Assembly: GCA_041483895.1 (NCBI GenBank)
Contig: JBGPGO010000005.1
Coordinates: 1 to 64,000 of the forward strand
Length of the DNA: 64,000 nt
Source of the DNA: Fimbriimonadia bacterium
Lineage (GTDB): Bacteria; Armatimonadota; Fimbriimonadia; Fimbriimonadales; JABRVX01
Direction: 5' to 3'
The position numbers and the translations under genes were made by a program. This document shows positions 1 through 64,000 of this stretch, piece by piece (position 1 is the first letter of the stretch; each line of letters starts with the position of its first letter). The notes beneath the pieces are model-generated. The model saw only the letters and a program-made list of their open reading frames with translations. It ran no database searches and had not been told where the DNA came from.

Positions 1-113
1 TCTCCGCGCTCCCCCTCAGAGAGAATCCGGACGATCTGCTCTTCTGTGAACCTGCTCTGCTTCAATTTCCAGTCTCCTTCCTTCTTGTTCAGGGAAAGAG
101 TCTAATCTAAAGA

Positions 114-1187
114 TTGGTTCAAATTTCCGGGGGCACTCCACGGTCACAATGGACTGTGGCCGCAACGTCAACCTGCCCTGTGTGTCAGCGTTCCAGTTAC
201 TTGGACACCGTTCGCCGCCCGTACGGTCTGCCAAGGTACCGGTGTCCGCATTGTGGTCACGAAATTGCGACCGAGGGATTGAGGAAAGATGAGAATGACT
301 CAGCGCGCGCATCGCTCGTTCGGCGACTGGACGCCGGCGGGCAAAAGGCCGATGCGGAATTCGCGTTGCTGGACAAATATCCAGCAGAGGCCAGCCGTCT
401 TGCCACACTTATCCCAACAGAGGATGTGGCCGGCGATGGAGCGTTAGAGCTTCTTCGGAGGCATGGTGGGCCGGATCCGTTTCGACAGCTGGTTCTCGAC
501 CTGACTGAGATGCAACGCGATGCCAGGAAAACCATCCTATTGGCCCCGCTCGAGGTGGCTCTCTTTACGGCGGCGGTGTATGGCGTCGGAATATTGGTTG
601 CTCAGTCGTATCCAAACGCTCACAATACGCCTTGGTCGTCCAGTTTTCTCGCATTTGTACTCAGCTTCAGTTGGAGGATTTGGTCGCTGAGGCAGCGCCG
701 ACGCCGCATCGCTCATGTACTGAGGATTCTCGCCGAGCCGGCGGTGGCGGGCGGTCTTGCCGTTGCGTTTCGCGAGCGAACTCTTCGGAAAACGCTGGCG
801 CCAATCTTGGCGGGTGTGCTTGCGTGCGTCGACAGCTCCGTGGCAGAACGGTACGGCGAAGATGAGAGGCGGGCAATTTCTGATCTCTTAGATTCAAGTG
901 AATCACGTCTGACTAATGGCGCGCTGCATGTCCTGTCGCTCGTCGGAGCAAGAGAGTCAGTCGCGGCGCTTGAGCGGTTTGTTCACTCCGGTCCGGCACA
1001 GTTCCATGCGAGGGCGGAGGAGGTTCTTACGGCGGTGCGGGCGAGAGCGGCGAGGCAGGAGGACCAGGCGACGTTGCTCCGAGCGGCGCCAGCGGGGGAG
1101 GAACCAGACAAACTGCTCCGGTCGGCGGGCGAGGGGGCTGTGGATCCGCAACAGTTGCTCCGCGCGGATTCGGAACCCCCACCCTAA
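114..1187 (+). CDS. Zn-ribbon / 2-TM / HEAT-repeat-like membrane protein with C-terminal LLR repeats
   Basis: CPVC..CPHC, two hydrophobic helices, HEAT-like helical region, ends ATLLRA..KLLRSA..QLLRA; same architecture as 45549..46694; start uncertain. Confidence 0.6.
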   Translation: MVQISGGTPRSQWTVAATSTCPVCQRSSYLDTVRRPYGLPRYRCPHCGHEIATEGLRKDENDSARASLVRRLDAGGQKADAEFALLDKYPAEASRLATLIPTEDVAGDGALELLRRHGGPDPFRQLVLDLTEMQRDARKTILLAPLEVALFTAAVYGVGILVAQSYPNAHNTPWSSSFLAFVLSFSWRIWSLRQRRRRIAHVLRILAEPAVAGGLAVAFRERTLRKTLAPILAGVLACVDSSVAERYGEDERRAISDLLDSSESRLTNGALHVLSLVGARESVAALERFVHSGPAQFHARAEEVLTAVRARAARQEDQATLLRAAPAGEEPDKLLRSAGEGAVDPQQLLRADSEPPP

Positions 1188-1200
1188 CCTGCATGCGGGA

Positions 1201-1259
1201 GGTAGCCGCGGGTCCTCGTTCTGAACCGTGATCGAATTGACGACCACAAGACCCGCGTA
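1201..1259. repeat. family C-like element (inverted ends, 39-nt core)
   Basis: GGTAGCCGCGGG-TCCTC...ACAAGA-CCCGCG. Confidence 0.55.
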
Positions 1260-1382
1260 GGAGGGGTGGAATTGCCAATAACCATCCGTTCCGGCATTTC
1301 TACCGTGGTCAAACGCAGGTTTTGGTCGCGGCGATTCGGTCAGGGCATCGGAACGAGAACCTGCGGCTACGATCCTATCTAG

Positions 1383-1405
1383 TGCCGGCTGGAAGCCAGC
1401 GTTAC
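1383..1405. repeat. REP-like palindrome family D
   Basis: TGCCGGCTGGAAGCCAGCGTTAC; identical or near-identical copies at 7725-7887, 8623-8704, 54436-54566. Confidence 0.8.
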
Positions 1406-1429
1406 GGGGGGGCTGGTATCCTACTCGGC

Positions 1430-2302
1430 ATGACAATGGCGAGGCGGTTGAGGGAGTTGATGGGGCGGGGCGGGGTGGTGATGCCGGGGGTCTACGACGG
1501 GATTACAGCACGGTTGGCGGCGAAGGCGGGATTTGAAGCGCTCTATGTGACCGGCGCGGGAGTGGCGAACGGGTTGACCGGGTTGCCGGACATCGAGGTT
1601 TTGAGCCGCGAGGAGATGGCGAGGCAGGCCAGGTACGTGGTTGAGGCGAGCGGGTTGCCATGTTTGAGCGATGCCGACACGGGATACGGGGGCGTCCACG
1701 CCGTAATGCGGACAGTGAGGGAGTTTGAGGCCGCCGGGCTGGCCGGGCTGCATATCGAAGACCAGGTCTCCCCAAAGCGCTGCGGGCATCTGGACGGAAA
1801 GCAGCTTGTCCCCATCAATTTCATGCAGCAGAAGGTGGCTGCGGCGTGCCGGGCGCGGAAAGACCCCGATTTCGTGGTGATGGCGCGGACGGATGCCAGG
1901 GATGTCGAAGGGCTGGACAGAGCCATCGAGCGGGCAAAAGCCTATCTCGACGCCGGAGCGGACGCCATTTTCCCCGAAGGCCTACAGAGCGAGGAGGAGT
2001 TCGCCGCCTTCCGAAAATCCATACAGGCCCCGCTTTTGGCGAATATGACCGAATTCGGCAAAACCCCCTTGATACCCGCCGTCAAGTTCAAGGAGCTTGG
2101 GTACAATTTGGTTATCTTCCCGATGACCGCGTTCCGGGTGATGTTGAAGGCGGTCGGAGAAACCTACGCGGAGCTTAAGGCCACGGGAACCCAGGCCGGT
2201 TTGCTCGATAGAATGAGAACCCGGCAAGAGCTTTATGAGCTGATTGACTATGACAGTTACAATCGGCTTGATAAAGAGTTAGCGGAACGGTTTGAAGACT
2301 AG
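1430..2302 (+). CDS. prpB: methylisocitrate lyase
   Basis: DADTGYG, IEDQVSPKRCGH, ARTDA, ANMTEFGKTP motifs; adjacent to a citrate synthase. Confidence 0.9.
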   Translation: MTMARRLRELMGRGGVVMPGVYDGITARLAAKAGFEALYVTGAGVANGLTGLPDIEVLSREEMARQARYVVEASGLPCLSDADTGYGGVHAVMRTVREFEAAGLAGLHIEDQVSPKRCGHLDGKQLVPINFMQQKVAAACRARKDPDFVVMARTDARDVEGLDRAIERAKAYLDAGADAIFPEGLQSEEEFAAFRKSIQAPLLANMTEFGKTPLIPAVKFKELGYNLVIFPMTAFRVMLKAVGETYAELKATGTQAGLLDRMRTRQELYELIDYDSYNRLDKELAERFED

Positions 2303-2322
2303 ATAACAGCGAGGTTATTAAA

Positions 2323-3465
2323 ATGGCTGCACAATTACAGCACCCGGAATACAGCCCCGGACTCCAAGGGATTCCCGCGGGCATCACCCGAATTTCACGC
2401 ATCGATGTCGAGCGAAGCAGCTTGACCTATCGAGGCTACGACGTACACATCCTTGCCGAGCACACGCCGGTGGAGGAAACCGCCTATCTGGTGCTCAATG
2501 GTGAGCTCCCGACGAAGGCGCAACTCGACGCATTCACGAAGAATCTCGTGTCGGAACGGGAGATTCCCAGCAAAGTCTATGACGTGATGCGCTGCCTGCC
2601 GACCAGCAGCCATCCGATGGCATGGCTGCAAACTCTCGTTTCGGCGGTTGCCCTCCACGATCCCGAAAGTGCGGACAACAGCCACGACGCCAACATCCGC
2701 AAGGCCACCCGGCTTTTCGCGAAGATGGGGACCGTGGTTGCGAATGGATATCGCGTCGTGCATGAAGGCAAGGAACCGGTCGCGCCGGACAGCTCTCTGG
2801 GCCACGCCGCCAACTTCCTGTATATGTTGAAAGGGACGAAGCCGATGCAGTCGGCGGCGGACGTGATAAACACCTCCATGATTCTGTATATGGAGCATGA
2901 TTTCAACTGCTCCACATTCACGGCGCGAGTCATCGTAAGTTCCAACAGCGATCTGTACAGTGGGACGGTCGGCGCGATCGGCGCGCTGAAAGGCAATCTG
3001 CACGGCGGCGCTAACGAGGCGGCGATGGAGATGCTGCTGGAGATCGGATCGGTCGAAAAGGCGCATGGTTTTATCGATCGCGCGCTGGCCGAGAAGAAGA
3101 AGATCATGGGCTTTGGCCACCGCGAATATCGCAAGAGCGACAGCCGTGTTCCGATTTTGAAGAAGGTCGGGAAGAAGCTGAGCGAGGACCTTGGAAACAT
3201 GAAGTGGTGGGACATCGCGGAGATCCTCGAGAAAGATATGTGGGATGCGAAGCAGCTATTCCCGAATGTGGACTTCCCCGCCGCTTGGCTTTACTATCTG
3301 CTCGAACTGCCGATACACGTTTACACGCCGATCTTCGCGGTCGCGCGCACGGTCGGCTGGTCGGCGCACATGATCGAGCAGTTGGACAGCAATCGAATCA
3401 TCCGGCCGCAGTCGATCTACGAAGGCCAAATGACCCGCGATTTCGTACCGATCGAGGAGCGGTAG
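2323..3465 (+). CDS. prpC: 2-methylcitrate/citrate synthase
   Basis: YSPGL.G, HDFNCSTF, LHGGANE, MGFGHR, FPNVDF motifs; follows prpB. Confidence 0.85.
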   Translation: MAAQLQHPEYSPGLQGIPAGITRISRIDVERSSLTYRGYDVHILAEHTPVEETAYLVLNGELPTKAQLDAFTKNLVSEREIPSKVYDVMRCLPTSSHPMAWLQTLVSAVALHDPESADNSHDANIRKATRLFAKMGTVVANGYRVVHEGKEPVAPDSSLGHAANFLYMLKGTKPMQSAADVINTSMILYMEHDFNCSTFTARVIVSSNSDLYSGTVGAIGALKGNLHGGANEAAMEMLLEIGSVEKAHGFIDRALAEKKKIMGFGHREYRKSDSRVPILKKVGKKLSEDLGNMKWWDIAEILEKDMWDAKQLFPNVDFPAAWLYYLLELPIHVYTPIFAVARTVGWSAHMIEQLDSNRIIRPQSIYEGQMTRDFVPIEER

Positions 3466-3474
3466 TTAGGTGGG

Positions 3475-3493
3475 TTGACGATGCGATCGTCAA
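3475..3493. repeat. palindrome family G
   Basis: TTGACGATGCGATCGTCAA; three more copies at 31471-31564. Confidence 0.7.
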
Positions 3494-3506
3494 TGAAAAG
3501 AAATAG

Positions 3507-3534
3507 TATCCCCGACGATGCAACGTCGGGGATA
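3507..3534. terminator. hairpin between convergent genes, probable terminator
   Basis: TATCCCCGACG-atgcaa-CGTCGGGGATA 11-bp stem. Confidence 0.55.
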
Positions 3535-3555
3535 TCGGTTTGTTTGCGCGGCGTG

Positions 3556-4098
3556 CTACTTGCCCTTCTTTGCCCCGTGCGCTTCCATGGCGCCCATTTT
3601 CGACGGATCGAACGGCTTGCCGTCCAACTTCATGTTCGCCGTCTTCGTCTGAACGATTTTGGACAACTTCCAGGTCTTGCCAACTTTGACCCAGGTCTGC
3701 GTGTCATATTCGGTGCCCGTCATCTTATGATACTTTTTGTCGTTGGGCATCATCATAACAGCCTTGAATGTCCCAACGCATTGACATACGCCGGTGTTGC
3801 CGGTAACCTTCGAACTCTTAACCGTTGTCTTAGAATCGATGGTCTTGCTCGTCTTGAACATGGCCTTCATCTGTTTTAGGGCATCCTTCTTGTTTTGCTG
3901 TTGCCCCATTTCGGTATAGGTGAAGTCATCGGTGGACATTTTGTCAAAGAAGGCGGTGTCGCGTTTCGCAAACGCGGCGTCGGTCTTTTTCGCCATATCC
4001 TTGCAGAATTTCAGGAAGTCGGAGTTGGCATCGGCGGCGGCCATGGCCGCTACCGACAAACACATGCTCCATACGAAGATATTTCTTAGATTTCTCAT
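3556..4098 (-). CDS. secreted NTF2-like (DUF4440-type) protein
   Basis: signal peptide, FFDKMSTDDFTY, C-terminal W.K.GKTWK; paralog of next gene. Confidence 0.7.
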   Translation of the reverse strand: MRNLRNIFVWSMCLSVAAMAAADANSDFLKFCKDMAKKTDAAFAKRDTAFFDKMSTDDFTYTEMGQQQNKKDALKQMKAMFKTSKTIDSKTTVKSSKVTGNTGVCQCVGTFKAVMMMPNDKKYHKMTGTEYDTQTWVKVGKTWKLSKIVQTKTANMKLDGKPFDPSKMGAMEAHGAKKGK

Positions 4099-4146
4099 AT
4101 TGGACCTCGCAGATTAAGATTTGTCCGGGAATTGTACCAGTTGCCG

Positions 4147-4698
4147 CTAGCCGTTGCCAGCCTTAGATGGGTCGTACGGCTTGCCATCCATTGTCGCCTT
4201 ACCCTTCTTGTATAGGGTGATATTCGACACCTTCCAGGTCTTCCCCATCTTCTTCCATGTGATCCGTTCGTAAGTCACCATGGTCATGTGGTGGGTCTTT
4301 TTGTCCTGACCTGGTTTCGTCGTTATCTTGTAGTTGTTTATCGAATCAATGACGCCGGTATCATCAGTTGCCTTGATGTTGGCCAACTTCAGCGTTACCG
4401 ACATCGACTTGGTCATCCCGAATTGCTGCTTCATTTGGTCCATCGACGTCTTGCGATCTGTCGTTTTTCCATCACTGTCGGTGAACGTGAAGTCGTCGGT
4501 GGAGATGCTGTCGAAGAACTTGAGGTTCTTGTTCTTCATCGCGCTCACTACCTTGGGTTTGATGCCGTTGATGAACTTCTTGAAGTCGGTCTGAGTGTCG
4601 GCCGATGCCATCGACATCGGGATGATAAGCGCTACGAGAAGCGGCAAATGCCGGTTGAGTTTCAATGTCTTCCTCCGTGTTTGCGTGATTTTGTCCAT
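4147..4698 (-). CDS. secreted NTF2-like (DUF4440-type) protein, tandem paralog
   Basis: FFDSISTDDFTF, WKKMGKTWK, DGKPYDPSK shared with neighbour. Confidence 0.7.
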   Translation of the reverse strand: MDKITQTRRKTLKLNRHLPLLVALIIPMSMASADTQTDFKKFINGIKPKVVSAMKNKNLKFFDSISTDDFTFTDSDGKTTDRKTSMDQMKQQFGMTKSMSVTLKLANIKATDDTGVIDSINNYKITTKPGQDKKTHHMTMVTYERITWKKMGKTWKVSNITLYKKGKATMDGKPYDPSKAGNG

Positions 4699-4806
4699 TC
4701 TAAACGGTTGGGCTTACAAAAGTAAATAGGTCCGGGCGCCTGGTAGGTCCCTCGGGTAGGATGGGACGCCTTCAGAAACGAATGGATTGCTGACACTACC
4801 CTGATC

Positions 4807-5421
4807 ATGGCAGAGAAACGTAAGGATACACTTGCAATGAGTCACATGCGGGAAGTCTGGGAGGCCAGCCGCCGGAACCCGGACGATCCCGGACTGCGCG
4901 ATTCCTATTCACAGATTCCACGGCTTCCGATACGGCTCATCTGCTGCAAGCTGGACAAGGAGATCAACCACGGCAACCTGCTGCGAATCGCGGAGGCATT
5001 CCGATTGGAGATGGTGCAGTTCGCGCCCAGGCCCGACAGGGATTTCAGCGGCGCGATGGGCGGCCACGTCTGGCAGCCGTACGAGTGGGTGGAGCCGGAA
5101 TCGGCAATCAGCGCCGCCAAAAAGGACGGAAACACCCTTTACGCATTAGATATTGCCGATGATGCCGTGGATGTCCACACGATCGAATGGAGATTCCCTG
5201 CTGCCCTGCTCATCGGGGAAGAGCTGACGGGGATTCCGAAAGAGCACAGCGAAGCCTGTGATTTTCACGTGGCAATACCCCTCTACGGCCTCATGCAATC
5301 GCTGAATGTCGCGGTCGCGACCGGCATCTGCCTCGACCAGATGGTTGCGGCCGCGGCCCGGATCGATCCCGCCTATCGTCCGGTTCGCGGCATTTCCCAG
5401 CGATTGCTCGGGGATATCTGA
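4807..5421 (+). CDS. TrmH/SpoU family RNA methyltransferase
   Basis: NHGNLLRIAEAF, LLIGEELTGI, IPLYGLMQSLNVAVATGI SPOUT motifs. Confidence 0.85.
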   Translation: MAEKRKDTLAMSHMREVWEASRRNPDDPGLRDSYSQIPRLPIRLICCKLDKEINHGNLLRIAEAFRLEMVQFAPRPDRDFSGAMGGHVWQPYEWVEPESAISAAKKDGNTLYALDIADDAVDVHTIEWRFPAALLIGEELTGIPKEHSEACDFHVAIPLYGLMQSLNVAVATGICLDQMVAAAARIDPAYRPVRGISQRLLGDI

Positions 5422-5579
5422 GCAGATATCCGTAGGTTTGGACAGCAGGCAGATCGGCAAATCCGTGTTAACATGTCCGCGTTCCTCCTTCGGCGGCGCT
5501 TTTGCCAAGGGGCAACCTTCGGGGGTGTGGTGTTCCCTCCCACCTCGCGTCGTACTGGGGGATATTCAGGAGGTGCTTT

Positions 5580-5798
5580 GTGCCTGAAGATCAAGGGAAG
5601 GCTGCGATGGATCGCATGAATAAAGGTCGTGGTTGGCACGGTGACCCAGAAGGTCATCGAGCCGCCGGGAAAAAGGGAGGCCAAAAAGTCTCTCAAAACC
5701 GGGCCCACATGGCTGAAATAGGGCGACGCGGTGGACAGAAAGTGTCCGCTAACCGCGAGCACATGTCCAAAATTGGACGACGCGGTGGGCAAAAATAG
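5580..5798 (+). CDS. KGG-repeat general stress protein
   Basis: GTG start after AGGAGG; GWHGDPEGH, AGKKGGQK, EIGRRGGQK repeats. Confidence 0.8.
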   Translation: MPEDQGKAAMDRMNKGRGWHGDPEGHRAAGKKGGQKVSQNRAHMAEIGRRGGQKVSANREHMSKIGRRGGQK

Positions 5799-5853
5799 TC
5801 TCGACCTGAAATCATGGAATAGAGCGCTGGGAAGCGGCAGATTCCCCGCGCAT

Positions 5854-6825
5854 CTACCGCGAGGCCTTCCCCTGAGTCCCTTTTTCGGTGATCGCCCGAT
5901 CGAAACCTTCCTGTTCCTCCTTTGGCAACGGCCGTGTCAGGCCCTTGTATGCCGGCAACACCCTATATGTTTTGATGTAGGTATCCACATTCGAATGATC
6001 CAGTGCATTAACGGGAACTTCGATGGCGAGCGCCGGCAACGAAGTCTTATTGATCGAGTCCGCGACGGCACGGGCCGCGAGCGCGCCCGCCTGAAACCAG
6101 TTCGGCTGATACAACAGATCGAGCTTCATCTCTCGCAGCGCAGCAATTCCACGCTTGCCACCATCGATCCCAATGATCAGGCCCGATTCTCGTCCCACGA
6201 CCGCATCGATCGCGCCTGCGCCCACCGCGATAACGGCATCGTATTTTCCGCTTGATTCCTTGTTGATTGCCGCAGATTCCACCGTGACGCTTGGATTCGG
6301 CAAGTATTTGCTTACGAGTCTCGCGTAGATTAGCTCCGAATCGACCATCGTATCGTTGGAATGAGTGATCAGAATTCTATATGCGCCCGGGTGTTTTGCG
6401 ATGTCCAAACTCGCTACGATCGAGTTGGCGATGCGGACGCCATCGGGTGCGATGCTGGAGGACCTGGGCGACGAGGGCACGTCGAGTCCCACCAGATAGC
6501 AGTACACGGAGTGATCGAAGGCGCTTTTCACGACATCGGCCGACGCATCCGCCGATATACTGGGAACGATTACATGGTCTGGAAAATCTTTCAACGCTAG
6601 GCGAAATTCATCGCCCAATCGAGCGGCGTTGCCTGCATTGTGCGTCTTTGCGTCGATCCCCCACGGCTTGAATTGCGCCATGGCCCCGCTGACAATGTCG
6701 TCAATCGCTTCGCTTTCGCCGGGGAGCAGGATCAGGATCGACGCGGTGGAAGGCTTCGGCTTCTCCCGATTGTCGCATCCGGCGGCAACCAGGCAGGCGC
6801 ACAGGATGAGCGCGAGCTTAGTCAA
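5854..6825 (-). CDS. lipoprotein, sugar-binding periplasmic protein-like
   Basis: TTG start overlapping ftsY stop, lipobox LVAAGC, IIGIDGG and YQPNWFQAG resembling Peripla_BP fold. Confidence 0.6.
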   Translation of the reverse strand: MTKLALILCACLVAAGCDNREKPKPSTASILILLPGESEAIDDIVSGAMAQFKPWGIDAKTHNAGNAARLGDEFRLALKDFPDHVIVPSISADASADVVKSAFDHSVYCYLVGLDVPSSPRSSSIAPDGVRIANSIVASLDIAKHPGAYRILITHSNDTMVDSELIYARLVSKYLPNPSVTVESAAINKESSGKYDAVIAVGAGAIDAVVGRESGLIIGIDGGKRGIAALREMKLDLLYQPNWFQAGALAARAVADSINKTSLPALAIEVPVNALDHSNVDTYIKTYRVLPAYKGLTRPLPKEEQEGFDRAITEKGTQGKASR

Positions 6826-7702
6826 ACAGACCTCCCGCAAAGGCCTTTGGGTCGAAGTCCACCAGGTCCTCGGCCTTCTCCCCAACGCCAATCAGTTTGA
6901 TGGGTATTCCCAACTGCTTCGTTACGGAGAGGATTGCGCCGCCTCGCGACGTGCCGTCCAGTTTTGTAAGAACGATGCCGGTGACGTTGGCCGCTTTGAG
7001 AAACTCCTCGGCCTGCCGCACGGCATTTTGGCCCACGTTGCCGTCCAAAATAAGCAGCGTCTCATCGGGCTGCCGGCCCAGCGCCTTCTCCGTCACACGC
7101 GCGATTTTCGCCAGTTCCTGCATTAAGTTTGTTTTGGTGTGTTGTCGTCCCGCGGTATCTGCCAGAACATAGTCGGTCCCGCGCGCCTTTGCCGCCGTGA
7201 TCGCGTCAAAGACTACCGCCGACGGGTCCGCTCCCTCCTGATGCCGCACAATCTGCGCGCCGATCCGATCCGCCCAGATGGCCAACTGCTCTCCGGCCGC
7301 CGCCCGGAACGTGTCCGCCGCCGCCAACAGCGCACTCTTCCCTTCCCGGCGATATCGTTCCGCCAGCTTGGCGATCGTCGTCGTTTTCCCCGACCCGTTG
7401 ACCCCCACGAACAGATATACGGTCGGCTTTTCCGGGCCAACGATGAGGCGGGAGCTTTCCAATTCAGCGAATCGATGGGCGATAATTGCTTCCAGCCTGG
7501 TTCGCACTTCGTCCGGGTCCTGAAGGCGTTCCTCCTTGATCGCCCCCCGGAGCTCCTCCAGCATCACGTTCACTTCAGAAACCGATACGTCGGCCCCAAT
7601 CAGCGACTCCTCCAGGTCGTCGAACAGCTCGTCGTCGATGATGCCGCGGCCCAATACCTTGCTGACTTTCTGTCGGAGAGATTTGAAGATACCGAGGCGC
7701 AT
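6818..7702 (-). CDS. ftsY: signal recognition particle receptor
   Basis: GVNGSGKTTT, DTFRAAA, DTAGR, TKLDGTSRGG, GVGEK. Confidence 0.95.
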   Translation of the reverse strand: MRLGIFKSLRQKVSKVLGRGIIDDELFDDLEESLIGADVSVSEVNVMLEELRGAIKEERLQDPDEVRTRLEAIIAHRFAELESSRLIVGPEKPTVYLFVGVNGSGKTTTIAKLAERYRREGKSALLAAADTFRAAAGEQLAIWADRIGAQIVRHQEGADPSAVVFDAITAAKARGTDYVLADTAGRQHTKTNLMQELAKIARVTEKALGRQPDETLLILDGNVGQNAVRQAEEFLKAANVTGIVLTKLDGTSRGGAILSVTKQLGIPIKLIGVGEKAEDLVDFDPKAFAGGLFD

Positions 7703-7724
7703 AGGTGCGATTCTGGCATTAACC

Positions 7725-7887
7725 GTAACGCTGCCTTCCAGGCGGCAAAGGTTTCCCAAACCTAACGCTGGCTTCCAGCCGGCATAGGACTCATAGGACT
7801 TATAAGACCTATACGACCGACATGTCCTATCGCGGAGAGCTACCCTCCTGCCGGCAAAGGTCAATGCCGGCAGGATGCCGGCGTTAC
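7725..7887. repeat. cluster of family D palindromes with 9-nt tandem repeats
   Basis: three D units (7725, 7762, 7865) and ATAGGACTC/ATAGGACTT/ATAAGACCT at 7784-7818. Confidence 0.8.
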
Positions 7888-8606
7888 GGGGGACCGATGG
7901 CACGGGCGGCAAGCCAGTCGACGACCTGCCGCGCGATCTCCGGCGCGCGGCGGCCGAGCAGCGGGCCGACGTGCGAGACGCCGCGATAGGTGAAGACATC
8001 GGCGGATGCCCATGCGGCGACGGCACGGCTGGTATTCGGGGAGATGTCCTTGTCGTCCTCGCCGATGACGACCAGCACGGGGCAAGAAGGCTTGGCGCAA
8101 GCGATGCCGGACGAGAGGGCATCCATAACGGCTCCCGACTCATCCCGCCATCGTTTCCACGCATAGTCGATCATTTTCGCATCGCTGTCTGGCATCGCAT
8201 CGACGGAATCCTGCCTCGGACTGCCCGCCCATCGGACAATGGCCGGGTGCGGTTTCGCCTCCTGCTTCGGGGCGACCCCGACGGGCGGGACGGCGTTGAT
8301 CAAGATCACCCCGGCAGGCTTGAGACGCTCAGCCGCCTTCAGAGCAATCGGCCCGCCCATACTCGCCCCAACCAAGATCACTGGACCCTTCTCGGCCTTG
8401 GCCCAGGCAACCACCTGCTCGACGTAATCTGCCAAAGTGGTCTTCTCGAGGCCCCCGGCAGGCACGAGATCCCGCGCGATCACATGGAAACCGGCCTTTT
8501 CAAAGATTGGCTTCCATTGCATGTACTCCCAGCCGCCACCCCCCGCACCGTGAATCATAATGGCGACGGGCTTGGCGACTGCAAGGGCTATGATTGCGAT
8601 GAGCAT
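7884..8606 (-). CDS. alpha/beta hydrolase
   Basis: IHGAGGGGW, GASMGG nucleophile elbow, GEDD, SHVG; stop codon lies within a D repeat. Confidence 0.85.
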   Translation of the reverse strand: MLIAIIALAVAKPVAIMIHGAGGGGWEYMQWKPIFEKAGFHVIARDLVPAGGLEKTTLADYVEQVVAWAKAEKGPVILVGASMGGPIALKAAERLKPAGVILINAVPPVGVAPKQEAKPHPAIVRWAGSPRQDSVDAMPDSDAKMIDYAWKRWRDESGAVMDALSSGIACAKPSCPVLVVIGEDDKDISPNTSRAVAAWASADVFTYRGVSHVGPLLGRRAPEIARQVVDWLAARAIGPP

Positions 8607-8622
8607 GCCACGATTCTATCTC

Positions 8623-8704
8623 GTAACGCTGGCTTCCAGCCGGCATCAGACGTAAAGGGCGTATAGGGCGTATAGGACCTATGCCGGCTGGAAGCCAGCG
8701 TTAC
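8623..8704. repeat. inverted pair of family D palindromes enclosing 9-nt tandem repeats
   Basis: GTAACGCTGGCTTCCAGCCGGCAT ... ATGCCGGCTGGAAGCCAGCGTTAC with GTAAAGGGC/GTATAGGGC/GTATAGGAC between. Confidence 0.8.
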
Positions 8705-8723
8705 CATTTGTGAATATGGGGCA

Positions 8724-8818
8724 TGGCGGGAGCGTGTGGGAATCGAACCCACCGGACCCGCGAAGCGAGTCCCAACGGTTTTGAAGACCGCGGAGCACAC
8801 CAGCACCCATTCGCCCCC
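8724..8818 (-). tRNA. selC: tRNA-Sec (anticodon UCA)
   Basis: 95 nt, GGGGGCG..., anticodon arm GCGGT-CTTCAAA-ACCGT, long variable arm, GTGGGTTCGATTCCCAC, ends GCCA. Confidence 0.93.
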
Positions 8819-8933
8819 AACCGCAGAAGGCCCAGATTACCCGGCACTCCGAAGCGAATGGATCGGATGGCCGCAATGCGGCCTTTGGAACGCACGAATA
8901 TCGAATCGAACTTGACCCGGATGTGGGCAAATT

Positions 8934-10028
8934 CTACTGGATTAGGGACGATTGCGGCTCGACTGGAGTTGGATTATCCTCTTCCTGAGCCATCGGTTTC
9001 GTCTTCTGGACCTCGCCGATGATTTCCACCTCCCGCAACAGCCGCGCGGCCTCTTCCGGAGAGGTGGAGTTGATGTAGATGCCGGTACCCATCTCAAATC
9101 CCGCCGCAATCATCAGACGGGGCATGATGGAGAGGTGCCAGTGGAACATCGGTTCAGGCGTTGTGTTTACGGGGCCGGTATGAAGCGTAAAATTGAACGG
9201 CGGATCGGTCAGGCAGGCGTCGAGACGCTGCATCACATCCTTCATGATCTGGGCCAAAGGCTCCATGGCGTGCCGGGTCTCTTCCACAAACAGCCGCCGA
9301 TGCTCACGTGGGCAGATGATGGTCTCGAAGGCGTATTTGGGGGCAAAAGGAGCGAAGGCGACAAAGTGATCGTTCGCGGCGACGATTCGCTGGCCGTAAT
9401 TCAGCTCTTGGCGGATCATGTCGCAGTACGCGCATCGTTCGTGAAAGGCGTAATATGCCTCGAGTCCCTTTAGCTTTACTTCGGCCTCGTGCGGGACCAT
9501 GGGCAGCGCGATAAGCTGGGAATGCGGGTGGACGAGGCTTGCCCCAGCAATTGTGCCGTGGTTGCGGAACAGCATCGTGTAGCGGATTCGGCTGTCTTGG
9601 GACAGGTCAAGGCAGCGGTCCCGGTAGGCCCATAGCACTTCGCAAAGCTGGTGATGGGTCATTGTCGAGATGCTGAGATCGTGGCGAGGCGTCTCCACAA
9701 TGACCTCGTGCACGCCCACGCCGTGCATCCAATCGTACATCCCATAGCCCTGCCGCTCCGGTTCCCCTTCCTGGGAAAGGGCCGGATATTTGTTAGGAAC
9801 CACCCTCACCCACCATCCGGGCGCGTCGGGTGCGGTATCAGGCGGCCGGTAGGCTAATACCTCCAGTCCCGCCTTAGCCTCTGCTCCCGGACAGAACGGG
9901 CAGTCGGGATCGAACTCCGGGACGGCGGGGTGATTATTCGGATGCACGTAATCCGACGGGCGATGCTGTCGCTCCGTGGCGATAATAACCCACTCCCGTG
10001 TTACCGGGTCCCTACGTAGTTGCGGCAT
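8934..10028 (-). CDS. galT: galactose-1-phosphate uridylyltransferase
   Basis: MPQLRRDP, CPFCPG, VPNKYPAL, GASLVHPHSQ, AGFEMGTG. Confidence 0.92.
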   Translation of the reverse strand: MPQLRRDPVTREWVIIATERQHRPSDYVHPNNHPAVPEFDPDCPFCPGAEAKAGLEVLAYRPPDTAPDAPGWWVRVVPNKYPALSQEGEPERQGYGMYDWMHGVGVHEVIVETPRHDLSISTMTHHQLCEVLWAYRDRCLDLSQDSRIRYTMLFRNHGTIAGASLVHPHSQLIALPMVPHEAEVKLKGLEAYYAFHERCAYCDMIRQELNYGQRIVAANDHFVAFAPFAPKYAFETIICPREHRRLFVEETRHAMEPLAQIMKDVMQRLDACLTDPPFNFTLHTGPVNTTPEPMFHWHLSIMPRLMIAAGFEMGTGIYINSTSPEEAARLLREVEIIGEVQKTKPMAQEEDNPTPVEPQSSLIQ

Positions 10029-10212
10029 ATAAATTCCCCCACTCGCCAAGAACTTTGGGCCAAAATGACCCGCAATATTGTTTCTTCCCTATTCTTTAAC
10101 AGAGTCGCCAACAGAAATGTTCGGAAACGAATGCGAATTATAACCGAACGGGCGGGAACGAGGGAACGATCCGAGAGGTATATTTAGTTGGAGCGAAACC
10201 CAGGAGCGGTGA

Positions 10213-11004
10213 ATGTACCCCGAATTGTTCCATATCTTTGGCATCCCGATTCGATCCTACGGCGTTATGCTGGTGCTTGGTTTTATCATCGGCGCCTGGA
10301 TTGCCCAGAGGAGATCGGCAAAATACGGGGTAGATAAGGACCGAATCCTGGATCTGGCGGTACTTGCGCTATTTGCCGGGATCATCGGCGGCCGGGTGGG
10401 GTTCGTCCTTCAGGATTGGAAGACCTACAGCCACGATCTTCTATCGATTTTCAAGATTTGGGAGGGCGGGCTTACCTATTTCACCGGCCTGCTGTTCGGG
10501 GCTCTGGCAGTCTACGCGTACGCCCGGAAGCACAAGTTGGCCTTCTTGCCCCTCGCCGATTTGCTGGCCCCGTCGCTTGCGATCGGTTATGCCATCAGCC
10601 GAATCGGCTGCTTTTTGAACGGCTGCTGCTATGGAGGACCGTGCGATCTGCCCTGGGCCGTCCAGTTCCATACGTCTAGCGGCTTGACCCCGCCGAGCCA
10701 CCCCACTCAGCTCTATGGAACCGCGGCAAACCTCTTTCTGTTCGGGTTCTTGCTGTGGCTGGACAGGCGACGCGGGTTCACCGGCCAAATCTTTTGGGCA
10801 TTCCTTTTTCTCCACGGCATCTATCGCTTTGTGGATGAGATCTTCCGGGCGGGAACCACTTCGACCTATCTAGTAGGTTGGCTTACGGACGCCCAAGCCG
10901 CGGCGGTTGTGCTGATTCTTTTCGCCGGAATCGGCTATGTGGTGTCCGCCCGGCGCAGGCCACAGAAGCTTCCTCCGGCCTCCGTTGTAACCCCCGCTAG
11001 CTAA
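10213..11004 (+). CDS. lgt: prolipoprotein diacylglyceryl transferase
   Basis: IRSYG, GGR, IWEGGL, RIGCFLNGCCYG, HPTQLY, YRF. Confidence 0.93.
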   Translation: MYPELFHIFGIPIRSYGVMLVLGFIIGAWIAQRRSAKYGVDKDRILDLAVLALFAGIIGGRVGFVLQDWKTYSHDLLSIFKIWEGGLTYFTGLLFGALAVYAYARKHKLAFLPLADLLAPSLAIGYAISRIGCFLNGCCYGGPCDLPWAVQFHTSSGLTPPSHPTQLYGTAANLFLFGFLLWLDRRRGFTGQIFWAFLFLHGIYRFVDEIFRAGTTSTYLVGWLTDAQAAAVVLILFAGIGYVVSARRRPQKLPPASVVTPAS

Positions 11005-11035
11005 GTTGCGGGCAATTCTGCCAAAATAGCGCCAT

Positions 11036-11716
11036 ATGCCATCGAGCGGCGACGCCATCCTGCCACCGCCAAAGGCCGTCCTCTTCGATGTGGACGGCAC
11101 ATTGGTCGATACGATGGAGCTAATTTTGCAAACCCTTGGGGAGACCTATCGCAGGCACCTTGGGGTGGAGATTCCGGCAGAAGACATCCGTGGCATTATA
11201 GGACGCCCGCTCGAAGTACAGGTCCGGTGGTTCGACGATCGCGCGACCCGGAAGCCGGATCATGAGGCGATGATACGATTTCAGATAGTGGCTTACGAAG
11301 CAGGCAAGCAGTTGGAACATCCGATACCGGAAGCGTTGGAAACCGTCCGGGTCTGCGCGCGAAAAGGAATCCGGACCGCGCTGGTTACCAGCAAGGAGCA
11401 GAATGAGTTTTCTCACACGCTTCCCCGACTGGAGCTTAACGGTTCGCTGAATGCGACGGTCAATTCGTCCGAAGTATCGCATCCGAAACCGGCTCCGGAC
11501 ACGGCTTTGCTGGCGTGCTAGCGGATCGGCATCGGCCCGACGGATAGCCTTTTTGTGGGCGACACGGACTACGACGTGCAGTGCGGCAAGGCCGCCGGAT
11601 GCAAGACGGCCGCGGTGCTCTGGGGAGCGCAGACACGGGATCGTGTTGCGGCGAGTGAACCGGATTTGATTTTCCGGACACCTGCGGACCTGCTCGCGTG
11701 GTCGGAAACACTTTAG
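11036..11716 (+). pseudogene. HAD-IA phosphatase (PpaX/Gph-like) interrupted by one in-frame TAG at 11519-11521
   Basis: FDVDGTLVDT, VTSK, KPAPD before the stop; the same frame continues RIGIGPTDSLFVGDTDYDVQCGKAAG...WSETL to TAG at 11714-11716. Confidence 0.75.
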
Positions 11717-11734
11717 AAGAATTAGGCGATAAAG

Positions 11735-14566
11735 ATGCGAAGAAAACCGAGAGATGAAGAGATCGTTCGGCCCGTCGCGGACGGGCCGTCAGATGCGCCG
11801 ACACGGCGACGCAGACGCACCCGAAAAGTCACCAACGCCAATGAGCCGGAAACCAGCCCGGTTGCCGTAGTTGAGGTGGCGCCGAATCCACCCCGTCGCA
11901 TGCGGGTCAGCATTCCCGACGATGCGCCGCCGATCCCTGGATACGACCAGCGGCCCCCGGAACCGAAACGAAGGGGCCGTCGTCCGAAATCGGCGGAGTC
12001 GGCAGAGCCGAAGCCCACGCCGGCGCCGAGACGAGGAAGGTCGACCGAATCGGCTGCGTCTCGCAGACGCACGAAACCGGAACCGGTAGAAGAGCGGCTG
12101 AGCGTCGAAGAATTAGAACAGTTCCTTCCGGCGCCCGCAGTGGCGAGGCCGAGACGGGAGCAGGACCGCTGGGAGCGAGCCATCGCCGCGCCAAAGGGCG
12201 CCCCTCGCGTGGGAGTTGCCAACGGCCAGCCGGTCCTTATCCTCAACGAACAGGTAGTCATCCCGCATTTCTTCTTTGGCAACATTCATTCGGAGGCATC
12301 GGAAAAGGCGGTCCTTTCGCAGATCGCCAAGGCGGCGGAGAATGGAGTCCGCCTGTTTTCGCTCTTCTTGGAGCTGCCGATCGATATGAACGCGGAGGAG
12401 GCCCCGGCGGATGAAGCGGAGCGTCTTCTGGACAGCGTATTGCAGGTCGCGCCGGATGCGTGGGTGATGTTCCGAACCGTGTTCAGCCAGGTCAAGGGAT
12501 GGACGGCGAAATACCCCGACGCGGTCTACCGATACCCGGACGGAACGCTTGCCGATCCTTCCATTTGCGCCAAGGACTGGTGGACGGAAGCGGAGGCGTG
12601 TCTCAAGAAGCTTGTTACGGAAGTAGGTAAGCACAAGGGCGGAGATCGCGTCCTTGGATACCACTTGGAGCGCGGAGAATGGTTCAACGGTCCCGATTTG
12701 GGATACGACGATTCGCCCGCGGCCCAAGAGGCCTTCCGTAGATGGGTGAAGGATCGTTATTACGGCGACATCGTCGCCCTGCGAGCGTCCTGGCACGATG
12801 GAACCTTGGACTTTTCGGATCTGCGGGTCCCAAAATATGGCGAGCGGATCGATTCCGACCAGACGCTGCTGACGGAACGGAAGGAACGGCGCTGGGTCGA
12901 CTATCATGAATTCCTTTCCGATGCCTACGTGGAGCGCATCGGAAAGCTGGCGCGCGTGGTCAAAGAGACGTCGAAGGGCGCGCTCCTTGTCGGCTGCTCC
13001 TACGGCTACACATTTGAATTCAGCCACCCGCACTCCGGCCATCTCTCCCTCGCCCGGCTGCTCAAATGTCCGGATGTGGATTTGATTGCGGGTCCGCCGA
13101 CCTATTCCGCGCGGCTGCCTGGCGGAGCGGCCCCCTTCCCGGCCCCCATCGATTCCGTGGGCCTCGCCGGAAAACTGTATATCATCGAAGAGGATTACAA
13201 GACAGGGCTGCGCAAAAAGGATGAGGCAGACGACTTTAATCCGGCTCTCGAGAATCCGCAGGCGCTCGAGGCTGCCCACTGGCGTGGATTTGGCATGGCG
13301 ATGGCCCATTCCGCCGGCATTTCGTGGATGGACACGTGGGGCAACGGTTGGCTGGACACCCGCTCTATCTGGTCGCGCGCCGAGCAGGCCCGTAAGATTT
13401 GGGCAAAACGCTATGCCGAAAAGCCGTCCGCGCCGGAGGTCGCCGTCCTGATCGATGAGCGCTCGATGGGCATGCTGCAACAGCCGCACATGCACAGCCA
13501 ACTGATCGAGCCGGTCCGCGAGGCCGTGTTGCGATCGGGTGTGACGGCGGGATTTTATCTATTGTCCGACCTCACCCGCGCCGACTTCCCGAGCTGCAAG
13601 CTGTATCTATTCCTCAACGCGTGGGACATCGGCGAACAGGTCCGCACCGCGATCAAGGACAAGCTGCATCGCGGCGGCAAGACGCTGATGTGGTGGTACG
13701 CGGCGGCGATCATGGAATATCACAAACCCGCGATGGACCGAATTCGGGAAGTGACCGGCATTGCCCTGAAGCACCAGCCGTTCGCCAGCCGTCCGGGAAC
13801 GACGATTACGCAGAAGCGACATCTGCTCACCGATCACTTGGACGACAACGCGTTCGCGGTCGACAGCCACTTCGAGCCAACCTATTTTGCGGTCGAAGAG
13901 GACTGTCAGCAGCTTGGCGAGTACACCGACACGGGACTGCCCTCGTTTGTGGTTCGGGAAGTCAACGCGCCGGGAAGCCGGGAATTGGCGTTCCGATCGG
14001 TGTTCCTGGGCGAGCCGGTGGTTTCGCCGACGCTGATCCGAGGTCTGTGCAAATTGGCGGGTGTTCGGATTTGGGACACGTCGGAGGACGTTGCGCACAT
14101 CAATCCGCCGTTCCTTACGCTGCACGCGGGCCGGGGCGGAAGGCGCACGGTATCCGTACCGTCGGGATGGGAGATGCGGGACGCGCTGGGCGACGAGCAG
14201 TTCCAAGATGCATCTTTCAATATTCAGGATGGCACGACGAAAATACTTCTTATTGGGGAGCCGGCCGAGCTTGATGCCTTGGAAAATGCCGCATTGCCGG
14301 AGGCGCCCGAGATCGTTCGGCCGCCGCCGCAGAGGCGACTTTCTCGCCGCGCGCCGCGAGCGGCCGCGCCGGAACCCATCTTCCATCTGGACTTGGAGGA
14401 AGAGGCTCCGCCGGTCCGCGGCCCGGAACCGGCACAAGAGAAACCTGGGCGTCCTCGCCGCGCGCCGCGGAGGCCTCGCGCCTCTTCCCCTGCCCCAGCG
14501 CCCGCGCCGGAGCCCACATCGTCGGAGGAGTTCGGGGTCACATTCCGCTTCCGTAAGAAGAGCTGA
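11735..14566 (+). CDS. GH42/beta-galactosidase-like TIM-barrel protein with long disordered R/P/E-rich termini
   Basis: GYHLERGEWF, AFRRWVKDRY, LRASW, PEVAVLIDE trimerisation-like region; low-complexity ends. Confidence 0.6.
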   Translation: MRRKPRDEEIVRPVADGPSDAPTRRRRRTRKVTNANEPETSPVAVVEVAPNPPRRMRVSIPDDAPPIPGYDQRPPEPKRRGRRPKSAESAEPKPTPAPRRGRSTESAASRRRTKPEPVEERLSVEELEQFLPAPAVARPRREQDRWERAIAAPKGAPRVGVANGQPVLILNEQVVIPHFFFGNIHSEASEKAVLSQIAKAAENGVRLFSLFLELPIDMNAEEAPADEAERLLDSVLQVAPDAWVMFRTVFSQVKGWTAKYPDAVYRYPDGTLADPSICAKDWWTEAEACLKKLVTEVGKHKGGDRVLGYHLERGEWFNGPDLGYDDSPAAQEAFRRWVKDRYYGDIVALRASWHDGTLDFSDLRVPKYGERIDSDQTLLTERKERRWVDYHEFLSDAYVERIGKLARVVKETSKGALLVGCSYGYTFEFSHPHSGHLSLARLLKCPDVDLIAGPPTYSARLPGGAAPFPAPIDSVGLAGKLYIIEEDYKTGLRKKDEADDFNPALENPQALEAAHWRGFGMAMAHSAGISWMDTWGNGWLDTRSIWSRAEQARKIWAKRYAEKPSAPEVAVLIDERSMGMLQQPHMHSQLIEPVREAVLRSGVTAGFYLLSDLTRADFPSCKLYLFLNAWDIGEQVRTAIKDKLHRGGKTLMWWYAAAIMEYHKPAMDRIREVTGIALKHQPFASRPGTTITQKRHLLTDHLDDNAFAVDSHFEPTYFAVEEDCQQLGEYTDTGLPSFVVREVNAPGSRELAFRSVFLGEPVVSPTLIRGLCKLAGVRIWDTSEDVAHINPPFLTLHAGRGGRRTVSVPSGWEMRDALGDEQFQDASFNIQDGTTKILLIGEPAELDALENAALPEAPEIVRPPPQRRLSRRAPRAAAPEPIFHLDLEEEAPPVRGPEPAQEKPGRPRRAPRRPRASSPAPAPAPEPTSSEEFGVTFRFRKKS

Positions 14567-15669
14567 TGGCGTATCGATCTGGGACGGTGGCGGTTGTGGG
14601 AGTGCCGAACGTGGGCAAGAGCACGTTGATCAATGCTTTGGTGCGGCAGAAGGTTGCTATCGTCTCCCCGAAGCCGCAGACAACGCGGCGCAATTTGCTG
14701 GGCATTCTTTCTCAGCCGGAATTTCAGATTGCGTTCGTCGATACGCCCGGTATGATCGCTCCCAAAAATCGGTTGGGCGTGCACATGCTTCGCTCGGCGA
14801 AGGAGTCGTTGGAACTGGCGGACGCGGTTCTGTTTGTTGTGGACGGATCGCATCTCCCCGGCGCCGGCGACCGGGAGGTTGCGGCCCTGATAACTCGAGT
14901 TGCGACAGGTCCGGGTGATGCGACCGGTCTCCTGACCGAGTCGCAAGTGAAGGAGGTTGGCGATGCGGCCGGTCTCCTGACCGAGTCGCAAGTGTTCACC
15001 CACAATACGACCTCTGATGATGCGACTCGGTCAGGAGACCGGTCGCATCATGCAAGACTTGATGTGTCGGGGTTCACTCTTAGCAATCCCGAACTACCAC
15101 CGATATCCAAGACCCCAACACCCGTCGTCCTCGCAATGAACAAGATGGACCGCCTGCCGGCGGACAAAGTGAAGGCGCACACCGAGGCCTACTGGGCGCT
15201 GTTGCCGGAAGGAACACCCTGGATGATGACCTGCGCCACGCGGAGAGACAACCTGGACAAGCTGCTGGAGCTCCTGGTCCCGCTGCTGCCGCATGGCGAG
15301 CCGCTCTACCCGGAGGAGCAGGTGACCGACGCCACTGAGCGCTTCCTGACCGCCGAGTTCATCCGCGAACAGGCGCTGCTGCTGGCGCACGAGGAGGTGC
15401 CGCACGCGGTGGCGGTGCTGATCGACCGGTGGGAGGAGCGGGAGAACGGCATGATCTACATCGCCGCGACGATCTACGTGGAGCGCGAGGGCCAGAAGGG
15501 GATTTTGGTCGGGAAGGGCGGGTCTATGCTGAAGGATATCGGGGCGCGTTCGCGCGTGCAGATCGAGGAGATGCTGGGGCGGAAGGTGTTCATGGAGCTG
15601 TGGGTTAAGGTCAAACCCTCCTGGCGCGACCGGCCAGGCACGCTGCACGAGTTGGAGTTGGACCGGTAG
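14566..15669 (+). CDS. era: GTPase Era with ~65-70 aa repeat-derived in-frame insertion
   Basis: GVPNVGKSTL, PQTTR, DTPG, NKMD, EEVPHA, VGKGG KH domain; insertion ~14905-15120. Confidence 0.95.
   Translation: MAYRSGTVAVVGVPNVGKSTLINALVRQKVAIVSPKPQTTRRNLLGILSQPEFQIAFVDTPGMIAPKNRLGVHMLRSAKESLELADAVLFVVDGSHLPGAGDREVAALITRVATGPGDATGLLTESQVKEVGDAAGLLTESQVFTHNTTSDDATRSGDRSHHARLDVSGFTLSNPELPPISKTPTPVVLAMNKMDRLPADKVKAHTEAYWALLPEGTPWMMTCATRRDNLDKLLELLVPLLPHGEPLYPEEQVTDATERFLTAEFIREQALLLAHEEVPHAVAVLIDRWEERENGMIYIAATIYVEREGQKGILVGKGGSMLKDIGARSRVQIEEMLGRKVFMELWVKVKPSWRDRPGTLHELELDR
14917..15122. repeat. intragenic mosaic: three family A palindromes plus one family C element
   Basis: GATGCG(A/G)CCGGTCTCCTGACCGAGTCGCA at 14917 and 14962, inverted copy at 15021-15049, C element 15061-15122. 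Confidence 0.9.
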
Positions 15670-15724
15670 GAGATTCTACGACACTCCTAATGATCATTTT
15701 CTCCCTTGGCAATCCCCAGTCCTT

Positions 15725-15940
15725 GCAGCCGCGGGTCCGTATGCCGATTGGCTGCTTGTGGACATAACCCAAGTGCCCGCAGCGTCGGCCCTTTTTGGAG
15801 CCGCCCGATGTGCCGGGGTTCACTTCTACGATCACGTGCGGAATTGCCGTTATCCTAGACCCCGGCACATCGGATTCCGTGTTGAGGTCTGAGGCGGTCG
15901 GCATACCGTGGCAATCGGAAGCCGAGGGCCCCAACACATC
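15725..15940. repeat. intergenic cluster of three family C elements
   Basis: units at 15725-15783, 15807-15871, 15879-15940; inverted ends with 40-41 nt dissimilar cores. Confidence 0.75.
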
Positions 15941-16016
15941 GCTGCCTTACCAAGCGCAGGAGAATCCAGAAGTATTCTTAGCGGACATCCGCCTCAACGA
16001 GTCCGCGAATTGTTCC

Positions 16017-16982
16017 CTAGTTAATTGTTTCCTGGGTGCCGGTACCGACCGAATCCAACCGGATGCCAAGCCTTTTTGCTTCTTCCGATTCAACCTGCCT
16101 TCTTCTTGACAAGACATCCGCCCGATAGAGTAGATCAAGGAGTTTCTGAACTGGAGTGACAATCGCTATCCCCATGTTTACCTGCGCATCACCGATCTTG
16201 GCAAAGTCTGCTATCTCCTCATCTCCCCTGTCCCAATGGCCCCGAATGATGCCGAGAAGTCGCAAACGCCAGTCGAAAATCACGTGCCCACTCTCGATGC
16301 GACCAGGAGTCTTTACAACAAGAACGGGTGATCCGCTTAATCCCCCGATAGATCGTGATTCGATTAGATATGCATCAAATTCGCCTTGCTTATCCTCCAA
16401 AGGCTCCTCTGGCATGGCCGCAATCGAGCCGGTCCGCAAGATTGGGATGTTCCGCTGTCTTCCATGTCGTCGGACAAAAAGGCCGGGTATGACCACCTCG
16501 TCACCAATGCCGACATCACAATCCCGAGCTACTTCCTCAGTTGCAAAGGAGGCTTCTTCAAGTGGGGAAACCTCAAGGTCCTCATCAAAGAACATTGGGA
16601 GGACAGCTAGATCGATCATTGGGTCTTCGGGGACTATCCAATTCCCAGTGATCTGACTGTAAATGTGCTGGCAATCGCGAGTATTCAGCCTGAGATAAAG
16701 ATCGCCGTGCGATTTCGCATTTTCCGCGACATGGCGAGCAGTGACAACATACAGAAATCTCGCGCCTTCCATTCTCTCTGCCTTGACACGAACAAAAAAT
16801 GCAGTCCCACAACAAGCAAACTTGCGCGAGTGTTCTGCCCCACCAACATTCACTGCCAAGAACGCGACGCATCTCTTAATGGCATCCGGAATCCTCATCT
16901 CAGTATCCTTTGGGTTTCCTAAAACCCAGGGGTCCCCGCCTAAATGCCGGTCCCAAAGTAAGATGCTCGTTGATACCGCCAA
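16017..16982 (-). CDS. trypsin-like serine protease
   Basis: VTARHV, DLAVL, GGLSGSPV catalytic triad motifs; start could be 16898. Confidence 0.8.
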   Translation of the reverse strand: MAVSTSILLWDRHLGGDPWVLGNPKDTEMRIPDAIKRCVAFLAVNVGGAEHSRKFACCGTAFFVRVKAERMEGARFLYVVTARHVAENAKSHGDLYLRLNTRDCQHIYSQITGNWIVPEDPMIDLAVLPMFFDEDLEVSPLEEASFATEEVARDCDVGIGDEVVIPGLFVRRHGRQRNIPILRTGSIAAMPEEPLEDKQGEFDAYLIESRSIGGLSGSPVLVVKTPGRIESGHVIFDWRLRLLGIIRGHWDRGDEEIADFAKIGDAQVNMGIAIVTPVQKLLDLLYRADVLSRRRQVESEEAKRLGIRLDSVGTGTQETIN

Positions 16983-17077
16983 GCATTACATCCTGTCAAG
17001 GGATAATTGACCTCAACAATGTGTTAGTTGATGGATTATTTTTTTGCCTACGTGTCTTCGTCGGGTACGATCTGCAC

Positions 17078-17362
17078 ATGTTTCCAATGGACGATGTACA
17101 CGTCGTGATCCGCCTGAACAAGTTTCTCGCGGCGAAGGGGTCTAACACTGTTGCCAGGGTTAGAGAGCCTGGGCAAGCCATACCGTTAGCCAACGTGAGT
17201 GACGTAATGGCTGTCGCGCACGACGAAGGCATCCTGAAGGAGGCTTTCCGAGGCAAGCTAACCACGGAAGCAGTCGACCTGTTCGAGTCAGTGCGCGGGC
17301 AGCTCCAGTGTAAGGAACTCGCCAACGCGACGATAGCGGAAGTGGAGCGGTTCTTCAGTTAA
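17078..17362 (+). CDS. hypothetical protein
   Basis: open frame 16910..17362, plausible ATG at 17078; no recognisable motif. Confidence 0.4.
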   Translation: MFPMDDVHVVIRLNKFLAAKGSNTVARVREPGQAIPLANVSDVMAVAHDEGILKEAFRGKLTTEAVDLFESVRGQLQCKELANATIAEVERFFS

Positions 17363-17648
17363 GCAACGACATCGCCGAGTCCTTACTTCACTGGCGAACC
17401 ACCCGCGTCATCTCGTTGCCGATACCGTAATCTCTCGACAGGCTCTATAATGAAGAATTACAAGACTTATTGGTGCTGAATCCGACCCACTCCAATCGAC
17501 GCGCGTGAAATCTTGGAGGAAATGGCCAGCAGAGGATTTTTCCCCTGGGCGTTCGATAAAACCCTCGACGACCGCCTGCAAACGTGGCGTTAATTCCTCG
17601 CAAAGCTGTATACTGTTAATCACGAAGATTTCGAGCGGGAGGGCGGAC

Positions 17649-19190
17649 ATGTTATCTCGGATACTAACTTTGCTATGGATAGTCATCGGAAGTCAGGCGT
17701 TCGGTCAATACGACCCTGCGGCCTGGCCGATGTACCAACACGATGCGCAGAGGACCAGTCGCAATGACTTTGTAGCAGTCGTTTCGCCTCCGGCATTCAA
17801 CTGGGTGACGGATTGTGCAGCGTTTTCGAGCACCTCCATCGCCACCGACAATGTCGGAAACGTCTTTTTGGGCACTGGCTGGTTTGGCTTCACATCGCTC
17901 GACCCCGTCGGCGCGCTCCGTTGGGCGTATCCTCCCATCAGCGGGGAGCCTATCGTGCTGCCAACTGGGCATGTAGTTTGTGCCTCGGGCAGTGGCGATC
18001 TATTTGATCCGGACGGCCATCGATTAATGAGATTCTACATACCAGGTGGATCGCCTCGCATAGTTGTGACAGATCAAGGCTTTATCGTCGGTTCAAACGG
18101 AATTTCTAAACCTTTTGAAGGAAGTTACGTTTCTCTTAGCACCGGCTATGAAGCTGTCATTGGTCGCGACGGAAACGGCTATTCAGTAAAGGGATCTGGG
18201 CTGTGGGCCATTTCACTCGATCAGTTTGACATGAAGGGCTCGGTGAAAACCTCTCCGATCGCCATTCACGCTGCTAACCCCGCACGTATAGCATTCTTCG
18301 GAAAAAACCAACTTGTCTTCACTGCCTATTTTGGCGAATCTCCATCTTTTGCCGGCGGCCTCGTCTGCATCGATACGAAGGGCAATGTGCTGTGGTCCGT
18401 CGCTTGGCCGGGTGGAACCGCTTCCTCACCTGTTGTCGGACGTGACGGCACTGTTTACGCATACTTGTATTTGGGCGCGGTCCCCCTGAGTCTTGTCGCG
18501 GTCAAGGGGGGCCAGGTCCTTTGGACCACGCCACTATTCAACGAATTGGACTCTGCCCGACCTCCGGTTATCGATGCCGACGGGAGCATATTGGTCGTAA
18601 ACCGGGAGGGAAGAATAGTTTGTTTAGCCCATGACGGCACATTCAAGTGGAGCAAGGACGTACCGCCAGTATGGCACTATTCAATACCCATGGACCCGTG
18701 CCTCTCGCCCAGCGGATTGATCGTTGGAGCCAATGACGGATTCTTGTATTCGCTCAAGACAGAGACAAAGCGCCGAATTGTGAAGGCCACCGTTGAGTTT
18801 GATGGTATAGCCGCCTCTGCCTCACCACCTACCATTGAGTATGATGTGCGGTTGCCTGGCAGCAATCTCCCGTTTCTGTGGAGACGAGTCAATCCAAACG
18901 CCGACGGAACCTACTCCCTAGATCTGCCGGTCGGCTCATTCGACATCGGACTCAAAGCGGACAAGTGGTTGTCCGCCCTCGTACCATCAGTAGATTATCA
19001 GACTTCAGAGATTTCCGTGTTCTGTCTCGGCGGCGACGTCAACAATGACGATGCCGTAGACCTCTCCGACGTAAATGCGGTTCTCATTGACTTCATGGGG
19101 TCTGAGGCCGACGTGGATCTTGATGGGGAGACAAATCTATTGGATTTCAATGAAATCCTAATCAACTTTGGACTGGTGGGAGAGTGGTAG
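17649..19190 (+). CDS. secreted PQQ-like beta-propeller protein with C-terminal dockerin-like domain
   Basis: signal peptide, WPMYQHDAQRT, SSPVVGRDGTVY, DGTFKW repeats; GDVNNDDAVDLSD...DVDLDGETNLLD. Confidence 0.75.
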   Translation: MLSRILTLLWIVIGSQAFGQYDPAAWPMYQHDAQRTSRNDFVAVVSPPAFNWVTDCAAFSSTSIATDNVGNVFLGTGWFGFTSLDPVGALRWAYPPISGEPIVLPTGHVVCASGSGDLFDPDGHRLMRFYIPGGSPRIVVTDQGFIVGSNGISKPFEGSYVSLSTGYEAVIGRDGNGYSVKGSGLWAISLDQFDMKGSVKTSPIAIHAANPARIAFFGKNQLVFTAYFGESPSFAGGLVCIDTKGNVLWSVAWPGGTASSPVVGRDGTVYAYLYLGAVPLSLVAVKGGQVLWTTPLFNELDSARPPVIDADGSILVVNREGRIVCLAHDGTFKWSKDVPPVWHYSIPMDPCLSPSGLIVGANDGFLYSLKTETKRRIVKATVEFDGIAASASPPTIEYDVRLPGSNLPFLWRRVNPNADGTYSLDLPVGSFDIGLKADKWLSALVPSVDYQTSEISVFCLGGDVNNDDAVDLSDVNAVLIDFMGSEADVDLDGETNLLDFNEILINFGLVGEW

Positions 19191-19203
19191 GAGACGTACC
19201 GGT

Positions 19204-19582
19204 AATTCCCCAGTCGCTTCGCTCCTTCGGAATGACAGCGTGGACGGTTTGCGGCCAAAGTGGCTGTCATTTCGAAGCGAGAAATCCCTTTCAGGACCTC
19301 TCGACATCGGCCAATGATTGTGCTCGCCGGAAACTCCTGAAAGAGATTCCTCAGTCGCAAGCTCCTTCGGAATGACAGCGTGGGCGGTGTGTTGCCAAAG
19401 TGGCTGTCATTTCGAAGCGGAGCGAGAAATCCCTTTCAGGACCTTCCGCTGGCAACCGGGCCGGGTGCACCCAGGATGCTTCAGAAAGAGATTCCTCAGT
19501 CGCAAGCTCCTTCGGAATGACAGCGTTGTTGCCACCAACCAGAAAGGGGTTCCTCAGTGGCAAGCTCCATCGGAATGACAGC
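19204..19582. repeat. BIME-like array of family B palindromes
   Basis: four GATTCCTCAGTCGCAAGCTCCTTCGGAATGACAGC-like units and two inverted GCTGTCATTTCGAAGCG..GAAATCCC units; ~140-bp tandem duplication. Confidence 0.85.
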
Positions 19583-19594
19583 GGGGTGGCGGGA

Positions 19595-20737
19595 TCAGCG
19601 GCCCTTTTTTTCTCCTGTCCAGTCGGCGAATTGGTCGTCCGACGTGCTGAAGGTCAGGCGGGTGCGGTTCGAGCCGTCCGCGCTCATTACATAGAGCTGC
19701 GTCGGTTCATCTCTTGCGGGCCGCATGGCGACCAATAGATAGCTGCCACTTGGCGACCAGGTGATGCTCGCGATCAGCTCCGCCTCGCCGGGTTGCAGTT
19801 TCAGCGGCGTGGCCGTATCGGATATCGTATCGACAATGAAGGGCGTCGGCGCATTCGCGATCATCCGCTTGCCATCCTTCGACCAACTGGGCCGAATTTT
19901 CGACGGCAAATACACAGCGAAATCATGCGGCTGCCCCGTGGTCAAATCGAAAATCGCATCATCAAAGTTGTTGCCGTCCCGAAGCCCCGGGACCACGAGT
20001 CGCCTGCCGTCCGGCGAAACGTCGAATGCCGGATAGGTCCAAGCCATGTTGTTTTGGTCCGGCGAGGTTTCGACGATCGGCGTGGGATCGAAACGGTTCC
20101 ACGGGGTGCGGAAAACCTGCCACTTCTGATTCTGGTTGGCAAGGAAGTAGATGGATTTTCCGTCCGGCGCCCATCGCGGCAGTGTCTCGGCGGACGGCGT
20201 GTTGCTGAGGTCGCGGTAACGCGCGCCATTCTTATCCATCGTGCACAACTCCAAGAACAGACCTTCCCGCGCCAACGTGAACGCAATCTTCTTGCCGTCA
20301 GGCGACCTGACCGGGTTGGCCTCATTATCCGATGTATCCGTAAGCCGAGTGATCCCCGATCCGTCCGCGTTCATCGCATAGATATCGGTGTTGCCGGCGC
20401 GATTGGATTGGAAGACGATGTGGCCAGTGATATTCGGCCGCCGTACGGACAGGACTTTTCTTCCCGCCGGTCCTGAAAACGTGACAACAAATTCGTCGCC
20501 GGATTTCTCCAGCCGGTCAAACATTGCCGCCACATTGGCCACCTGCGTTCGTCCGACGGTCTCGACGGTATCGTCGATCCGAATTCCCGCGCGTTCCGCG
20601 ACGCTGCCGGCGGCGACGGCAATGACACGCGGTCCCGCGCCGCCATCTTCCAACGTCATTCCGAAGACATCGCTATGGGGCTGGGCGAAGAGGGTGCAGG
20701 CGCACGCGCAGGCGAGGATTGTCAGTATTTGGCGCAT
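19595..20737 (-). CDS. secreted PDZ + TolB-like (PD40 repeat) protein
   Basis: GSVAERAGIRIDD PDZ; SNRAGNTDIYAMNADGSG, SPDGKKIAF, WSPSG repeats. Confidence 0.8.
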   Translation of the reverse strand: MRQILTILACACACTLFAQPHSDVFGMTLEDGGAGPRVIAVAAGSVAERAGIRIDDTVETVGRTQVANVAAMFDRLEKSGDEFVVTFSGPAGRKVLSVRRPNITGHIVFQSNRAGNTDIYAMNADGSGITRLTDTSDNEANPVRSPDGKKIAFTLAREGLFLELCTMDKNGARYRDLSNTPSAETLPRWAPDGKSIYFLANQNQKWQVFRTPWNRFDPTPIVETSPDQNNMAWTYPAFDVSPDGRRLVVPGLRDGNNFDDAIFDLTTGQPHDFAVYLPSKIRPSWSKDGKRMIANAPTPFIVDTISDTATPLKLQPGEAELIASITWSPSGSYLLVAMRPARDEPTQLYVMSADGSNRTRLTFSTSDDQFADWTGEKKGR

Positions 20738-20751
20738 GTCTGGAGTTTACT

Positions 20752-21768
20752 TCAAACCAAGCTGGCGGATTGTGCGGCGACTGAGATTGGATACTGGTAT
20801 TCCAGCAGGCCGTGCTTGATGCAGAGTGTTTGGAACAGTTCCAGGCCTTGGAGGTGCTCGGGCGTCAGATCGTAGTTCATCACTTCCGTCAGGTATTCCA
20901 CGCATAGGCCTCGATCCCAGCCATGCTCGGTTGCGTGCTGCTCAGCAAGCTGTACCAGGCGCGATGTGCCGGACTCTTTGGCATCCAAGAGAAGAGAGCA
21001 GAGGGCTGGGTCCAAGTTCTCTCCGATCCAGGCCGCCCAGACGAACGGCAGTCCGGTCAGTTCGTGCCAGGCCTGGCCGAGGTCCAGAACTTGGAGACCG
21101 TCCGAAGGCGCGAACATCCCGATGTCGCCGATCAGCACGCAGGCGTCGTTTTGGGCGAGCATCGCCATGGGGTCCGGCGGCAACGACGACACCATGGGCC
21201 AGGAGGAATAGATTTCGGCCAGGAGCAGTTGTGCGAGATGGGTGGAGGTGAGGGAGCTTTGGTCCAGCGCGAGGGTCTCGATCTCTTCCATCGGTTTTTT
21301 GGACAGTAGCCGCACGCTCATCACGCGTCCGACGGAACTGATGGAGATATCCGGGGCCATCTGGAGGCCAGGGCGGAGGAGGAGTTCGTATGACGACACC
21401 ATGGCGGCTTCTAGTTTGCCGAGTCGCAACGCGGTCGCGAGGCGGGATGGGGTGTCGTAGACGATTTCCAATGGCGGGGTCTTGGTTGGCGGCTTGCGAG
21501 AGGATTCGGTAATAGTGAACCCCGCCACATCACCCATTTCCTCTCGTGGCCGGGTCTTTGGGAACTGCTCTTCCGGCCACTCTGCATGCGAGGACCCTGC
21601 CACATCGTTAACGTCATCACGCTTGACTTGCGACTCGGTCGGGAGACCGGTCGCATCATTGCGTTTTTCTTGCGACTCGGTCGGGAGACCGGTCGCATCA
21701 TTTGCATCATTTTCCAAAGAATCGACCAGCGGGCGGGCGTTGAGGTAGGGGACGCTGCCGATCCTCAT
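20752..21768 (-). CDS. mqnA: chorismate dehydratase (futalosine pathway) with ~80 aa repeat-derived in-frame insertion
   Basis: RIGSVPYLNARPL, SSLTS, LIGD, DLGQAWHELTGLPFVWAAW; ATGA overlap with mqnP. Confidence 0.9.
   Translation of the reverse strand: MRIGSVPYLNARPLVDSLENDANDATGLPTESQEKRNDATGLPTESQVKRDDVNDVAGSSHAEWPEEQFPKTRPREEMGDVAGFTITESSRKPPTKTPPLEIVYDTPSRLATALRLGKLEAAMVSSYELLLRPGLQMAPDISISSVGRVMSVRLLSKKPMEEIETLALDQSSLTSTHLAQLLLAEIYSSWPMVSSLPPDPMAMLAQNDACVLIGDIGMFAPSDGLQVLDLGQAWHELTGLPFVWAAWIGENLDPALCSLLLDAKESGTSRLVQLAEQHATEHGWDRGLCVEYLTEVMNYDLTPEHLQGLELFQTLCIKHGLLEYQYPISVAAQSASLV
21471..21699. repeat. intragenic mosaic: two family C plus two family A elements
   Basis: C at 21471-21531 and 21546-21606; A (TGCGACTCGGTCGGGAGACCGGTCGCATC) at 21629-21657 and 21671-21699. 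Confidence 0.9.
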
Positions 21769-22652
21769 CGGCGCACCGCCCAATCGACCAGAGCGAACAG
21801 GAACATGGCGATTCCCACAAACCCGTTGACGGTGAAAAAGGCGACGTTCAGCTTGGACACATCGCCGGGTTTGACCAAAGACTGCTCGTAGGCGAGAGCC
21901 AAAGTGATGACCGAAACCCCGACAAAGTAGACGATGCCGAGCCCGGCGAAAATCCCGGCCGCCAACAGAAAACCGATACTGAGCAGGTGCATGGCGCGGG
22001 AGACCCAAATCGCTGTGGAGGCTCCGAATCGCACAGGCAAGGAACAGATGCCGTGCGCGCGATCGAACTGCTCATCCGCCAGGCTGTAGAGGATATCGAA
22101 CCCACCGATCCAAAAAGCCACCGCTCCGGTCAGCCAGAGCGGCAGCGGGTCCAACGACCCTCGCACCGCCACCCATGCCGCTGTCGGGGCGATCCCAATC
22201 GCCAGCCCCAGCCACAGGTGGCACAGCCAGGTGAAACGCTTGGAGTAGGAGTAGGTGAGGATGAGCAGCAGGGCGACGGGACCCAGCTCAAGGGCAAGTG
22301 AGTTCAATTCGTAGGTCGCGAGCACAAAGATTGCGACCATGATGGCCAGGAACAGCGAGGCCTGCCCGACGCTGACACGGCCTTCGGGGAGAGCGCGTGC
22401 GCTAGTGCGTGGGTTGCGGCCATCCATCTCCCTGTCCACGATGCGGTTGAAGGTCATCGCCGCGCTGCGCGCCGCTACCATGGCTATGACAATCCAGAAA
22501 ACGATCCGGGCAGGTGGAAATCCGTCGGCGGCCAGCAGCATTCCAAGAAGGGCAAAGGGGAGAGCGAATACGGTGTGCTCGAATTTGATCATTTCGAGCA
22601 ATTCGCGGGTCGTTCGGGTCGCCCGTCCCATGGGGCTTCGCGCGATGGCCAT
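21765..22652 (-). CDS. mqnP: UbiA-family menaquinone prenyltransferase
   Basis: IKFEHTVFALPFA, NRIVDREMDGRNPRT, YSYSKRFT, GFDILY; coupled to mqnA. Confidence 0.85.
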   Translation of the reverse strand: MAIARSPMGRATRTTRELLEMIKFEHTVFALPFALLGMLLAADGFPPARIVFWIVIAMVAARSAAMTFNRIVDREMDGRNPRTSARALPEGRVSVGQASLFLAIMVAIFVLATYELNSLALELGPVALLLILTYSYSKRFTWLCHLWLGLAIGIAPTAAWVAVRGSLDPLPLWLTGAVAFWIGGFDILYSLADEQFDRAHGICSLPVRFGASTAIWVSRAMHLLSIGFLLAAGIFAGLGIVYFVGVSVITLALAYEQSLVKPGDVSKLNVAFFTVNGFVGIAMFLFALVDWAVRR

Positions 22653-22824
22653 ATATCTTCAATATCAATTGTACCCGGCACTCCGTCCAGGCCATGGAAG
22701 GGGCAGACTATGGAATTGACCCTAGAAATGCTTTGATTTGGGTCCTAATTTGGGGAACTAACCGAACCTTGAGCCGGTTTTCAGCGTATTGAGACTAGAA
22801 AACTGTTCGTTGGGGAGGGTCTCG

Positions 22825-23007
22825 ATGGCCACGGACACGATTGACAGATATGCAGCGGTCGATTTGACGGAAGATGAGGCGTTTGCCCTCCTGTCCATGT
22901 GCGTTTTGAGCATCAAGACGGTGGATGACGAGGCCAGGTCAGCCTTGGAAAAGCTCAGCGCGTATTGCAAGTCTTTCCTGCCACGCGCGGTTGCTGCCGA
23001 GGCATAG
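22825..23007 (+). CDS. small hypothetical protein (60 aa)
   Basis: GGAGG SD before ATG; helical-looking sequence LTEDEAFALLSMC..ALEKLSAYC. Confidence 0.6.
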   Translation: MATDTIDRYAAVDLTEDEAFALLSMCVLSIKTVDDEARSALEKLSAYCKSFLPRAVAAEA

Positions 23008-23014
23008 CTATACT

Positions 23015-23110
23015 CTGTCATTCCGAAGCGAAGCGAGGAATCCCTATCAGAAGCTTCCAACTATTGACGACCTCCTGAAAGGGATTCCTCGCTTCGCTTC
23101 GGAATGACAG
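23015..23110. repeat. inverted pair of family B palindromes
   Basis: CTGTCATTCCGAAGCGAAGCGAGGAATCCC ... GGGATTCCTCGCTTCGCTTCGGAATGACAG. Confidence 0.85.
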
Positions 23111-23126
23111 ACAAATCACCGAGGTG

Positions 23127-24569
23127 CTACTTTGGTTTCCACTTCGCGAGAAAGTGACACGAATACTTGTCGCTGCGCTCCGGCCGAGCTTCTACCGTAT
23201 AGGAACGGAAGTCGCCGTCATTCTCCACCTTGATGGCCCCGAGCTTTCCATAGGTTTTGACGATTCCGGCGTCGGGCAATGGCTTGGACCAATCCACATC
23301 CTCTTTGATCAGCAGCTTGAGCATTTCGCGGACCTCGTCTTGACATAGCCACAATCCGGCGCCCAAACCCACAAACATGCTCAACTCCCGGTTTTCGGCA
23401 ATGACGCCTTTCTCTATCTGCTTTGCAAGATCGACAAGGTCCTCCAGGCTGTAGCTCTGCTTGTGTTCGAGCTTTGTCCGCAGGTCCGACGGCATCAAAT
23501 AAACCTCCAAATCCAGCCACTGGTCCGGCCGATAGCAAGCGATTCCGGATACGTCACGACGCAACAGCGACATATCCCCGTAAACTCTGCCGATTTCGGC
23601 CTGGAATTGGTAGGTCAACTGGTTATCGAACCGCTCGGACCCGGTCAGGTCATACCAGTCGACAAGCGCGGGCATCGAGTTTTCGACGGCCTTGTCAAAC
23701 AGATCGGCCACCTGCTGGACGAATTCGATGTTCGGCACGACAAGCCAGTATCGATTACACTCGATTTGGCGTGCCAGCCGATCGCGGTTCATCTGATCGA
23801 CCATGCCGTCTTTGCCGTTGCCCTCCATCGGCCCCCAAGCCAGCATCAGACCCTCGGCATCACCGACTCTTAGCTGCAAAGTGCTGCCAACCAACTCGAG
23901 CGTTACCTTCCCATTCAGGTCGCCCAGTTGGCCGCCCGGATGCCAAAATTGCGCCAGGTCCTTGATGGCAGGCGCAATTCCCGCGATCTCGCCGCCGGTA
24001 AGAGTGACTACCCGTTTACTGCCGTCTATCCATGGGTTTTTATCGAGACGTTGGATGGCGCCTGGAATGCCATCCAAAACACCCTTCTGGGCCTTGATCC
24101 TCCCCTTGGTCACCTCGAATCGATCCTCTTCGCTCATTTGGTCCGGCGGCGCATCGAGCAACTTGTCCATCTCGGCAAGCCGTTTCTTGACGAGATCGGC
24201 CACCTTGTTGAGCATCTCATCCGAATTGCCAGGAAGACGCTTTTTCAGATCCGGCTCCAGCCGCCATACGATCGTCTTGTCGCCGGTGTCCTTGCTTTTC
24301 TCCTCCCGCTGGACCCAGCGAGCGCTGAGTGTTTCGGCGATTGCGTCGCGGAAAGATGCTCTTGACTTCGCGGAACGGTCCGGCAGGTTGACGGAGAGGA
24401 CGTGCGCCTCGAGCGGATACCCGGCCTCGTACCTTGTGCCTGGCGTGCTCAGGTCCCTGAAGATAGCGCTCAGGCATGCCGAGCGCCACACCGTTCCGGG
24501 CCCGATCGCACCGAGCGTCGTCGGAGCAATGGCCACGGTCACGAATATCGCGCCTATGAGGGATATCAT
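23127..24569 (-). CDS. secreted hypothetical protein
   Basis: 480-aa ORF with hydrophobic N-terminus. Confidence 0.6.
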   Translation of the reverse strand: MISLIGAIFVTVAIAPTTLGAIGPGTVWRSACLSAIFRDLSTPGTRYEAGYPLEAHVLSVNLPDRSAKSRASFRDAIAETLSARWVQREEKSKDTGDKTIVWRLEPDLKKRLPGNSDEMLNKVADLVKKRLAEMDKLLDAPPDQMSEEDRFEVTKGRIKAQKGVLDGIPGAIQRLDKNPWIDGSKRVVTLTGGEIAGIAPAIKDLAQFWHPGGQLGDLNGKVTLELVGSTLQLRVGDAEGLMLAWGPMEGNGKDGMVDQMNRDRLARQIECNRYWLVVPNIEFVQQVADLFDKAVENSMPALVDWYDLTGSERFDNQLTYQFQAEIGRVYGDMSLLRRDVSGIACYRPDQWLDLEVYLMPSDLRTKLEHKQSYSLEDLVDLAKQIEKGVIAENRELSMFVGLGAGLWLCQDEVREMLKLLIKEDVDWSKPLPDAGIVKTYGKLGAIKVENDGDFRSYTVEARPERSDKYSCHFLAKWKPK

Positions 24570-24669
24570 TCTATGCCTTTCGCGAATATCGTATCATAGA
24601 TACAGTCGCAGCGATGTCATACGTTTCACTGACACAGCGCCCCAATAATCGACACACTCCCCGGCCTCC

Positions 24670-25686
24670 TTAGCCGATGCTTCGGAACGCCAGAGCTGCG
24701 CCGCCGAGGACGCCGGCGTGGTCGATTTGCACTGCCGGAACGATGCGGGTGGCGGAGAAGAGCGTCGGAATGGCGACGTTTTTGGCCGATCGGATGGCGG
24801 CATCGAGAAGTGGAGCGCCGACCTTGGCGATTTGGCCCCCGATGGCAACAATCTCCGGCACAAAGGTGTTGATGAAGCTGCCGATGCCGATCCCCAGATA
24901 GTGCCCGGTCTCCTGCCAGACCTCGATCGCGGCCGCGTCCCCCTGCCCCGCCGCGTCGGCCAACAGCTTGGGCGTGACCTTCGCGCCATCCCCGCCGGAC
25001 AGCTTGCCAATCAGAGACGTTGCGTCGTGCTCCAGCTTCGCTCGGCCTCGGGCGGCGATGGCGGTCGCGTTCGCCAGAGCCTCCAAGCACCCGTAGGCCC
25101 CGCATCCACAAAGCGGGCCGTCCGCCATGACAACCACGTGCCCAAGCTCAGCGCCGCCGCCGTTCGCGCCGACCAGCAGCACCGGCTCTCCGGCGGAAAG
25201 TGGATCCAATTGTCCCGGCGATAGAACGACTCCGCCCCCTATCCCCGTCCCTAGGGTGATCATGACCAGACCGTTCGCCGTTCCTTTGCCGATCCCGAAC
25301 CGAAATTCGCCCAACGCAGCCAGGTTGGCGTCGTTCCCTATCACGACCGGCAGACCGGACAACGCGGACACCGGCCCCGCCAGAGGAACGTCGGAGAAGT
25401 GGCGGAACATGCCGTCTTTGGTCTCGCCGAAGTTGGGGGCCCACAAGACCGTCCCGGATGCCGTGTCAATATGGCCCGGCACCGCCATACCCACACCCAC
25501 GCATTCGACCTTGGAAGCGACCGCTCTGATGACGGCATCACAGGCCTCTATCACAGCCCGCGCCCCGCTTTGCGCCATCGAGGGCCGCTCGACGAAATCG
25601 CTGTGGAACTGCCCGCTTGCATCCACCGCCGCCGCCCGCACATTCGTACCGCCCAGGTCCACGCCGATCACACATTGAGTTTTCAC
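24670..25686 (-). CDS. ROK family sugar kinase (glucokinase-like)
   Basis: GVDLGGTN, NDANLAALGE, TLGTGIGGG, ELGH, CGCGAYGCLE; GTG start. Confidence 0.9.
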   Translation of the reverse strand: MKTQCVIGVDLGGTNVRAAAVDASGQFHSDFVERPSMAQSGARAVIEACDAVIRAVASKVECVGVGMAVPGHIDTASGTVLWAPNFGETKDGMFRHFSDVPLAGPVSALSGLPVVIGNDANLAALGEFRFGIGKGTANGLVMITLGTGIGGGVVLSPGQLDPLSAGEPVLLVGANGGGAELGHVVVMADGPLCGCGAYGCLEALANATAIAARGRAKLEHDATSLIGKLSGGDGAKVTPKLLADAAGQGDAAAIEVWQETGHYLGIGIGSFINTFVPEIVAIGGQIAKVGAPLLDAAIRSAKNVAIPTLFSATRIVPAVQIDHAGVLGGAALAFRSIG

Positions 25687-25754
25687 ACCGTACTTATCGT
25701 CTATAGACCGGTGGAATCCTGCAAACGTAGGATAGACTATAAGAGAGGTTAAGC

Positions 25755-26705
25755 TTGGATACCACACAAATCAGCGCAACCGGCCGCCGGATGGTCGATG
25801 CCATCGACAACGTAATCGTCGGAAAGCAGGAGACCGTCGAAGCCGCGGTCATCTCCCTTCTTGCCGACGGCCACATACTTTTGGAAGATATTCCCGGTGT
25901 AGGCAAGACCACATTGGCAAAGACCCTTGCCCGCATCATCGGCGGCACCTATCGGCGCGTGCAATTCACCCCCGACCTGCTCCCGGCCGATATCACGGGG
26001 TCTTCCGTATATAACCAAAAAACTAGCGAATTCGAATTTCGGCCCGGCCCCATCTTCGCCAATGTTGTTTTAGCGGATGAGATCAATCGGGCGACGCCAA
26101 AGACTCAATCCAGCTTGCTGGAGGCGATGGAAGAAAAGCAGGTCACGGTGGATGGCATCCTATACAAGCTGCCCGCGCCGTTCATCGTCATCGCCACCCA
26201 GAACAATATCGAGATGACCGGGACCTATCCGCTGCCGGAGGCGCAGATGGATCGGTTTCTTGCCCGCTTGCATATTGGATATCCGGACCGGGCGAGCGAA
26301 GTGGCCGTTTTGCGGAATCAGCAGATTGCCCACCCGTTAGAGACGCTCCAACCGGTGCTTACTCCCGAACAGCTGTGCGACCTTCAGCGGTGTGTGCGCC
26401 AAGTCCACCTGCAAGACAGCGTCCGTGAGTACATTGTGGACCTTGTCCGGGAGACGCGGACACAGGCGGGGCTGCTGCTTGGGGCAAGTCCAAGGGGTTC
26501 CATTTTGGTGATGCACGCCGCGCAGGCCGCCGCCGCCATGTCGGGCCGGGATTTTGTCGCCCCGGACGATGTGAAGCGCGTAGCGGACATGGTGATTTCA
26601 CATCGTCTCATCTCTCGCGGAGAGGCGCGCGGGATGAACGATTCTTCGCCGAAAATCGTTCGGTCAATTCTCGACCGTCTGCCCGTACCGGTGCCGACCA
26701 GGTAG
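25755..26705 (+). CDS. MoxR family AAA ATPase
   Basis: LEDIPGVGKT, QFTPDLLPADITG, DEINRATPKTQSSLLEAM, GASPRG. Confidence 0.93.
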   Translation: MDTTQISATGRRMVDAIDNVIVGKQETVEAAVISLLADGHILLEDIPGVGKTTLAKTLARIIGGTYRRVQFTPDLLPADITGSSVYNQKTSEFEFRPGPIFANVVLADEINRATPKTQSSLLEAMEEKQVTVDGILYKLPAPFIVIATQNNIEMTGTYPLPEAQMDRFLARLHIGYPDRASEVAVLRNQQIAHPLETLQPVLTPEQLCDLQRCVRQVHLQDSVREYIVDLVRETRTQAGLLLGASPRGSILVMHAAQAAAAMSGRDFVAPDDVKRVADMVISHRLISRGEARGMNDSSPKIVRSILDRLPVPVPTR

Positions 26706-26708
26706 CCG

Positions 26709-27893
26709 ATGCTTCGGTCCCACGTCTTTCTGGCGTTGCTGGTCGCGACGACTTTCCTGCTGATGGTGGCAACCATCGTCCAGGCCGGGACGCTGATTTT
26801 CATGGCGACCACCTTCTTGGTCCTGATGGTCGTCGCGAAACTCCAGGCGACGATGGCGCTCCGCTGGCTGGGCCTTCGGCGGATTGCCCCGGATGTGGCG
26901 ACCGTCGGCGACACGGTGTCGATTCGATATCTGATCAACAGCTCCAGCCGAATCAAGAGCCCGCTCGTGCGATTGGAAGAAACCTACGAAGATCCTTCGT
27001 GGATGGACCAGGTAACGGAGGTCGCGCCGTTCTCGCCCCCGCCCGAAGGCTCCATCGAGGTCGAGTACAGCTTCGTGCCCAAGCGGCGAGGACTGCACTA
27101 TCCATCGGAAGTATCCCTCCTGGCGGCGGATTCTTTGGGGATCGTTTACAAGAACAAGAGATTCCCGACGGCGCGCGAACCGCTGCTGGTGCTCCCAAAG
27201 CCGGAAGCGGTGGCGCTGGATGTGAGTACGGCTTTTGGATGGGGAATATCGGAAGCGGAATCCGGGAGGTCGGATGGGAGCGGCGTGGAGCCGCGCGGTG
27301 TTCGGGAATACATGCCGGGAGACAGTCTGCGTCACATTCATTGGCGCACTAGCGCGCGCATGCCAACGTTGCAGGTAAAGCAGTTTGAGGCCGGACACAT
27401 GGCGCAAGTGATCCTGATCTTGGATACGCGATCGCCGCTCATCGGATCGGACGCCGATCCGGTGTTGGAGAAGGCCATTCGCAACGTCGCCTTCGTGGCG
27501 CAAGAGATGTCGCGCACCGGGACGGCCGTGCAGCTTCTCGGCCAGGGAATCTCGGGACTGGCGGTCGAGCCGGGACGCGGGATGAGGCACTACCAATCCA
27601 TCTTGGAAGCGCTCGCGGCAGTGCCCACTACTCGCGGCCAGACAATCGGCGACTACACGCTGCAGGAGCTATCACGAATTCCTTCCCACTCAGCGGTTTA
27701 TTGGTTTTCTTCCGACACGGCCAGCCTCGTAGCGGCGGCACGTGCGCTCAAGGGAAGATCGTGCCTGAACCATCTCTACCAGTACGCAAAGGAAGGCTCT
27801 ATGTCGGCGGAAGGCACGCGATCGGAATTGGCGAAGCTCGGCGTCCGAATCACCGACGTATTCGTCGCTTCTGAATTGGAGGCGGTATCGTGA
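26709..27893 (+). CDS. DUF58 domain protein
   Basis: VREYMPGDSLRHIHWRTSAR; follows MoxR. Confidence 0.88.
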   Translation: MLRSHVFLALLVATTFLLMVATIVQAGTLIFMATTFLVLMVVAKLQATMALRWLGLRRIAPDVATVGDTVSIRYLINSSSRIKSPLVRLEETYEDPSWMDQVTEVAPFSPPPEGSIEVEYSFVPKRRGLHYPSEVSLLAADSLGIVYKNKRFPTAREPLLVLPKPEAVALDVSTAFGWGISEAESGRSDGSGVEPRGVREYMPGDSLRHIHWRTSARMPTLQVKQFEAGHMAQVILILDTRSPLIGSDADPVLEKAIRNVAFVAQEMSRTGTAVQLLGQGISGLAVEPGRGMRHYQSILEALAAVPTTRGQTIGDYTLQELSRIPSHSAVYWFSSDTASLVAAARALKGRSCLNHLYQYAKEGSMSAEGTRSELAKLGVRITDVFVASELEAVS

Positions 27894-29911
27894 ACCGCGC
27901 CGATGCCCGATCGGAGACCGTCGCCCGACTGCCCGACTACGTTGCGTGCGCGATAGCGACCTGCGCGGCCATCCAGGCATACACGACGACCTACGAGATG
28001 GAGCCAATCGGCAAGGCCTTCATGCTGTTGTCCTTGTTGGGGATGGTGTTCAGTTACTTGATGCGATTTTCCGTGCAGGGGACGCAATGGGTCTATGTCG
28101 GCTCTTGGATTGGCGGCGGATTGGCGCTCATCGGCTGGCTGTTTCCCTACTCCCTTTCGGAGGTCTTGTCATCCGGTATCGGCGAGCGGATGGCGGTCGG
28201 CGGCAGCGTGGCTTGGCTGATGGTGCTCCGCACCCCGGCGCTCTGGTCCGATTCCGATCTGCTGTTCCAAGCGGTTCCCTGCATGGCGCTTTTCGGCCTG
28301 TCGGCGACACAATCCACGGAGCTGAGCCTGCTGTTGCTTTTCATTACGTTCTTGATTGCCGTCGCCTTCCTTCTTGCCCGTCAGCATCAGAGAACGCTTC
28401 TTGGATCGCTTAGTCCCGAGAAGGCCAAATCGATCAGCTTGGCGACGGCGGGGCCAACCTTCGGCTTAACGGTTGCGGCTATTGCGATTGCGACAAGCTT
28501 TCTGCTAACGCCGATTGTCCAGACCGGCATGGAACGGCTTCTCTCGCCGCTCCTTCTGGCAACCGCAAACCGTCAGAATACCGCCACGGGGGGAGAGAGG
28601 TTCAACGGAGAGCCGGAGTTGGAAGTCGGGTCCGGCGGACATGCGGACACCAATGTTTTAGTATTTCGCGTGAAGTCCGATCGACCGGTGTATCTTCGCG
28701 AAAAGACCTTCTCCCAGTACACGGGAAAGGGATGGAACAGCACGGCAAACGGCACCCAACAGGTACCGGGTGTCCCCGAGACCGGCGGGGCATCGTTCAT
28801 ACTGACCAATCCGCAACCGCCGGTGGGCTTCGACCATCGGGAGCGCGTCGAACAGACCATCAGCGTGATGAGCGGACAGCATGAATACCTGCTCACGGCA
28901 TCGGAACCGATCGAGGTGCATGCCAATCAGCGGGCCCTCCTCTACTATCCGAACAACTTCATCGCACTGGAGCATCACTTGCGGCGAGGAGATGTGTACC
29001 GGGTCTATTCAAAGGTCCCGACCGAGAATCCCAGAGAATTGATGCAAGATTCCAAGTCAACCGTCAGACCGAATTACATCCGTCTGCCGCCAAAAACCGA
29101 ACGGCGGATTTACGATCTGGCGGTGGAACTGACGGCAGGAGTCAATACGGATTATGAAAAGGTCGAACGGCTTCGCAAATACATATCCAGCGAGTGCATG
29201 TACAGCCTTTCCGAACCGGCCATGGAGTCCAACGATCGTACAGCCGAGTTCCTGTTCGATCGCAAAAAAGGATATTGTGATTCGTTTGCCACCGCGCTGG
29301 CGGTGTTGTGCCGAGAGATCAGCATTCCCGCCCGCGTGGTTCGTGGTTATGCTCCGGGAGAATGGGATCGGGAGACGGGCGCCTATCTCGTGCGCGAAAA
29401 GCACTATCACCTCTGGACGGAGGTCAGATTTGAGAACGCCGGCTGGGTGACGTTCGATGCGACGGAAGGCGCGCGGGCAGTGCAATCGGCAGCCAGCGCG
29501 ATTGCGGATGACGACGCCGCGACCAGCTTCTGGCGATCGCCATGGGTGACGGTTTTTCTCGATATGGCAATCGGGGTCGTCGCACTGTACTTGGCGTATG
29601 TTTGGTGGAGGATGCGGATTGCCGATCCCCAGCGCATATCCGACCGATATGCGATCGCCCGCATCTATCGAGAGTTCATGGGCCAGATCAATCGCCGCGG
29701 GCTGCCAACGCGGCTGCCGCACGAGACCCCGATGGAGCACCTTTCCGCCGTGCTCCCCCACCTGCCCACGCCTGCCCAGCAGCATGCACAGGCCATTGTC
29801 GAGACAGTTTCTCGCGGGCTGTTTGGCTCGCGATTGGATCAAACCACAGTAGACGGACTGCAGTCCCTGTTGGCCGCTTGGCGTAAGGACCTCAAGGGAT
29901 TGCCATCGTGA
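27890..29911 (+). CDS. membrane transglutaminase-like protein (TgpA type)
   Basis: N-terminal TM helices, GYCDSFATALAVLCREISIPAR, HLWTEV, WVTFDAT. Confidence 0.88.
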   Translation: MNRADARSETVARLPDYVACAIATCAAIQAYTTTYEMEPIGKAFMLLSLLGMVFSYLMRFSVQGTQWVYVGSWIGGGLALIGWLFPYSLSEVLSSGIGERMAVGGSVAWLMVLRTPALWSDSDLLFQAVPCMALFGLSATQSTELSLLLLFITFLIAVAFLLARQHQRTLLGSLSPEKAKSISLATAGPTFGLTVAAIAIATSFLLTPIVQTGMERLLSPLLLATANRQNTATGGERFNGEPELEVGSGGHADTNVLVFRVKSDRPVYLREKTFSQYTGKGWNSTANGTQQVPGVPETGGASFILTNPQPPVGFDHRERVEQTISVMSGQHEYLLTASEPIEVHANQRALLYYPNNFIALEHHLRRGDVYRVYSKVPTENPRELMQDSKSTVRPNYIRLPPKTERRIYDLAVELTAGVNTDYEKVERLRKYISSECMYSLSEPAMESNDRTAEFLFDRKKGYCDSFATALAVLCREISIPARVVRGYAPGEWDRETGAYLVREKHYHLWTEVRFENAGWVTFDATEGARAVQSAASAIADDDAATSFWRSPWVTVFLDMAIGVVALYLAYVWWRMRIADPQRISDRYAIARIYREFMGQINRRGLPTRLPHETPMEHLSAVLPHLPTPAQQHAQAIVETVSRGLFGSRLDQTTVDGLQSLLAAWRKDLKGLPS

Positions 29912-31005
29912 CGCCGGTTGGGAAGTTTGCGCCCATGGCCGACAACCTGCGGCGTTGCTACCTTTTTGTTGGGAACGATTCGAGTGCGATCGCCTCGGCG
30001 TTGCATCGCGTCAAGATTGCCGCGCTGGGTGACGAGGACAGCGCGGAGGCGGAGCGTTTCGACTCATCCGATGGGGTGACCGCGCGGCTCATGGCATCGG
30101 CCGCGACGCCGGCCTTTTTCGGGCCGCGCCGATTTGTGGCTCTTCGCAACGCGCTCGCTCTGTCGTCGGAAGAGATGGACCGTATGATAGAGTCTCTTCC
30201 CTCCCTACCCGATTACGCCTGCGTCGCCATCACCGCCGAAGAAAATCGCGATGCGGACTTTCGGCAGGAGGCGCGGTCGGATGCGAAGGCCAAGAAGCTG
30301 CAAGAGACGGTGCAGAAAATCGGCGAGGTGATAAACTGCAACGCCCCGACAGCGGCGGCGGGCCGGGATGAGCTGATCAACTACGCTGGAGCCAAGAACG
30401 TGAAGTTGCCGAAGCAGGCGGCGGCGCTATTGTGGGGGCTTTGCCAAGAGGACTTCGTGGACGCTCGAGGTGAGCTGGACAAACTGATCGATTTTGTTGG
30501 TTTGGCGGAAGAGGTGACGGAGGAGGATATACGGACCTGCGTGCAAGGAACCAGTTCGGCGCGAATTTTTGGGTTCATTGACGCTGTGACCGAGGGAAAG
30601 GTCGGCGAGGCGCTCACCCAGCTCGATGCGCTCTTGGATTCTCGGCCGAAGGATGACGAAGTTGTGTTTTTGACCATTTTGCCGCAGCTGGGCCGGCAGT
30701 ATCGGTTGTTGTGGCAGGCGCGGGCGCTCGTGGAAGATGGGGTCGCGGCGGGCAATTGGAAGGAATTGGCGAAGGACGCTCGGCTGCCCAAGGAGCACAA
30801 CTTGGGTGCGGCGGTGGCGCGGACGGAGTTTTTATCGAAAAAGTACGATCGTCTGGCGCGGAGCTATTCGTTGCGAAGACTGGTGGAGGCGATGGACATG
30901 CTCGCGCGAGCGGACATGGCGATGAAGGGGATGGCGCCGGGTCTGGATGCGCGGGAGATCATGACGCGCATGACTTTGGACCTGTGCGGTTTGGCGAAGC
31001 GGTAG
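29908..31005 (+). CDS. holA: DNA polymerase III subunit delta
   Basis: YLFVG, TPAFFGPRRFV, ELDKL, IFGFIDAV, LARADMAMKG. Confidence 0.8.
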   Translation: MTPVGKFAPMADNLRRCYLFVGNDSSAIASALHRVKIAALGDEDSAEAERFDSSDGVTARLMASAATPAFFGPRRFVALRNALALSSEEMDRMIESLPSLPDYACVAITAEENRDADFRQEARSDAKAKKLQETVQKIGEVINCNAPTAAAGRDELINYAGAKNVKLPKQAAALLWGLCQEDFVDARGELDKLIDFVGLAEEVTEEDIRTCVQGTSSARIFGFIDAVTEGKVGEALTQLDALLDSRPKDDEVVFLTILPQLGRQYRLLWQARALVEDGVAAGNWKELAKDARLPKEHNLGAAVARTEFLSKKYDRLARSYSLRRLVEAMDMLARADMAMKGMAPGLDAREIMTRMTLDLCGLAKR

Positions 31006-31015
31006 AATCCGTTTC

Positions 31016-31474
31016 GTGATATCTTCTTCTGACGCAGCTCTTGTTCTGGCGGACATCGATGCCGCGCTTTCCGCGGTTTCCGACCAGGAAACCGCAGCCC
31101 GGCTGGCGGTTGAGCGTTTGAGCCGGCTTCCCCATTTCAATTGGGTCGGCGTTTATTGGCTCGTCGGGGATGAGCTGGTTTTGGGACCTTATGTCGGCGC
31201 GCCGACGGACCACACGCGCATCCCTGTTGGTCGCGGAGTATGCGGGACGGCGGTGGCAGAGAACGCCAACCAGATTGTGTCAGATGTGCGGGAATTGGGC
31301 AACTACCTGGCGTGCAGCCTGGAGACGAGGTCGGAGATTGTGGTTCTTATTCGCGATGCAGGCGGCGGCATCATCGGGCAGATCGATGTGGATGGGCATC
31401 AGGTCGGAGCGTTTGACGGATCGGACGAATCAGTCTTATCGGAAGTGGCCTCTCGAATCAGTTCCTTTCATTGA
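31016..31474 (+). CDS. GAF-domain protein (fRMsr/MsrC-like)
   Basis: NWVGVY, LGPYVG, GRGVCGTA, YLACSLETRSEIVV, QIDVD. Confidence 0.85.
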   Translation: MISSSDAALVLADIDAALSAVSDQETAARLAVERLSRLPHFNWVGVYWLVGDELVLGPYVGAPTDHTRIPVGRGVCGTAVAENANQIVSDVRELGNYLACSLETRSEIVVLIRDAGGGIIGQIDVDGHQVGAFDGSDESVLSEVASRISSFH

Positions 31475-31564
31475 CGATCGCATCGTCAAAAACACATGTT
31501 TTCCGGGGGTTGACGATGCGATCATCAATGAAATTTAATTGGTGGTTGACGATGCGATCATCAA
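31471..31564. repeat. three family G palindromes
   Basis: TTGACGATCGCATCGTCAA (31471, contains the GAF stop) and TTGACGATGCGATCATCAA (31510, 31546). Confidence 0.75.
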
Positions 31565-31570
31565 TTAAAA

Positions 31571-32182
31571 TTAATGAAAACTAGTTTCGGGAGCGGAAAG
31601 TTGGATGCCAACTGCCTGACGCAATTCCCCGGTGATGGCGATCCCGAGGCGAGTGTTCGTCACGGACCCAAAACGGATCTGATCGGACAGCGTGAGACGG
31701 ACGGAATCGCCCACGATGACCTCCCCCGAAAGGAAGACGCCAACACCGGAACGAGCCACATTGATCAGTTCCCCGCATGCAATCTGGCTCGTCCGTTCGT
31801 TGAGTACCAGAGTCTTCGCGGTTGCCGCTCCGCGATACTCCGATCGCCGGTTGTTACGCAGCATTGTCCTTCGGTATCGGCGACGCAGGAACTCCGAAAG
31901 CCGAGCGGGATCGAACGGCTTTTGGATCCACAGATGGGGCCTCTGCAGATCGTCCCGCACGGACATCTCGATCACCGTGACCTCCGGGTCGAAGCGAGAG
32001 TGGGTCGGTTCGAGCCCCGAGTCCAGGAGTACGACATGCACGTCCTCCTGGACCGAGACTCTTACCGCAGCACTCACCGAAGGGACAGTAAAGACTTCAA
32101 AATCGTGGAGCCGCAGGCCAACTTCCAACACGCGCCGGACGGCGTCGTCGGCCTCGGCAAGGACCAGCTTCACAGCACACAT
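31571..32182 (-). CDS. receiver-domain + PilZ-like protein
   Basis: LAEADD..VVLLD..IQKPFD receiver; RRSEYR and NVARSG PilZ-like motifs. Confidence 0.65.
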   Translation of the reverse strand: MCAVKLVLAEADDAVRRVLEVGLRLHDFEVFTVPSVSAAVRVSVQEDVHVVLLDSGLEPTHSRFDPEVTVIEMSVRDDLQRPHLWIQKPFDPARLSEFLRRRYRRTMLRNNRRSEYRGAATAKTLVLNERTSQIACGELINVARSGVGVFLSGEVIVGDSVRLTLSDQIRFGSVTNTRLGIAITGELRQAVGIQLSAPETSFH

Positions 32183-32491
32183 ACAGCACTCCTATGGAGC
32201 CGAAGACGCATGGAGACAGCAGGTCAGTCGTGGGAGTTGATCCCTTTCGCTTTTCGCCAATCAATCCAAGCGTGCCTCGGCACGAACTCAATCCCTATGC
32301 GGTCCTTTTCGGGTCGCTGCCCGGACCGTCGCTGAACTCGTTTGAAGCAGAATGTGTGCCACTGAATTAGAAGCTGCCTAGATTTAGAGCAATCCGCGTA
32401 GAATCACACGGAACAATAGGAGAATTCTTACGTCTGTCGACAAATCTCATGACATTCTTTGGGGCATTTCTCGGACCATAATGGAGTTGCT

Positions 32492-33400
32492 ATGAAAGAA
32501 CTAATGAAGATAGTGGTCGGCTACGACGGATCGGATTGCTCGGAAGCGGCCCTGATCGACCTCGGCCGGGCAGGGCTTCCGGAAACGGGCGAGGCGGTGA
32601 TCGTCAATGCCGCCGACATCTGGCCATCCTATTATGACGAGGAGCCGCCAACTGACAAAATTCGAATCGGTGACGAGGCATTTGCCTTTGTCGAAGAGGC
32701 GGTTGATCTGGCGGAAACCGCCAAGACCAAGCTCCAGGCCGTGTTGCCGCATTGGAAGATCACACCAATTGGCTCCGGAAAAGGACCGGGACCGGCCCTG
32801 ATCGACCGGGCGGACAAAGTGGATGCGGACCTGATCGTGGTCGGTTCGCATGGAAAGTCGGCGCTCAGCACCCTGTTCATGGGCAGCGTATCGCAAATGG
32901 TCCTGCATGAGTCTGGAAGGTCTGTGCGAATTGCCAGGGGCCTGAAAGATGCCTACGGCCCACCAAAGCTGATTGTAGGCGTGGACGGCTCGAAAGACTC
33001 TGACGCCGCCTTGGAAGCCCTATCAGCGAGACGCTGGCCGGAGGGAACCCTCGTCAAAGCAATGTGCGCCATCGACATCAAGATGTCCCTCATTGTTTCC
33101 AGCCCGTTGCCGCAGGTGGCGGTATGGACGGACCCATACGACAAGGACCACCACGCCGCCATGCGCCGCATCGTCGAGGCGGGGGCGGAAAGGCTGCGCG
33201 CCGGAGGTCTGACGCCGAAAGCCATGGTGATCGACGGGTCGCCAACGGCCGTGCTCGTCGAGGAGGCCCGGAATTGGGGCGCGGACTGCATCTTCCTTGG
33301 CGCGAAAGGGCTGGGAGCGTTCGACCGGTTCCTGATGGGCAGCGTTTCCTCCGCCGTCGCGGCGCGGGCGCCGTGTTCCGTCGAGGTTATTCGATCCTAA
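32492..33400 (+). CDS. universal stress protein, two Usp domains
   Basis: IVVGYDGS, DLIVVGSHG, MGSVS twice, APCSVEV. Confidence 0.9.
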   Translation: MKELMKIVVGYDGSDCSEAALIDLGRAGLPETGEAVIVNAADIWPSYYDEEPPTDKIRIGDEAFAFVEEAVDLAETAKTKLQAVLPHWKITPIGSGKGPGPALIDRADKVDADLIVVGSHGKSALSTLFMGSVSQMVLHESGRSVRIARGLKDAYGPPKLIVGVDGSKDSDAALEALSARRWPEGTLVKAMCAIDIKMSLIVSSPLPQVAVWTDPYDKDHHAAMRRIVEAGAERLRAGGLTPKAMVIDGSPTAVLVEEARNWGADCIFLGAKGLGAFDRFLMGSVSSAVAARAPCSVEVIRS

Positions 33401-33487
33401 AAAACGTACTGGCACAATTGGGAATCTAGTGGTATTATGGCTGGGTACACCTTTACTTTATTTTTGTTTGCCTAATCTGGAGTAAAA

Positions 33488-34585
33488 ATGAATATTTGCC
33501 TGAAAGGGCTGCTGGGTACAGCGGTCGCTGTGGTAGCGACGTGTTCCCAGGCTCAATTCTCTGTTGCTTCGTTTGAGTGGCTTGGTACGCTGGGTGGCAC
33601 GGAAAGCTTCGCATTTGGCGTAAATTCCTTTGGAAAAACCACCGGTTGGTCGCTCAATTCCTCGCTCGCTACTCGCGCCTTTTTCTACGATTCCGCTATG
33701 TCTTCCCTGCCCCTCCTGGCCGGTTGGAACTCGGCTGAAGGGCATGACATCAACGACCAGGACTGGATTGTCGGGTCGGCGTCCACCGCAGCCGGAACCG
33801 TATCCTTCATGTACCAGCTCGGCACGCCGACGGAACTGACCGGAATTTCCGGCGCGACCGATATGACCGCTTGGGGATTGAACAGCGCCGGGACCGTCGT
33901 GGGGAGCGCGACGTTTGCCTCGGGGGATCGGGCGTTCATTCATTCCGGCGGTATCGGCCAGATTTTGGGGCCGCTGCCCGGCGGCAATACTCGGTACGCG
34001 GGGGACATCAACGATTCCGGATGGATCGCCGGCAGCGGCATCGTGTCCACCGACATTGGGCCGCGCGAACGGGCGTTTCGCTATAACGGAACGGATTATG
34101 AAATCGTGCCGATCGTGGACGGATATGCCAGCGCGGTCGGAAAACGATTGAACGCGGCGGGCGACGAGGTCGGTTTCATGAAGTCCCTGGACGCTGTCAC
34201 GACGCACGCATTCTTTTACGGCAGCGGGGGATTGGTCGAAATCAGCACCTTCGGCGGGCTGGTGAGCGTTGCGAACGGGATTAGCGAGAAAGGCTTTGTG
34301 GTCGGGTCGGCGAAGAAGGCCGACAAATTCGACCGTGCCTTCATTTGGGACGCCGGCACGCTGACCGATCTCAACGTCCTTGTGTCTTCGTACCTGGCGC
34401 CCGGCAGTTCGCTGAAGGATGCGCAGGATATCCAGGGCAATTGGATTGTCGGCAACGGCTACAACTCGGTTTCGAAGCGCAATGAAGGCTGGCGCATCCA
34501 ACTCGTTCCGGAACCAATGGCGGTGATTGCCTTTGCGATAGGACTGATGGGAGCACTCCGGCGCAGGCAGAGGGAACGGCGGTAG
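33488..34585 (+). CDS. PEP-CTERM protein with HAF-type repeats
   Basis: LGTLGGTESFAFGVN, HAFFY, RAFIW; C-terminal VPEP + TM + RRR. Confidence 0.85.
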   Translation: MNICLKGLLGTAVAVVATCSQAQFSVASFEWLGTLGGTESFAFGVNSFGKTTGWSLNSSLATRAFFYDSAMSSLPLLAGWNSAEGHDINDQDWIVGSASTAAGTVSFMYQLGTPTELTGISGATDMTAWGLNSAGTVVGSATFASGDRAFIHSGGIGQILGPLPGGNTRYAGDINDSGWIAGSGIVSTDIGPRERAFRYNGTDYEIVPIVDGYASAVGKRLNAAGDEVGFMKSLDAVTTHAFFYGSGGLVEISTFGGLVSVANGISEKGFVVGSAKKADKFDRAFIWDAGTLTDLNVLVSSYLAPGSSLKDAQDIQGNWIVGNGYNSVSKRNEGWRIQLVPEPMAVIAFAIGLMGALRRRQRERR

Positions 34586-34816
34586 GTCCTCGCCCTATTA
34601 GATGGAAACAAATTTCGAGGAGGACCGCATGGCCCCTCGGAAACCGCGTTTGCTGTTCGTCCCGAAGGAATTGGGGATGAAATATGTCTCCGTTCCCATC
34701 CAGGCATGGCAGACTTTATCCCCCTGCTTTGCGGAAGTGGCTGAGAAAGGGGGGGGGGTTCAATCGCTTCGCTCCTTCGGAATGACGACGTGGGCGCCCT
34801 TCGCGTACGGTGAACT

Positions 34817-35509
34817 TCAATCGCCGAAAGCAACCTTCGATCCATCCGCGAGGGTCATCTTGCACTCACGAATTACATAATCATGACTGAAGCGTATGAG
34901 GGAGCGAATGTCACTGAACGTGAGTTTGATCCGTCGAATTAGCCGGTTCTTCTCATCGACCCAAATTTTCCCGCCTAGATTCTGCACGCCTGTATTATAA
35001 AGCAATTCTGGCACACCGAATACATCACAAACGGCTCCATTGAGAGTCTCGCTGCCTTGGTATGTCGCATGAGATAACTGGAACGATTCCACGACCGAAT
35101 AGACATGCATGTCGGGATCGAGGAACGGCAAAACGACGGACAGAGCGTTTGCGCTGGTCTCTTCTGACGAAAGAGACTTGTGAGGTCGCGCTCCGTGAGA
35201 CTGCCGCACAAATATCGTGTGAAAGTCCTCGCGGGATGTGGGGGTCGACCGATCCATCTGGTAGAGCTCATCCCACTCATCCCACGAAACGGTAAAGGTG
35301 CCGACATCGCAATAGTTGGTCGCTGAATCATATAACTGAAGCGTTTGGCTGACCAGCCTCTTGCCAACTGGGGCATTCGACAAAATGGCCGACCAATCGG
35401 TTGGCACTTGAAAGGTCTGCCATAGTGCATGTTGGACGTCGCCACGGGCTGCCAGAGCGACCGCCGCGAACATCGCTGCAGACATGAATAGTATTGCCGT
35501 TTGTTTCAT
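34817..35509 (-). CDS. secreted hypothetical protein (LolA/DUF2092-like fold possible)
   Basis: signal peptide; GSETLNGAVCDV, KIWVDEKNRLIRR. Confidence 0.55.
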   Translation of the reverse strand: MKQTAILFMSAAMFAAVALAARGDVQHALWQTFQVPTDWSAILSNAPVGKRLVSQTLQLYDSATNYCDVGTFTVSWDEWDELYQMDRSTPTSREDFHTIFVRQSHGARPHKSLSSEETSANALSVVLPFLDPDMHVYSVVESFQLSHATYQGSETLNGAVCDVFGVPELLYNTGVQNLGGKIWVDEKNRLIRRIKLTFSDIRSLIRFSHDYVIRECKMTLADGSKVAFGD

Positions 35510-35537
35510 CGCGCTTGACCCCTCCAGAGGATTGAAC

Positions 35538-36925
35538 TCATGGACTTAGTTCCGGGCTGGTGTCGGTCCCCTTCGTCGATTCGCATACAAGGCGGAGCCG
35601 CTTACCTTGCGTGAGGGCGAAGGCGGTGCTGAGGAAACCCATACCCTCCAACACATTGGCATCAAGGACCTTGGTGTCGCCGGCGAATCCGACCAGGTGG
35701 ATATTGAGCTTCCATGTATCGCAATCCTTGCCGTCCAAATAGACTCTCACAACGCCGGAGTCAATTCGTTCGATGACCGTTTTTGCGCCTTGGGATGCCA
35801 GGCTCGAAGGTTCCCAGATAACCTTCCTTGAGGTTCCATCCTTGGCGGCAGTTGCCGGGGGTAGGGTCTTGCCATTCGCCAGGACATACTCGTTCGAATT
35901 CTCGTCCCAATGAATATCAAGCGCATTCATCTCAGTCACCATCTGTTCCCACGGCTTGGCGAATGCGGAATGGCCCGGAGACAAGCTGATATATCGCCCG
36001 CTAGGATAAACGTCGCCAAGCAAATGTAACATCTGTTCCTGAACCTTCTCAAGTAGACCGAAGTTCGATGATATAGTACTATCAGTCCTTAGTTTCTCAA
36101 CTATCTCCCACGGCATGTCAGTAGGGCGAAGAGGTATTGTTCGCATTTTCCCGATTTTCATCAAGCGATCAAGCAATAAAAACACTGCATGACGAATCGG
36201 CATGCCGAAAATCGAATGAGGAGGTATCGGGGACAATGGGATGCCGTCAACGAGATAGTAGGGGTAGTACGGCACTTGTTGAGGGTCTGCCGGTATCTCA
36301 AACACCATGTTGACGGTGCACTCTGATGTGTTGCCTCCCAGTCGCAAGAACTCTCGCAAAATGGCGAGCCCCTGCGGCGCCCCCAAGGAAACGATCGCGT
36401 TCACTTCCTTGATGACGTCTATGGGATTGAAGTCACTGTACTCGCTGAATGGATGGCTATAACCACTCGGTTCTTGTCGATGCTTGCCACTAGAGGCGTG
36501 GAGGAATCTCAAGCCGCGACACATGGTCTGCTCGTCGATTGTTGCTGGTTGTGGCGCGTCCCAAGGGAAATGATGTTCCACCTTGCCATTTCCGTCGAAC
36601 CTAACGAGTCCAAGAATCGGGAAGTCGTCGGTCGGTATCGTTCCATACAGCCATTCGATCCCATTGGGCTTGCCGTCATATCGGCGCGCTTCTCGCTTCA
36701 AATCCGGCGTTCCGAGCAGCTTTGCGACTTGTTCTTTGGTCATGCCGTACTTGACCTGGTTCATCTGCGTTTGTAACCGCATTCGGATGCCCGGCTCGAT
36801 GCGCTCCGCAGGATTTTGCGGGACGGCAGCAAGCCTCGAAGGCGCCCCGGTCGTCTCCGGCGACCTTATTCCGCAACCAACACCGAAGGCAGTGAAAACA
36901 ATCGCCGGAATGGCAAAGTATAGTT

Positions 36926-36929
<4 letters not shown>
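35538..36929 (-). CDS. lipoprotein with SmpA/OmlA-like N-terminal domain
   Basis: lipobox-like VGC, VKYGMTKEQVAKLLGTPD..WLYG; ATGA coupled to upstream paralog. Confidence 0.65.
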
Positions 36930-40563
<3,634 letters not shown>

Positions 40564-40565
<2 letters not shown>

Positions 40566-40621
40566 CGTGGGTCTAGGTTCTAGTAGTTGTTTAAGAAAAT
40601 GGCAAACTGACCCACGGCTAC
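40564..40621. repeat. family C-like element
   Basis: AGCGTGGG-TCTAGG...AACTGA-CCCACGGCTAC, 39-nt core. Confidence 0.55.
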
Positions 40622-40862
40622 TCAAAATCGAATTACGTTATCAAACGGGTTTTTGCCTATCCCCGCATTTGTCCGCTTCGGGGGGACGCGACGGCGTGGT
40701 ACAACCGGGTGTCAGGGAAAGATAGATGCGCGGCGAAGCAGAGAAACTTGAAATGATTGTGAGGAGATAACTCGCCCAATGATAGGTGCAGGGGGCCGAG
40801 CCACCCCAAGGTAAGGAAGAATGAACTTGATTTGCCCTTGATGAAGCAAAGGTCAAGGGTTG

Positions 40863-40914
40863 AGGCGGACCCCTATGCGACCGGTCTCCCGACCGCGTCG
40901 CATGGGGTCCGCTT
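40863..40914. repeat. family A palindrome within an extended hairpin
   Basis: AGGCGGACCCC-TATGCGACCGGTCTCCCGACCGCGTCGCAT-GGGGTCCGCTT. Confidence 0.75.
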
Positions 40915-40936
40915 GTTATTTGGGGTAGAACAGGAC

Positions 40937-41224
40937 ATGCCCACGTATGTGGGGGTAGCCACCCTGGACATGGCGCTTCCCGCGACCCAATCCCTCAAGG
41001 ACAAACGCGCGATTGTGCGTAGCGGCATCGCCACGGTGCAGAACCGCTTCAAGGTCGCGGCGGCGGAAGTGGGAGCGCTCGGTACGTTTCGGCGGGCGGA
41101 GGTTGCCATTGCGGCGGTGGGAAACAATCGGGCTTCTTTGGAATCCCTATTGGATGGCGCGGTACGGCATTTGGAACGCGATCCCCGATGGATATTGGAA
41201 GGCGTGAGCGTGGAGTTTCTGTGA
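40937..41224 (+). CDS. DUF503 (YlxP-like) protein
   Basis: SLKDKRAIV, RFKVAAAEVG; usual position before rbfA. Confidence 0.85.
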   Translation: MPTYVGVATLDMALPATQSLKDKRAIVRSGIATVQNRFKVAAAEVGALGTFRRAEVAIAAVGNNRASLESLLDGAVRHLERDPRWILEGVSVEFL

Positions 41225-41571
41225 AGGCACGACTGGTTCAGGTCGAATCGATGTTGGTGGAGAAGATATCTGGCATCCTTCGCCGAGAGGTGACGGATCC
41301 GCGTGTCGGTTTCGCCACGGTGACTCGGGTGCGCGTGTCGCCGGACCTCAACGAGGCATATGTGGACGTGAGCGTTTTGGGAAGCCCGGAGGAGCAGGCT
41401 CTGACCATCGAGGCGCTTCAAAAGGGCGCGGGGTTTATTCAGCATCATCTGGGCAAACAGATTCATTTGCGGCGAACGCCCCATCTGCATTTCGCCCTCG
41501 ACCACACGCCGGAGGAAGCGATACGGCTGACGCACATCATCGATGAAGCGCCGAAGGGCACAGGCGAGTGA
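41221..41571 (+). CDS. rbfA: ribosome-binding factor A
   Basis: DPRVGFATVTRVRVSPDL, LRRTPHLHF. Confidence 0.92.
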   Translation: MKARLVQVESMLVEKISGILRREVTDPRVGFATVTRVRVSPDLNEAYVDVSVLGSPEEQALTIEALQKGAGFIQHHLGKQIHLRRTPHLHFALDHTPEEAIRLTHIIDEAPKGTGE

Positions 41572-42536
41572 AGCCGGTCGAGCAGGCAGCCGAGACACTG
41601 CGTCGGGCAAACAAGATACTGATCGGCGCGCACGTCAATCCGGACGGCGATGCGCTGGGGAGCGCGTTGGCGCTGACCTGGGCGCTGCGGGCGGCCGGCA
41701 AAACGGTCGAGCCGCTCTGCCAGGACCCGGTGCCGGACAACCTGCATTTTCTTCCCGGTTCGGATTGGTTGCGCGAATCGCCCACATTCACCGACTGCGA
41801 TTTGGGGGTGCTGGTGGACCTGGAAGGCCTATCCCGACTTGGGCGCTTGGCTCAGATATTCGAACAGGCTCCTCACCTAATGACGATCGATCATCATATT
41901 CCAGACCAGGCGGTCGGCGACGTTCGCTTTATCGATCCCGAGGCGGCATCCACTTCGGAGCTGATCTATGCCGTGCTCCGCGAATTTGGAGCGACCATAG
42001 ACAAGAATGTCGCGACCTGCTTGCTGACTGGGTTGGTCACCGACACCGGCGGATTCAAGTTTCCCAACACCAAGCCGCGTCATTTGGTGCTTGCGGGCCG
42101 GCTGATGCGCGCAGGGGCAAACCTGACAACGATCTTTGAAGAGGCGTATGAAAAGCGCAGCTTCGGGGCGCAGCAGCTACTGGGCCGTGCCTTATCGGGA
42201 TTGCAGCGATCGAAGGACGGTCATGTTGTTTGGGCGGTGATCCGGCACGCCGATTTCCGCGACACGGGATCGGCGGATGAGGACACTGACGGGATCGTCA
42301 ATCATGTACGCGCTGTGGAATCGAGCGAGGTGGGAGTTCTCTTTCGCGAAACCATGCCGGGACGGGTCCGAGTCAGCCTGCGGGGCCGGGGCCGCGTCAA
42401 TGTCGCGTCGATTGCGAAGGCGTTCGGTGGCGGCGGACACGCGAACGCGGCTGGCTGCTCTTTTACAATGGATGTGGACGAGGCGGTGCGGCAAACGCTG
42501 GCGGAGGTCGAAAAATGGACGGCTTCCTTATCGTAA
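41568..42536 (+). CDS. nrnA: DHH/DHHA1 bifunctional oligoribonuclease/PAP phosphatase
   Basis: HVNPDGDALGS, IDHH, TDTGGF, GGGGHANAAG. Confidence 0.88.
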   Translation: MKPVEQAAETLRRANKILIGAHVNPDGDALGSALALTWALRAAGKTVEPLCQDPVPDNLHFLPGSDWLRESPTFTDCDLGVLVDLEGLSRLGRLAQIFEQAPHLMTIDHHIPDQAVGDVRFIDPEAASTSELIYAVLREFGATIDKNVATCLLTGLVTDTGGFKFPNTKPRHLVLAGRLMRAGANLTTIFEEAYEKRSFGAQQLLGRALSGLQRSKDGHVVWAVIRHADFRDTGSADEDTDGIVNHVRAVESSEVGVLFRETMPGRVRVSLRGRGRVNVASIAKAFGGGGHANAAGCSFTMDVDEAVRQTLAEVEKWTASLS

Positions 42537-43372
42537 ATAAACCCGTCGGTCCCACATCCCACGACGTGGTCAGCCGGGTCCGGAAGGTGTTCAACATCAA
42601 GAAGGTCGGCCATGCCGGGACGCTGGACCCGCTCGCATCCGGGGTTCTTGTCATGGCGATCGGGCGCGCAACGCGGCTGCTCAGCTATGTCCCCCTGGAG
42701 CCGAAGGGCTACCGATTCACGCTCTGCCTGGGAGCGCAGACAACAACGCAGGACTTGGAGGGCGAGCTGATCCACGAAGTCGATGCCTCTGCCATATCGC
42801 GCGATGATGTTGCGGGCGTTTTGCCGCGATTCACGGGGGAGATTGAGCAGGTCCCGCCGATGCATTCGGCCGTGCATCACGAAGGGCGACGTCTCTATCA
42901 ACTGGCGCGGCAGGGGATTGAGGTGGAACGCCCGCCGCGTACGGTAACGATTCACCGGCTAGAGATTGTCGGCTTTTCCGCCGGCGTCCGGGCGCTTGTG
43001 GAGATTAACTGTGAATGCTCCGGCGGGACCTATATGCGAACGCTCTGCCATGATATCGGCGAGGCGCTTGGGGTGGGCGGATATATGCAGCAGCTTCATC
43101 GCACACAGTGCGGAGCGTTTTTCGATCGGGATGCGGTTTCGCTCAACGAACTTTCCGTCGATTTTCCGCTATTGCCGGCGCTCACCGTGTTGCGGCAATA
43201 TGACCGGTTCCGACCGGGCGAGACGGGGTTGGCGAAAGTGCTGCATGGCAACGAGGTGCGCCCAACAAAGCCGCCGGCGACACCTATCGTATGTATTATT
43301 GATGGCGAAGAGTTGGTCGCCCTCGCGCGCTGGGATCCTCCCTATCTGCGTCCGTTCTTGGTTCTCAATTAG
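42515..43372 (+). CDS. truB: tRNA pseudouridine(55) synthase
   Basis: KPVGPTSHDVV, GHAGTLDPLASG, CSGGTYMRTL. Confidence 0.95.
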   Translation: MDGFLIVNKPVGPTSHDVVSRVRKVFNIKKVGHAGTLDPLASGVLVMAIGRATRLLSYVPLEPKGYRFTLCLGAQTTTQDLEGELIHEVDASAISRDDVAGVLPRFTGEIEQVPPMHSAVHHEGRRLYQLARQGIEVERPPRTVTIHRLEIVGFSAGVRALVEINCECSGGTYMRTLCHDIGEALGVGGYMQQLHRTQCGAFFDRDAVSLNELSVDFPLLPALTVLRQYDRFRPGETGLAKVLHGNEVRPTKPPATPIVCIIDGEELVALARWDPPYLRPFLVLN

Positions 43373-43377
43373 AAATT

Positions 43378-43434
43378 GTGGCCGCGGGTCCGTCTGCCGA
43401 TGCCTTTCGATTGGCAATTCCTAAAGGCCTGCGG
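43378..43434. repeat. family C-like element
   Basis: GTGGCCGCGGG-TCCGTCTGCCGAT...AAAGG-CCTGCGG, 39-nt core; resembles the 15725 copy. Confidence 0.5.
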
Positions 43435-43440
43435 AGTGTG

Positions 43441-44871
43441 CTACTTCCCAACTTCCGCTGAGTCTTTCGCTTCCTGCAAGGTGGGGTCCAACTCCACGGC
43501 GATGATCTTGCCAATGCGCTCGGATGCCCCCACGTTTACAGCGATCATGTGTTGCGCATTCTCCCCGATCTCACGGCGGAGGTCCGGGTTTTGCAGCAGC
43601 TCAAGCAGCTCTTCTGCCACGGATTCCGCCGTGTCTAAGCGAAAGCCGACCCCTTCCCTTTCCGCCATCTCGGCGATGTCGCGAAAGTTGCTCATCGCGG
43701 GACCGTAGATTGTCGGCAGGCCGAGCGCCAGCGGCTGAAAGATGTTCTGCCCGCCGAAGCCACCGAAACCGCCGCCGACAATCGCAACGTCCCCCGCGCC
43801 ATAGGCCCGACCCAGCTCGCCGAAGGTGTCCAGGAGGAGGCAGTCCGAACCCTTCACAGTGCGACTGTGAAGGGATGCCTCTAGGATCCCCTCCCCCGCT
43901 TGCGGGGGAGGGTTAGGGTGGGGGTCTTCCGCAGCGGCTTGCGACTCGGTCAGGAGACCGGTCGCATCACATTTTTTGGGACCGGACGCATCGCTCGATC
44001 GTCTTCGTGGCGTGAAGCCGAAGCTGCGAATGGTCGCTTCCACTTCATCCGCGCGCTCGATGTGTCGAGGGGCGAGGATGAACGTTAGGTCGGGCAGTTT
44101 CTCGCGCACTTGGCGCAAAGCGGACAGGACCAGTTCCTCTTCTTCCGTGCTCCGCGTGCTGCCGACGACGACACACGGCACACCCGCGGAAATGCCGAAT
44201 TCCTGTCGCGCCTCGCCGGGAGAGAGCGTGGGACCGATGGCCTGATCGAACTTCGTATTGCCAACGTTAACAACGCGCAACGGATCAGCCCCAAGCGCAA
44301 TAATCCGTTCCGCGTCGATAGCGGACTGCATCAAACACCGGTGCACGTACCTCAGCATCGCGCGATAAAAAGATCGGAGCCGCATGGCTCGTGGAAAGCT
44401 CCGATCGGAAAGACGCCCATTAATCAGAAAGCACTTGGCCCCAACCACGTCCGCCGCCCACAGGAAGTTGAGCCACAGCTCCGTCTCCATCATCACCACG
44501 GCCTTCGGACGCACCGCCAGCATCGCGTTCAGCGTCCACCGCGCGACGTCCATCGGAAAGTAGATCAGATGATCGAAGAGCCCATCCGCCCCGTCGCGCG
44601 CGGCTTGCTGACCACTGCTGGTGGTGGTGCTCAAAACGATTTCGAATCCCGGCATCTTTTCGCGCAGCTTTTTCAGAACGGGCACAGCCGCATGCACCTC
44701 GCCGACCGATACCGCGTGCAGCCAGATCCGATCCGGTCCCGGGGCGAGCGGTACGCGACCCATCCGCTCGGCCCTCCGCACTTTTTCGCGACGCCGGCGC
44801 GAGCGGAACCAGGCCCAAGGCAGCCAGAACGGCGAGACAAGCGTGACCAGGATATTGTAAATCCAAAACAT
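43441..44871 (-). CDS. waaA: Kdo transferase with ~40 aa repeat-derived in-frame insertion
   Basis: IWLHAVSVGE, ETELW, NGRLS, GNTKFD, APRH, DTFGEL, GGQN. Confidence 0.92.
   Translation of the reverse strand: MFWIYNILVTLVSPFWLPWAWFRSRRRREKVRRAERMGRVPLAPGPDRIWLHAVSVGEVHAAVPVLKKLREKMPGFEIVLSTTTSSGQQAARDGADGLFDHLIYFPMDVARWTLNAMLAVRPKAVVMMETELWLNFLWAADVVGAKCFLINGRLSDRSFPRAMRLRSFYRAMLRYVHRCLMQSAIDAERIIALGADPLRVVNVGNTKFDQAIGPTLSPGEARQEFGISAGVPCVVVGSTRSTEEEELVLSALRQVREKLPDLTFILAPRHIERADEVEATIRSFGFTPRRRSSDASGPKKCDATGLLTESQAAAEDPHPNPPPQAGEGILEASLHSRTVKGSDCLLLDTFGELGRAYGAGDVAIVGGGFGGFGGQNIFQPLALGLPTIYGPAMSNFRDIAEMAEREGVGFRLDTAESVAEELLELLQNPDLRREIGENAQHMIAVNVGASERIGKIIAVELDPTLQEAKDSAEVGK
43850..43968. 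repeat. intragenic mosaic: 11-bp hairpin, family E and family A
   Basis: CCCTTCACAGT-gcg-ACTGTGAAGGG (43850-43874), CCCTCCCCCGCTTGCGGGGGAGGGTTAGGGTGGGGG (43888-43924), A at 43940-43968. Confidence 0.88.
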
Positions 44872-45533
44872 CAGGAGACCAGCTCTTCAGCCCGCGCTTC
44901 CAAACGGTCGATCTCTTTGGCCAGGCATTCGGCGAGCGCGGCTTCCCTTTCGGCGCACATGTCGGCCTGGACGATGACGGGCTTGCCAAAGACAATGGCG
45001 GCGCGGGCGAACGGCGCGGGGATCAGATAGCTGTCCCATGTCGGGATCAGTTTGCGCGGGCGGGCGCTGATGCCGACGGGGATGATTGGGCGGCCCGATT
45101 TCTTCGCGATCAGCAGGGCGCCTTCGCCGAACTTCTTGGTGGGCCCGCGCGGTCCGTCGGGGGTTACGGTCAAGATGCCCCCTTCCCCCACGCGCTTGGC
45201 GGCTTCCAGCGCCGCACGAATTCCGCCGCGCCCGGTGGAGCCCCGGATGATCTGGAAGCCAAATCTGCGGAAGATGCGGTTTTGGATTTCGCCGTCGCGC
45301 GAGAGGGAGATGATGGCCCATAAGCCCTGCTTGGCGAAGTAGTTGGCGGGAACGAACGACCGGCCGTGCCAGGACACCAGCACCGCGCCGCCATCCTTGG
45401 TGGCCTCATCGAGGTTCTCCTTCCCTTCGATTCGGTAGTGGAGGGTCTTGCCGACGAGCCGGGCGGCGGACCACACCAGCGCGCCCGCCACTCCCGGCCT
45501 CAACCCGTCCCACAGTTCACGGATCCTTCCCAT
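44871..45533 (-). CDS. DUF374 lysophospholipid acyltransferase-like protein
   Basis: WHGR, SRDGE, RGSTGRGG, TPDGPRGP, WDSYLIPAPF; coupled to waaA. Confidence 0.85.
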   Translation of the reverse strand: MGRIRELWDGLRPGVAGALVWSAARLVGKTLHYRIEGKENLDEATKDGGAVLVSWHGRSFVPANYFAKQGLWAIISLSRDGEIQNRIFRRFGFQIIRGSTGRGGIRAALEAAKRVGEGGILTVTPDGPRGPTKKFGEGALLIAKKSGRPIIPVGISARPRKLIPTWDSYLIPAPFARAAIVFGKPVIVQADMCAEREAALAECLAKEIDRLEARAEELVS

Positions 45534-45548
45534 TCGAGGGAATTCTAC

Positions 45549-46694
45549 CTACGGCGGGTTATCCGCGGGCCGGAGGAGTTGTTCCGGTTCCGTTTCTGTG
45601 TTTGACGCTGCCCGAAGAAGCAATGCTTCGTCCTCAGAGGAAGAGGCCCGGAGGAGAGTGGCGCGATCTTCGGCCCGGCGGCGATTCTCTTGCACGGCGG
45701 CCAGGGCGGCCTCGGCAGCGTCGATAACAGCGGATCCAGGTTCGGCCAGCAGCGCGATGGCCTCTACCGCTTTCTGCGTTGAGAGAAATGATGCGGCATG
45801 CAATGCGGCGATGACGAGCTTTTCATCTTTGTCCCGAAGCAATCGCAGCAGGTTTGCCTGCTGATGCTCGTCCAAGACAGCGATATTCTCCTCTCCGGCG
45901 ACGGTAAGGATGTTGGGGAGGATTTGGATTGCCGTGGTTCGCGTCACGTTGTCCCCGGACGCCAACAACAGTGGACCAAGTGCCTTCGGATTATTGAAGA
46001 GAGCGATCGCACCTAAATGCTTTCGCCGGTCGCCACGCACAAGTACGGTAACGATCCAACCGCCACCGAACATGGCCAAGAACTGCACGCTGGTTCTGAA
46101 GATAGTCCATACCTCCGGTTCGAGCTTCCTTAGGTTTCCCGACAGCCGCCACCAGACCATCAAGAATAGGGCCATCCACATCAGGAAAATGAACCCTACT
46201 CTGGCTCTCTTCGCTAAACGTGCGGCGTTTTCAAGTCTTACGGTAGCACTCAGCAAGACGGCAAAGGCTTCCGGCGTGCCCACTTTAGCCAAGGTAGCCG
46301 CAGCGATCGCTTGCGCCTTCCGATCGCGGCCATTAAGAAGTCGCTGCAGTAACGGAATTGCTTCTTCTCCCATGGCCTCGAGCGCCATCCGCTCCCCACC
46401 ATCGCTGCTCCTTTTATCCGCCTCCAATCTGGCCATCAGAGCTTTCAAGTCCTCCTTTTCTTTGCGCTCTAACTCTTTGGCGTCAGTCACCAGGCGACGT
46501 CGATATATGCGGTGCTTGCAGTGGACGCATATCCAGGCGGGCAGTCCGATGGGTCGGTAATAGAAGACGGTCGAACTCTTCCAACCGCAGTTCGGGCATG
46601 CACGCTCCCAAGAGTCGTCCTCGGGCTCGGCCTCCTCTGAATCCAGTGGTGGTGTGTAGAATGGATCGTCTTGCCGTTTCCCATCCAAATCCAT
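45549..46694 (-). CDS. Zn-ribbon / HEAT / 2-TM protein with C-terminal LLR repeats
   Basis: CPNC..CVHC, HEAT-like repeats, ATLLRA..LLLRAA..QLLRPA. Confidence 0.6.
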   Translation of the reverse strand: MDLDGKRQDDPFYTPPLDSEEAEPEDDSWERACPNCGWKSSTVFYYRPIGLPAWICVHCKHRIYRRRLVTDAKELERKEKEDLKALMARLEADKRSSDGGERMALEAMGEEAIPLLQRLLNGRDRKAQAIAAATLAKVGTPEAFAVLLSATVRLENAARLAKRARVGFIFLMWMALFLMVWWRLSGNLRKLEPEVWTIFRTSVQFLAMFGGGWIVTVLVRGDRRKHLGAIALFNNPKALGPLLLASGDNVTRTTAIQILPNILTVAGEENIAVLDEHQQANLLRLLRDKDEKLVIAALHAASFLSTQKAVEAIALLAEPGSAVIDAAEAALAAVQENRRRAEDRATLLRASSSEDEALLLRAASNTETEPEQLLRPADNPP

Positions 46695-46739
46695 ATCTCA
46701 ATTGTACAGCAGATTGCATCTCGCGGGTAGAGTTGGGGG

Positions 46740-48170
46740 GTGGAGTTTGGGATTTATGTTCACACGCCGTTCTGCCCCAGCAAGTGCGGGTACTGCGACT
46801 TCAACTCGTACGCCATGTCGGGGGAGATCATGGAGCGGTTCACCGAGGCGGTGATCCGGGAGATCCGGTCGTCGCCCTTTGCCGGGCGGCGGGCGGACAC
46901 CATCTTCTTCGGCGGCGGAACGCCGACGTTCTTGCCGCACGGGCACTTGGAGGCGATCCTCCTGGCGATCACTGATACCTTTCCCTTAACCCGCAACGCT
47001 GTCATTCCGAAGCGAAGCGAGGAATCCCTTTCTTCGGCGTTGGGATGCGGAGAGAGGGATTCCTCTGTCGCTTCGCTCCTTCGGAATGACACCAAAGAAA
47101 ACCCCCACCCCTTCGACAAGCTCAGGGCAGGCTCTAACCCTCCCCCTTACTCGTTCCTCGCAAGGGGGAGGGGACCAGACGATGCTGAAAACCGCTCCGA
47201 TGCGACCGGTCTCCTGACCGAGTCGCAAGTGTCCGCCGAGTCTCCTGACCGAAATCCGGAAAACCCCCACCCTAACCCTCCCCCTTACTCGTTCCTCACA
47301 AGGGGGAGGGGACTTGGGATCGAAGTCACCTCCGAGGCGAATCCGGGGACGGCGGATGCGGGGAAGTTTGCGGCCATGCGGCGGGCGGGGTTCAACCGCA
47401 TCTCTATCGGGGCGCAGAGTTTCGACGATGACGAATTGCACAGATTGGAGCGGGTGCACAAGGCCGACGAGATCGGTCGCGCGGGGCTGCTGGCGCGGGA
47501 GGCTGGGTTCGAGAACCTGAACCTAGACCTGATGTTCGCGCTACCGCTGCAGACGATGGAGCGTTGGCGGGAAAACCTGGAGCGCGCCATCGCGTTGGCG
47601 CCGGAGCATCTATCGCTCTACTGCCTCACCATCGAGCCGGGGACCAAATTTCACACACTGCGCCAAAAGGGCGAGCTGCCGCTGCCGGACGACGACGCCA
47701 CGATGGAGATGCTGTTGCTGGCGAAAGAGGTGGCGGAGGCGGCGGGGTACCGGCAATACGAGATTTCCAACTTCGCCAAGCCGGGATACGAGTGCCGGCA
47801 CAACCTGATCTATTGGCGAAACGAGGAATATTTGGGTTTCGGGCCGGGGGCGGTGTCGTTTGTTAGTGGCGAGCGGAGGATGAACACACGCCATCCGCGC
47901 AAGTACATTCAGTCCGGCGGAGTGTGTGAATCCGAGCGCGTTTCGGCGGAGGTTTCGTTTGGGGAGACGATGATGTTGGGGCTGCGGCTTAACGACGGGA
48001 TTGAACTGGCACGATTGGAGGCCCGGCATCCGGAGATGTTTGCGCAATTTCGTGCGGTGGCTGCCGAGTTGGTGGAGATGGGGTGGTTGAATTTGGATTG
48101 CTCGCGGATTTGGCTGACGGACGAGGGGCGGCTGTTTCATAATGAGGTAGCGATGCGGTTTTTGCCGTAA
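46740..48170 (+). CDS. hemW: radical SAM heme chaperone with ~110 aa repeat-derived in-frame insertion
   Basis: YVHTPFCPSKCGYCDF, FGGGTP, EANPG, RISIGAQSF, YEISNF, HNLIYW. Confidence 0.92.
   Translation: MEFGIYVHTPFCPSKCGYCDFNSYAMSGEIMERFTEAVIREIRSSPFAGRRADTIFFGGGTPTFLPHGHLEAILLAITDTFPLTRNAVIPKRSEESLSSALGCGERDSSVASLLRNDTKENPHPFDKLRAGSNPPPYSFLARGRGPDDAENRSDATGLLTESQVSAESPDRNPENPHPNPPPYSFLTRGRGLGIEVTSEANPGTADAGKFAAMRRAGFNRISIGAQSFDDDELHRLERVHKADEIGRAGLLAREAGFENLNLDLMFALPLQTMERWRENLERAIALAPEHLSLYCLTIEPGTKFHTLRQKGELPLPDDDATMEMLLLAKEVAEAAGYRQYEISNFAKPGYECRHNLIYWRNEEYLGFGPGAVSFVSGERRMNTRHPRKYIQSGGVCESERVSAEVSFGETMMLGLRLNDGIELARLEARHPEMFAQFRAVAAELVEMGWLNLDCSRIWLTDEGRLFHNEVAMRFLP
46999..47311. repeat. 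intragenic mosaic of families B (pair), E with nested F, A, E
   Basis: B 47000-47028 and 47056-47091; E 47101-47173 with F at 47111-47134; A 47199-47227; E 47263-47311. Confidence 0.9.
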
Positions 48171-48303
48171 CGTGCCGGGGTCTAGGTGGTCGGCGCTCAT
48201 TCACATCGCGGTAGTAGTGAACCCCGGCACATCAAACCCCCACCCAACCCTCCCCCTTTTTCCGGATGAGGAAGGTCAATTGTTCCGGAAAAAGGGGGAG
48301 GGC
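48171..48303. repeat. family C element followed by family E element
   Basis: CGTGCCGGGG-41nt-CCCCGGCACATC (48171-48233); CCCCCACCCAACCCTCCCCCTTTTTCCGGA...TCCGGAAAAAGGGGGAGGG. Confidence 0.8.
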
Positions 48304-48326
48304 TCATTCCGGTCTACAATAGCCTT

Positions 48327-49697
48327 GTGCCAGAACTACACCACACAATTATCGAACCGTTCAAGATCAAGGTCGTGGAGCCGATACGGTTCACCACGCG
48401 TGAGGAGCGGGAAAGGCTGCTAAAGGCGGCGCACTACAACCCGTTCCTGCTGCACGCTGAGGACGTGATGTTCGATCTATTGACCGACAGCGGCACATCG
48501 GCTATGTCCGCGGCGCAGTGGGGCGCGATGATGGTGGCGGACGAGAGCTATGCCGGCAGCCGCAGCTACTACAAGTTCGAAACGGTCGTCAAAGAATTGA
48601 CGGGCTTCAAACACGTAATCCCCGTCCACCAAGGGCGGGCGGCGGAGCGCATCTTATTCGGACTGGTTGGCGGACCCGGCTTGACCATCCCCAATAATAA
48701 TCACTTCGACACCACCCGCGCCAACGTGGAGCATTCCGGCGCAACCGCCCTAGATCTGGTCATCCCTGAAGGCAAGGACCCGGCGAACACACATCCATTC
48801 AAGGGCAACATCGACCTGAACAAGCTGGAGGATCTGCTGAAGAGCGCCAAGGTGCCGCTCGGGATGCTCACCGTCACCAACAACACCGGCGGCGGACAAC
48901 CGGTTTCGATGGAGAACATCCGTCAAACGAGCCTACTACTTCGAAAACACGGCATCCCGTTCTTCCTGGATGCCTGCCGGTTTGCGGAAAATTCCTACTT
49001 CATCAAGAGCCGCGAGGCCGGTTATGCGGACAAGACCCCGCACGATATCGCGCAGGAGATGTTCTCCCATTGCGACGGCGCGACGATGAGCTGCAAGAAA
49101 GACGCGCTTTGCAACATCGGCGGGTTTTTGGCATGCAACAGCGACGAGTTGGCCGAAAAGGCGCGCAACGACCTGATTCTGACAGAGGGCTTCCCGACTT
49201 ACGGAGGCCTGGCAGCGCGGGACCTGGAGGCGATGGCGATCGGTCTCAAGGAGGTCTTGGATGAACGGTATCTTGAATATCGCATCGCGAGCACCCGGTA
49301 TTTCACGAAGAAGCTCAACGACGAGGGCATTCAGACCGTCCAGCCACCCGGCGGGCATGCCGTCTATATCGATGCGCGGGCGGCCCTGCCCCATATACCT
49401 ATCGAGCAATACCCCGGCCAAGCGCTCGTCTGCAGTCTTTACTTGGCCGGCGGCATCCGGTCAGTGGAGATCGGGAGCGTGATGTTTGGGCGTTCATCTG
49501 ACGGGAAGGAATCGTTTTCAGACATGGATTTGGTCCGCCTCGCGATACCGCGCCGCGTGTACACAGAGAGCCACGTGAAATATATGGCGGAGATGATTGT
49601 AGCGGCTGTGCGTGGTGGCGATGCCTTGCATGGCTTACGATTCACATATCAAGCGCCGGTTTTACGCCATTTTACCGCTCGCTTCGCGCCTGTTTAA
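48327..49697 (+). CDS. tnaA: tryptophanase (tyrosine phenol-lyase not excluded)
   Basis: EPFKIK, DLLTDSGT, HQGRAAE, DACRFAEN, MSCKKD, EGFPTYGG, RLAIPRRVY, LRHFTA. Confidence 0.78.
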   Translation: MPELHHTIIEPFKIKVVEPIRFTTREERERLLKAAHYNPFLLHAEDVMFDLLTDSGTSAMSAAQWGAMMVADESYAGSRSYYKFETVVKELTGFKHVIPVHQGRAAERILFGLVGGPGLTIPNNNHFDTTRANVEHSGATALDLVIPEGKDPANTHPFKGNIDLNKLEDLLKSAKVPLGMLTVTNNTGGGQPVSMENIRQTSLLLRKHGIPFFLDACRFAENSYFIKSREAGYADKTPHDIAQEMFSHCDGATMSCKKDALCNIGGFLACNSDELAEKARNDLILTEGFPTYGGLAARDLEAMAIGLKEVLDERYLEYRIASTRYFTKKLNDEGIQTVQPPGGHAVYIDARAALPHIPIEQYPGQALVCSLYLAGGIRSVEIGSVMFGRSSDGKESFSDMDLVRLAIPRRVYTESHVKYMAEMIVAAVRGGDALHGLRFTYQAPVLRHFTARFAPV

Positions 49698-49923
49698 CGT
49701 GGTTACCATCCTTATCCGGTATTTTTCGCGGCTTGCGGGAAAATACGCCTAAGGGAACCTAATTTGCCGTATACTTGTTGGAGTGATTTGGTGGGAATCT
49801 GGTGAGCGGGGGGCTTCTGCTAGCAGTTCTGCCAGGGTACCGGGCAAGTTCGTACCGGCGGTCGAGTCGAATTCGGGAATGTTTTTTTGCTCCTTGTCTG
49901 TTGAGCGAATCAGGAGGTTAGTA

Positions 49924-52900
49924 GTGAACATCAATGTTAATCGCATTTCTCTTATTGCAGCATCCTTTGTCTCTTTAGGCGCCGCGTGTTTTGCACAGGC
50001 GACATGGCCATTTGTGCCGAAAGACCAGTCGGCGACGGTGACCCTGACCCCGCCATCCATTATCGAAGACAACAAGGACGTCGCCAAGCGCAATCTACTT
50101 ACACCGATCTCCGTGACCTTTACTCACGAACCGCTCCCGATCGATCATCGGGGCCCTGTTGAGAAGTTGTGGGGTTGGGTTGACATTCGTGACAACTACA
50201 ACGGCGATCCGGATGTCGGCATTGAGGGCGGCATCGGTTGGAACAGTCTCTCCGCTGGCAACATTTTTCCGCCGGACAATACCATGGCGGTCGGACCCAA
50301 CAACATCATCGCGGCGACGAACTCGGGCATGCGGTTTTATTCGAAAGCCGGTGCGCAGCAGTTCAACACGTCGTGGGGTACTTTCTTCTCCGGCATTCAG
50401 CCGGGCAGCACCTTCACCTCAGACCCGAAGGTCCTCTACGATGAGGGCAGCGGCCGTTGGTTCGTCCTGATTTTGGCCCTGAAGAGCAACTTGTATTCGT
50501 ACCACTTGATCGCGGTATCGGACGACAGCGATCCAAACGGAACATGGAAGAAGTATGTGCTCGATTCCACATTGAACGGTGCAGTGGCGAGCGGCTATTG
50601 GTCCGATTATCCCGGGCTTGGCGTCAGCCCGGAAGCAATCTATATCACTGGGAACATGTTCAACATTGCGACAGGGGGCTTCGGTTATGTCAAGCTCCGA
50701 ATTATTCCGAAGCAGCAGTTGTTGGACTTCGCGGCCTCCCTCACGTACTCCGATATTTGGAACATCAAGAATGCCGACAATAGTATCGCCAGTACCATTC
50801 AGCCGGCAAATACCTACGGAACCTCGCAGGCTCCGTTTCTAGCGAACGTGAATGGAAGTTCGAGGATTAACGTTTTTGGCGTCAATAACCCGTTGGGTTC
50901 GCCCACTTTGACAGTGAGAAATCTTCCCGTGACCAGTTTCGGAGCGGCCACCACCGCTCAACAACTCGGAGGCACAACCCGGCTTGATACAATTGACACC
51001 CGCGTCTATAACTCCGTCTGGCGCAACAACAAGATATGGTTTGGCCACACGATCAGCAGTTCGGGCGGGGCCGGAAGCCGATGGTATTCGGTTAACACCG
51101 GCAGTTGGCCCGGATCAATTTCGATGAGCAACACCGGCACGGCATCGGTCGCCAGCGTGTATCAATGGTTCCCATCCGTCGCCGTCAACACCGATGACAC
51201 GATGGTGATGGACTTCTCCCGAGCGAGCACAACGGAGTTCGCCTCCATCTACTATTCGTATCGATACGCTACGGACCCGGCAAACACGCTGACGGGGCCG
51301 ATTTCGGCTTTCGCAGGCACGCACTACTACACTGGCGAAGGCGGCACTCCCGTACGATGGGGAGATTACTCGACGACAATCGCGGATCCGGCCGATAAGA
51401 ACAACTTCTGGATGTTCAATGAATATTGCCTATCCGTAGGTTCAACTTGGGTCACGAGGGTTCAGTGCGTCGGTATCGCCGCTCCCGGCGCGCCGACAAC
51501 CATCGTCGCGGACGACAAAACTGGTCAAATCACTTCCACAGTGGTCCTTACGGCAACGCTGACCAAGACGAGCGACGGCAGCCTGCTCGGCGGGAAGACA
51601 ATCGCCTTCAAGGTGGCCGGCGTCTCCGTCGGCTCGGCGGTCACGAATGCAAGCGGCGTCGCGTCGCTCAACTATGTCATGCCTGAACCAGGCGGAACCG
51701 GCAACCAGGTAATCCAGGCTGATTTTGGTGGTGACGGAACCTGTGCCAACTCCACGGACACAGCGAACCTGACCGTCACGCCCGCCAACACTATTACAAC
51801 GGTTAACCCCGCCAGCGGCATGATTGGCCAGACCGTCGCACTGTCCGGAAACCTGAAGAGGGCCACGGATAATACCCCGCTGGGTAGTCGATCGTTAAGT
51901 TTCAAGGTCAGCGGCAATTTGGCAGGCAGCGGAGGTACTGACGGCAGTGGAAACGCTTCTGTGAACTATTACATCGGTGAAGGTGTCGGCGTTGGGAACA
52001 AGACACTCGATGCCAATTTCAATGGCGACGCTATCTACATTGCTTCTTCCGATACCGACGTGCTAACTGTCAATAAGGCAACGACGAGTTTGACGGTGCC
52101 AAACCAAGCCGGTGACTTCGCCGGTTCGGCAACATTGACGGCAACACTTAAGCGTACGACAGACAACGCAAACCTAGTGGGACGCACCGTTAGCTTCAAG
52201 ATCGATGGAGGTTCGGTTGGATCAGGGGTCACGAACGGCAGCGGCGTCGCTTCATATAATTACACGATTGTCGTCGGAGTCGGAGGGCATACAATTACCG
52301 CCGAGTTCGCGGGCGATGCGACCCATCTATCCACAAGCAACACGGGGACGTTGACGGTAAATCAAGCCAACACGGCGATCTCAGTCCTAGGTGTAACGGG
52401 CCAAATCGGTGAAACGGTGAGCTTGAGCGCGACTCTGAGCCGATCGACCGACGGAGCTCTCCTTAGCGGACAGACCGTAAGCTTCACGGTGGACGGCAAC
52501 GGTGCGGGTTCCGGGGTCACGAACGGCAGCGGCGTGGCCTCAGTCAACTACACGATCCCTGAATCCGGTGGGACCGGTGCTCACACCATAGGCGCCAGCT
52601 TTGCCGGAGACCCAAACCACAATGGCTCGTCCAACACGGGGACTCTGACGGTCAATAAGGCCAACACTGCGATCTTCGTCGCTGGCGCAGCAGGTCTAAT
52701 CGGTGAAACGGTGAGCCTGAGCGCGTTACTGAGCCGATCGACCGACGGAGCTCTCCTTAGCGGACAGACCGTAAGCTTCACGGTGGACGGCAACGGTGCG
52801 GGTTCCGGGGTCACGAACGGCAGCGGCGTGGCCTCAGTCAGCTACACGATCCCTGAATCCGGTGGGACCGGTGCTCACACGATAGGCGCCAGCTTCGCCG

Positions 52901-53679
52901 GAGACCCAAATCACAATGGCTCGTCCAATACGGGAACATTGACGGTCAACAAGGCGCCGACCGACCTATCTGTACCGAATCAGGCGGGAAGTACAGGTGG
53001 ATCGGTGAACTTGACCGCCACACTGTCTCGTACGACTGACGGCGCAAACTTGGCCGCTCGCAGTGTCGATTTCAAGATCGACGGCGGCTTGGTCGGTTCC
53101 GGTGTGACCAACGGTTCGGGTGTCGCGAGCTACAGCTACACGATTGTGGTGGGCGCAGGTTCTCACACGATTACCGCGGAGTTTGCCGGCGACTCGACCC
53201 ATCTGTCGACGAGTGGCACGGGCAACCTCGACGTGACCAATACGAACGCCACGGTGACCGGAAATGTGGAGCTGCAAAACCTCGCGATCAGCCCAGCGGG
53301 CTTCGCCGCGACGATTGAATTCCGCACGCCGAGCACTTTGACGGTGATCTACAGCGACACAATCACGCTGGACGGATCGGGCGACTATTCGGTGGCGAAC
53401 GTTCCGGCCGGCACGTACGATGTGGCCGTGAAATTCTCGAACTGGCTACGGCAGGTCCTGCCGAGCGTTGTGGTATCCACACCGACGACCGCAGGAGTGA
53501 ACTTCTCGCTGGTCAATGGGGACGCGGACGACAGCAACAGCGTAGATGTCAACGACCTGAACGAGATATTCGGCAACTTCACGCTGACTGGTGATGGGGA
53601 TATCGACTGGGACGGCATCGTTGCCCTTCCCGATCTCAATATCGTCATCGTCAATTTCGCCCAGATCGGGCAAGATTAG
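49924..53679 (+). CDS. large secreted protein with Ig-like repeats and C-terminal dockerin-like domain
   Basis: GTG after AGGAGG; PPD..AVGP, DP...YD, DYP, RWGDYS N-terminal domain; ~6 Ig-like repeats (TNGSGVAS); NGDADDSNSVDVND. Confidence 0.8.
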   Translation: MNINVNRISLIAASFVSLGAACFAQATWPFVPKDQSATVTLTPPSIIEDNKDVAKRNLLTPISVTFTHEPLPIDHRGPVEKLWGWVDIRDNYNGDPDVGIEGGIGWNSLSAGNIFPPDNTMAVGPNNIIAATNSGMRFYSKAGAQQFNTSWGTFFSGIQPGSTFTSDPKVLYDEGSGRWFVLILALKSNLYSYHLIAVSDDSDPNGTWKKYVLDSTLNGAVASGYWSDYPGLGVSPEAIYITGNMFNIATGGFGYVKLRIIPKQQLLDFAASLTYSDIWNIKNADNSIASTIQPANTYGTSQAPFLANVNGSSRINVFGVNNPLGSPTLTVRNLPVTSFGAATTAQQLGGTTRLDTIDTRVYNSVWRNNKIWFGHTISSSGGAGSRWYSVNTGSWPGSISMSNTGTASVASVYQWFPSVAVNTDDTMVMDFSRASTTEFASIYYSYRYATDPANTLTGPISAFAGTHYYTGEGGTPVRWGDYSTTIADPADKNNFWMFNEYCLSVGSTWVTRVQCVGIAAPGAPTTIVADDKTGQITSTVVLTATLTKTSDGSLLGGKTIAFKVAGVSVGSAVTNASGVASLNYVMPEPGGTGNQVIQADFGGDGTCANSTDTANLTVTPANTITTVNPASGMIGQTVALSGNLKRATDNTPLGSRSLSFKVSGNLAGSGGTDGSGNASVNYYIGEGVGVGNKTLDANFNGDAIYIASSDTDVLTVNKATTSLTVPNQAGDFAGSATLTATLKRTTDNANLVGRTVSFKIDGGSVGSGVTNGSGVASYNYTIVVGVGGHTITAEFAGDATHLSTSNTGTLTVNQANTAISVLGVTGQIGETVSLSATLSRSTDGALLSGQTVSFTVDGNGAGSGVTNGSGVASVNYTIPESGGTGAHTIGASFAGDPNHNGSSNTGTLTVNKANTAIFVAGAAGLIGETVSLSALLSRSTDGALLSGQTVSFTVDGNGAGSGVTNGSGVASVSYTIPESGGTGAHTIGASFAGDPNHNGSSNTGTLTVNKAPTDLSVPNQAGSTGGSVNLTATLSRTTDGANLAARSVDFKIDGGLVGSGVTNGSGVASYSYTIVVGAGSHTITAEFAGDSTHLSTSGTGNLDVTNTNATVTGNVELQNLAISPAGFAATIEFRTPSTLTVIYSDTITLDGSGDYSVANVPAGTYDVAVKFSNWLRQVLPSVVVSTPTTAGVNFSLVNGDADDSNSVDVNDLNEIFGNFTLTGDGDIDWDGIVALPDLNIVIVNFAQIGQD

Positions 53680-53704
53680 CGCCGGGTCAGACGAACTGAG
53701 CATC

Positions 53705-53737
53705 AACGGCTCCTGGGCACGGTGCCCAGGAGCCGTT
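53705..53737. terminator. perfect palindrome, probable terminator
   Basis: AACGGCTCCTGGGCAC-g-GTGCCCAGGAGCCGTT after the stop of the large gene. Confidence 0.55.
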
Positions 53738-53821
53738 CTCTCGTCCCGCCTGTTGGAACTAATCTTGACAGAAAACCGTTCCACCGGGTAAGCCAAACTA
53801 TTCTATTGCAGGGGGAACAAG

Positions 53822-54439
53822 ATGCCATTTGTCGAACTGACCGCGAAGCCGCTTCCGGAGAAGATATTCAAGACCGAAAGCAACGGGATTTCCCGAAAGA
53901 CCCACGAGGAGCATTTCAAGCTTTACACCGGATACGTCAATAAGACGAATGAAGTCCGCAAGGCGATCGCCGCGCTGACAGATGAGGACTTCGCCGCTGC
54001 CAATCAGAGCTATTCCAAAATACGTTCGCTCAAGACAGACCTGACGTTCGCCTTGGGCGGCGTGTACAACCATGAGCTGTATTTCGAGATCCTGGGGGGA
54101 GGCGGCGGACCGGCGGCCGGACCGGTCGCGCAGCTGATTTCCCGGGATTTTGGCTCATTCGAGAAGTACTCCCAGGACCTGAAGGCGACCGGCATCGCCG
54201 CGCGAGGTTGGGTCTGGACGGCGGTGAATCAGGCGACGGGCGAGCTGTTCAACTATCTTGGCGACGCGCAGAACACCTTCCCTGTCTGGGGCGCAACGCC
54301 CGTTTTGGCGCTGGACACGTATGAGCATGCCTACTATCTGGACTTCGCGACGGGACGAGCCGGGTACATCGATGCGTTCCTGAAGTCCATCGACTGGGAC
54401 GCGGTGAACCAAAGGCTGGCCAAAGCCCCCGGCAGGTAA
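53822..54439 (+). CDS. Fe/Mn superoxide dismutase
   Basis: HFKLYTGYV, NHELYF, RGWVW, LALDTYEHAYYLD. Confidence 0.9.
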   Translation: MPFVELTAKPLPEKIFKTESNGISRKTHEEHFKLYTGYVNKTNEVRKAIAALTDEDFAAANQSYSKIRSLKTDLTFALGGVYNHELYFEILGGGGGPAAGPVAQLISRDFGSFEKYSQDLKATGIAARGWVWTAVNQATGELFNYLGDAQNTFPVWGATPVLALDTYEHAYYLDFATGRAGYIDAFLKSIDWDAVNQRLAKAPGR

Positions 54440-54566
54440 CGCTGCCTTCCCGGATCGCTGCCTTCCAGGCGACAGATTTCCTCGTAACGCTGCCTTCCAG
54501 GCGGCAATGCCGGCAGGATGCCGGGGCTCCCGGATTAGACTTATGCCGGCAGGATGCCAGCGTTAC
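54436..54566. repeat. cluster of family D palindromes
   Basis: GTAACGCTGCCTTCC.., TGCCGGCAGGATGCC(G/A)G.. units; the first contains the SOD stop. Confidence 0.8.
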
Positions 54567-54611
54567 TGGGGCCATTTGGCTTCCCACCGCAACATCCGGC
54601 GATGGGTGGCG

Positions 54612-54617
54612 TATAAT
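54612..54617 (+). promoter_or_regulatory. -10 element upstream of ssrA
   Basis: TATAAT 12 nt before the mature tmRNA 5' end. Confidence 0.55.
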
Positions 54618-54629
54618 ATATGGTGAAAA

Positions 54630-54984
54630 GGGGGCGAACGGGTTCGACAGAATCGGTTTGCACCCAGGTTGCGAGCCGAGGCGCCGTTGGCCTCGTAAAA
54701 AAGCGGCAAAAACAGTAACTGCGAACAACAACTTCGCTTACGCTGCCTAATTAAGTGCAGCCGTTCCTTCGAGTCGGGCCGGTAGGCTCAAAAGGGGCGT
54801 GATCAAATCCGGCTAGTCTGACGGGCTTCTGTTCGTAGTACCGTCGGCCGAAACTAAACCGAACTGGCGCGAAGGCCGCCGAGCCTGTAGGCAAGTCCCG
54901 CGCAAGATAAAAATCAGGCTACGCTCGTAGAAGCTTGGGAGGCATCGGTTTTGGAAGGGGGTTCAATTCCCCCCGCCTCCACCA
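54630..54984 (+). ncRNA. ssrA: tmRNA, tag ANNNFAYAA (54721-54750)
   Basis: GGGGGCG..GGTTCGAC 5' end, G3-U acceptor, GGTTCAATTCCCCCCGCCTCCACCA 3' end, tag reading frame ending AA-stop. Confidence 0.95.
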
Positions 54985-54992
54985 AAAACATC

Positions 54993-55697
54993 ATGGACAT
55001 TCCAGCCGCGCCGGAAGCGGAACAACCGAAGATTCGCCTGTTCAATCGGGACGAATACTATAAGATGGCCGAGGTGGGCATCCTCGGCCCGGAAGACCGC
55101 GTCGAGTTGCTGGGCGGGGAGATATTCATCAAGCATACGGACTGCGAGACCCGGCGATTCACGCGTGATGAATACTACAAGATGGCGGAAGTCGGTATCC
55201 TTCGTCCCGATGAACGGGTTGAGCTCATTGAAGGGGAAATCGTCGAGATGAGTCCGCAAAACGCCCCGCACGCAGCGACGCTGATTCTCGCCGAGGAAAT
55301 CGTCCGTGGAATTTTTGGCGACGGATACGTCGTCCGAATTCAAATGCCGCTGGACATCGGCGAAAAATCGTCTCCCGAACCGGACATCCTAGTGGTTGCA
55401 GGTTCAGCAAGGGATCAGTTCAAAGGTCATCCGAAGACAGGTGTTCTGGTCATCGAAATAACCGACTCATCCAGCAAATCAGACATTACAACCAAGCCCG
55501 GCATTTATGCTTCTGTCGGAATCCAGGAGTATTGGGTTGTGCTTGTACAGGACCGCAAGATTATCGTCCATCGGTCGCCGGCATCGGGGACCGGCGGCGG
55601 ACAATACGCTGATATCACGGTCGTTGAACCCGGAGATCAGATTTCTGCGCTTGGGAATCCCACAAAACTTATATCGGTAAGCGACTTTTTCGTGTAA
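54993..55697 (+). CDS. Uma2/DUF820 endonuclease-like protein with duplicated N-terminal module
   Basis: DEYYKMAEVGIL..RVEL..GEI twice; PEPD, LVIEI, YASVGIQEYWVV. Confidence 0.85.
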   Translation: MDIPAAPEAEQPKIRLFNRDEYYKMAEVGILGPEDRVELLGGEIFIKHTDCETRRFTRDEYYKMAEVGILRPDERVELIEGEIVEMSPQNAPHAATLILAEEIVRGIFGDGYVVRIQMPLDIGEKSSPEPDILVVAGSARDQFKGHPKTGVLVIEITDSSSKSDITTKPGIYASVGIQEYWVVLVQDRKIIVHRSPASGTGGGQYADITVVEPGDQISALGNPTKLISVSDFFV

Positions 55698-55786
55698 TCG
55701 CTTAGTTCAGGGCGCAAATTTCGGCTCCACGCTACTCAATTCCACCGAATCTTGATACAATACGCTTACAAAAGGGAGCGTATGTC

Positions 55787-56587
55787 ATGGCAAAACGGGC
55801 CTTTACCCTCATCGAACTGCTCGTCGTGATCGCGATCATCGCCATCTTGGCCGCGATCCTGTTCCCCGTGTTCGCGGCTGCCCGGCAGTCTGCGAGGACC
55901 ACCACCACGCTGTCCAACCTCAAGCAGGTTTCGGCGGCGGTTCTGATGTACGTGGACGACAACGACACGCGCACGCCGCAGGTCTATTACGGCGGCTGGT
56001 TCACCGGTTATCCCGACGTGAATTGGACCTTTGTCACATGGAACACGCTCGTCTACAAATATGTGAAGAGCGGAGAGACGATGAACGATGCCGCCCGGTT
56101 GCCGGCGGTCTACTTCCACCCGCCCGGCTCAAAAGCCTCGAACGGCAAGGATCAATTCAACTGGTTCGGATGGGCGACTATGGCCGGCAACGAGCGGGGA
56201 CTGTTCGGCTGGTGGGAATTTCGCGGGGGATGGATTTTTCATCAAGGCCGAAAATATTCCTCCCAACAGAACCTCTCGCAGCGCTCGATGCTGCTGGTGA
56301 CGCGCGACCCGCGCGACCATGAGTGGGGCAGCTTCATTTACGTCAATTTCGATGCGGCCAATCCAAACACGGACCCGAAGGCGAGCCAAGAGACATATTA
56401 TTGGAACAACAATGTGTGGGCGGCGCAACGATACCATCGGGATCGAGTGTGCACTGTCTTCGCCGATACGCATGCGAAAACAGTCAACAACATCTACATG
56501 CCACCAAACTCCTCCTATACATATTGGTCGAATTGGGACCCGGAAAAGAAGGCGTTCTGGGGCGACGACGTAAGTGCGACCAAATAA
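55787..56587 (+). CDS. prepilin-type N-terminal cleavage/methylation protein (DUF1559/H-X9-DG type)
   Basis: AFTLIELLVVIAIIAILAAILFPVFA, SNLKQ, YHRDRVCTVFADTHAK. Confidence 0.9.
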   Translation: MAKRAFTLIELLVVIAIIAILAAILFPVFAAARQSARTTTTLSNLKQVSAAVLMYVDDNDTRTPQVYYGGWFTGYPDVNWTFVTWNTLVYKYVKSGETMNDAARLPAVYFHPPGSKASNGKDQFNWFGWATMAGNERGLFGWWEFRGGWIFHQGRKYSSQQNLSQRSMLLVTRDPRDHEWGSFIYVNFDAANPNTDPKASQETYYWNNNVWAAQRYHRDRVCTVFADTHAKTVNNIYMPPNSSYTYWSNWDPEKKAFWGDDVSATK

Positions 56588-56590
56588 GCC

Positions 56591-57334
56591 CTAATTGCCG
56601 TTCAGCGCAAGGTTGCCGACGGCCCGGGCCTTCGGCGGCGGGGAGAACTGGAACCAAGAGGCATAGGTGGTGTTGTCTTCCATCGGTTCGGAGACGGCCT
56701 TCCACGTGGTCATGACTCGCTTGGAACCGCTGCCGGTTACCTTCGTGAATTCCACAGAACGCAGCGCCGTCTCCCCATCGATTGGCTTCCATACTTTGAA
56801 AGTGTACTGTTCGCCCTGTGTAGCCTCACCCTTGCCGACCAACTGCCGCATTGTGATGGTGTATTGCGACCCGGCATCCGACTTCGCCGTATTGGTGATC
56901 GTCGTTTCGGGAAACGCGAGCAGGTTGGTGTCGCCGGCGAGCAGGTTCAAAGCGATCGCGGTCTTTGCGGGACCAAGGGTCTTCATCCGGGCAATGGCTC
57001 CGCCAAAACCTCCGGCTTGGGCAACGATCGTGTACTCTTTCGCCGCTGGGTCCCACCGCCAGATGTGGCTGCCGTCGGCAATGATGAGGGTGAACGATTT
57101 GCCCTCATAGGTCTCGATGCGGAACTTGTCCGGGCCGGAACGGTAGGCATTGACCCGAATTGCGACCCTTTTTTCGCCGACCGCGACTTCGCCGGTGAGG
57201 GAAACATAGGCATTCTTGGCGCTTGATATCTGGGAGAAGGCCTCTTGTACGAGACCCGTGGCGACGTCATCGTCCGCCCATGCTAGGCAGGCAGGCAGAA
57301 AAACGAGGCAAAGGAGGACAGCGCGTATCGTCAT
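56591..57334 (-). CDS. secreted LolA/DUF2092-like protein
   Basis: signal peptide, PDKFRIE, IADGSHIWRWDP..EYT, FQFSPPPKA. Confidence 0.65.
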   Translation of the reverse strand: MTIRAVLLCLVFLPACLAWADDDVATGLVQEAFSQISSAKNAYVSLTGEVAVGEKRVAIRVNAYRSGPDKFRIETYEGKSFTLIIADGSHIWRWDPAAKEYTIVAQAGGFGGAIARMKTLGPAKTAIALNLLAGDTNLLAFPETTITNTAKSDAGSQYTITMRQLVGKGEATQGEQYTFKVWKPIDGETALRSVEFTKVTGSGSKRVMTTWKAVSEPMEDNTTYASWFQFSPPPKARAVGNLALNGN

Positions 57335-57394
57335 TGGTGATTTAGACGGGCCCGCTCTGTCCTTTGTTCCTAGTAGCACCACAAAATCATGGTC

Positions 57395-59038
57395 TTAGTC
57401 ATCTCCGATACGGGCCCAATTCAAGAAGATGATGGTTAGGTCGCGCACGTCTACCGTGCCGTTCCAGTCCAGGTCACCTTCACGAACCGTTTCACCAAAG
57501 TCTAGGAAGACTATGTTCAGGTCCTTATGCTCCACAAACTTGCTGTAATCTGCATCACCGTTGTACATGGAGAAGTCGAGGTCCATAGCAGGCGCTGCCA
57601 AAAATAGGTTCGCAAATAGGCGGTTGAGCCAATGGTCCGCATCGACGTGAAGATCGTATTCACCGGTCGCGAACAGGGTCGTGGCGTAGTGCCCATCTGC
57701 GCCCAGCGTGGGAAAATCGTACCAGGCGACGGTTGTTGTCCCCGGATCTCGGAAGATGAAAGTAGAGCTGAAACCGGGCGGACCCGCGTAGTATTCCAAA
57801 GTCAAATTGCCCAGCAATTTCGATCTTGTAAGCTTGCACGCAGCTTCGTGGTCCAGGTATTGATTGATTCGATCAATGCAGCGGGGATGGAAGTTGAGGT
57901 GGATGTTCCACATTCCGCCACTGCAAATATGGCAGTAACTCATGATCGTGCCGCCTTCGGGCGGGACAACGCAATCGATTCCACAGGTATCGATGGGAGG
58001 AACGTAGCCATCATGAGTGTGGAGCGTACCGAACTGGTGACCCATCTCGTGCGCGACGACATAAGGGTCCCAGTTCCGGCCATCCACATCTAGCTTGGTG
58101 TTGAAAACTCCGGCGAGGTTGGCGCTGACGCAGTAGCCATACGCGCCGTTGCAAATGACTCCCACCCATGCGACGCCGCCGCCGAGCCCGCGCCCAGACA
58201 AAAAGTGGGCAGCGGCCCTGTGCACTCCGCCCATATTCGTATTCCAATAGCTTTGAAATTGGCCGAGCTCATCGCCGGTGTTGCCGGCATCCCATGGGTC
58301 CGTTCCCTTCCAGAGGCGCAGGTAGCCGACGATGATGCGGGTCTGAACGTCGCGATTGTAAATCGTGTCCATTGCGCCGAAAAGCTGGGCGACGTAAGTC
58401 GCGGACTTTGTGAGGTTTCCGCGGAAAATGCCGGTAAATTCCGTATCCGTTTCGAGGGCGATGTTGGCTGCCCTGGGACCCGTGCCGGCTGCGGCTTCGA
58501 CATCGTAGCTGAGCTGCTCGCTCTGAACCGGGGGAATCCGCGTTTCACACGACCAGTTGTTGATGTGCATCGGTCCGTCGATTATGGAGATCACCGCGTC
58601 CGGCTCTCCGGTGGTGCGGCCTCCGCCGATCAGATAGGTTTCGCCATTTCGCGTAACCCAACCGTTGCAGCTGCCAGGCGCCAATCCGAGATAGACCTCG
58701 CTCCCGTCCTCCCCTTCAATCTGGCCACGGAGCAACAGCACATCCGGCTGCGGGAGCGGGATGTCGCCGCTCGGGCTGCCCAGGACGATATGGCTGGCAG
58801 GCCCAAGGACGGAAAAGGGATGCACGATAAGGTTCACCTTGCGCCAGCTATCCAACGCGAAATCGGTCAGGTGGATGTCGCCGCGCGCGGTCTTCAAGGC
58901 AGCGTACAACGATGCGTCAATCTGCATCGGCGTACCCACTTCGAGCGTGACGCCGGTAACGATAAGCGGCGATCGATAATCGCTCGCGAAACAAGCGACA
59001 GCAAACAGAGATGCCAAGATTGTGATGCGAATTTTCAT
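57395..59038 (-). CDS. reprolysin-like (M12) zinc metallopeptidase with C-terminal dockerin-like domain
   Basis: GGVAW..C, HEMGHQFGTLH, TIMSY Met-turn; NGDAD..GDLDWNGTVDVRD. Confidence 0.85.
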   Translation of the reverse strand: MKIRITILASLFAVACFASDYRSPLIVTGVTLEVGTPMQIDASLYAALKTARGDIHLTDFALDSWRKVNLIVHPFSVLGPASHIVLGSPSGDIPLPQPDVLLLRGQIEGEDGSEVYLGLAPGSCNGWVTRNGETYLIGGGRTTGEPDAVISIIDGPMHINNWSCETRIPPVQSEQLSYDVEAAAGTGPRAANIALETDTEFTGIFRGNLTKSATYVAQLFGAMDTIYNRDVQTRIIVGYLRLWKGTDPWDAGNTGDELGQFQSYWNTNMGGVHRAAAHFLSGRGLGGGVAWVGVICNGAYGYCVSANLAGVFNTKLDVDGRNWDPYVVAHEMGHQFGTLHTHDGYVPPIDTCGIDCVVPPEGGTIMSYCHICSGGMWNIHLNFHPRCIDRINQYLDHEAACKLTRSKLLGNLTLEYYAGPPGFSSTFIFRDPGTTTVAWYDFPTLGADGHYATTLFATGEYDLHVDADHWLNRLFANLFLAAPAMDLDFSMYNGDADYSKFVEHKDLNIVFLDFGETVREGDLDWNGTVDVRDLTIIFLNWARIGDD

Positions 59039-59074
59039 GCCAAGCCTCCACAACATCTATTAACTGTTAACAGG

Positions 59075-60028
59075 TCAGCCGCCCGCCGGTTCCGCAAACA
59101 ACCGCAATGCGGCCGCCAGGTCAACATTTCCACCGCTTAGGATGACTCCTACCCGTCCGGTTGCCTTTGCTTTCCCGTCGAACACCGCCGCCAGAGCCAA
59201 GGCTCCAGTCGGTTCGACGACCAGCTTCATCCGTTCCCAGAGAAACCGCATCGTACGGATGATGGCGGCATCCGACACAGACACCATGTCGTGAGCATGC
59301 TTCAGAATGATCGGGAATGTCAGTTCTCCGAGAGACGGGGTGCGAGCGCCGTCGGCTATGGTGTCGGGATTGTGGACGGTTTGCAGGGTCTTTGTGTGAA
59401 AGGACCGGACCCCATCGTCGCCGGCATCCGGCTCGACGCCGATCACTTTGCATCCTGGCGAAAGCGCGTGCGCTGAGAGACAGCAGCCGGACAGCAAGCC
59501 ACCCCCTCCACAAGGGACGATCAGAGTGTCGAGTTCCCCTACCTCCTCAAACAGCTCTTTGGCGCACGTCCCCTGCCCCGCGATGATGTCGGGATGATCG
59601 TAGGGCGGGATGATGGTGAGACCGCGTTCTTCGGCAATCGTTCTGCCGAGCGATTCCCGCGTCGTTTGATCTTTGTCATAGAGAATCACTTCGCCACCGT
59701 ATGCTTTCGTGGCGGCCACCTTGATATCCGGCGCGTCGGTCGGCATGATAATCGTGGTTGGGATGCCGGTCAGGCTTCCCGCGAGGGCCAGGGCTTGGGC
59801 ATGGTTGCCGGAGGAATATGTCAAGACCCCCGACTGACCCTGGGACAGGTTGGATAGAGCGTTGTATGCGCCGCGGAACTTGAAGGCTCCGACCCGCTGG
59901 AAGTTCTCGCACTTGAAGAACAGGCGCGCTCCCACGATGCCATCGGCGGTTCTGGAAGTAGCAACGGGAGTCTTTGTCGCAACTCCGTCAATTCGCTCCG
60001 CCGCCCGATGCACATCGGTAAAATCCAC
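59075..60028 (-). CDS. PLP-dependent serine/threonine dehydratase family (threo-3-hydroxyaspartate ammonia-lyase-like)
   Basis: KCENFQRVGAFKFRGA, SSGNHAQ, PCGGGGL, TIADG, SGGNVD. Confidence 0.88.
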   Translation of the reverse strand: MDFTDVHRAAERIDGVATKTPVATSRTADGIVGARLFFKCENFQRVGAFKFRGAYNALSNLSQGQSGVLTYSSGNHAQALALAGSLTGIPTTIIMPTDAPDIKVAATKAYGGEVILYDKDQTTRESLGRTIAEERGLTIIPPYDHPDIIAGQGTCAKELFEEVGELDTLIVPCGGGGLLSGCCLSAHALSPGCKVIGVEPDAGDDGVRSFHTKTLQTVHNPDTIADGARTPSLGELTFPIILKHAHDMVSVSDAAIIRTMRFLWERMKLVVEPTGALALAAVFDGKAKATGRVGVILSGGNVDLAAALRLFAEPAGG

Positions 60029-60070
60029 CCAGCGATCCTACCCGGTGAGAGGTAAATCCGGACGCCCTAG

Positions 60071-60079
60071 TGCTATACT
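60071..60079 (+). promoter_or_regulatory. extended -10 promoter element for purFM
   Basis: TGcTATACT ~28 nt before the proposed purF start. Confidence 0.5.
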
Positions 60080-60106
60080 GCTAAGTAGAGACGCGCGGAG
60101 GGAACC

Positions 60107-61573
60107 ATCAAACCGATCGATCCACTCGAGCAGGACCGGCCCAAAGAGGAGTGCGGCATCTTCGGCCTGTACTCCCAGTCTTCCGACGCAGCCCGTCTTG
60201 TCTTCTTCGGGCTGTTCAACTTGCAGCATAGAGGCCAGGAAAGCGCCGGGATCGCGGCTTCGGACGGCCATGTTCTCCACATGCATAAGGAAATGGGTCT
60301 CGTCACCCAGGTCTTCAACGAGCAGATCCTTGCCGAGCTTCCCGGTCATATCGCCGTCGGGCACACCCGTTACTCCACGACCGGGTCCAGCGTTTTGCGA
60401 AACGCCCAGCCGATTTTTTGCGCGAGCCAGGTAGGGGACGTTGCCGTCGCGCATAACGGGAACCTGATTAATGCTCAGGCGCTGCGGGAGGAACTAATTT
60501 CCAGGGGTGTCGTTTTCGACTCGACGAGCGATAGCGAGGTCGTAGCGCGGATGATTGCGGTAGAAGACGGCGACTCGCTCGATCAGAAGGTGCTGCGGGC
60601 GGTGGAGCGGTTGGAAGGGGCGTTTTCGCTTGTGATTTTGACCCCGACCCAGCTCATCGGGGTTCGGGATCCGAATGGGGTGCGGCCGCTGGTTTTGGGG
60701 AAGGCCAATGGGGATTGGATTTTGGCATCCGAGACCTGCGCGTTCGGTCCGGTCCGTGGCAAACTGGTGCGGGAGATCGAACCGGGAGAGGTTTTCGTGA
60801 TCGGTCCGGAAGGGACTCGGTCGCTCAAGATGAACAGGGCTGCCAACGAGAAGATGTGCATGTTCGAGATGATTTACTTTGCGCGGCCGGACAGCGTCAT
60901 CGGCGGCCAATTGCTGCATCGGGTTCGGCAGCGGATGGGAATACAGTTGGCGCGCGAGCACCCGGCGGATGTGGATATCGTCGTTCCCGTGCCCGATACC
61001 GGGATCCCGGCGGCGATCGGCTTCAGCCAGGAGAGCGGCATTCCGTTCCAAGAGGCGCTGATCAAGAGCCGATACATTCATCGGACGTTTATCGAGCCGG
61101 AGCAGCGGATGCGCGATATGGGTGTGCGGCTAAAGCTGAATGTGCTATCGGAATATATCGACGGGCAGCGGCTGGTATTGGTGGACGACAGCATCGTACG
61201 CGGCACGACTACCAAGCAGATTGTGAAGCTGCTTTATGAAGGGGGAGCGAAAGAGGTGCATGTGCGAATTACCGCGCCGCCGATTATGCATCCCTGCTTT
61301 TATGGAATTGATATGGCGTCGAAGCGCGAGCTGGTGGCGGCACGGCTTTCCGTGGAGGAGATTTGCGAATCGCTCGGGGCGGACAGCCTGGGATACCTAA
61401 GCGTGGCTGGGCTGCGGGAGGCTGTCGGCGATACGGACGAAAAGTATTGCCTGGCCTGTTTTACGGGCAACTATCCGATCCCGATTCCTAAAGAGCAGCT
61501 TGTCGAAAAAGACATTTTCGAAAAGGTTGCGGAGGATCGGCGAATCTTGGCTCAGTCGCATGGCAAAGGGTAG
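60107..61573 (+). CDS. purF: amidophosphoribosyltransferase (probable ATC start)
   Basis: PKEECGIFG, LQHRGQESAG, GHTRYST, HNGNL, VDDSIVRGTT, PCFYGID, CLACF. Confidence 0.93.
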   Translation: MKPIDPLEQDRPKEECGIFGLYSQSSDAARLVFFGLFNLQHRGQESAGIAASDGHVLHMHKEMGLVTQVFNEQILAELPGHIAVGHTRYSTTGSSVLRNAQPIFCASQVGDVAVAHNGNLINAQALREELISRGVVFDSTSDSEVVARMIAVEDGDSLDQKVLRAVERLEGAFSLVILTPTQLIGVRDPNGVRPLVLGKANGDWILASETCAFGPVRGKLVREIEPGEVFVIGPEGTRSLKMNRAANEKMCMFEMIYFARPDSVIGGQLLHRVRQRMGIQLAREHPADVDIVVPVPDTGIPAAIGFSQESGIPFQEALIKSRYIHRTFIEPEQRMRDMGVRLKLNVLSEYIDGQRLVLVDDSIVRGTTTKQIVKLLYEGGAKEVHVRITAPPIMHPCFYGIDMASKRELVAARLSVEEICESLGADSLGYLSVAGLREAVGDTDEKYCLACFTGNYPIPIPKEQLVEKDIFEKVAEDRRILAQSHGKG

Positions 61574-61574
61574 C

Positions 61575-62561
61575 ATGGCGGAGTTGAGCTACGATGCGGC
61601 CGGAGTGAATATCGACGAGGCAACCGCCGGCCTGGCTTCCGCAAAACCGCTCATCCGATCCACACACACTGCCAATGTGTTGTCCGAGTTGGGCAGCTTC
61701 GGCGGGCTGTTTGCGGCTTCTTTTCCCGGTTATGAGGACCCGGTGCTGGTGGCCAGCATCGATGGCGTGGGGACGAAGACGCTGCTGGCAGAAACCCCGT
61801 CACATTTTCAAGGTCTTGGTCGCGATCTGGTCAACCATTGCGTGAACGATATTCTTTGCCAGGGCGCGCGGCCACTCTTCTTTTTGGATTACTTTGGGAC
61901 CGGCCGATTGCGTGGCGTGGAATTGCAGAGCGTGATTGCGGGCGTTGCGGAGGCATGCAGCGCCGTCGGATGCGCGCTGATTGGCGGCGAGACCGCGGAG
62001 ATGCCGGACGTGTACGCGCCTGGCCGATTTGAGTTGGCTGGGACGGTCGTTGGCGTGGTTGAGCGGTCGCGGGTTTTGCCTAGGTCGGAAATACGGGGCG
62101 GGGATGTACTGATTGGTTTGGCGAGCGATGGGCTGCACACGAACGGGTTTTCTTTGGCGCGGCGGGTGTTTGCGCAAGATTTGGATTCTCTTCGTGAAGA
62201 GCTGCTGGCACCACACCGATGCTATTTTTCGTCCCTGTTTCCGGTGCCTGATGAGATTCTGGCTATCGCTCATATCACCGGTGGCGGGCTGGTGGACAAT
62301 ATCCCACGAGTGCTGCCCGAAGGGACCTATGTCTCGATTGATCGATCAAGTTGGAAGGAACCGGAGATTTTTGTCCAAATTCGCTCGCGCGGCGTGCCCG
62401 ATAGCGAGATGCTCCAAGTATTCAATCTCGGCGTCGGGATGGTGCTCATCGTGCGCCAGGGGACGGAAAAATTGGCGGTCGAACGATTGGGCTCGGTGGG
62501 TGAAACGGCATGGATCATGGGCCGCGTTTTGGAAGGCAATCGCGAGGTTCGATTCGAATGA
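61575..62561 (+). CDS. purM: phosphoribosylformylglycinamidine cyclo-ligase
   Basis: YDAAGVNI, DGVGTK, PLFFLDY, GGETAEMP, GLHTNGFS, HITGGG, FNLGVG. Confidence 0.95.
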   Translation: MAELSYDAAGVNIDEATAGLASAKPLIRSTHTANVLSELGSFGGLFAASFPGYEDPVLVASIDGVGTKTLLAETPSHFQGLGRDLVNHCVNDILCQGARPLFFLDYFGTGRLRGVELQSVIAGVAEACSAVGCALIGGETAEMPDVYAPGRFELAGTVVGVVERSRVLPRSEIRGGDVLIGLASDGLHTNGFSLARRVFAQDLDSLREELLAPHRCYFSSLFPVPDEILAIAHITGGGLVDNIPRVLPEGTYVSIDRSSWKEPEIFVQIRSRGVPDSEMLQVFNLGVGMVLIVRQGTEKLAVERLGSVGETAWIMGRVLEGNREVRFE

Positions 62562-64000
62562 GGCGGCTTGCGATATTTTTTATGCTATTAGTTGCGGCTT
62601 GCGTCTGCGCGCAGGATGCGATGAAAGAGATTCGGGCAGTGTACGACGCGCAGACCCGGCTGGACGCCACCGTAGGGCAGTTTGGCACTCCCCTGCCCTA
62701 CAATCGGGTCGCGACGGAACGCACGGATTTTGCCGCGTTGGCGACGTTGCTTGGACGCCTGCAGGCATTGTCGTATGATCGTTTGACGCCGGACGAACAG
62801 CTTGATTACGACCTGGCTCAGAACATGATTGGCAGGAAGATGGCCGCTCATCGCAGCGCGATGATGGCCACTAGGGTGATGGAAGAGCTTCCGTTTGAGA
62901 GCCTTGTTCGTGGTCTATCGGAATCCGGGGGCGCCGCATCGCCAACGGGCGAGGAACCATCCGCGCTGGGCGAACCGCCGTTTCGTACCATGATCCGAGG
63001 GGAACCCGCCGCGATCGACCAATCGGCACGGCTGGCGGCGTACAAGTTCATGCACAGTTGCACGCGACTCGCCGCGATGCACGCAATGGCACCGGCTTTC
63101 CCCAACTTTGCGGACGCCAAGTTGGCATCGGATCGGGCGAAACAGGCGGCTCGAATCGTCGCCGGCATCGAACGAAAAGTCGCGCCAAAATTGGATGATG
63201 ACACGCGGGGGGACGTGCACAAATCTTCTATGGCGGCGCAGGCTGCGCTAAAAGCAATGGCAGGCACGATCGACGCCGCCGCGAAGACGCTACCCGGCGC
63301 GGATCGGACTTGGGCCATCGGCGAAGATGAGTTCCGCTGGCTGATCACCTACGACTATATGGTGACCAAAACTCCCGACCAATTAATCGAATTGGGATGG
63401 AAGTATTTGCGGCAGACGCAGGCCGACATGCAAGCGTTGGCGCGCAAAATCGATCCGAACAAGACCATCGATCAGATATGGCAGGCGATGGAGGCCCAGC
63501 ATCCGCGCGGCATGGAGATCTTGGATGTCGCCAAGAAAAACATGGCCGATGCGGTGGAACTGATTAAGAAGGAGGGCTTCGTCACCATTCCGTCGTGGGT
63601 GGGGCCTTGTGATTGCCGCGAGGTCGGCGAGGCATCGGCGTTTTTCTATCCCTATGGTTGCTATAATCCGGGCCGGTTGCGAAATGGCACCTACACCGGC
63701 ACATATGTTGTCAACCCTGGGTATCCAAAGTATGGCGATCAGTTAGAGGAACACTATCGCGGCAATAACATATTTTGGTCCCGCGTAGTGGCTGAGCATG
63801 AGGCATGGCCGGGTCATCATCTGCAGGGGGGATATCAGTCGGCCATCACCGATCCGATACGGAAAAACACCTACTCGAATGCCATGGTGGAGGGGTGGGG
63901 ACTGTATACGGAAGACCTCATGTATCGGCACGGGTTTTATCCGGACGATCGGTACCGATTGGCGCAGTTGCGTATGCGTTTGTGGCGCTGCGCGCGCGTG
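62558..64000 (+). CDS. DUF885 family protein (runs off window end)
   Basis: ATGA overlap with purM, signal peptide MRRLAIFFMLLVAAC, in-frame HEAWPGHHLQ and EGWGLYTE motifs. Confidence 0.8.
   Translation, partial: MRRLAIFFMLLVAACVCAQDAMKEIRAVYDAQTRLDATVGQFGTPLPYNRVATERTDFAALATLLGRLQALSYDRLTPDEQLDYDLAQNMIGRKMAAHRSAMMATRVMEELPFESLVRGLSESGGAASPTGEEPSALGEPPFRTMIRGEPAAIDQSARLAAYKFMHSCTRLAAMHAMAPAFPNFADAKLASDRAKQAARIVAGIERKVAPKLDDDTRGDVHKSSMAAQAALKAMAGTIDAAAKTLPGADRTWAIGEDEFRWLITYDYMVTKTPDQLIELGWKYLRQTQADMQALARKIDPNKTIDQIWQAMEAQHPRGMEILDVAKKNMADAVELIKKEGFVTIPSWVGPCDCREVGEASAFFYPYGCYNPGRLRNGTYTGTYVVNPGYPKYGDQLEEHYRGNNIFWSRVVAEHEAWPGHHLQGGYQSAITDPIRKNTYSNAMVEGWGLYTEDLMYRHGFYPDDRYRLAQLRMRLWRCARV

Follow-up and report, generated by a model that had tools for sequence, protein, structure and literature searches.

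The window, a stretch of 64,000 nucleotides, carries four housekeeping genes, era, mqnA, waaA and hemW, each lengthened by an insert made up of short repeats. A sequence-only reading of this DNA had proposed such inserts, and comparison with orthologs bears it out for all four genes, both as to reading frame and as to place. The family letters used here are our own and have no mapping onto those of that reading. The genes, the inserts (delimited by ortholog alignment) and the intergenic copies are as follows.

14566..15669, + strand: era GTPase gene, intact; NCBIfam PRK00089 at 324.5 bits against a cut-off of 237; one match in its own genome
14911..15120, + strand: era insert, 70 codons; family A (14916-14948), A (14961-14993), inverted A (15018-15050), family E pair (15059-15123)
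15805..15942, unstranded: intergenic family E pair directly 3' of era
19257..19441, unstranded: intergenic family C copies, with an additional C pair at 23013-23112
20752..21768, - strand: mqnA chorismate dehydratase gene; Pfam VitK2_biosynth; PDB relatives 7ahr and 2nxo; one match in its own genome
21490..21708, - strand: mqnA insert, 73 codons; two family A units (21668-21700, 21626-21658), degenerate family E pair (21579-21608, 21510-21533)
40873..40905, - strand: intergenic family A copy
43441..44871, - strand: waaA/kdtA Kdo transferase gene; Pfam Glycos_transf_N; PDB 2xci; one match in its own genome
43849..43986, - strand: waaA insert, 44-46 codons; A (43937-43969), B triplex-motif unit (43883-43926), D (43847-43876)
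46740..48170, + strand: hemW radical SAM heme chaperone gene; TIGR00539 at 300.8 bits against a cut-off of 205.4; one full match in its own genome
47001..47321, + strand: hemW insert, 107 codons; an inverted family C pair (46998-47088, a long hairpin) and a short extra motif near 47110-47130, then B (47123-47184), A (47198-47230) and B (47261-47322)
48212..48301, + strand: intergenic E + B mosaic directly 3' of hemW

The insert is absent from all 13 aligned orthologs in the case of Era (residues 116-185, 70 aa), MqnA (residues 21-93, 73 aa) and WaaA (about residues 296-341, 44-46 aa), and from all 29 in the case of HemW (residues 88-194, 107 aa). A check for second, intact copies found just one copy of each of the four genes in their own genome, which is 95% complete. 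The catalytic motifs are preserved, as had been claimed (GxxxxGKS, DTPG and NKxD in Era, CxxxCxxC in HemW), and both of these proteins exceed the NCBIfam cut-offs. The Era insert maps to residue ~113-115 of the solved structure 9jkp, directly before the NKxD strand.

The HemW site was followed furthest. In a search of 40 genomes, both parts of the gene were matched in 39 relatives, where the split falls at the insert and the parts lie no more than 45 nt apart; in the genome G004 the contig ends. The 29-residue empty spacer is retained in 118 of 119 other HemW proteins, and the remaining one, P0049, has an independent, unrelated insert of 23 aa in the same loop. A search for partly filled sites in close relatives yielded none, only the protein itself, relatives with an empty site and P0049. 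Searched with phmmer against 1.84 billion representatives, the insert gave five matches: its own protein, a pair of ORFs derived from the repeats, and two low-complexity proteins unrelated to it. In the predicted HemW structure the core is intact, with a HemN fold and pLDDT mostly above 90, and pLDDT falls below 50 at residues 87-107 and 113-189, between the helix 67-80 and the strand 195-200, a low value that is expected for any region lacking alignment depth.

The repeats belong to about 14 REP-like hairpin families, a lineage-specific bloom with 1525 copies in 745 clusters over the whole genome, 671 of the clusters lying outside gene interiors. The units are 25-70 bp long and stacked. Family A has 145 matches in the genome against 0 for the reversed pattern, far above chance; it was not found in 400 genomes of the phylum, nor in five nearer genomes at 3 mismatches, nor as an exact match in the GTDB collection. 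Families A and D fold as hairpins with z of -6.0 and -9.4, respectively. The statement that the inserts consist of palindromes also found between genes holds for the intergenic copies; it does not hold for the palindromic character of every unit, since shuffled versions of the era E pair fold just as well as the pair itself (z -0.02). The spacing of intergenic units is only mildly enriched in multiples of three (68/46/45). By the definition in the available text of PMC6006769, a REP hairpin carries a guide, GTAG or GTGG, at its 5' foot. Such a GTAG foot is present in families I, J, L and N, and G has GTAA, but the first bases are GATG in A and E and ATCC in D. GATG is printed once as the E. 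coli guide in PMC3333891; we take this as a misprint, because GTAG stands 20 times in the text available. Family B matches the published TMECO/BoxC consensus in 41 copies at ≤1 mismatch (reversed control, 0), and of its 161 matches 36 fall within coding clusters, where the usual reading is PHPNPPPQAGEG. Just one of the 81 copies of family C lies inside a gene, namely the one in the hemW insert.

Four cases in 64 kb had been thought to imply many more, and this proved right: 60 in-frame clusters were counted within 55 genes, 18 of them mixing families, and the inserts reach 107-118 aa. Among 13 candidates for split genes there is at most one, a doubtful one, vs. these 60 in-frame clusters. Ortholog comparison covered nine genes (era, mqnA, waaA, hemW, ffh, trmD, alaS, carB and dnaE2) and showed empty sites in the orthologs; for a further ~20 genes a break in the profile was judged by eye, and for the remainder the gene model was used; the roughly fifty genes beyond the four are candidates. 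For Ffh, a scan of metagenome contigs gave 80 loci, distant ones with 40-50% identity. In alaS, an insert that comes first (aa384-442) is not repeat-derived. As a genome-wide rule, one site per gene fails, for queG, ppx and dnaE2 carry two or more. The main counts leave out 14 of the 74 coding clusters: nine weak single matches (including rpoB), three family M tandem stretches, one doubtful ORF and one cluster in an unmatched N-terminal extension of dnaE2.

The choice of reading frame was assessed on the element cores by comparing the used frame with the other stop-free frames of the same element. Positive charge is lower in the used frame in 47 of 57 clusters and higher in 8, and arginine is lower in 45 and higher in 11; none of 5000 permutations reached this. 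The result is 25/27 when families A and B are removed and 61/74 when all clusters are kept, and the untranslated control is null (133 up vs. 134 down, n = 271). The clusters are partly dependent, since the B+A arrangements at different loci share stretches of 75-115 nt with 75-90% identity to one another. The shift in disorder propensity on the cores alone is weak (p 0.13). A strand bias relative to transcription or GC skew fails to explain the frame bias of family A, whose intergenic copies are divided 37 vs. 33 between the strands, i.e., with no bias. In general, these statistics point to translation of the inserts, which are likely to be present in the proteins as disordered (floppy) surface loops of up to about 110 aa. 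A codon-phase-biased choice of target could partly account for the frame bias.

No mobilising enzyme lies in the window, as had been noted, and the candidates sit elsewhere in the genome. It had been suggested to look for nuclease genes flanked by the repeats. Such genes were found for RAYT and GIY-YIG enzymes, covering six families, and no DUF559 gene was matched in this genome. There are eight RAYT genes, seven of them above the NF047646 cut-off. One is flanked by family A (C12:73415-73951), one by family E (C6:123200-123739), one by family D (C5:229682-230248), three by D3 and two by I. The array beside the family A RAYT contains a C-rich spacer similar to the start of B. A single-domain GIY-YIG gene of 95 aa (C28:215-502; Pfam GIY-YIG, E 4e-13) has family C on both flanks. 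The RAYT and GIY-YIG genes are tied to their families by gene context, and their activity is presumed; in the accessible text on the E. coli RAYT, repeat-dependent single-strand cleavage and strand transfer are described (PMC3333891). No cognate enzyme was found in the genome for B, G, H, J, K, L and N. A DUF559 protein is the likely partner of family B. Of 30 DUF559 loci and 68 controls, a strict family B matrix matches 2 and 3, respectively, and a looser hairpin pattern matches 8 of the loci (within about 400 bp) and 5 of the controls (anywhere).

We consider, with a probability of roughly 0.7, that the inserts are in-frame stacks of repeats of several families, likely spread by single-strand DNA nucleases and likely translated as tolerated, disordered surface loops. 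The sequence-only reading had gone further and proposed that the elements target permissive loops or each other. Signs of both were found, the unrelated 23-aa insert of P0049 for the former and an excess of adjacency for the latter, and from this excess we infer a targeting of existing hairpins. Different families lie within 20 bp of each other in 36 of 59 roomy intergenic regions, against an expectation of 12.9 ± 2.8 (random positions) or 15.3 ± 3.1 (empirical positions). Partner preferences are seen for B-E (22 observed vs. 7.1 expected), G-M (12 vs. 2.6), H-J (8 vs. 1.3) and A-B (11 vs. 4.0), and the relative orientation of A and B1 is fixed in 19 of 21 adjacent pairs.

It is conceivable, if rather unlikely, that there is no targeting at all, that arrival is random and elements accumulate solely because a few loops, or an earlier insert, are rare places where insertion does no harm. 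The second insertion into the same HemW loop in P0049 would fit this, as would the mosaic share of multi-element clusters, which is no higher inside genes (20/44) than outside (167/338), and the modest excess of mixed families at the level of whole regions (165 vs. 137 ± 6 under a length-weighted null). However, even when empirical positions are used, the fine-scale adjacency between genes is over twice what is expected, an adjacent pair more than 40 bp from both gene ends is present in 27 of the 59 regions, and partners and orientations are preferred. Inside the inserts, 22 arrivals of a second family are seen vs. 2-4 expected under a neutral landing pad, an expectation that becomes 11 if every arrival survives and that equates intergenic density with arrival rate. 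Composites such as B+A might also have been copied whole by RAYT or gene conversion and not assembled on the spot. The recurrence of B then A in fixed orientation, the matches of 75-115 nt between loci and the B-like spacer beside the family A RAYT speak for such ready-made mosaics, whereas the B-A spacers vary by locus in sequence and length (3-33 nt for B1-A), both B/A orders occur, and none of the multi-family inserts has a full-length match at another locus; we regard this origin as improbable.

That the inserts are skipped by splicing or translational bypassing, leaving normal proteins, is very hard to believe. As RNA the hemW insert does fold strongly (z -7.4), and bypassed palindromes have a precedent in Magnusiomyces mitochondria according to the available text of PMC6649704. 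But the insert ends are unpaired with each other in the predicted fold, and the frame is kept in 60 of ~61 cases with a biased peptide composition, neither of which would be needed if the inserts were skipped. The possibility that we credit least is an assembly artefact at repeats or a set of decaying genes. The 3.9 Mb genome is in 43 contigs, several of which begin or end in repeats, no compared contig covers a whole insert, the left hemW junction is crossed by just 25-27 nt, and a JGI HisF fragment (P0130) differs within its family K insert. Contigs of several sediment runs nevertheless extend without differences across the hemW junction on the right (54 and 63 nt inside) and the waaA junction upstream (31 nt), none of the joints listed skips a whole insert, and an identical HemW is present in a second assembly. 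Misassembly would neither keep frames nor bias peptides, and the genes, of which no further copies were found, score above their family cut-offs.

If the inserts are indeed translated stacks spread by nucleases, the following course may be envisaged. About 14 REP-like families have bloomed in this lineage and fill its intergenic DNA, RAYT genes going with A, E, D, D3 and I, an Ssn-like GIY-YIG gene with C, and B being of the TMECO/BoxC type. The enzymes would cut and join single-stranded hairpin DNA and would preferentially insert the next unit within a few bases of a hairpin already there, even one of another family, and a first tolerated insert may thereby grow into a mosaic. The inserts that persist keep the frame, lie in loops and encode acidic or neutral, Arg-poor peptides, a pattern for which selection is the presumed cause. 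A bolder and more doubtful version, which we put forward tentatively, is that RAYT, Ssn and probably DUF559 enzymes, single-strand nucleases unrelated to one another, use each other's hairpins as landing cues, that a tolerated loop thus becomes a self-reinforcing hotspot, and that frame selection builds lineage-specific acidic disordered loops of at least 100 residues in essential proteins (Era, Ffh and TrmD, for instance). If true, this would be a general path from selfish DNA to new disordered regions in bacteria, and the GATG-tagged REPs would represent an undescribed RAYT specificity. The old, mostly anecdotal idea that palindromes seed new protein sequence becomes measurable in one genome: the six-frame comparison provides a selection signal on new peptides, candidate enzymes for six families are present in the same genome, and a direct prediction of how REPs choose their targets follows from the adjacency statistics. 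In addition, the positions of the inserts mark loops in Era, Ffh, TrmD, HemW, WaaA and CarB that seemingly tolerate 45-107 extra residues.

Several non-autonomous families, as proposed from the sequence alone, are present, but a system new in kind is not supported, given the precedents in Opitutus and Rickettsia. The literature searched, which lay outside subscription papers and bioRxiv supplements, held no multi-family in-frame mosaics with frame selection and no GATG-tagged REPs. In its accessible text, Di Nocera 2013 (PMC3733652) reports intragenic REPs of the GTAG/CGTC type and BIMEs, including dimers and groups, in a free-living bacterium, Opitutus terrae, with 70 rows of in-frame copies and one ORF, Oter_1797, with two families side by side. 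Short hairpins, cognate RAYTs, several families and in-frame copies are common to both genomes, and dnaE2 and FGAM synthase are affected in both. Compared with what is available of that paper, there are here ~14 families with enzymes of three or more types, 18 of the 60 clusters are mixed, inserts reach 107-118 aa vs. 43-82 aa for the published clusters, era, ffh, trmD, alaS and waaA are among the hosts, GATG takes the place of GTAG in families A and E, and frame choice was tested.

The Rickettsia palindromic elements (RPEs), as far as the accessible parts of PMC10969869, PMC2229807 and PMC3767692 describe them, are in-frame palindromic inserts in conserved genes, a Gmk with such an insert is translated and active, and different RPE groups share a locus in different Rickettsia species. 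Insertion into conserved genes without frame loss is common to the two systems. In that literature RPE-1 to RPE-7 are units of 105-150 bp in a reduced intracellular genome, unlike the 25-70 bp units stacked as mosaics in a 3.9 Mb genome with candidate mobilisers present. The accessible sources do not list era and kdtA, which the sequence-only reading had tentatively named as RPE targets. NCBIfam matches of 69 proteins include no RPE model at an E-value limit of 1e-12, which is too strict for short domains. In the Ssn/SRM system (Chenal 2025, PMC11893778, available text) a GIY-YIG gene is bracketed by its repeat, as with family C, a likeness by gene context; family C is nearly absent from genes here (1/81, hemW), a setting unlike that of the Ssn-related motifs. 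Family B fits the TMECO/BoxC/PIT consensus of a C-rich stem, a loop and two G-rich tracts (Holder 2015, PMC4666352, available text), and TMECO/BoxC is described there as always intergenic in E. coli K-12, whereas family B is partly coding (36/161). In general, the basic phenomenon is already known, and the case described here is a more extreme form of that in Rickettsia and Opitutus.

Conceptual translation and ortholog alignment bear out the proposal of the sequence-only reading that era, mqnA, waaA (kdtA) and hemW each carry an in-frame insert. The genome comprises 3.95 Mb in 43 contigs and is 95% complete, with the 64-kb window at the start of contig C5. The reading frame is kept through all four inserts, and the predicted empty sites were found in every aligned ortholog, these being the best-scoring subsets of 40 genomes searched (counts that take in the unpublished G036, which alone supports no claim). 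The repeats are REP-like hairpins of non-autonomous families, lettered here by our own scheme.

Inserts in the four window genes: residues, aligned orthologs lacking the insert, and repeat composition
era: 116-185; 13 of 13; A, A, inverted A, E pair
mqnA: 21-93; 13 of 13; A, A, worn E pair
waaA: about 296-341; 13 of 13; A, B, D
hemW: 88-194; 29 of 29; C pair, short extra motif, B, A, B

The short extra motif of hemW has 19 matches in the genome vs. 3 in the control. Each of the four genes gives a single match in the genome, which speaks against decaying genes backed by intact second copies. Era and HemW score over their respective NCBIfam cut-offs; WaaA is under the lineage-specific ones, yet it has the Pfam domain and is a relative of a solved structure. 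Comparison with solved structures places the Era insert directly ahead of the NKxD strand. In the predicted HemW model, the HemN-like core is confident; the insert is a loop modelled with low confidence and flanked by a helix and a barrel strand. In the HemW of another genome (P0049; 1 of 119), the same loop holds an independent, Gly/Arg-rich insert of 23 aa, a case showing that permissive loops also matter for where inserts sit.

Near-identical sequence is present in sediment metagenomes. The right hemW and upstream waaA junctions are crossed with zero differences by contigs of four runs, one of the compared runs being possibly the source sample; contigs crossing the left hemW junction extend only 25-27 nt. 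None of the metagenome contigs compared spans a whole insert, and none of the listed metagenome joints skips one. A JGI assembly carries the same HemW. A JGI HisF fragment (P0130) differs from the HisF of this genome (P0129) within a family K insert, reflecting either a population variant or a misassembly.

Over-represented words defined about 14 families; counting only copies that score 18 bits or more, there are 1525, grouped into 745 clusters (A 160, B 161, C 81, D 159, E 315, G 144; others smaller). Family A, with 145 matches in this genome, has none in 400 genomes of the phylum or in five nearer ones and no exact match in the GTDB collection; of all the genomes compared, this one alone has it. 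Relatives of family B are present in some neighbour genomes, and its comparison with the consensus of the triplex motif TMECO/BoxC gave 41 matches vs. 0 in the control. At several gene ends (for example window 7887 and C4:17863), the stop codon coincides with the start of a family G or M repeat or is provided by it, a frequent arrangement for these two families and one described for GTAG REPs in passages of Di Nocera 2013 (PMC3733652). Family G repeats also lie close to tRNA-Sec (window 8724-8818) and the tmRNA gene (window 54630-54984). The window further holds two related unannotated genes in tandem (35538-38419; 521 and 497 aa) that have a 60-nt end in common, and a gene for a surface protein of 1298 aa (49783-53679) with five Big_3_5 domains and repeats of 294 bp. 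A four-helix-bundle gene (TIGR04258, C16:42292-42843) is both flanked by and contains the 7-base tandem family M.

The expectation that four cases in the window imply many in the genome proved correct. Under our hexamer gene model, 74 clusters fall within predicted genes that have 30 or more good codons to either side of the cluster; exclusion of 14 as weak or doubtful leaves 60 clusters, spread over 55 genes, and 18 of these clusters are multi-family. The mqnA insert is outside this set because it lies too close to the gene start for the filter. Other hosts include trmD, ffh, alaS, carB, purL, purA, hisF, aroE, queG, ribF, dapA, mnmG, glcD, dacB, imuB, and dnaE2. The inserts measure 55 aa in ffh (missing in 5 of 5 orthologs), about 33 aa in alaS (4 of 4), about 45 aa in carB (ortholog-confirmed), about 118 and 75 aa in dnaE2 (vs. 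G003, another genome), and about 70 aa in trmD, where the case is clear against 4 of 5 orthologs and the alignment ends overlap in G005. Judged by eye, about 20 more genes have a profile break at the cluster. For ten hosts, tblastn found no second copy in the genome. The share of copies that lie in genes varies widely from family to family (K 18/49, A 44/160, B 36/161, C 1/81, J 0/73 copies). The largest mosaics (at least two families at one site), with up to six families, are borne by imuB and dnaE2 of an error-prone polymerase cassette (C8:63553-69256); codons 1-241 of the dnaE2 frame hold another mosaic and are unmatched in relatives. A second alaS insert of ~55 aa (C16:32510-35455, aa384-442), missing in 4 of 4 relatives, occurs only once in the genome and does not derive from the repeats.

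Two kinds of observation bear on translation of the inserts, which is likely. Random insertion would break the frame in most cases, yet when all other clusters were scanned for flanking coding sequence as a sign of split genes, 13 candidates emerged, of which 12 are ordinary gene junctions and one is doubtful. The frame used was also compared with those other frames of each element core that lack stops, in clusters that are not fully independent and uncorrected for phase-biased target choice. Net charge is lower in the used frame in 47 of 57 clusters and higher in 8, and arginine is lower in 45 and higher in 11 (permutation P 0/5000 for both); cysteine and aromatics are fewer in 38 and more in 15 (P 0.0006). 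The frame bias is 25/27 without families A and B and, over all 74 clusters, 61 lower to 11 higher; it is gone in a set of 271 untranslated clusters, for which the frame of the upstream gene was used (133 vs. 134). In 15 of its 29 cluster-frame uses, family A gives the reading DATGLLTESQ (P about 1e-4); for B1 the favoured reading is PHPNPPPQAGEG, with 10 of 13 uses (P about 3e-5). The shift in disorder propensity is weak on the cores (p 0.13).

Mosaics are equally common outside genes (167/338 multi-element clusters) and inside them (20/44), which makes stacking a trait of the elements themselves. The excess of mixed families per intergenic region is modest (165 vs. 98-137 expected under three nulls); at fine scale the adjacency excess is clear, with two families within 20 bp in 36 of 59 roomy intergenic regions vs. 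13-15 expected. Second families arrived inside genes 22 times, vs. 2-4 expected from a neutral landing pad and 11 if all survive. Adjacent families show preferred partners, and A and B1 keep a fixed relative orientation in 19 of 21 adjacent pairs. Spacers vary and no whole mosaic is repeated at another locus, which makes assembly in place more probable than the movement of ready-made composites. The earlier suggestion that families target permissive loops or each other agrees with the shared HemW loop and the adjacency excess, and its notion of a distinct system gives way to a likeness to intragenic REP/RPE insertion. That cross-family hairpin targeting grows selected disordered loops is a tentative idea which we consider rather unlikely.

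As had been remarked, no mobilising enzyme gene lies within the 64-kb window; candidates occur elsewhere in the genome. Of the three enzyme types proposed to accompany the families, two were found beside them and a DUF559 gene was not found in this genome. Eight genes for REP-associated enzymes (RAYT), seven above the NF047646 cut-off, have flanking repeats of A (one gene), E (one), D (one), D3 (three), and I (two). A 95-aa GIY-YIG gene has family C on both sides, the arrangement described for Ssn single-strand nucleases in parts of Chenal et al. 2025 (PMC11893778). From gene context and E. coli biochemistry (sections of PMC3333891), we infer that these RAYT and GIY-YIG enzymes may spread the repeats. 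At DUF559 loci of relatives, a looser hairpin pattern occurs within about 400 bp in 8 of 30 vs. anywhere in 5 of 68 control loci, and a stricter family B matrix in 2 of 30 vs. 3 of 68. On C12 (L138:330-790), about ten family A units follow the cognate RAYT, and a C-rich spacer resembles the start of B. In G009, a DNA methylase (L174, contig C9, about 1346-2180) has an insert, intein-like by eye, which holds a DUF559 domain in frame between two family-B-like repeats; large restriction-modification-like proteins in G026 (L167) and G029 (L166) combine DUF559 and family-B-like repeat peptides in frame. Such loci are candidates for an autonomous version of the B element that lies in frame.

Rickettsia palindromic elements (RPEs) are a second precedent for such insertion (portions of PMC10969869, PMC2229807, PMC3767692), and the units described here do not appear to be RPEs. 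Both era and kdtA may be among the targets of RPEs, though the RPE sources cited do not list them. The first is given by intragenic REPs, which the consulted parts of Di Nocera 2013 (PMC3733652) report in many species, with 70 rows for O. terrae, which include dnaE2 and a single neighbour pair of two families; clusters listed elsewhere measure 43-82 aa. In O. terrae as well as here, dnaE2 is a target. Families A, D, and E resemble REPs in being partnered by RAYT genes, yet they do not pass the canonical guide test (as defined in the portion of PMC6006769 used), and A and E begin with GATG whereas canonical REPs begin with GTAG. Searches of the literature outside subscription journals yielded nothing on multi-family mosaics as large as these, on frame-composition selection, or on GATG-tagged REPs. 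Overall, the phenomenon is real and genome-wide, and it works like intragenic REP/RPE insertion.
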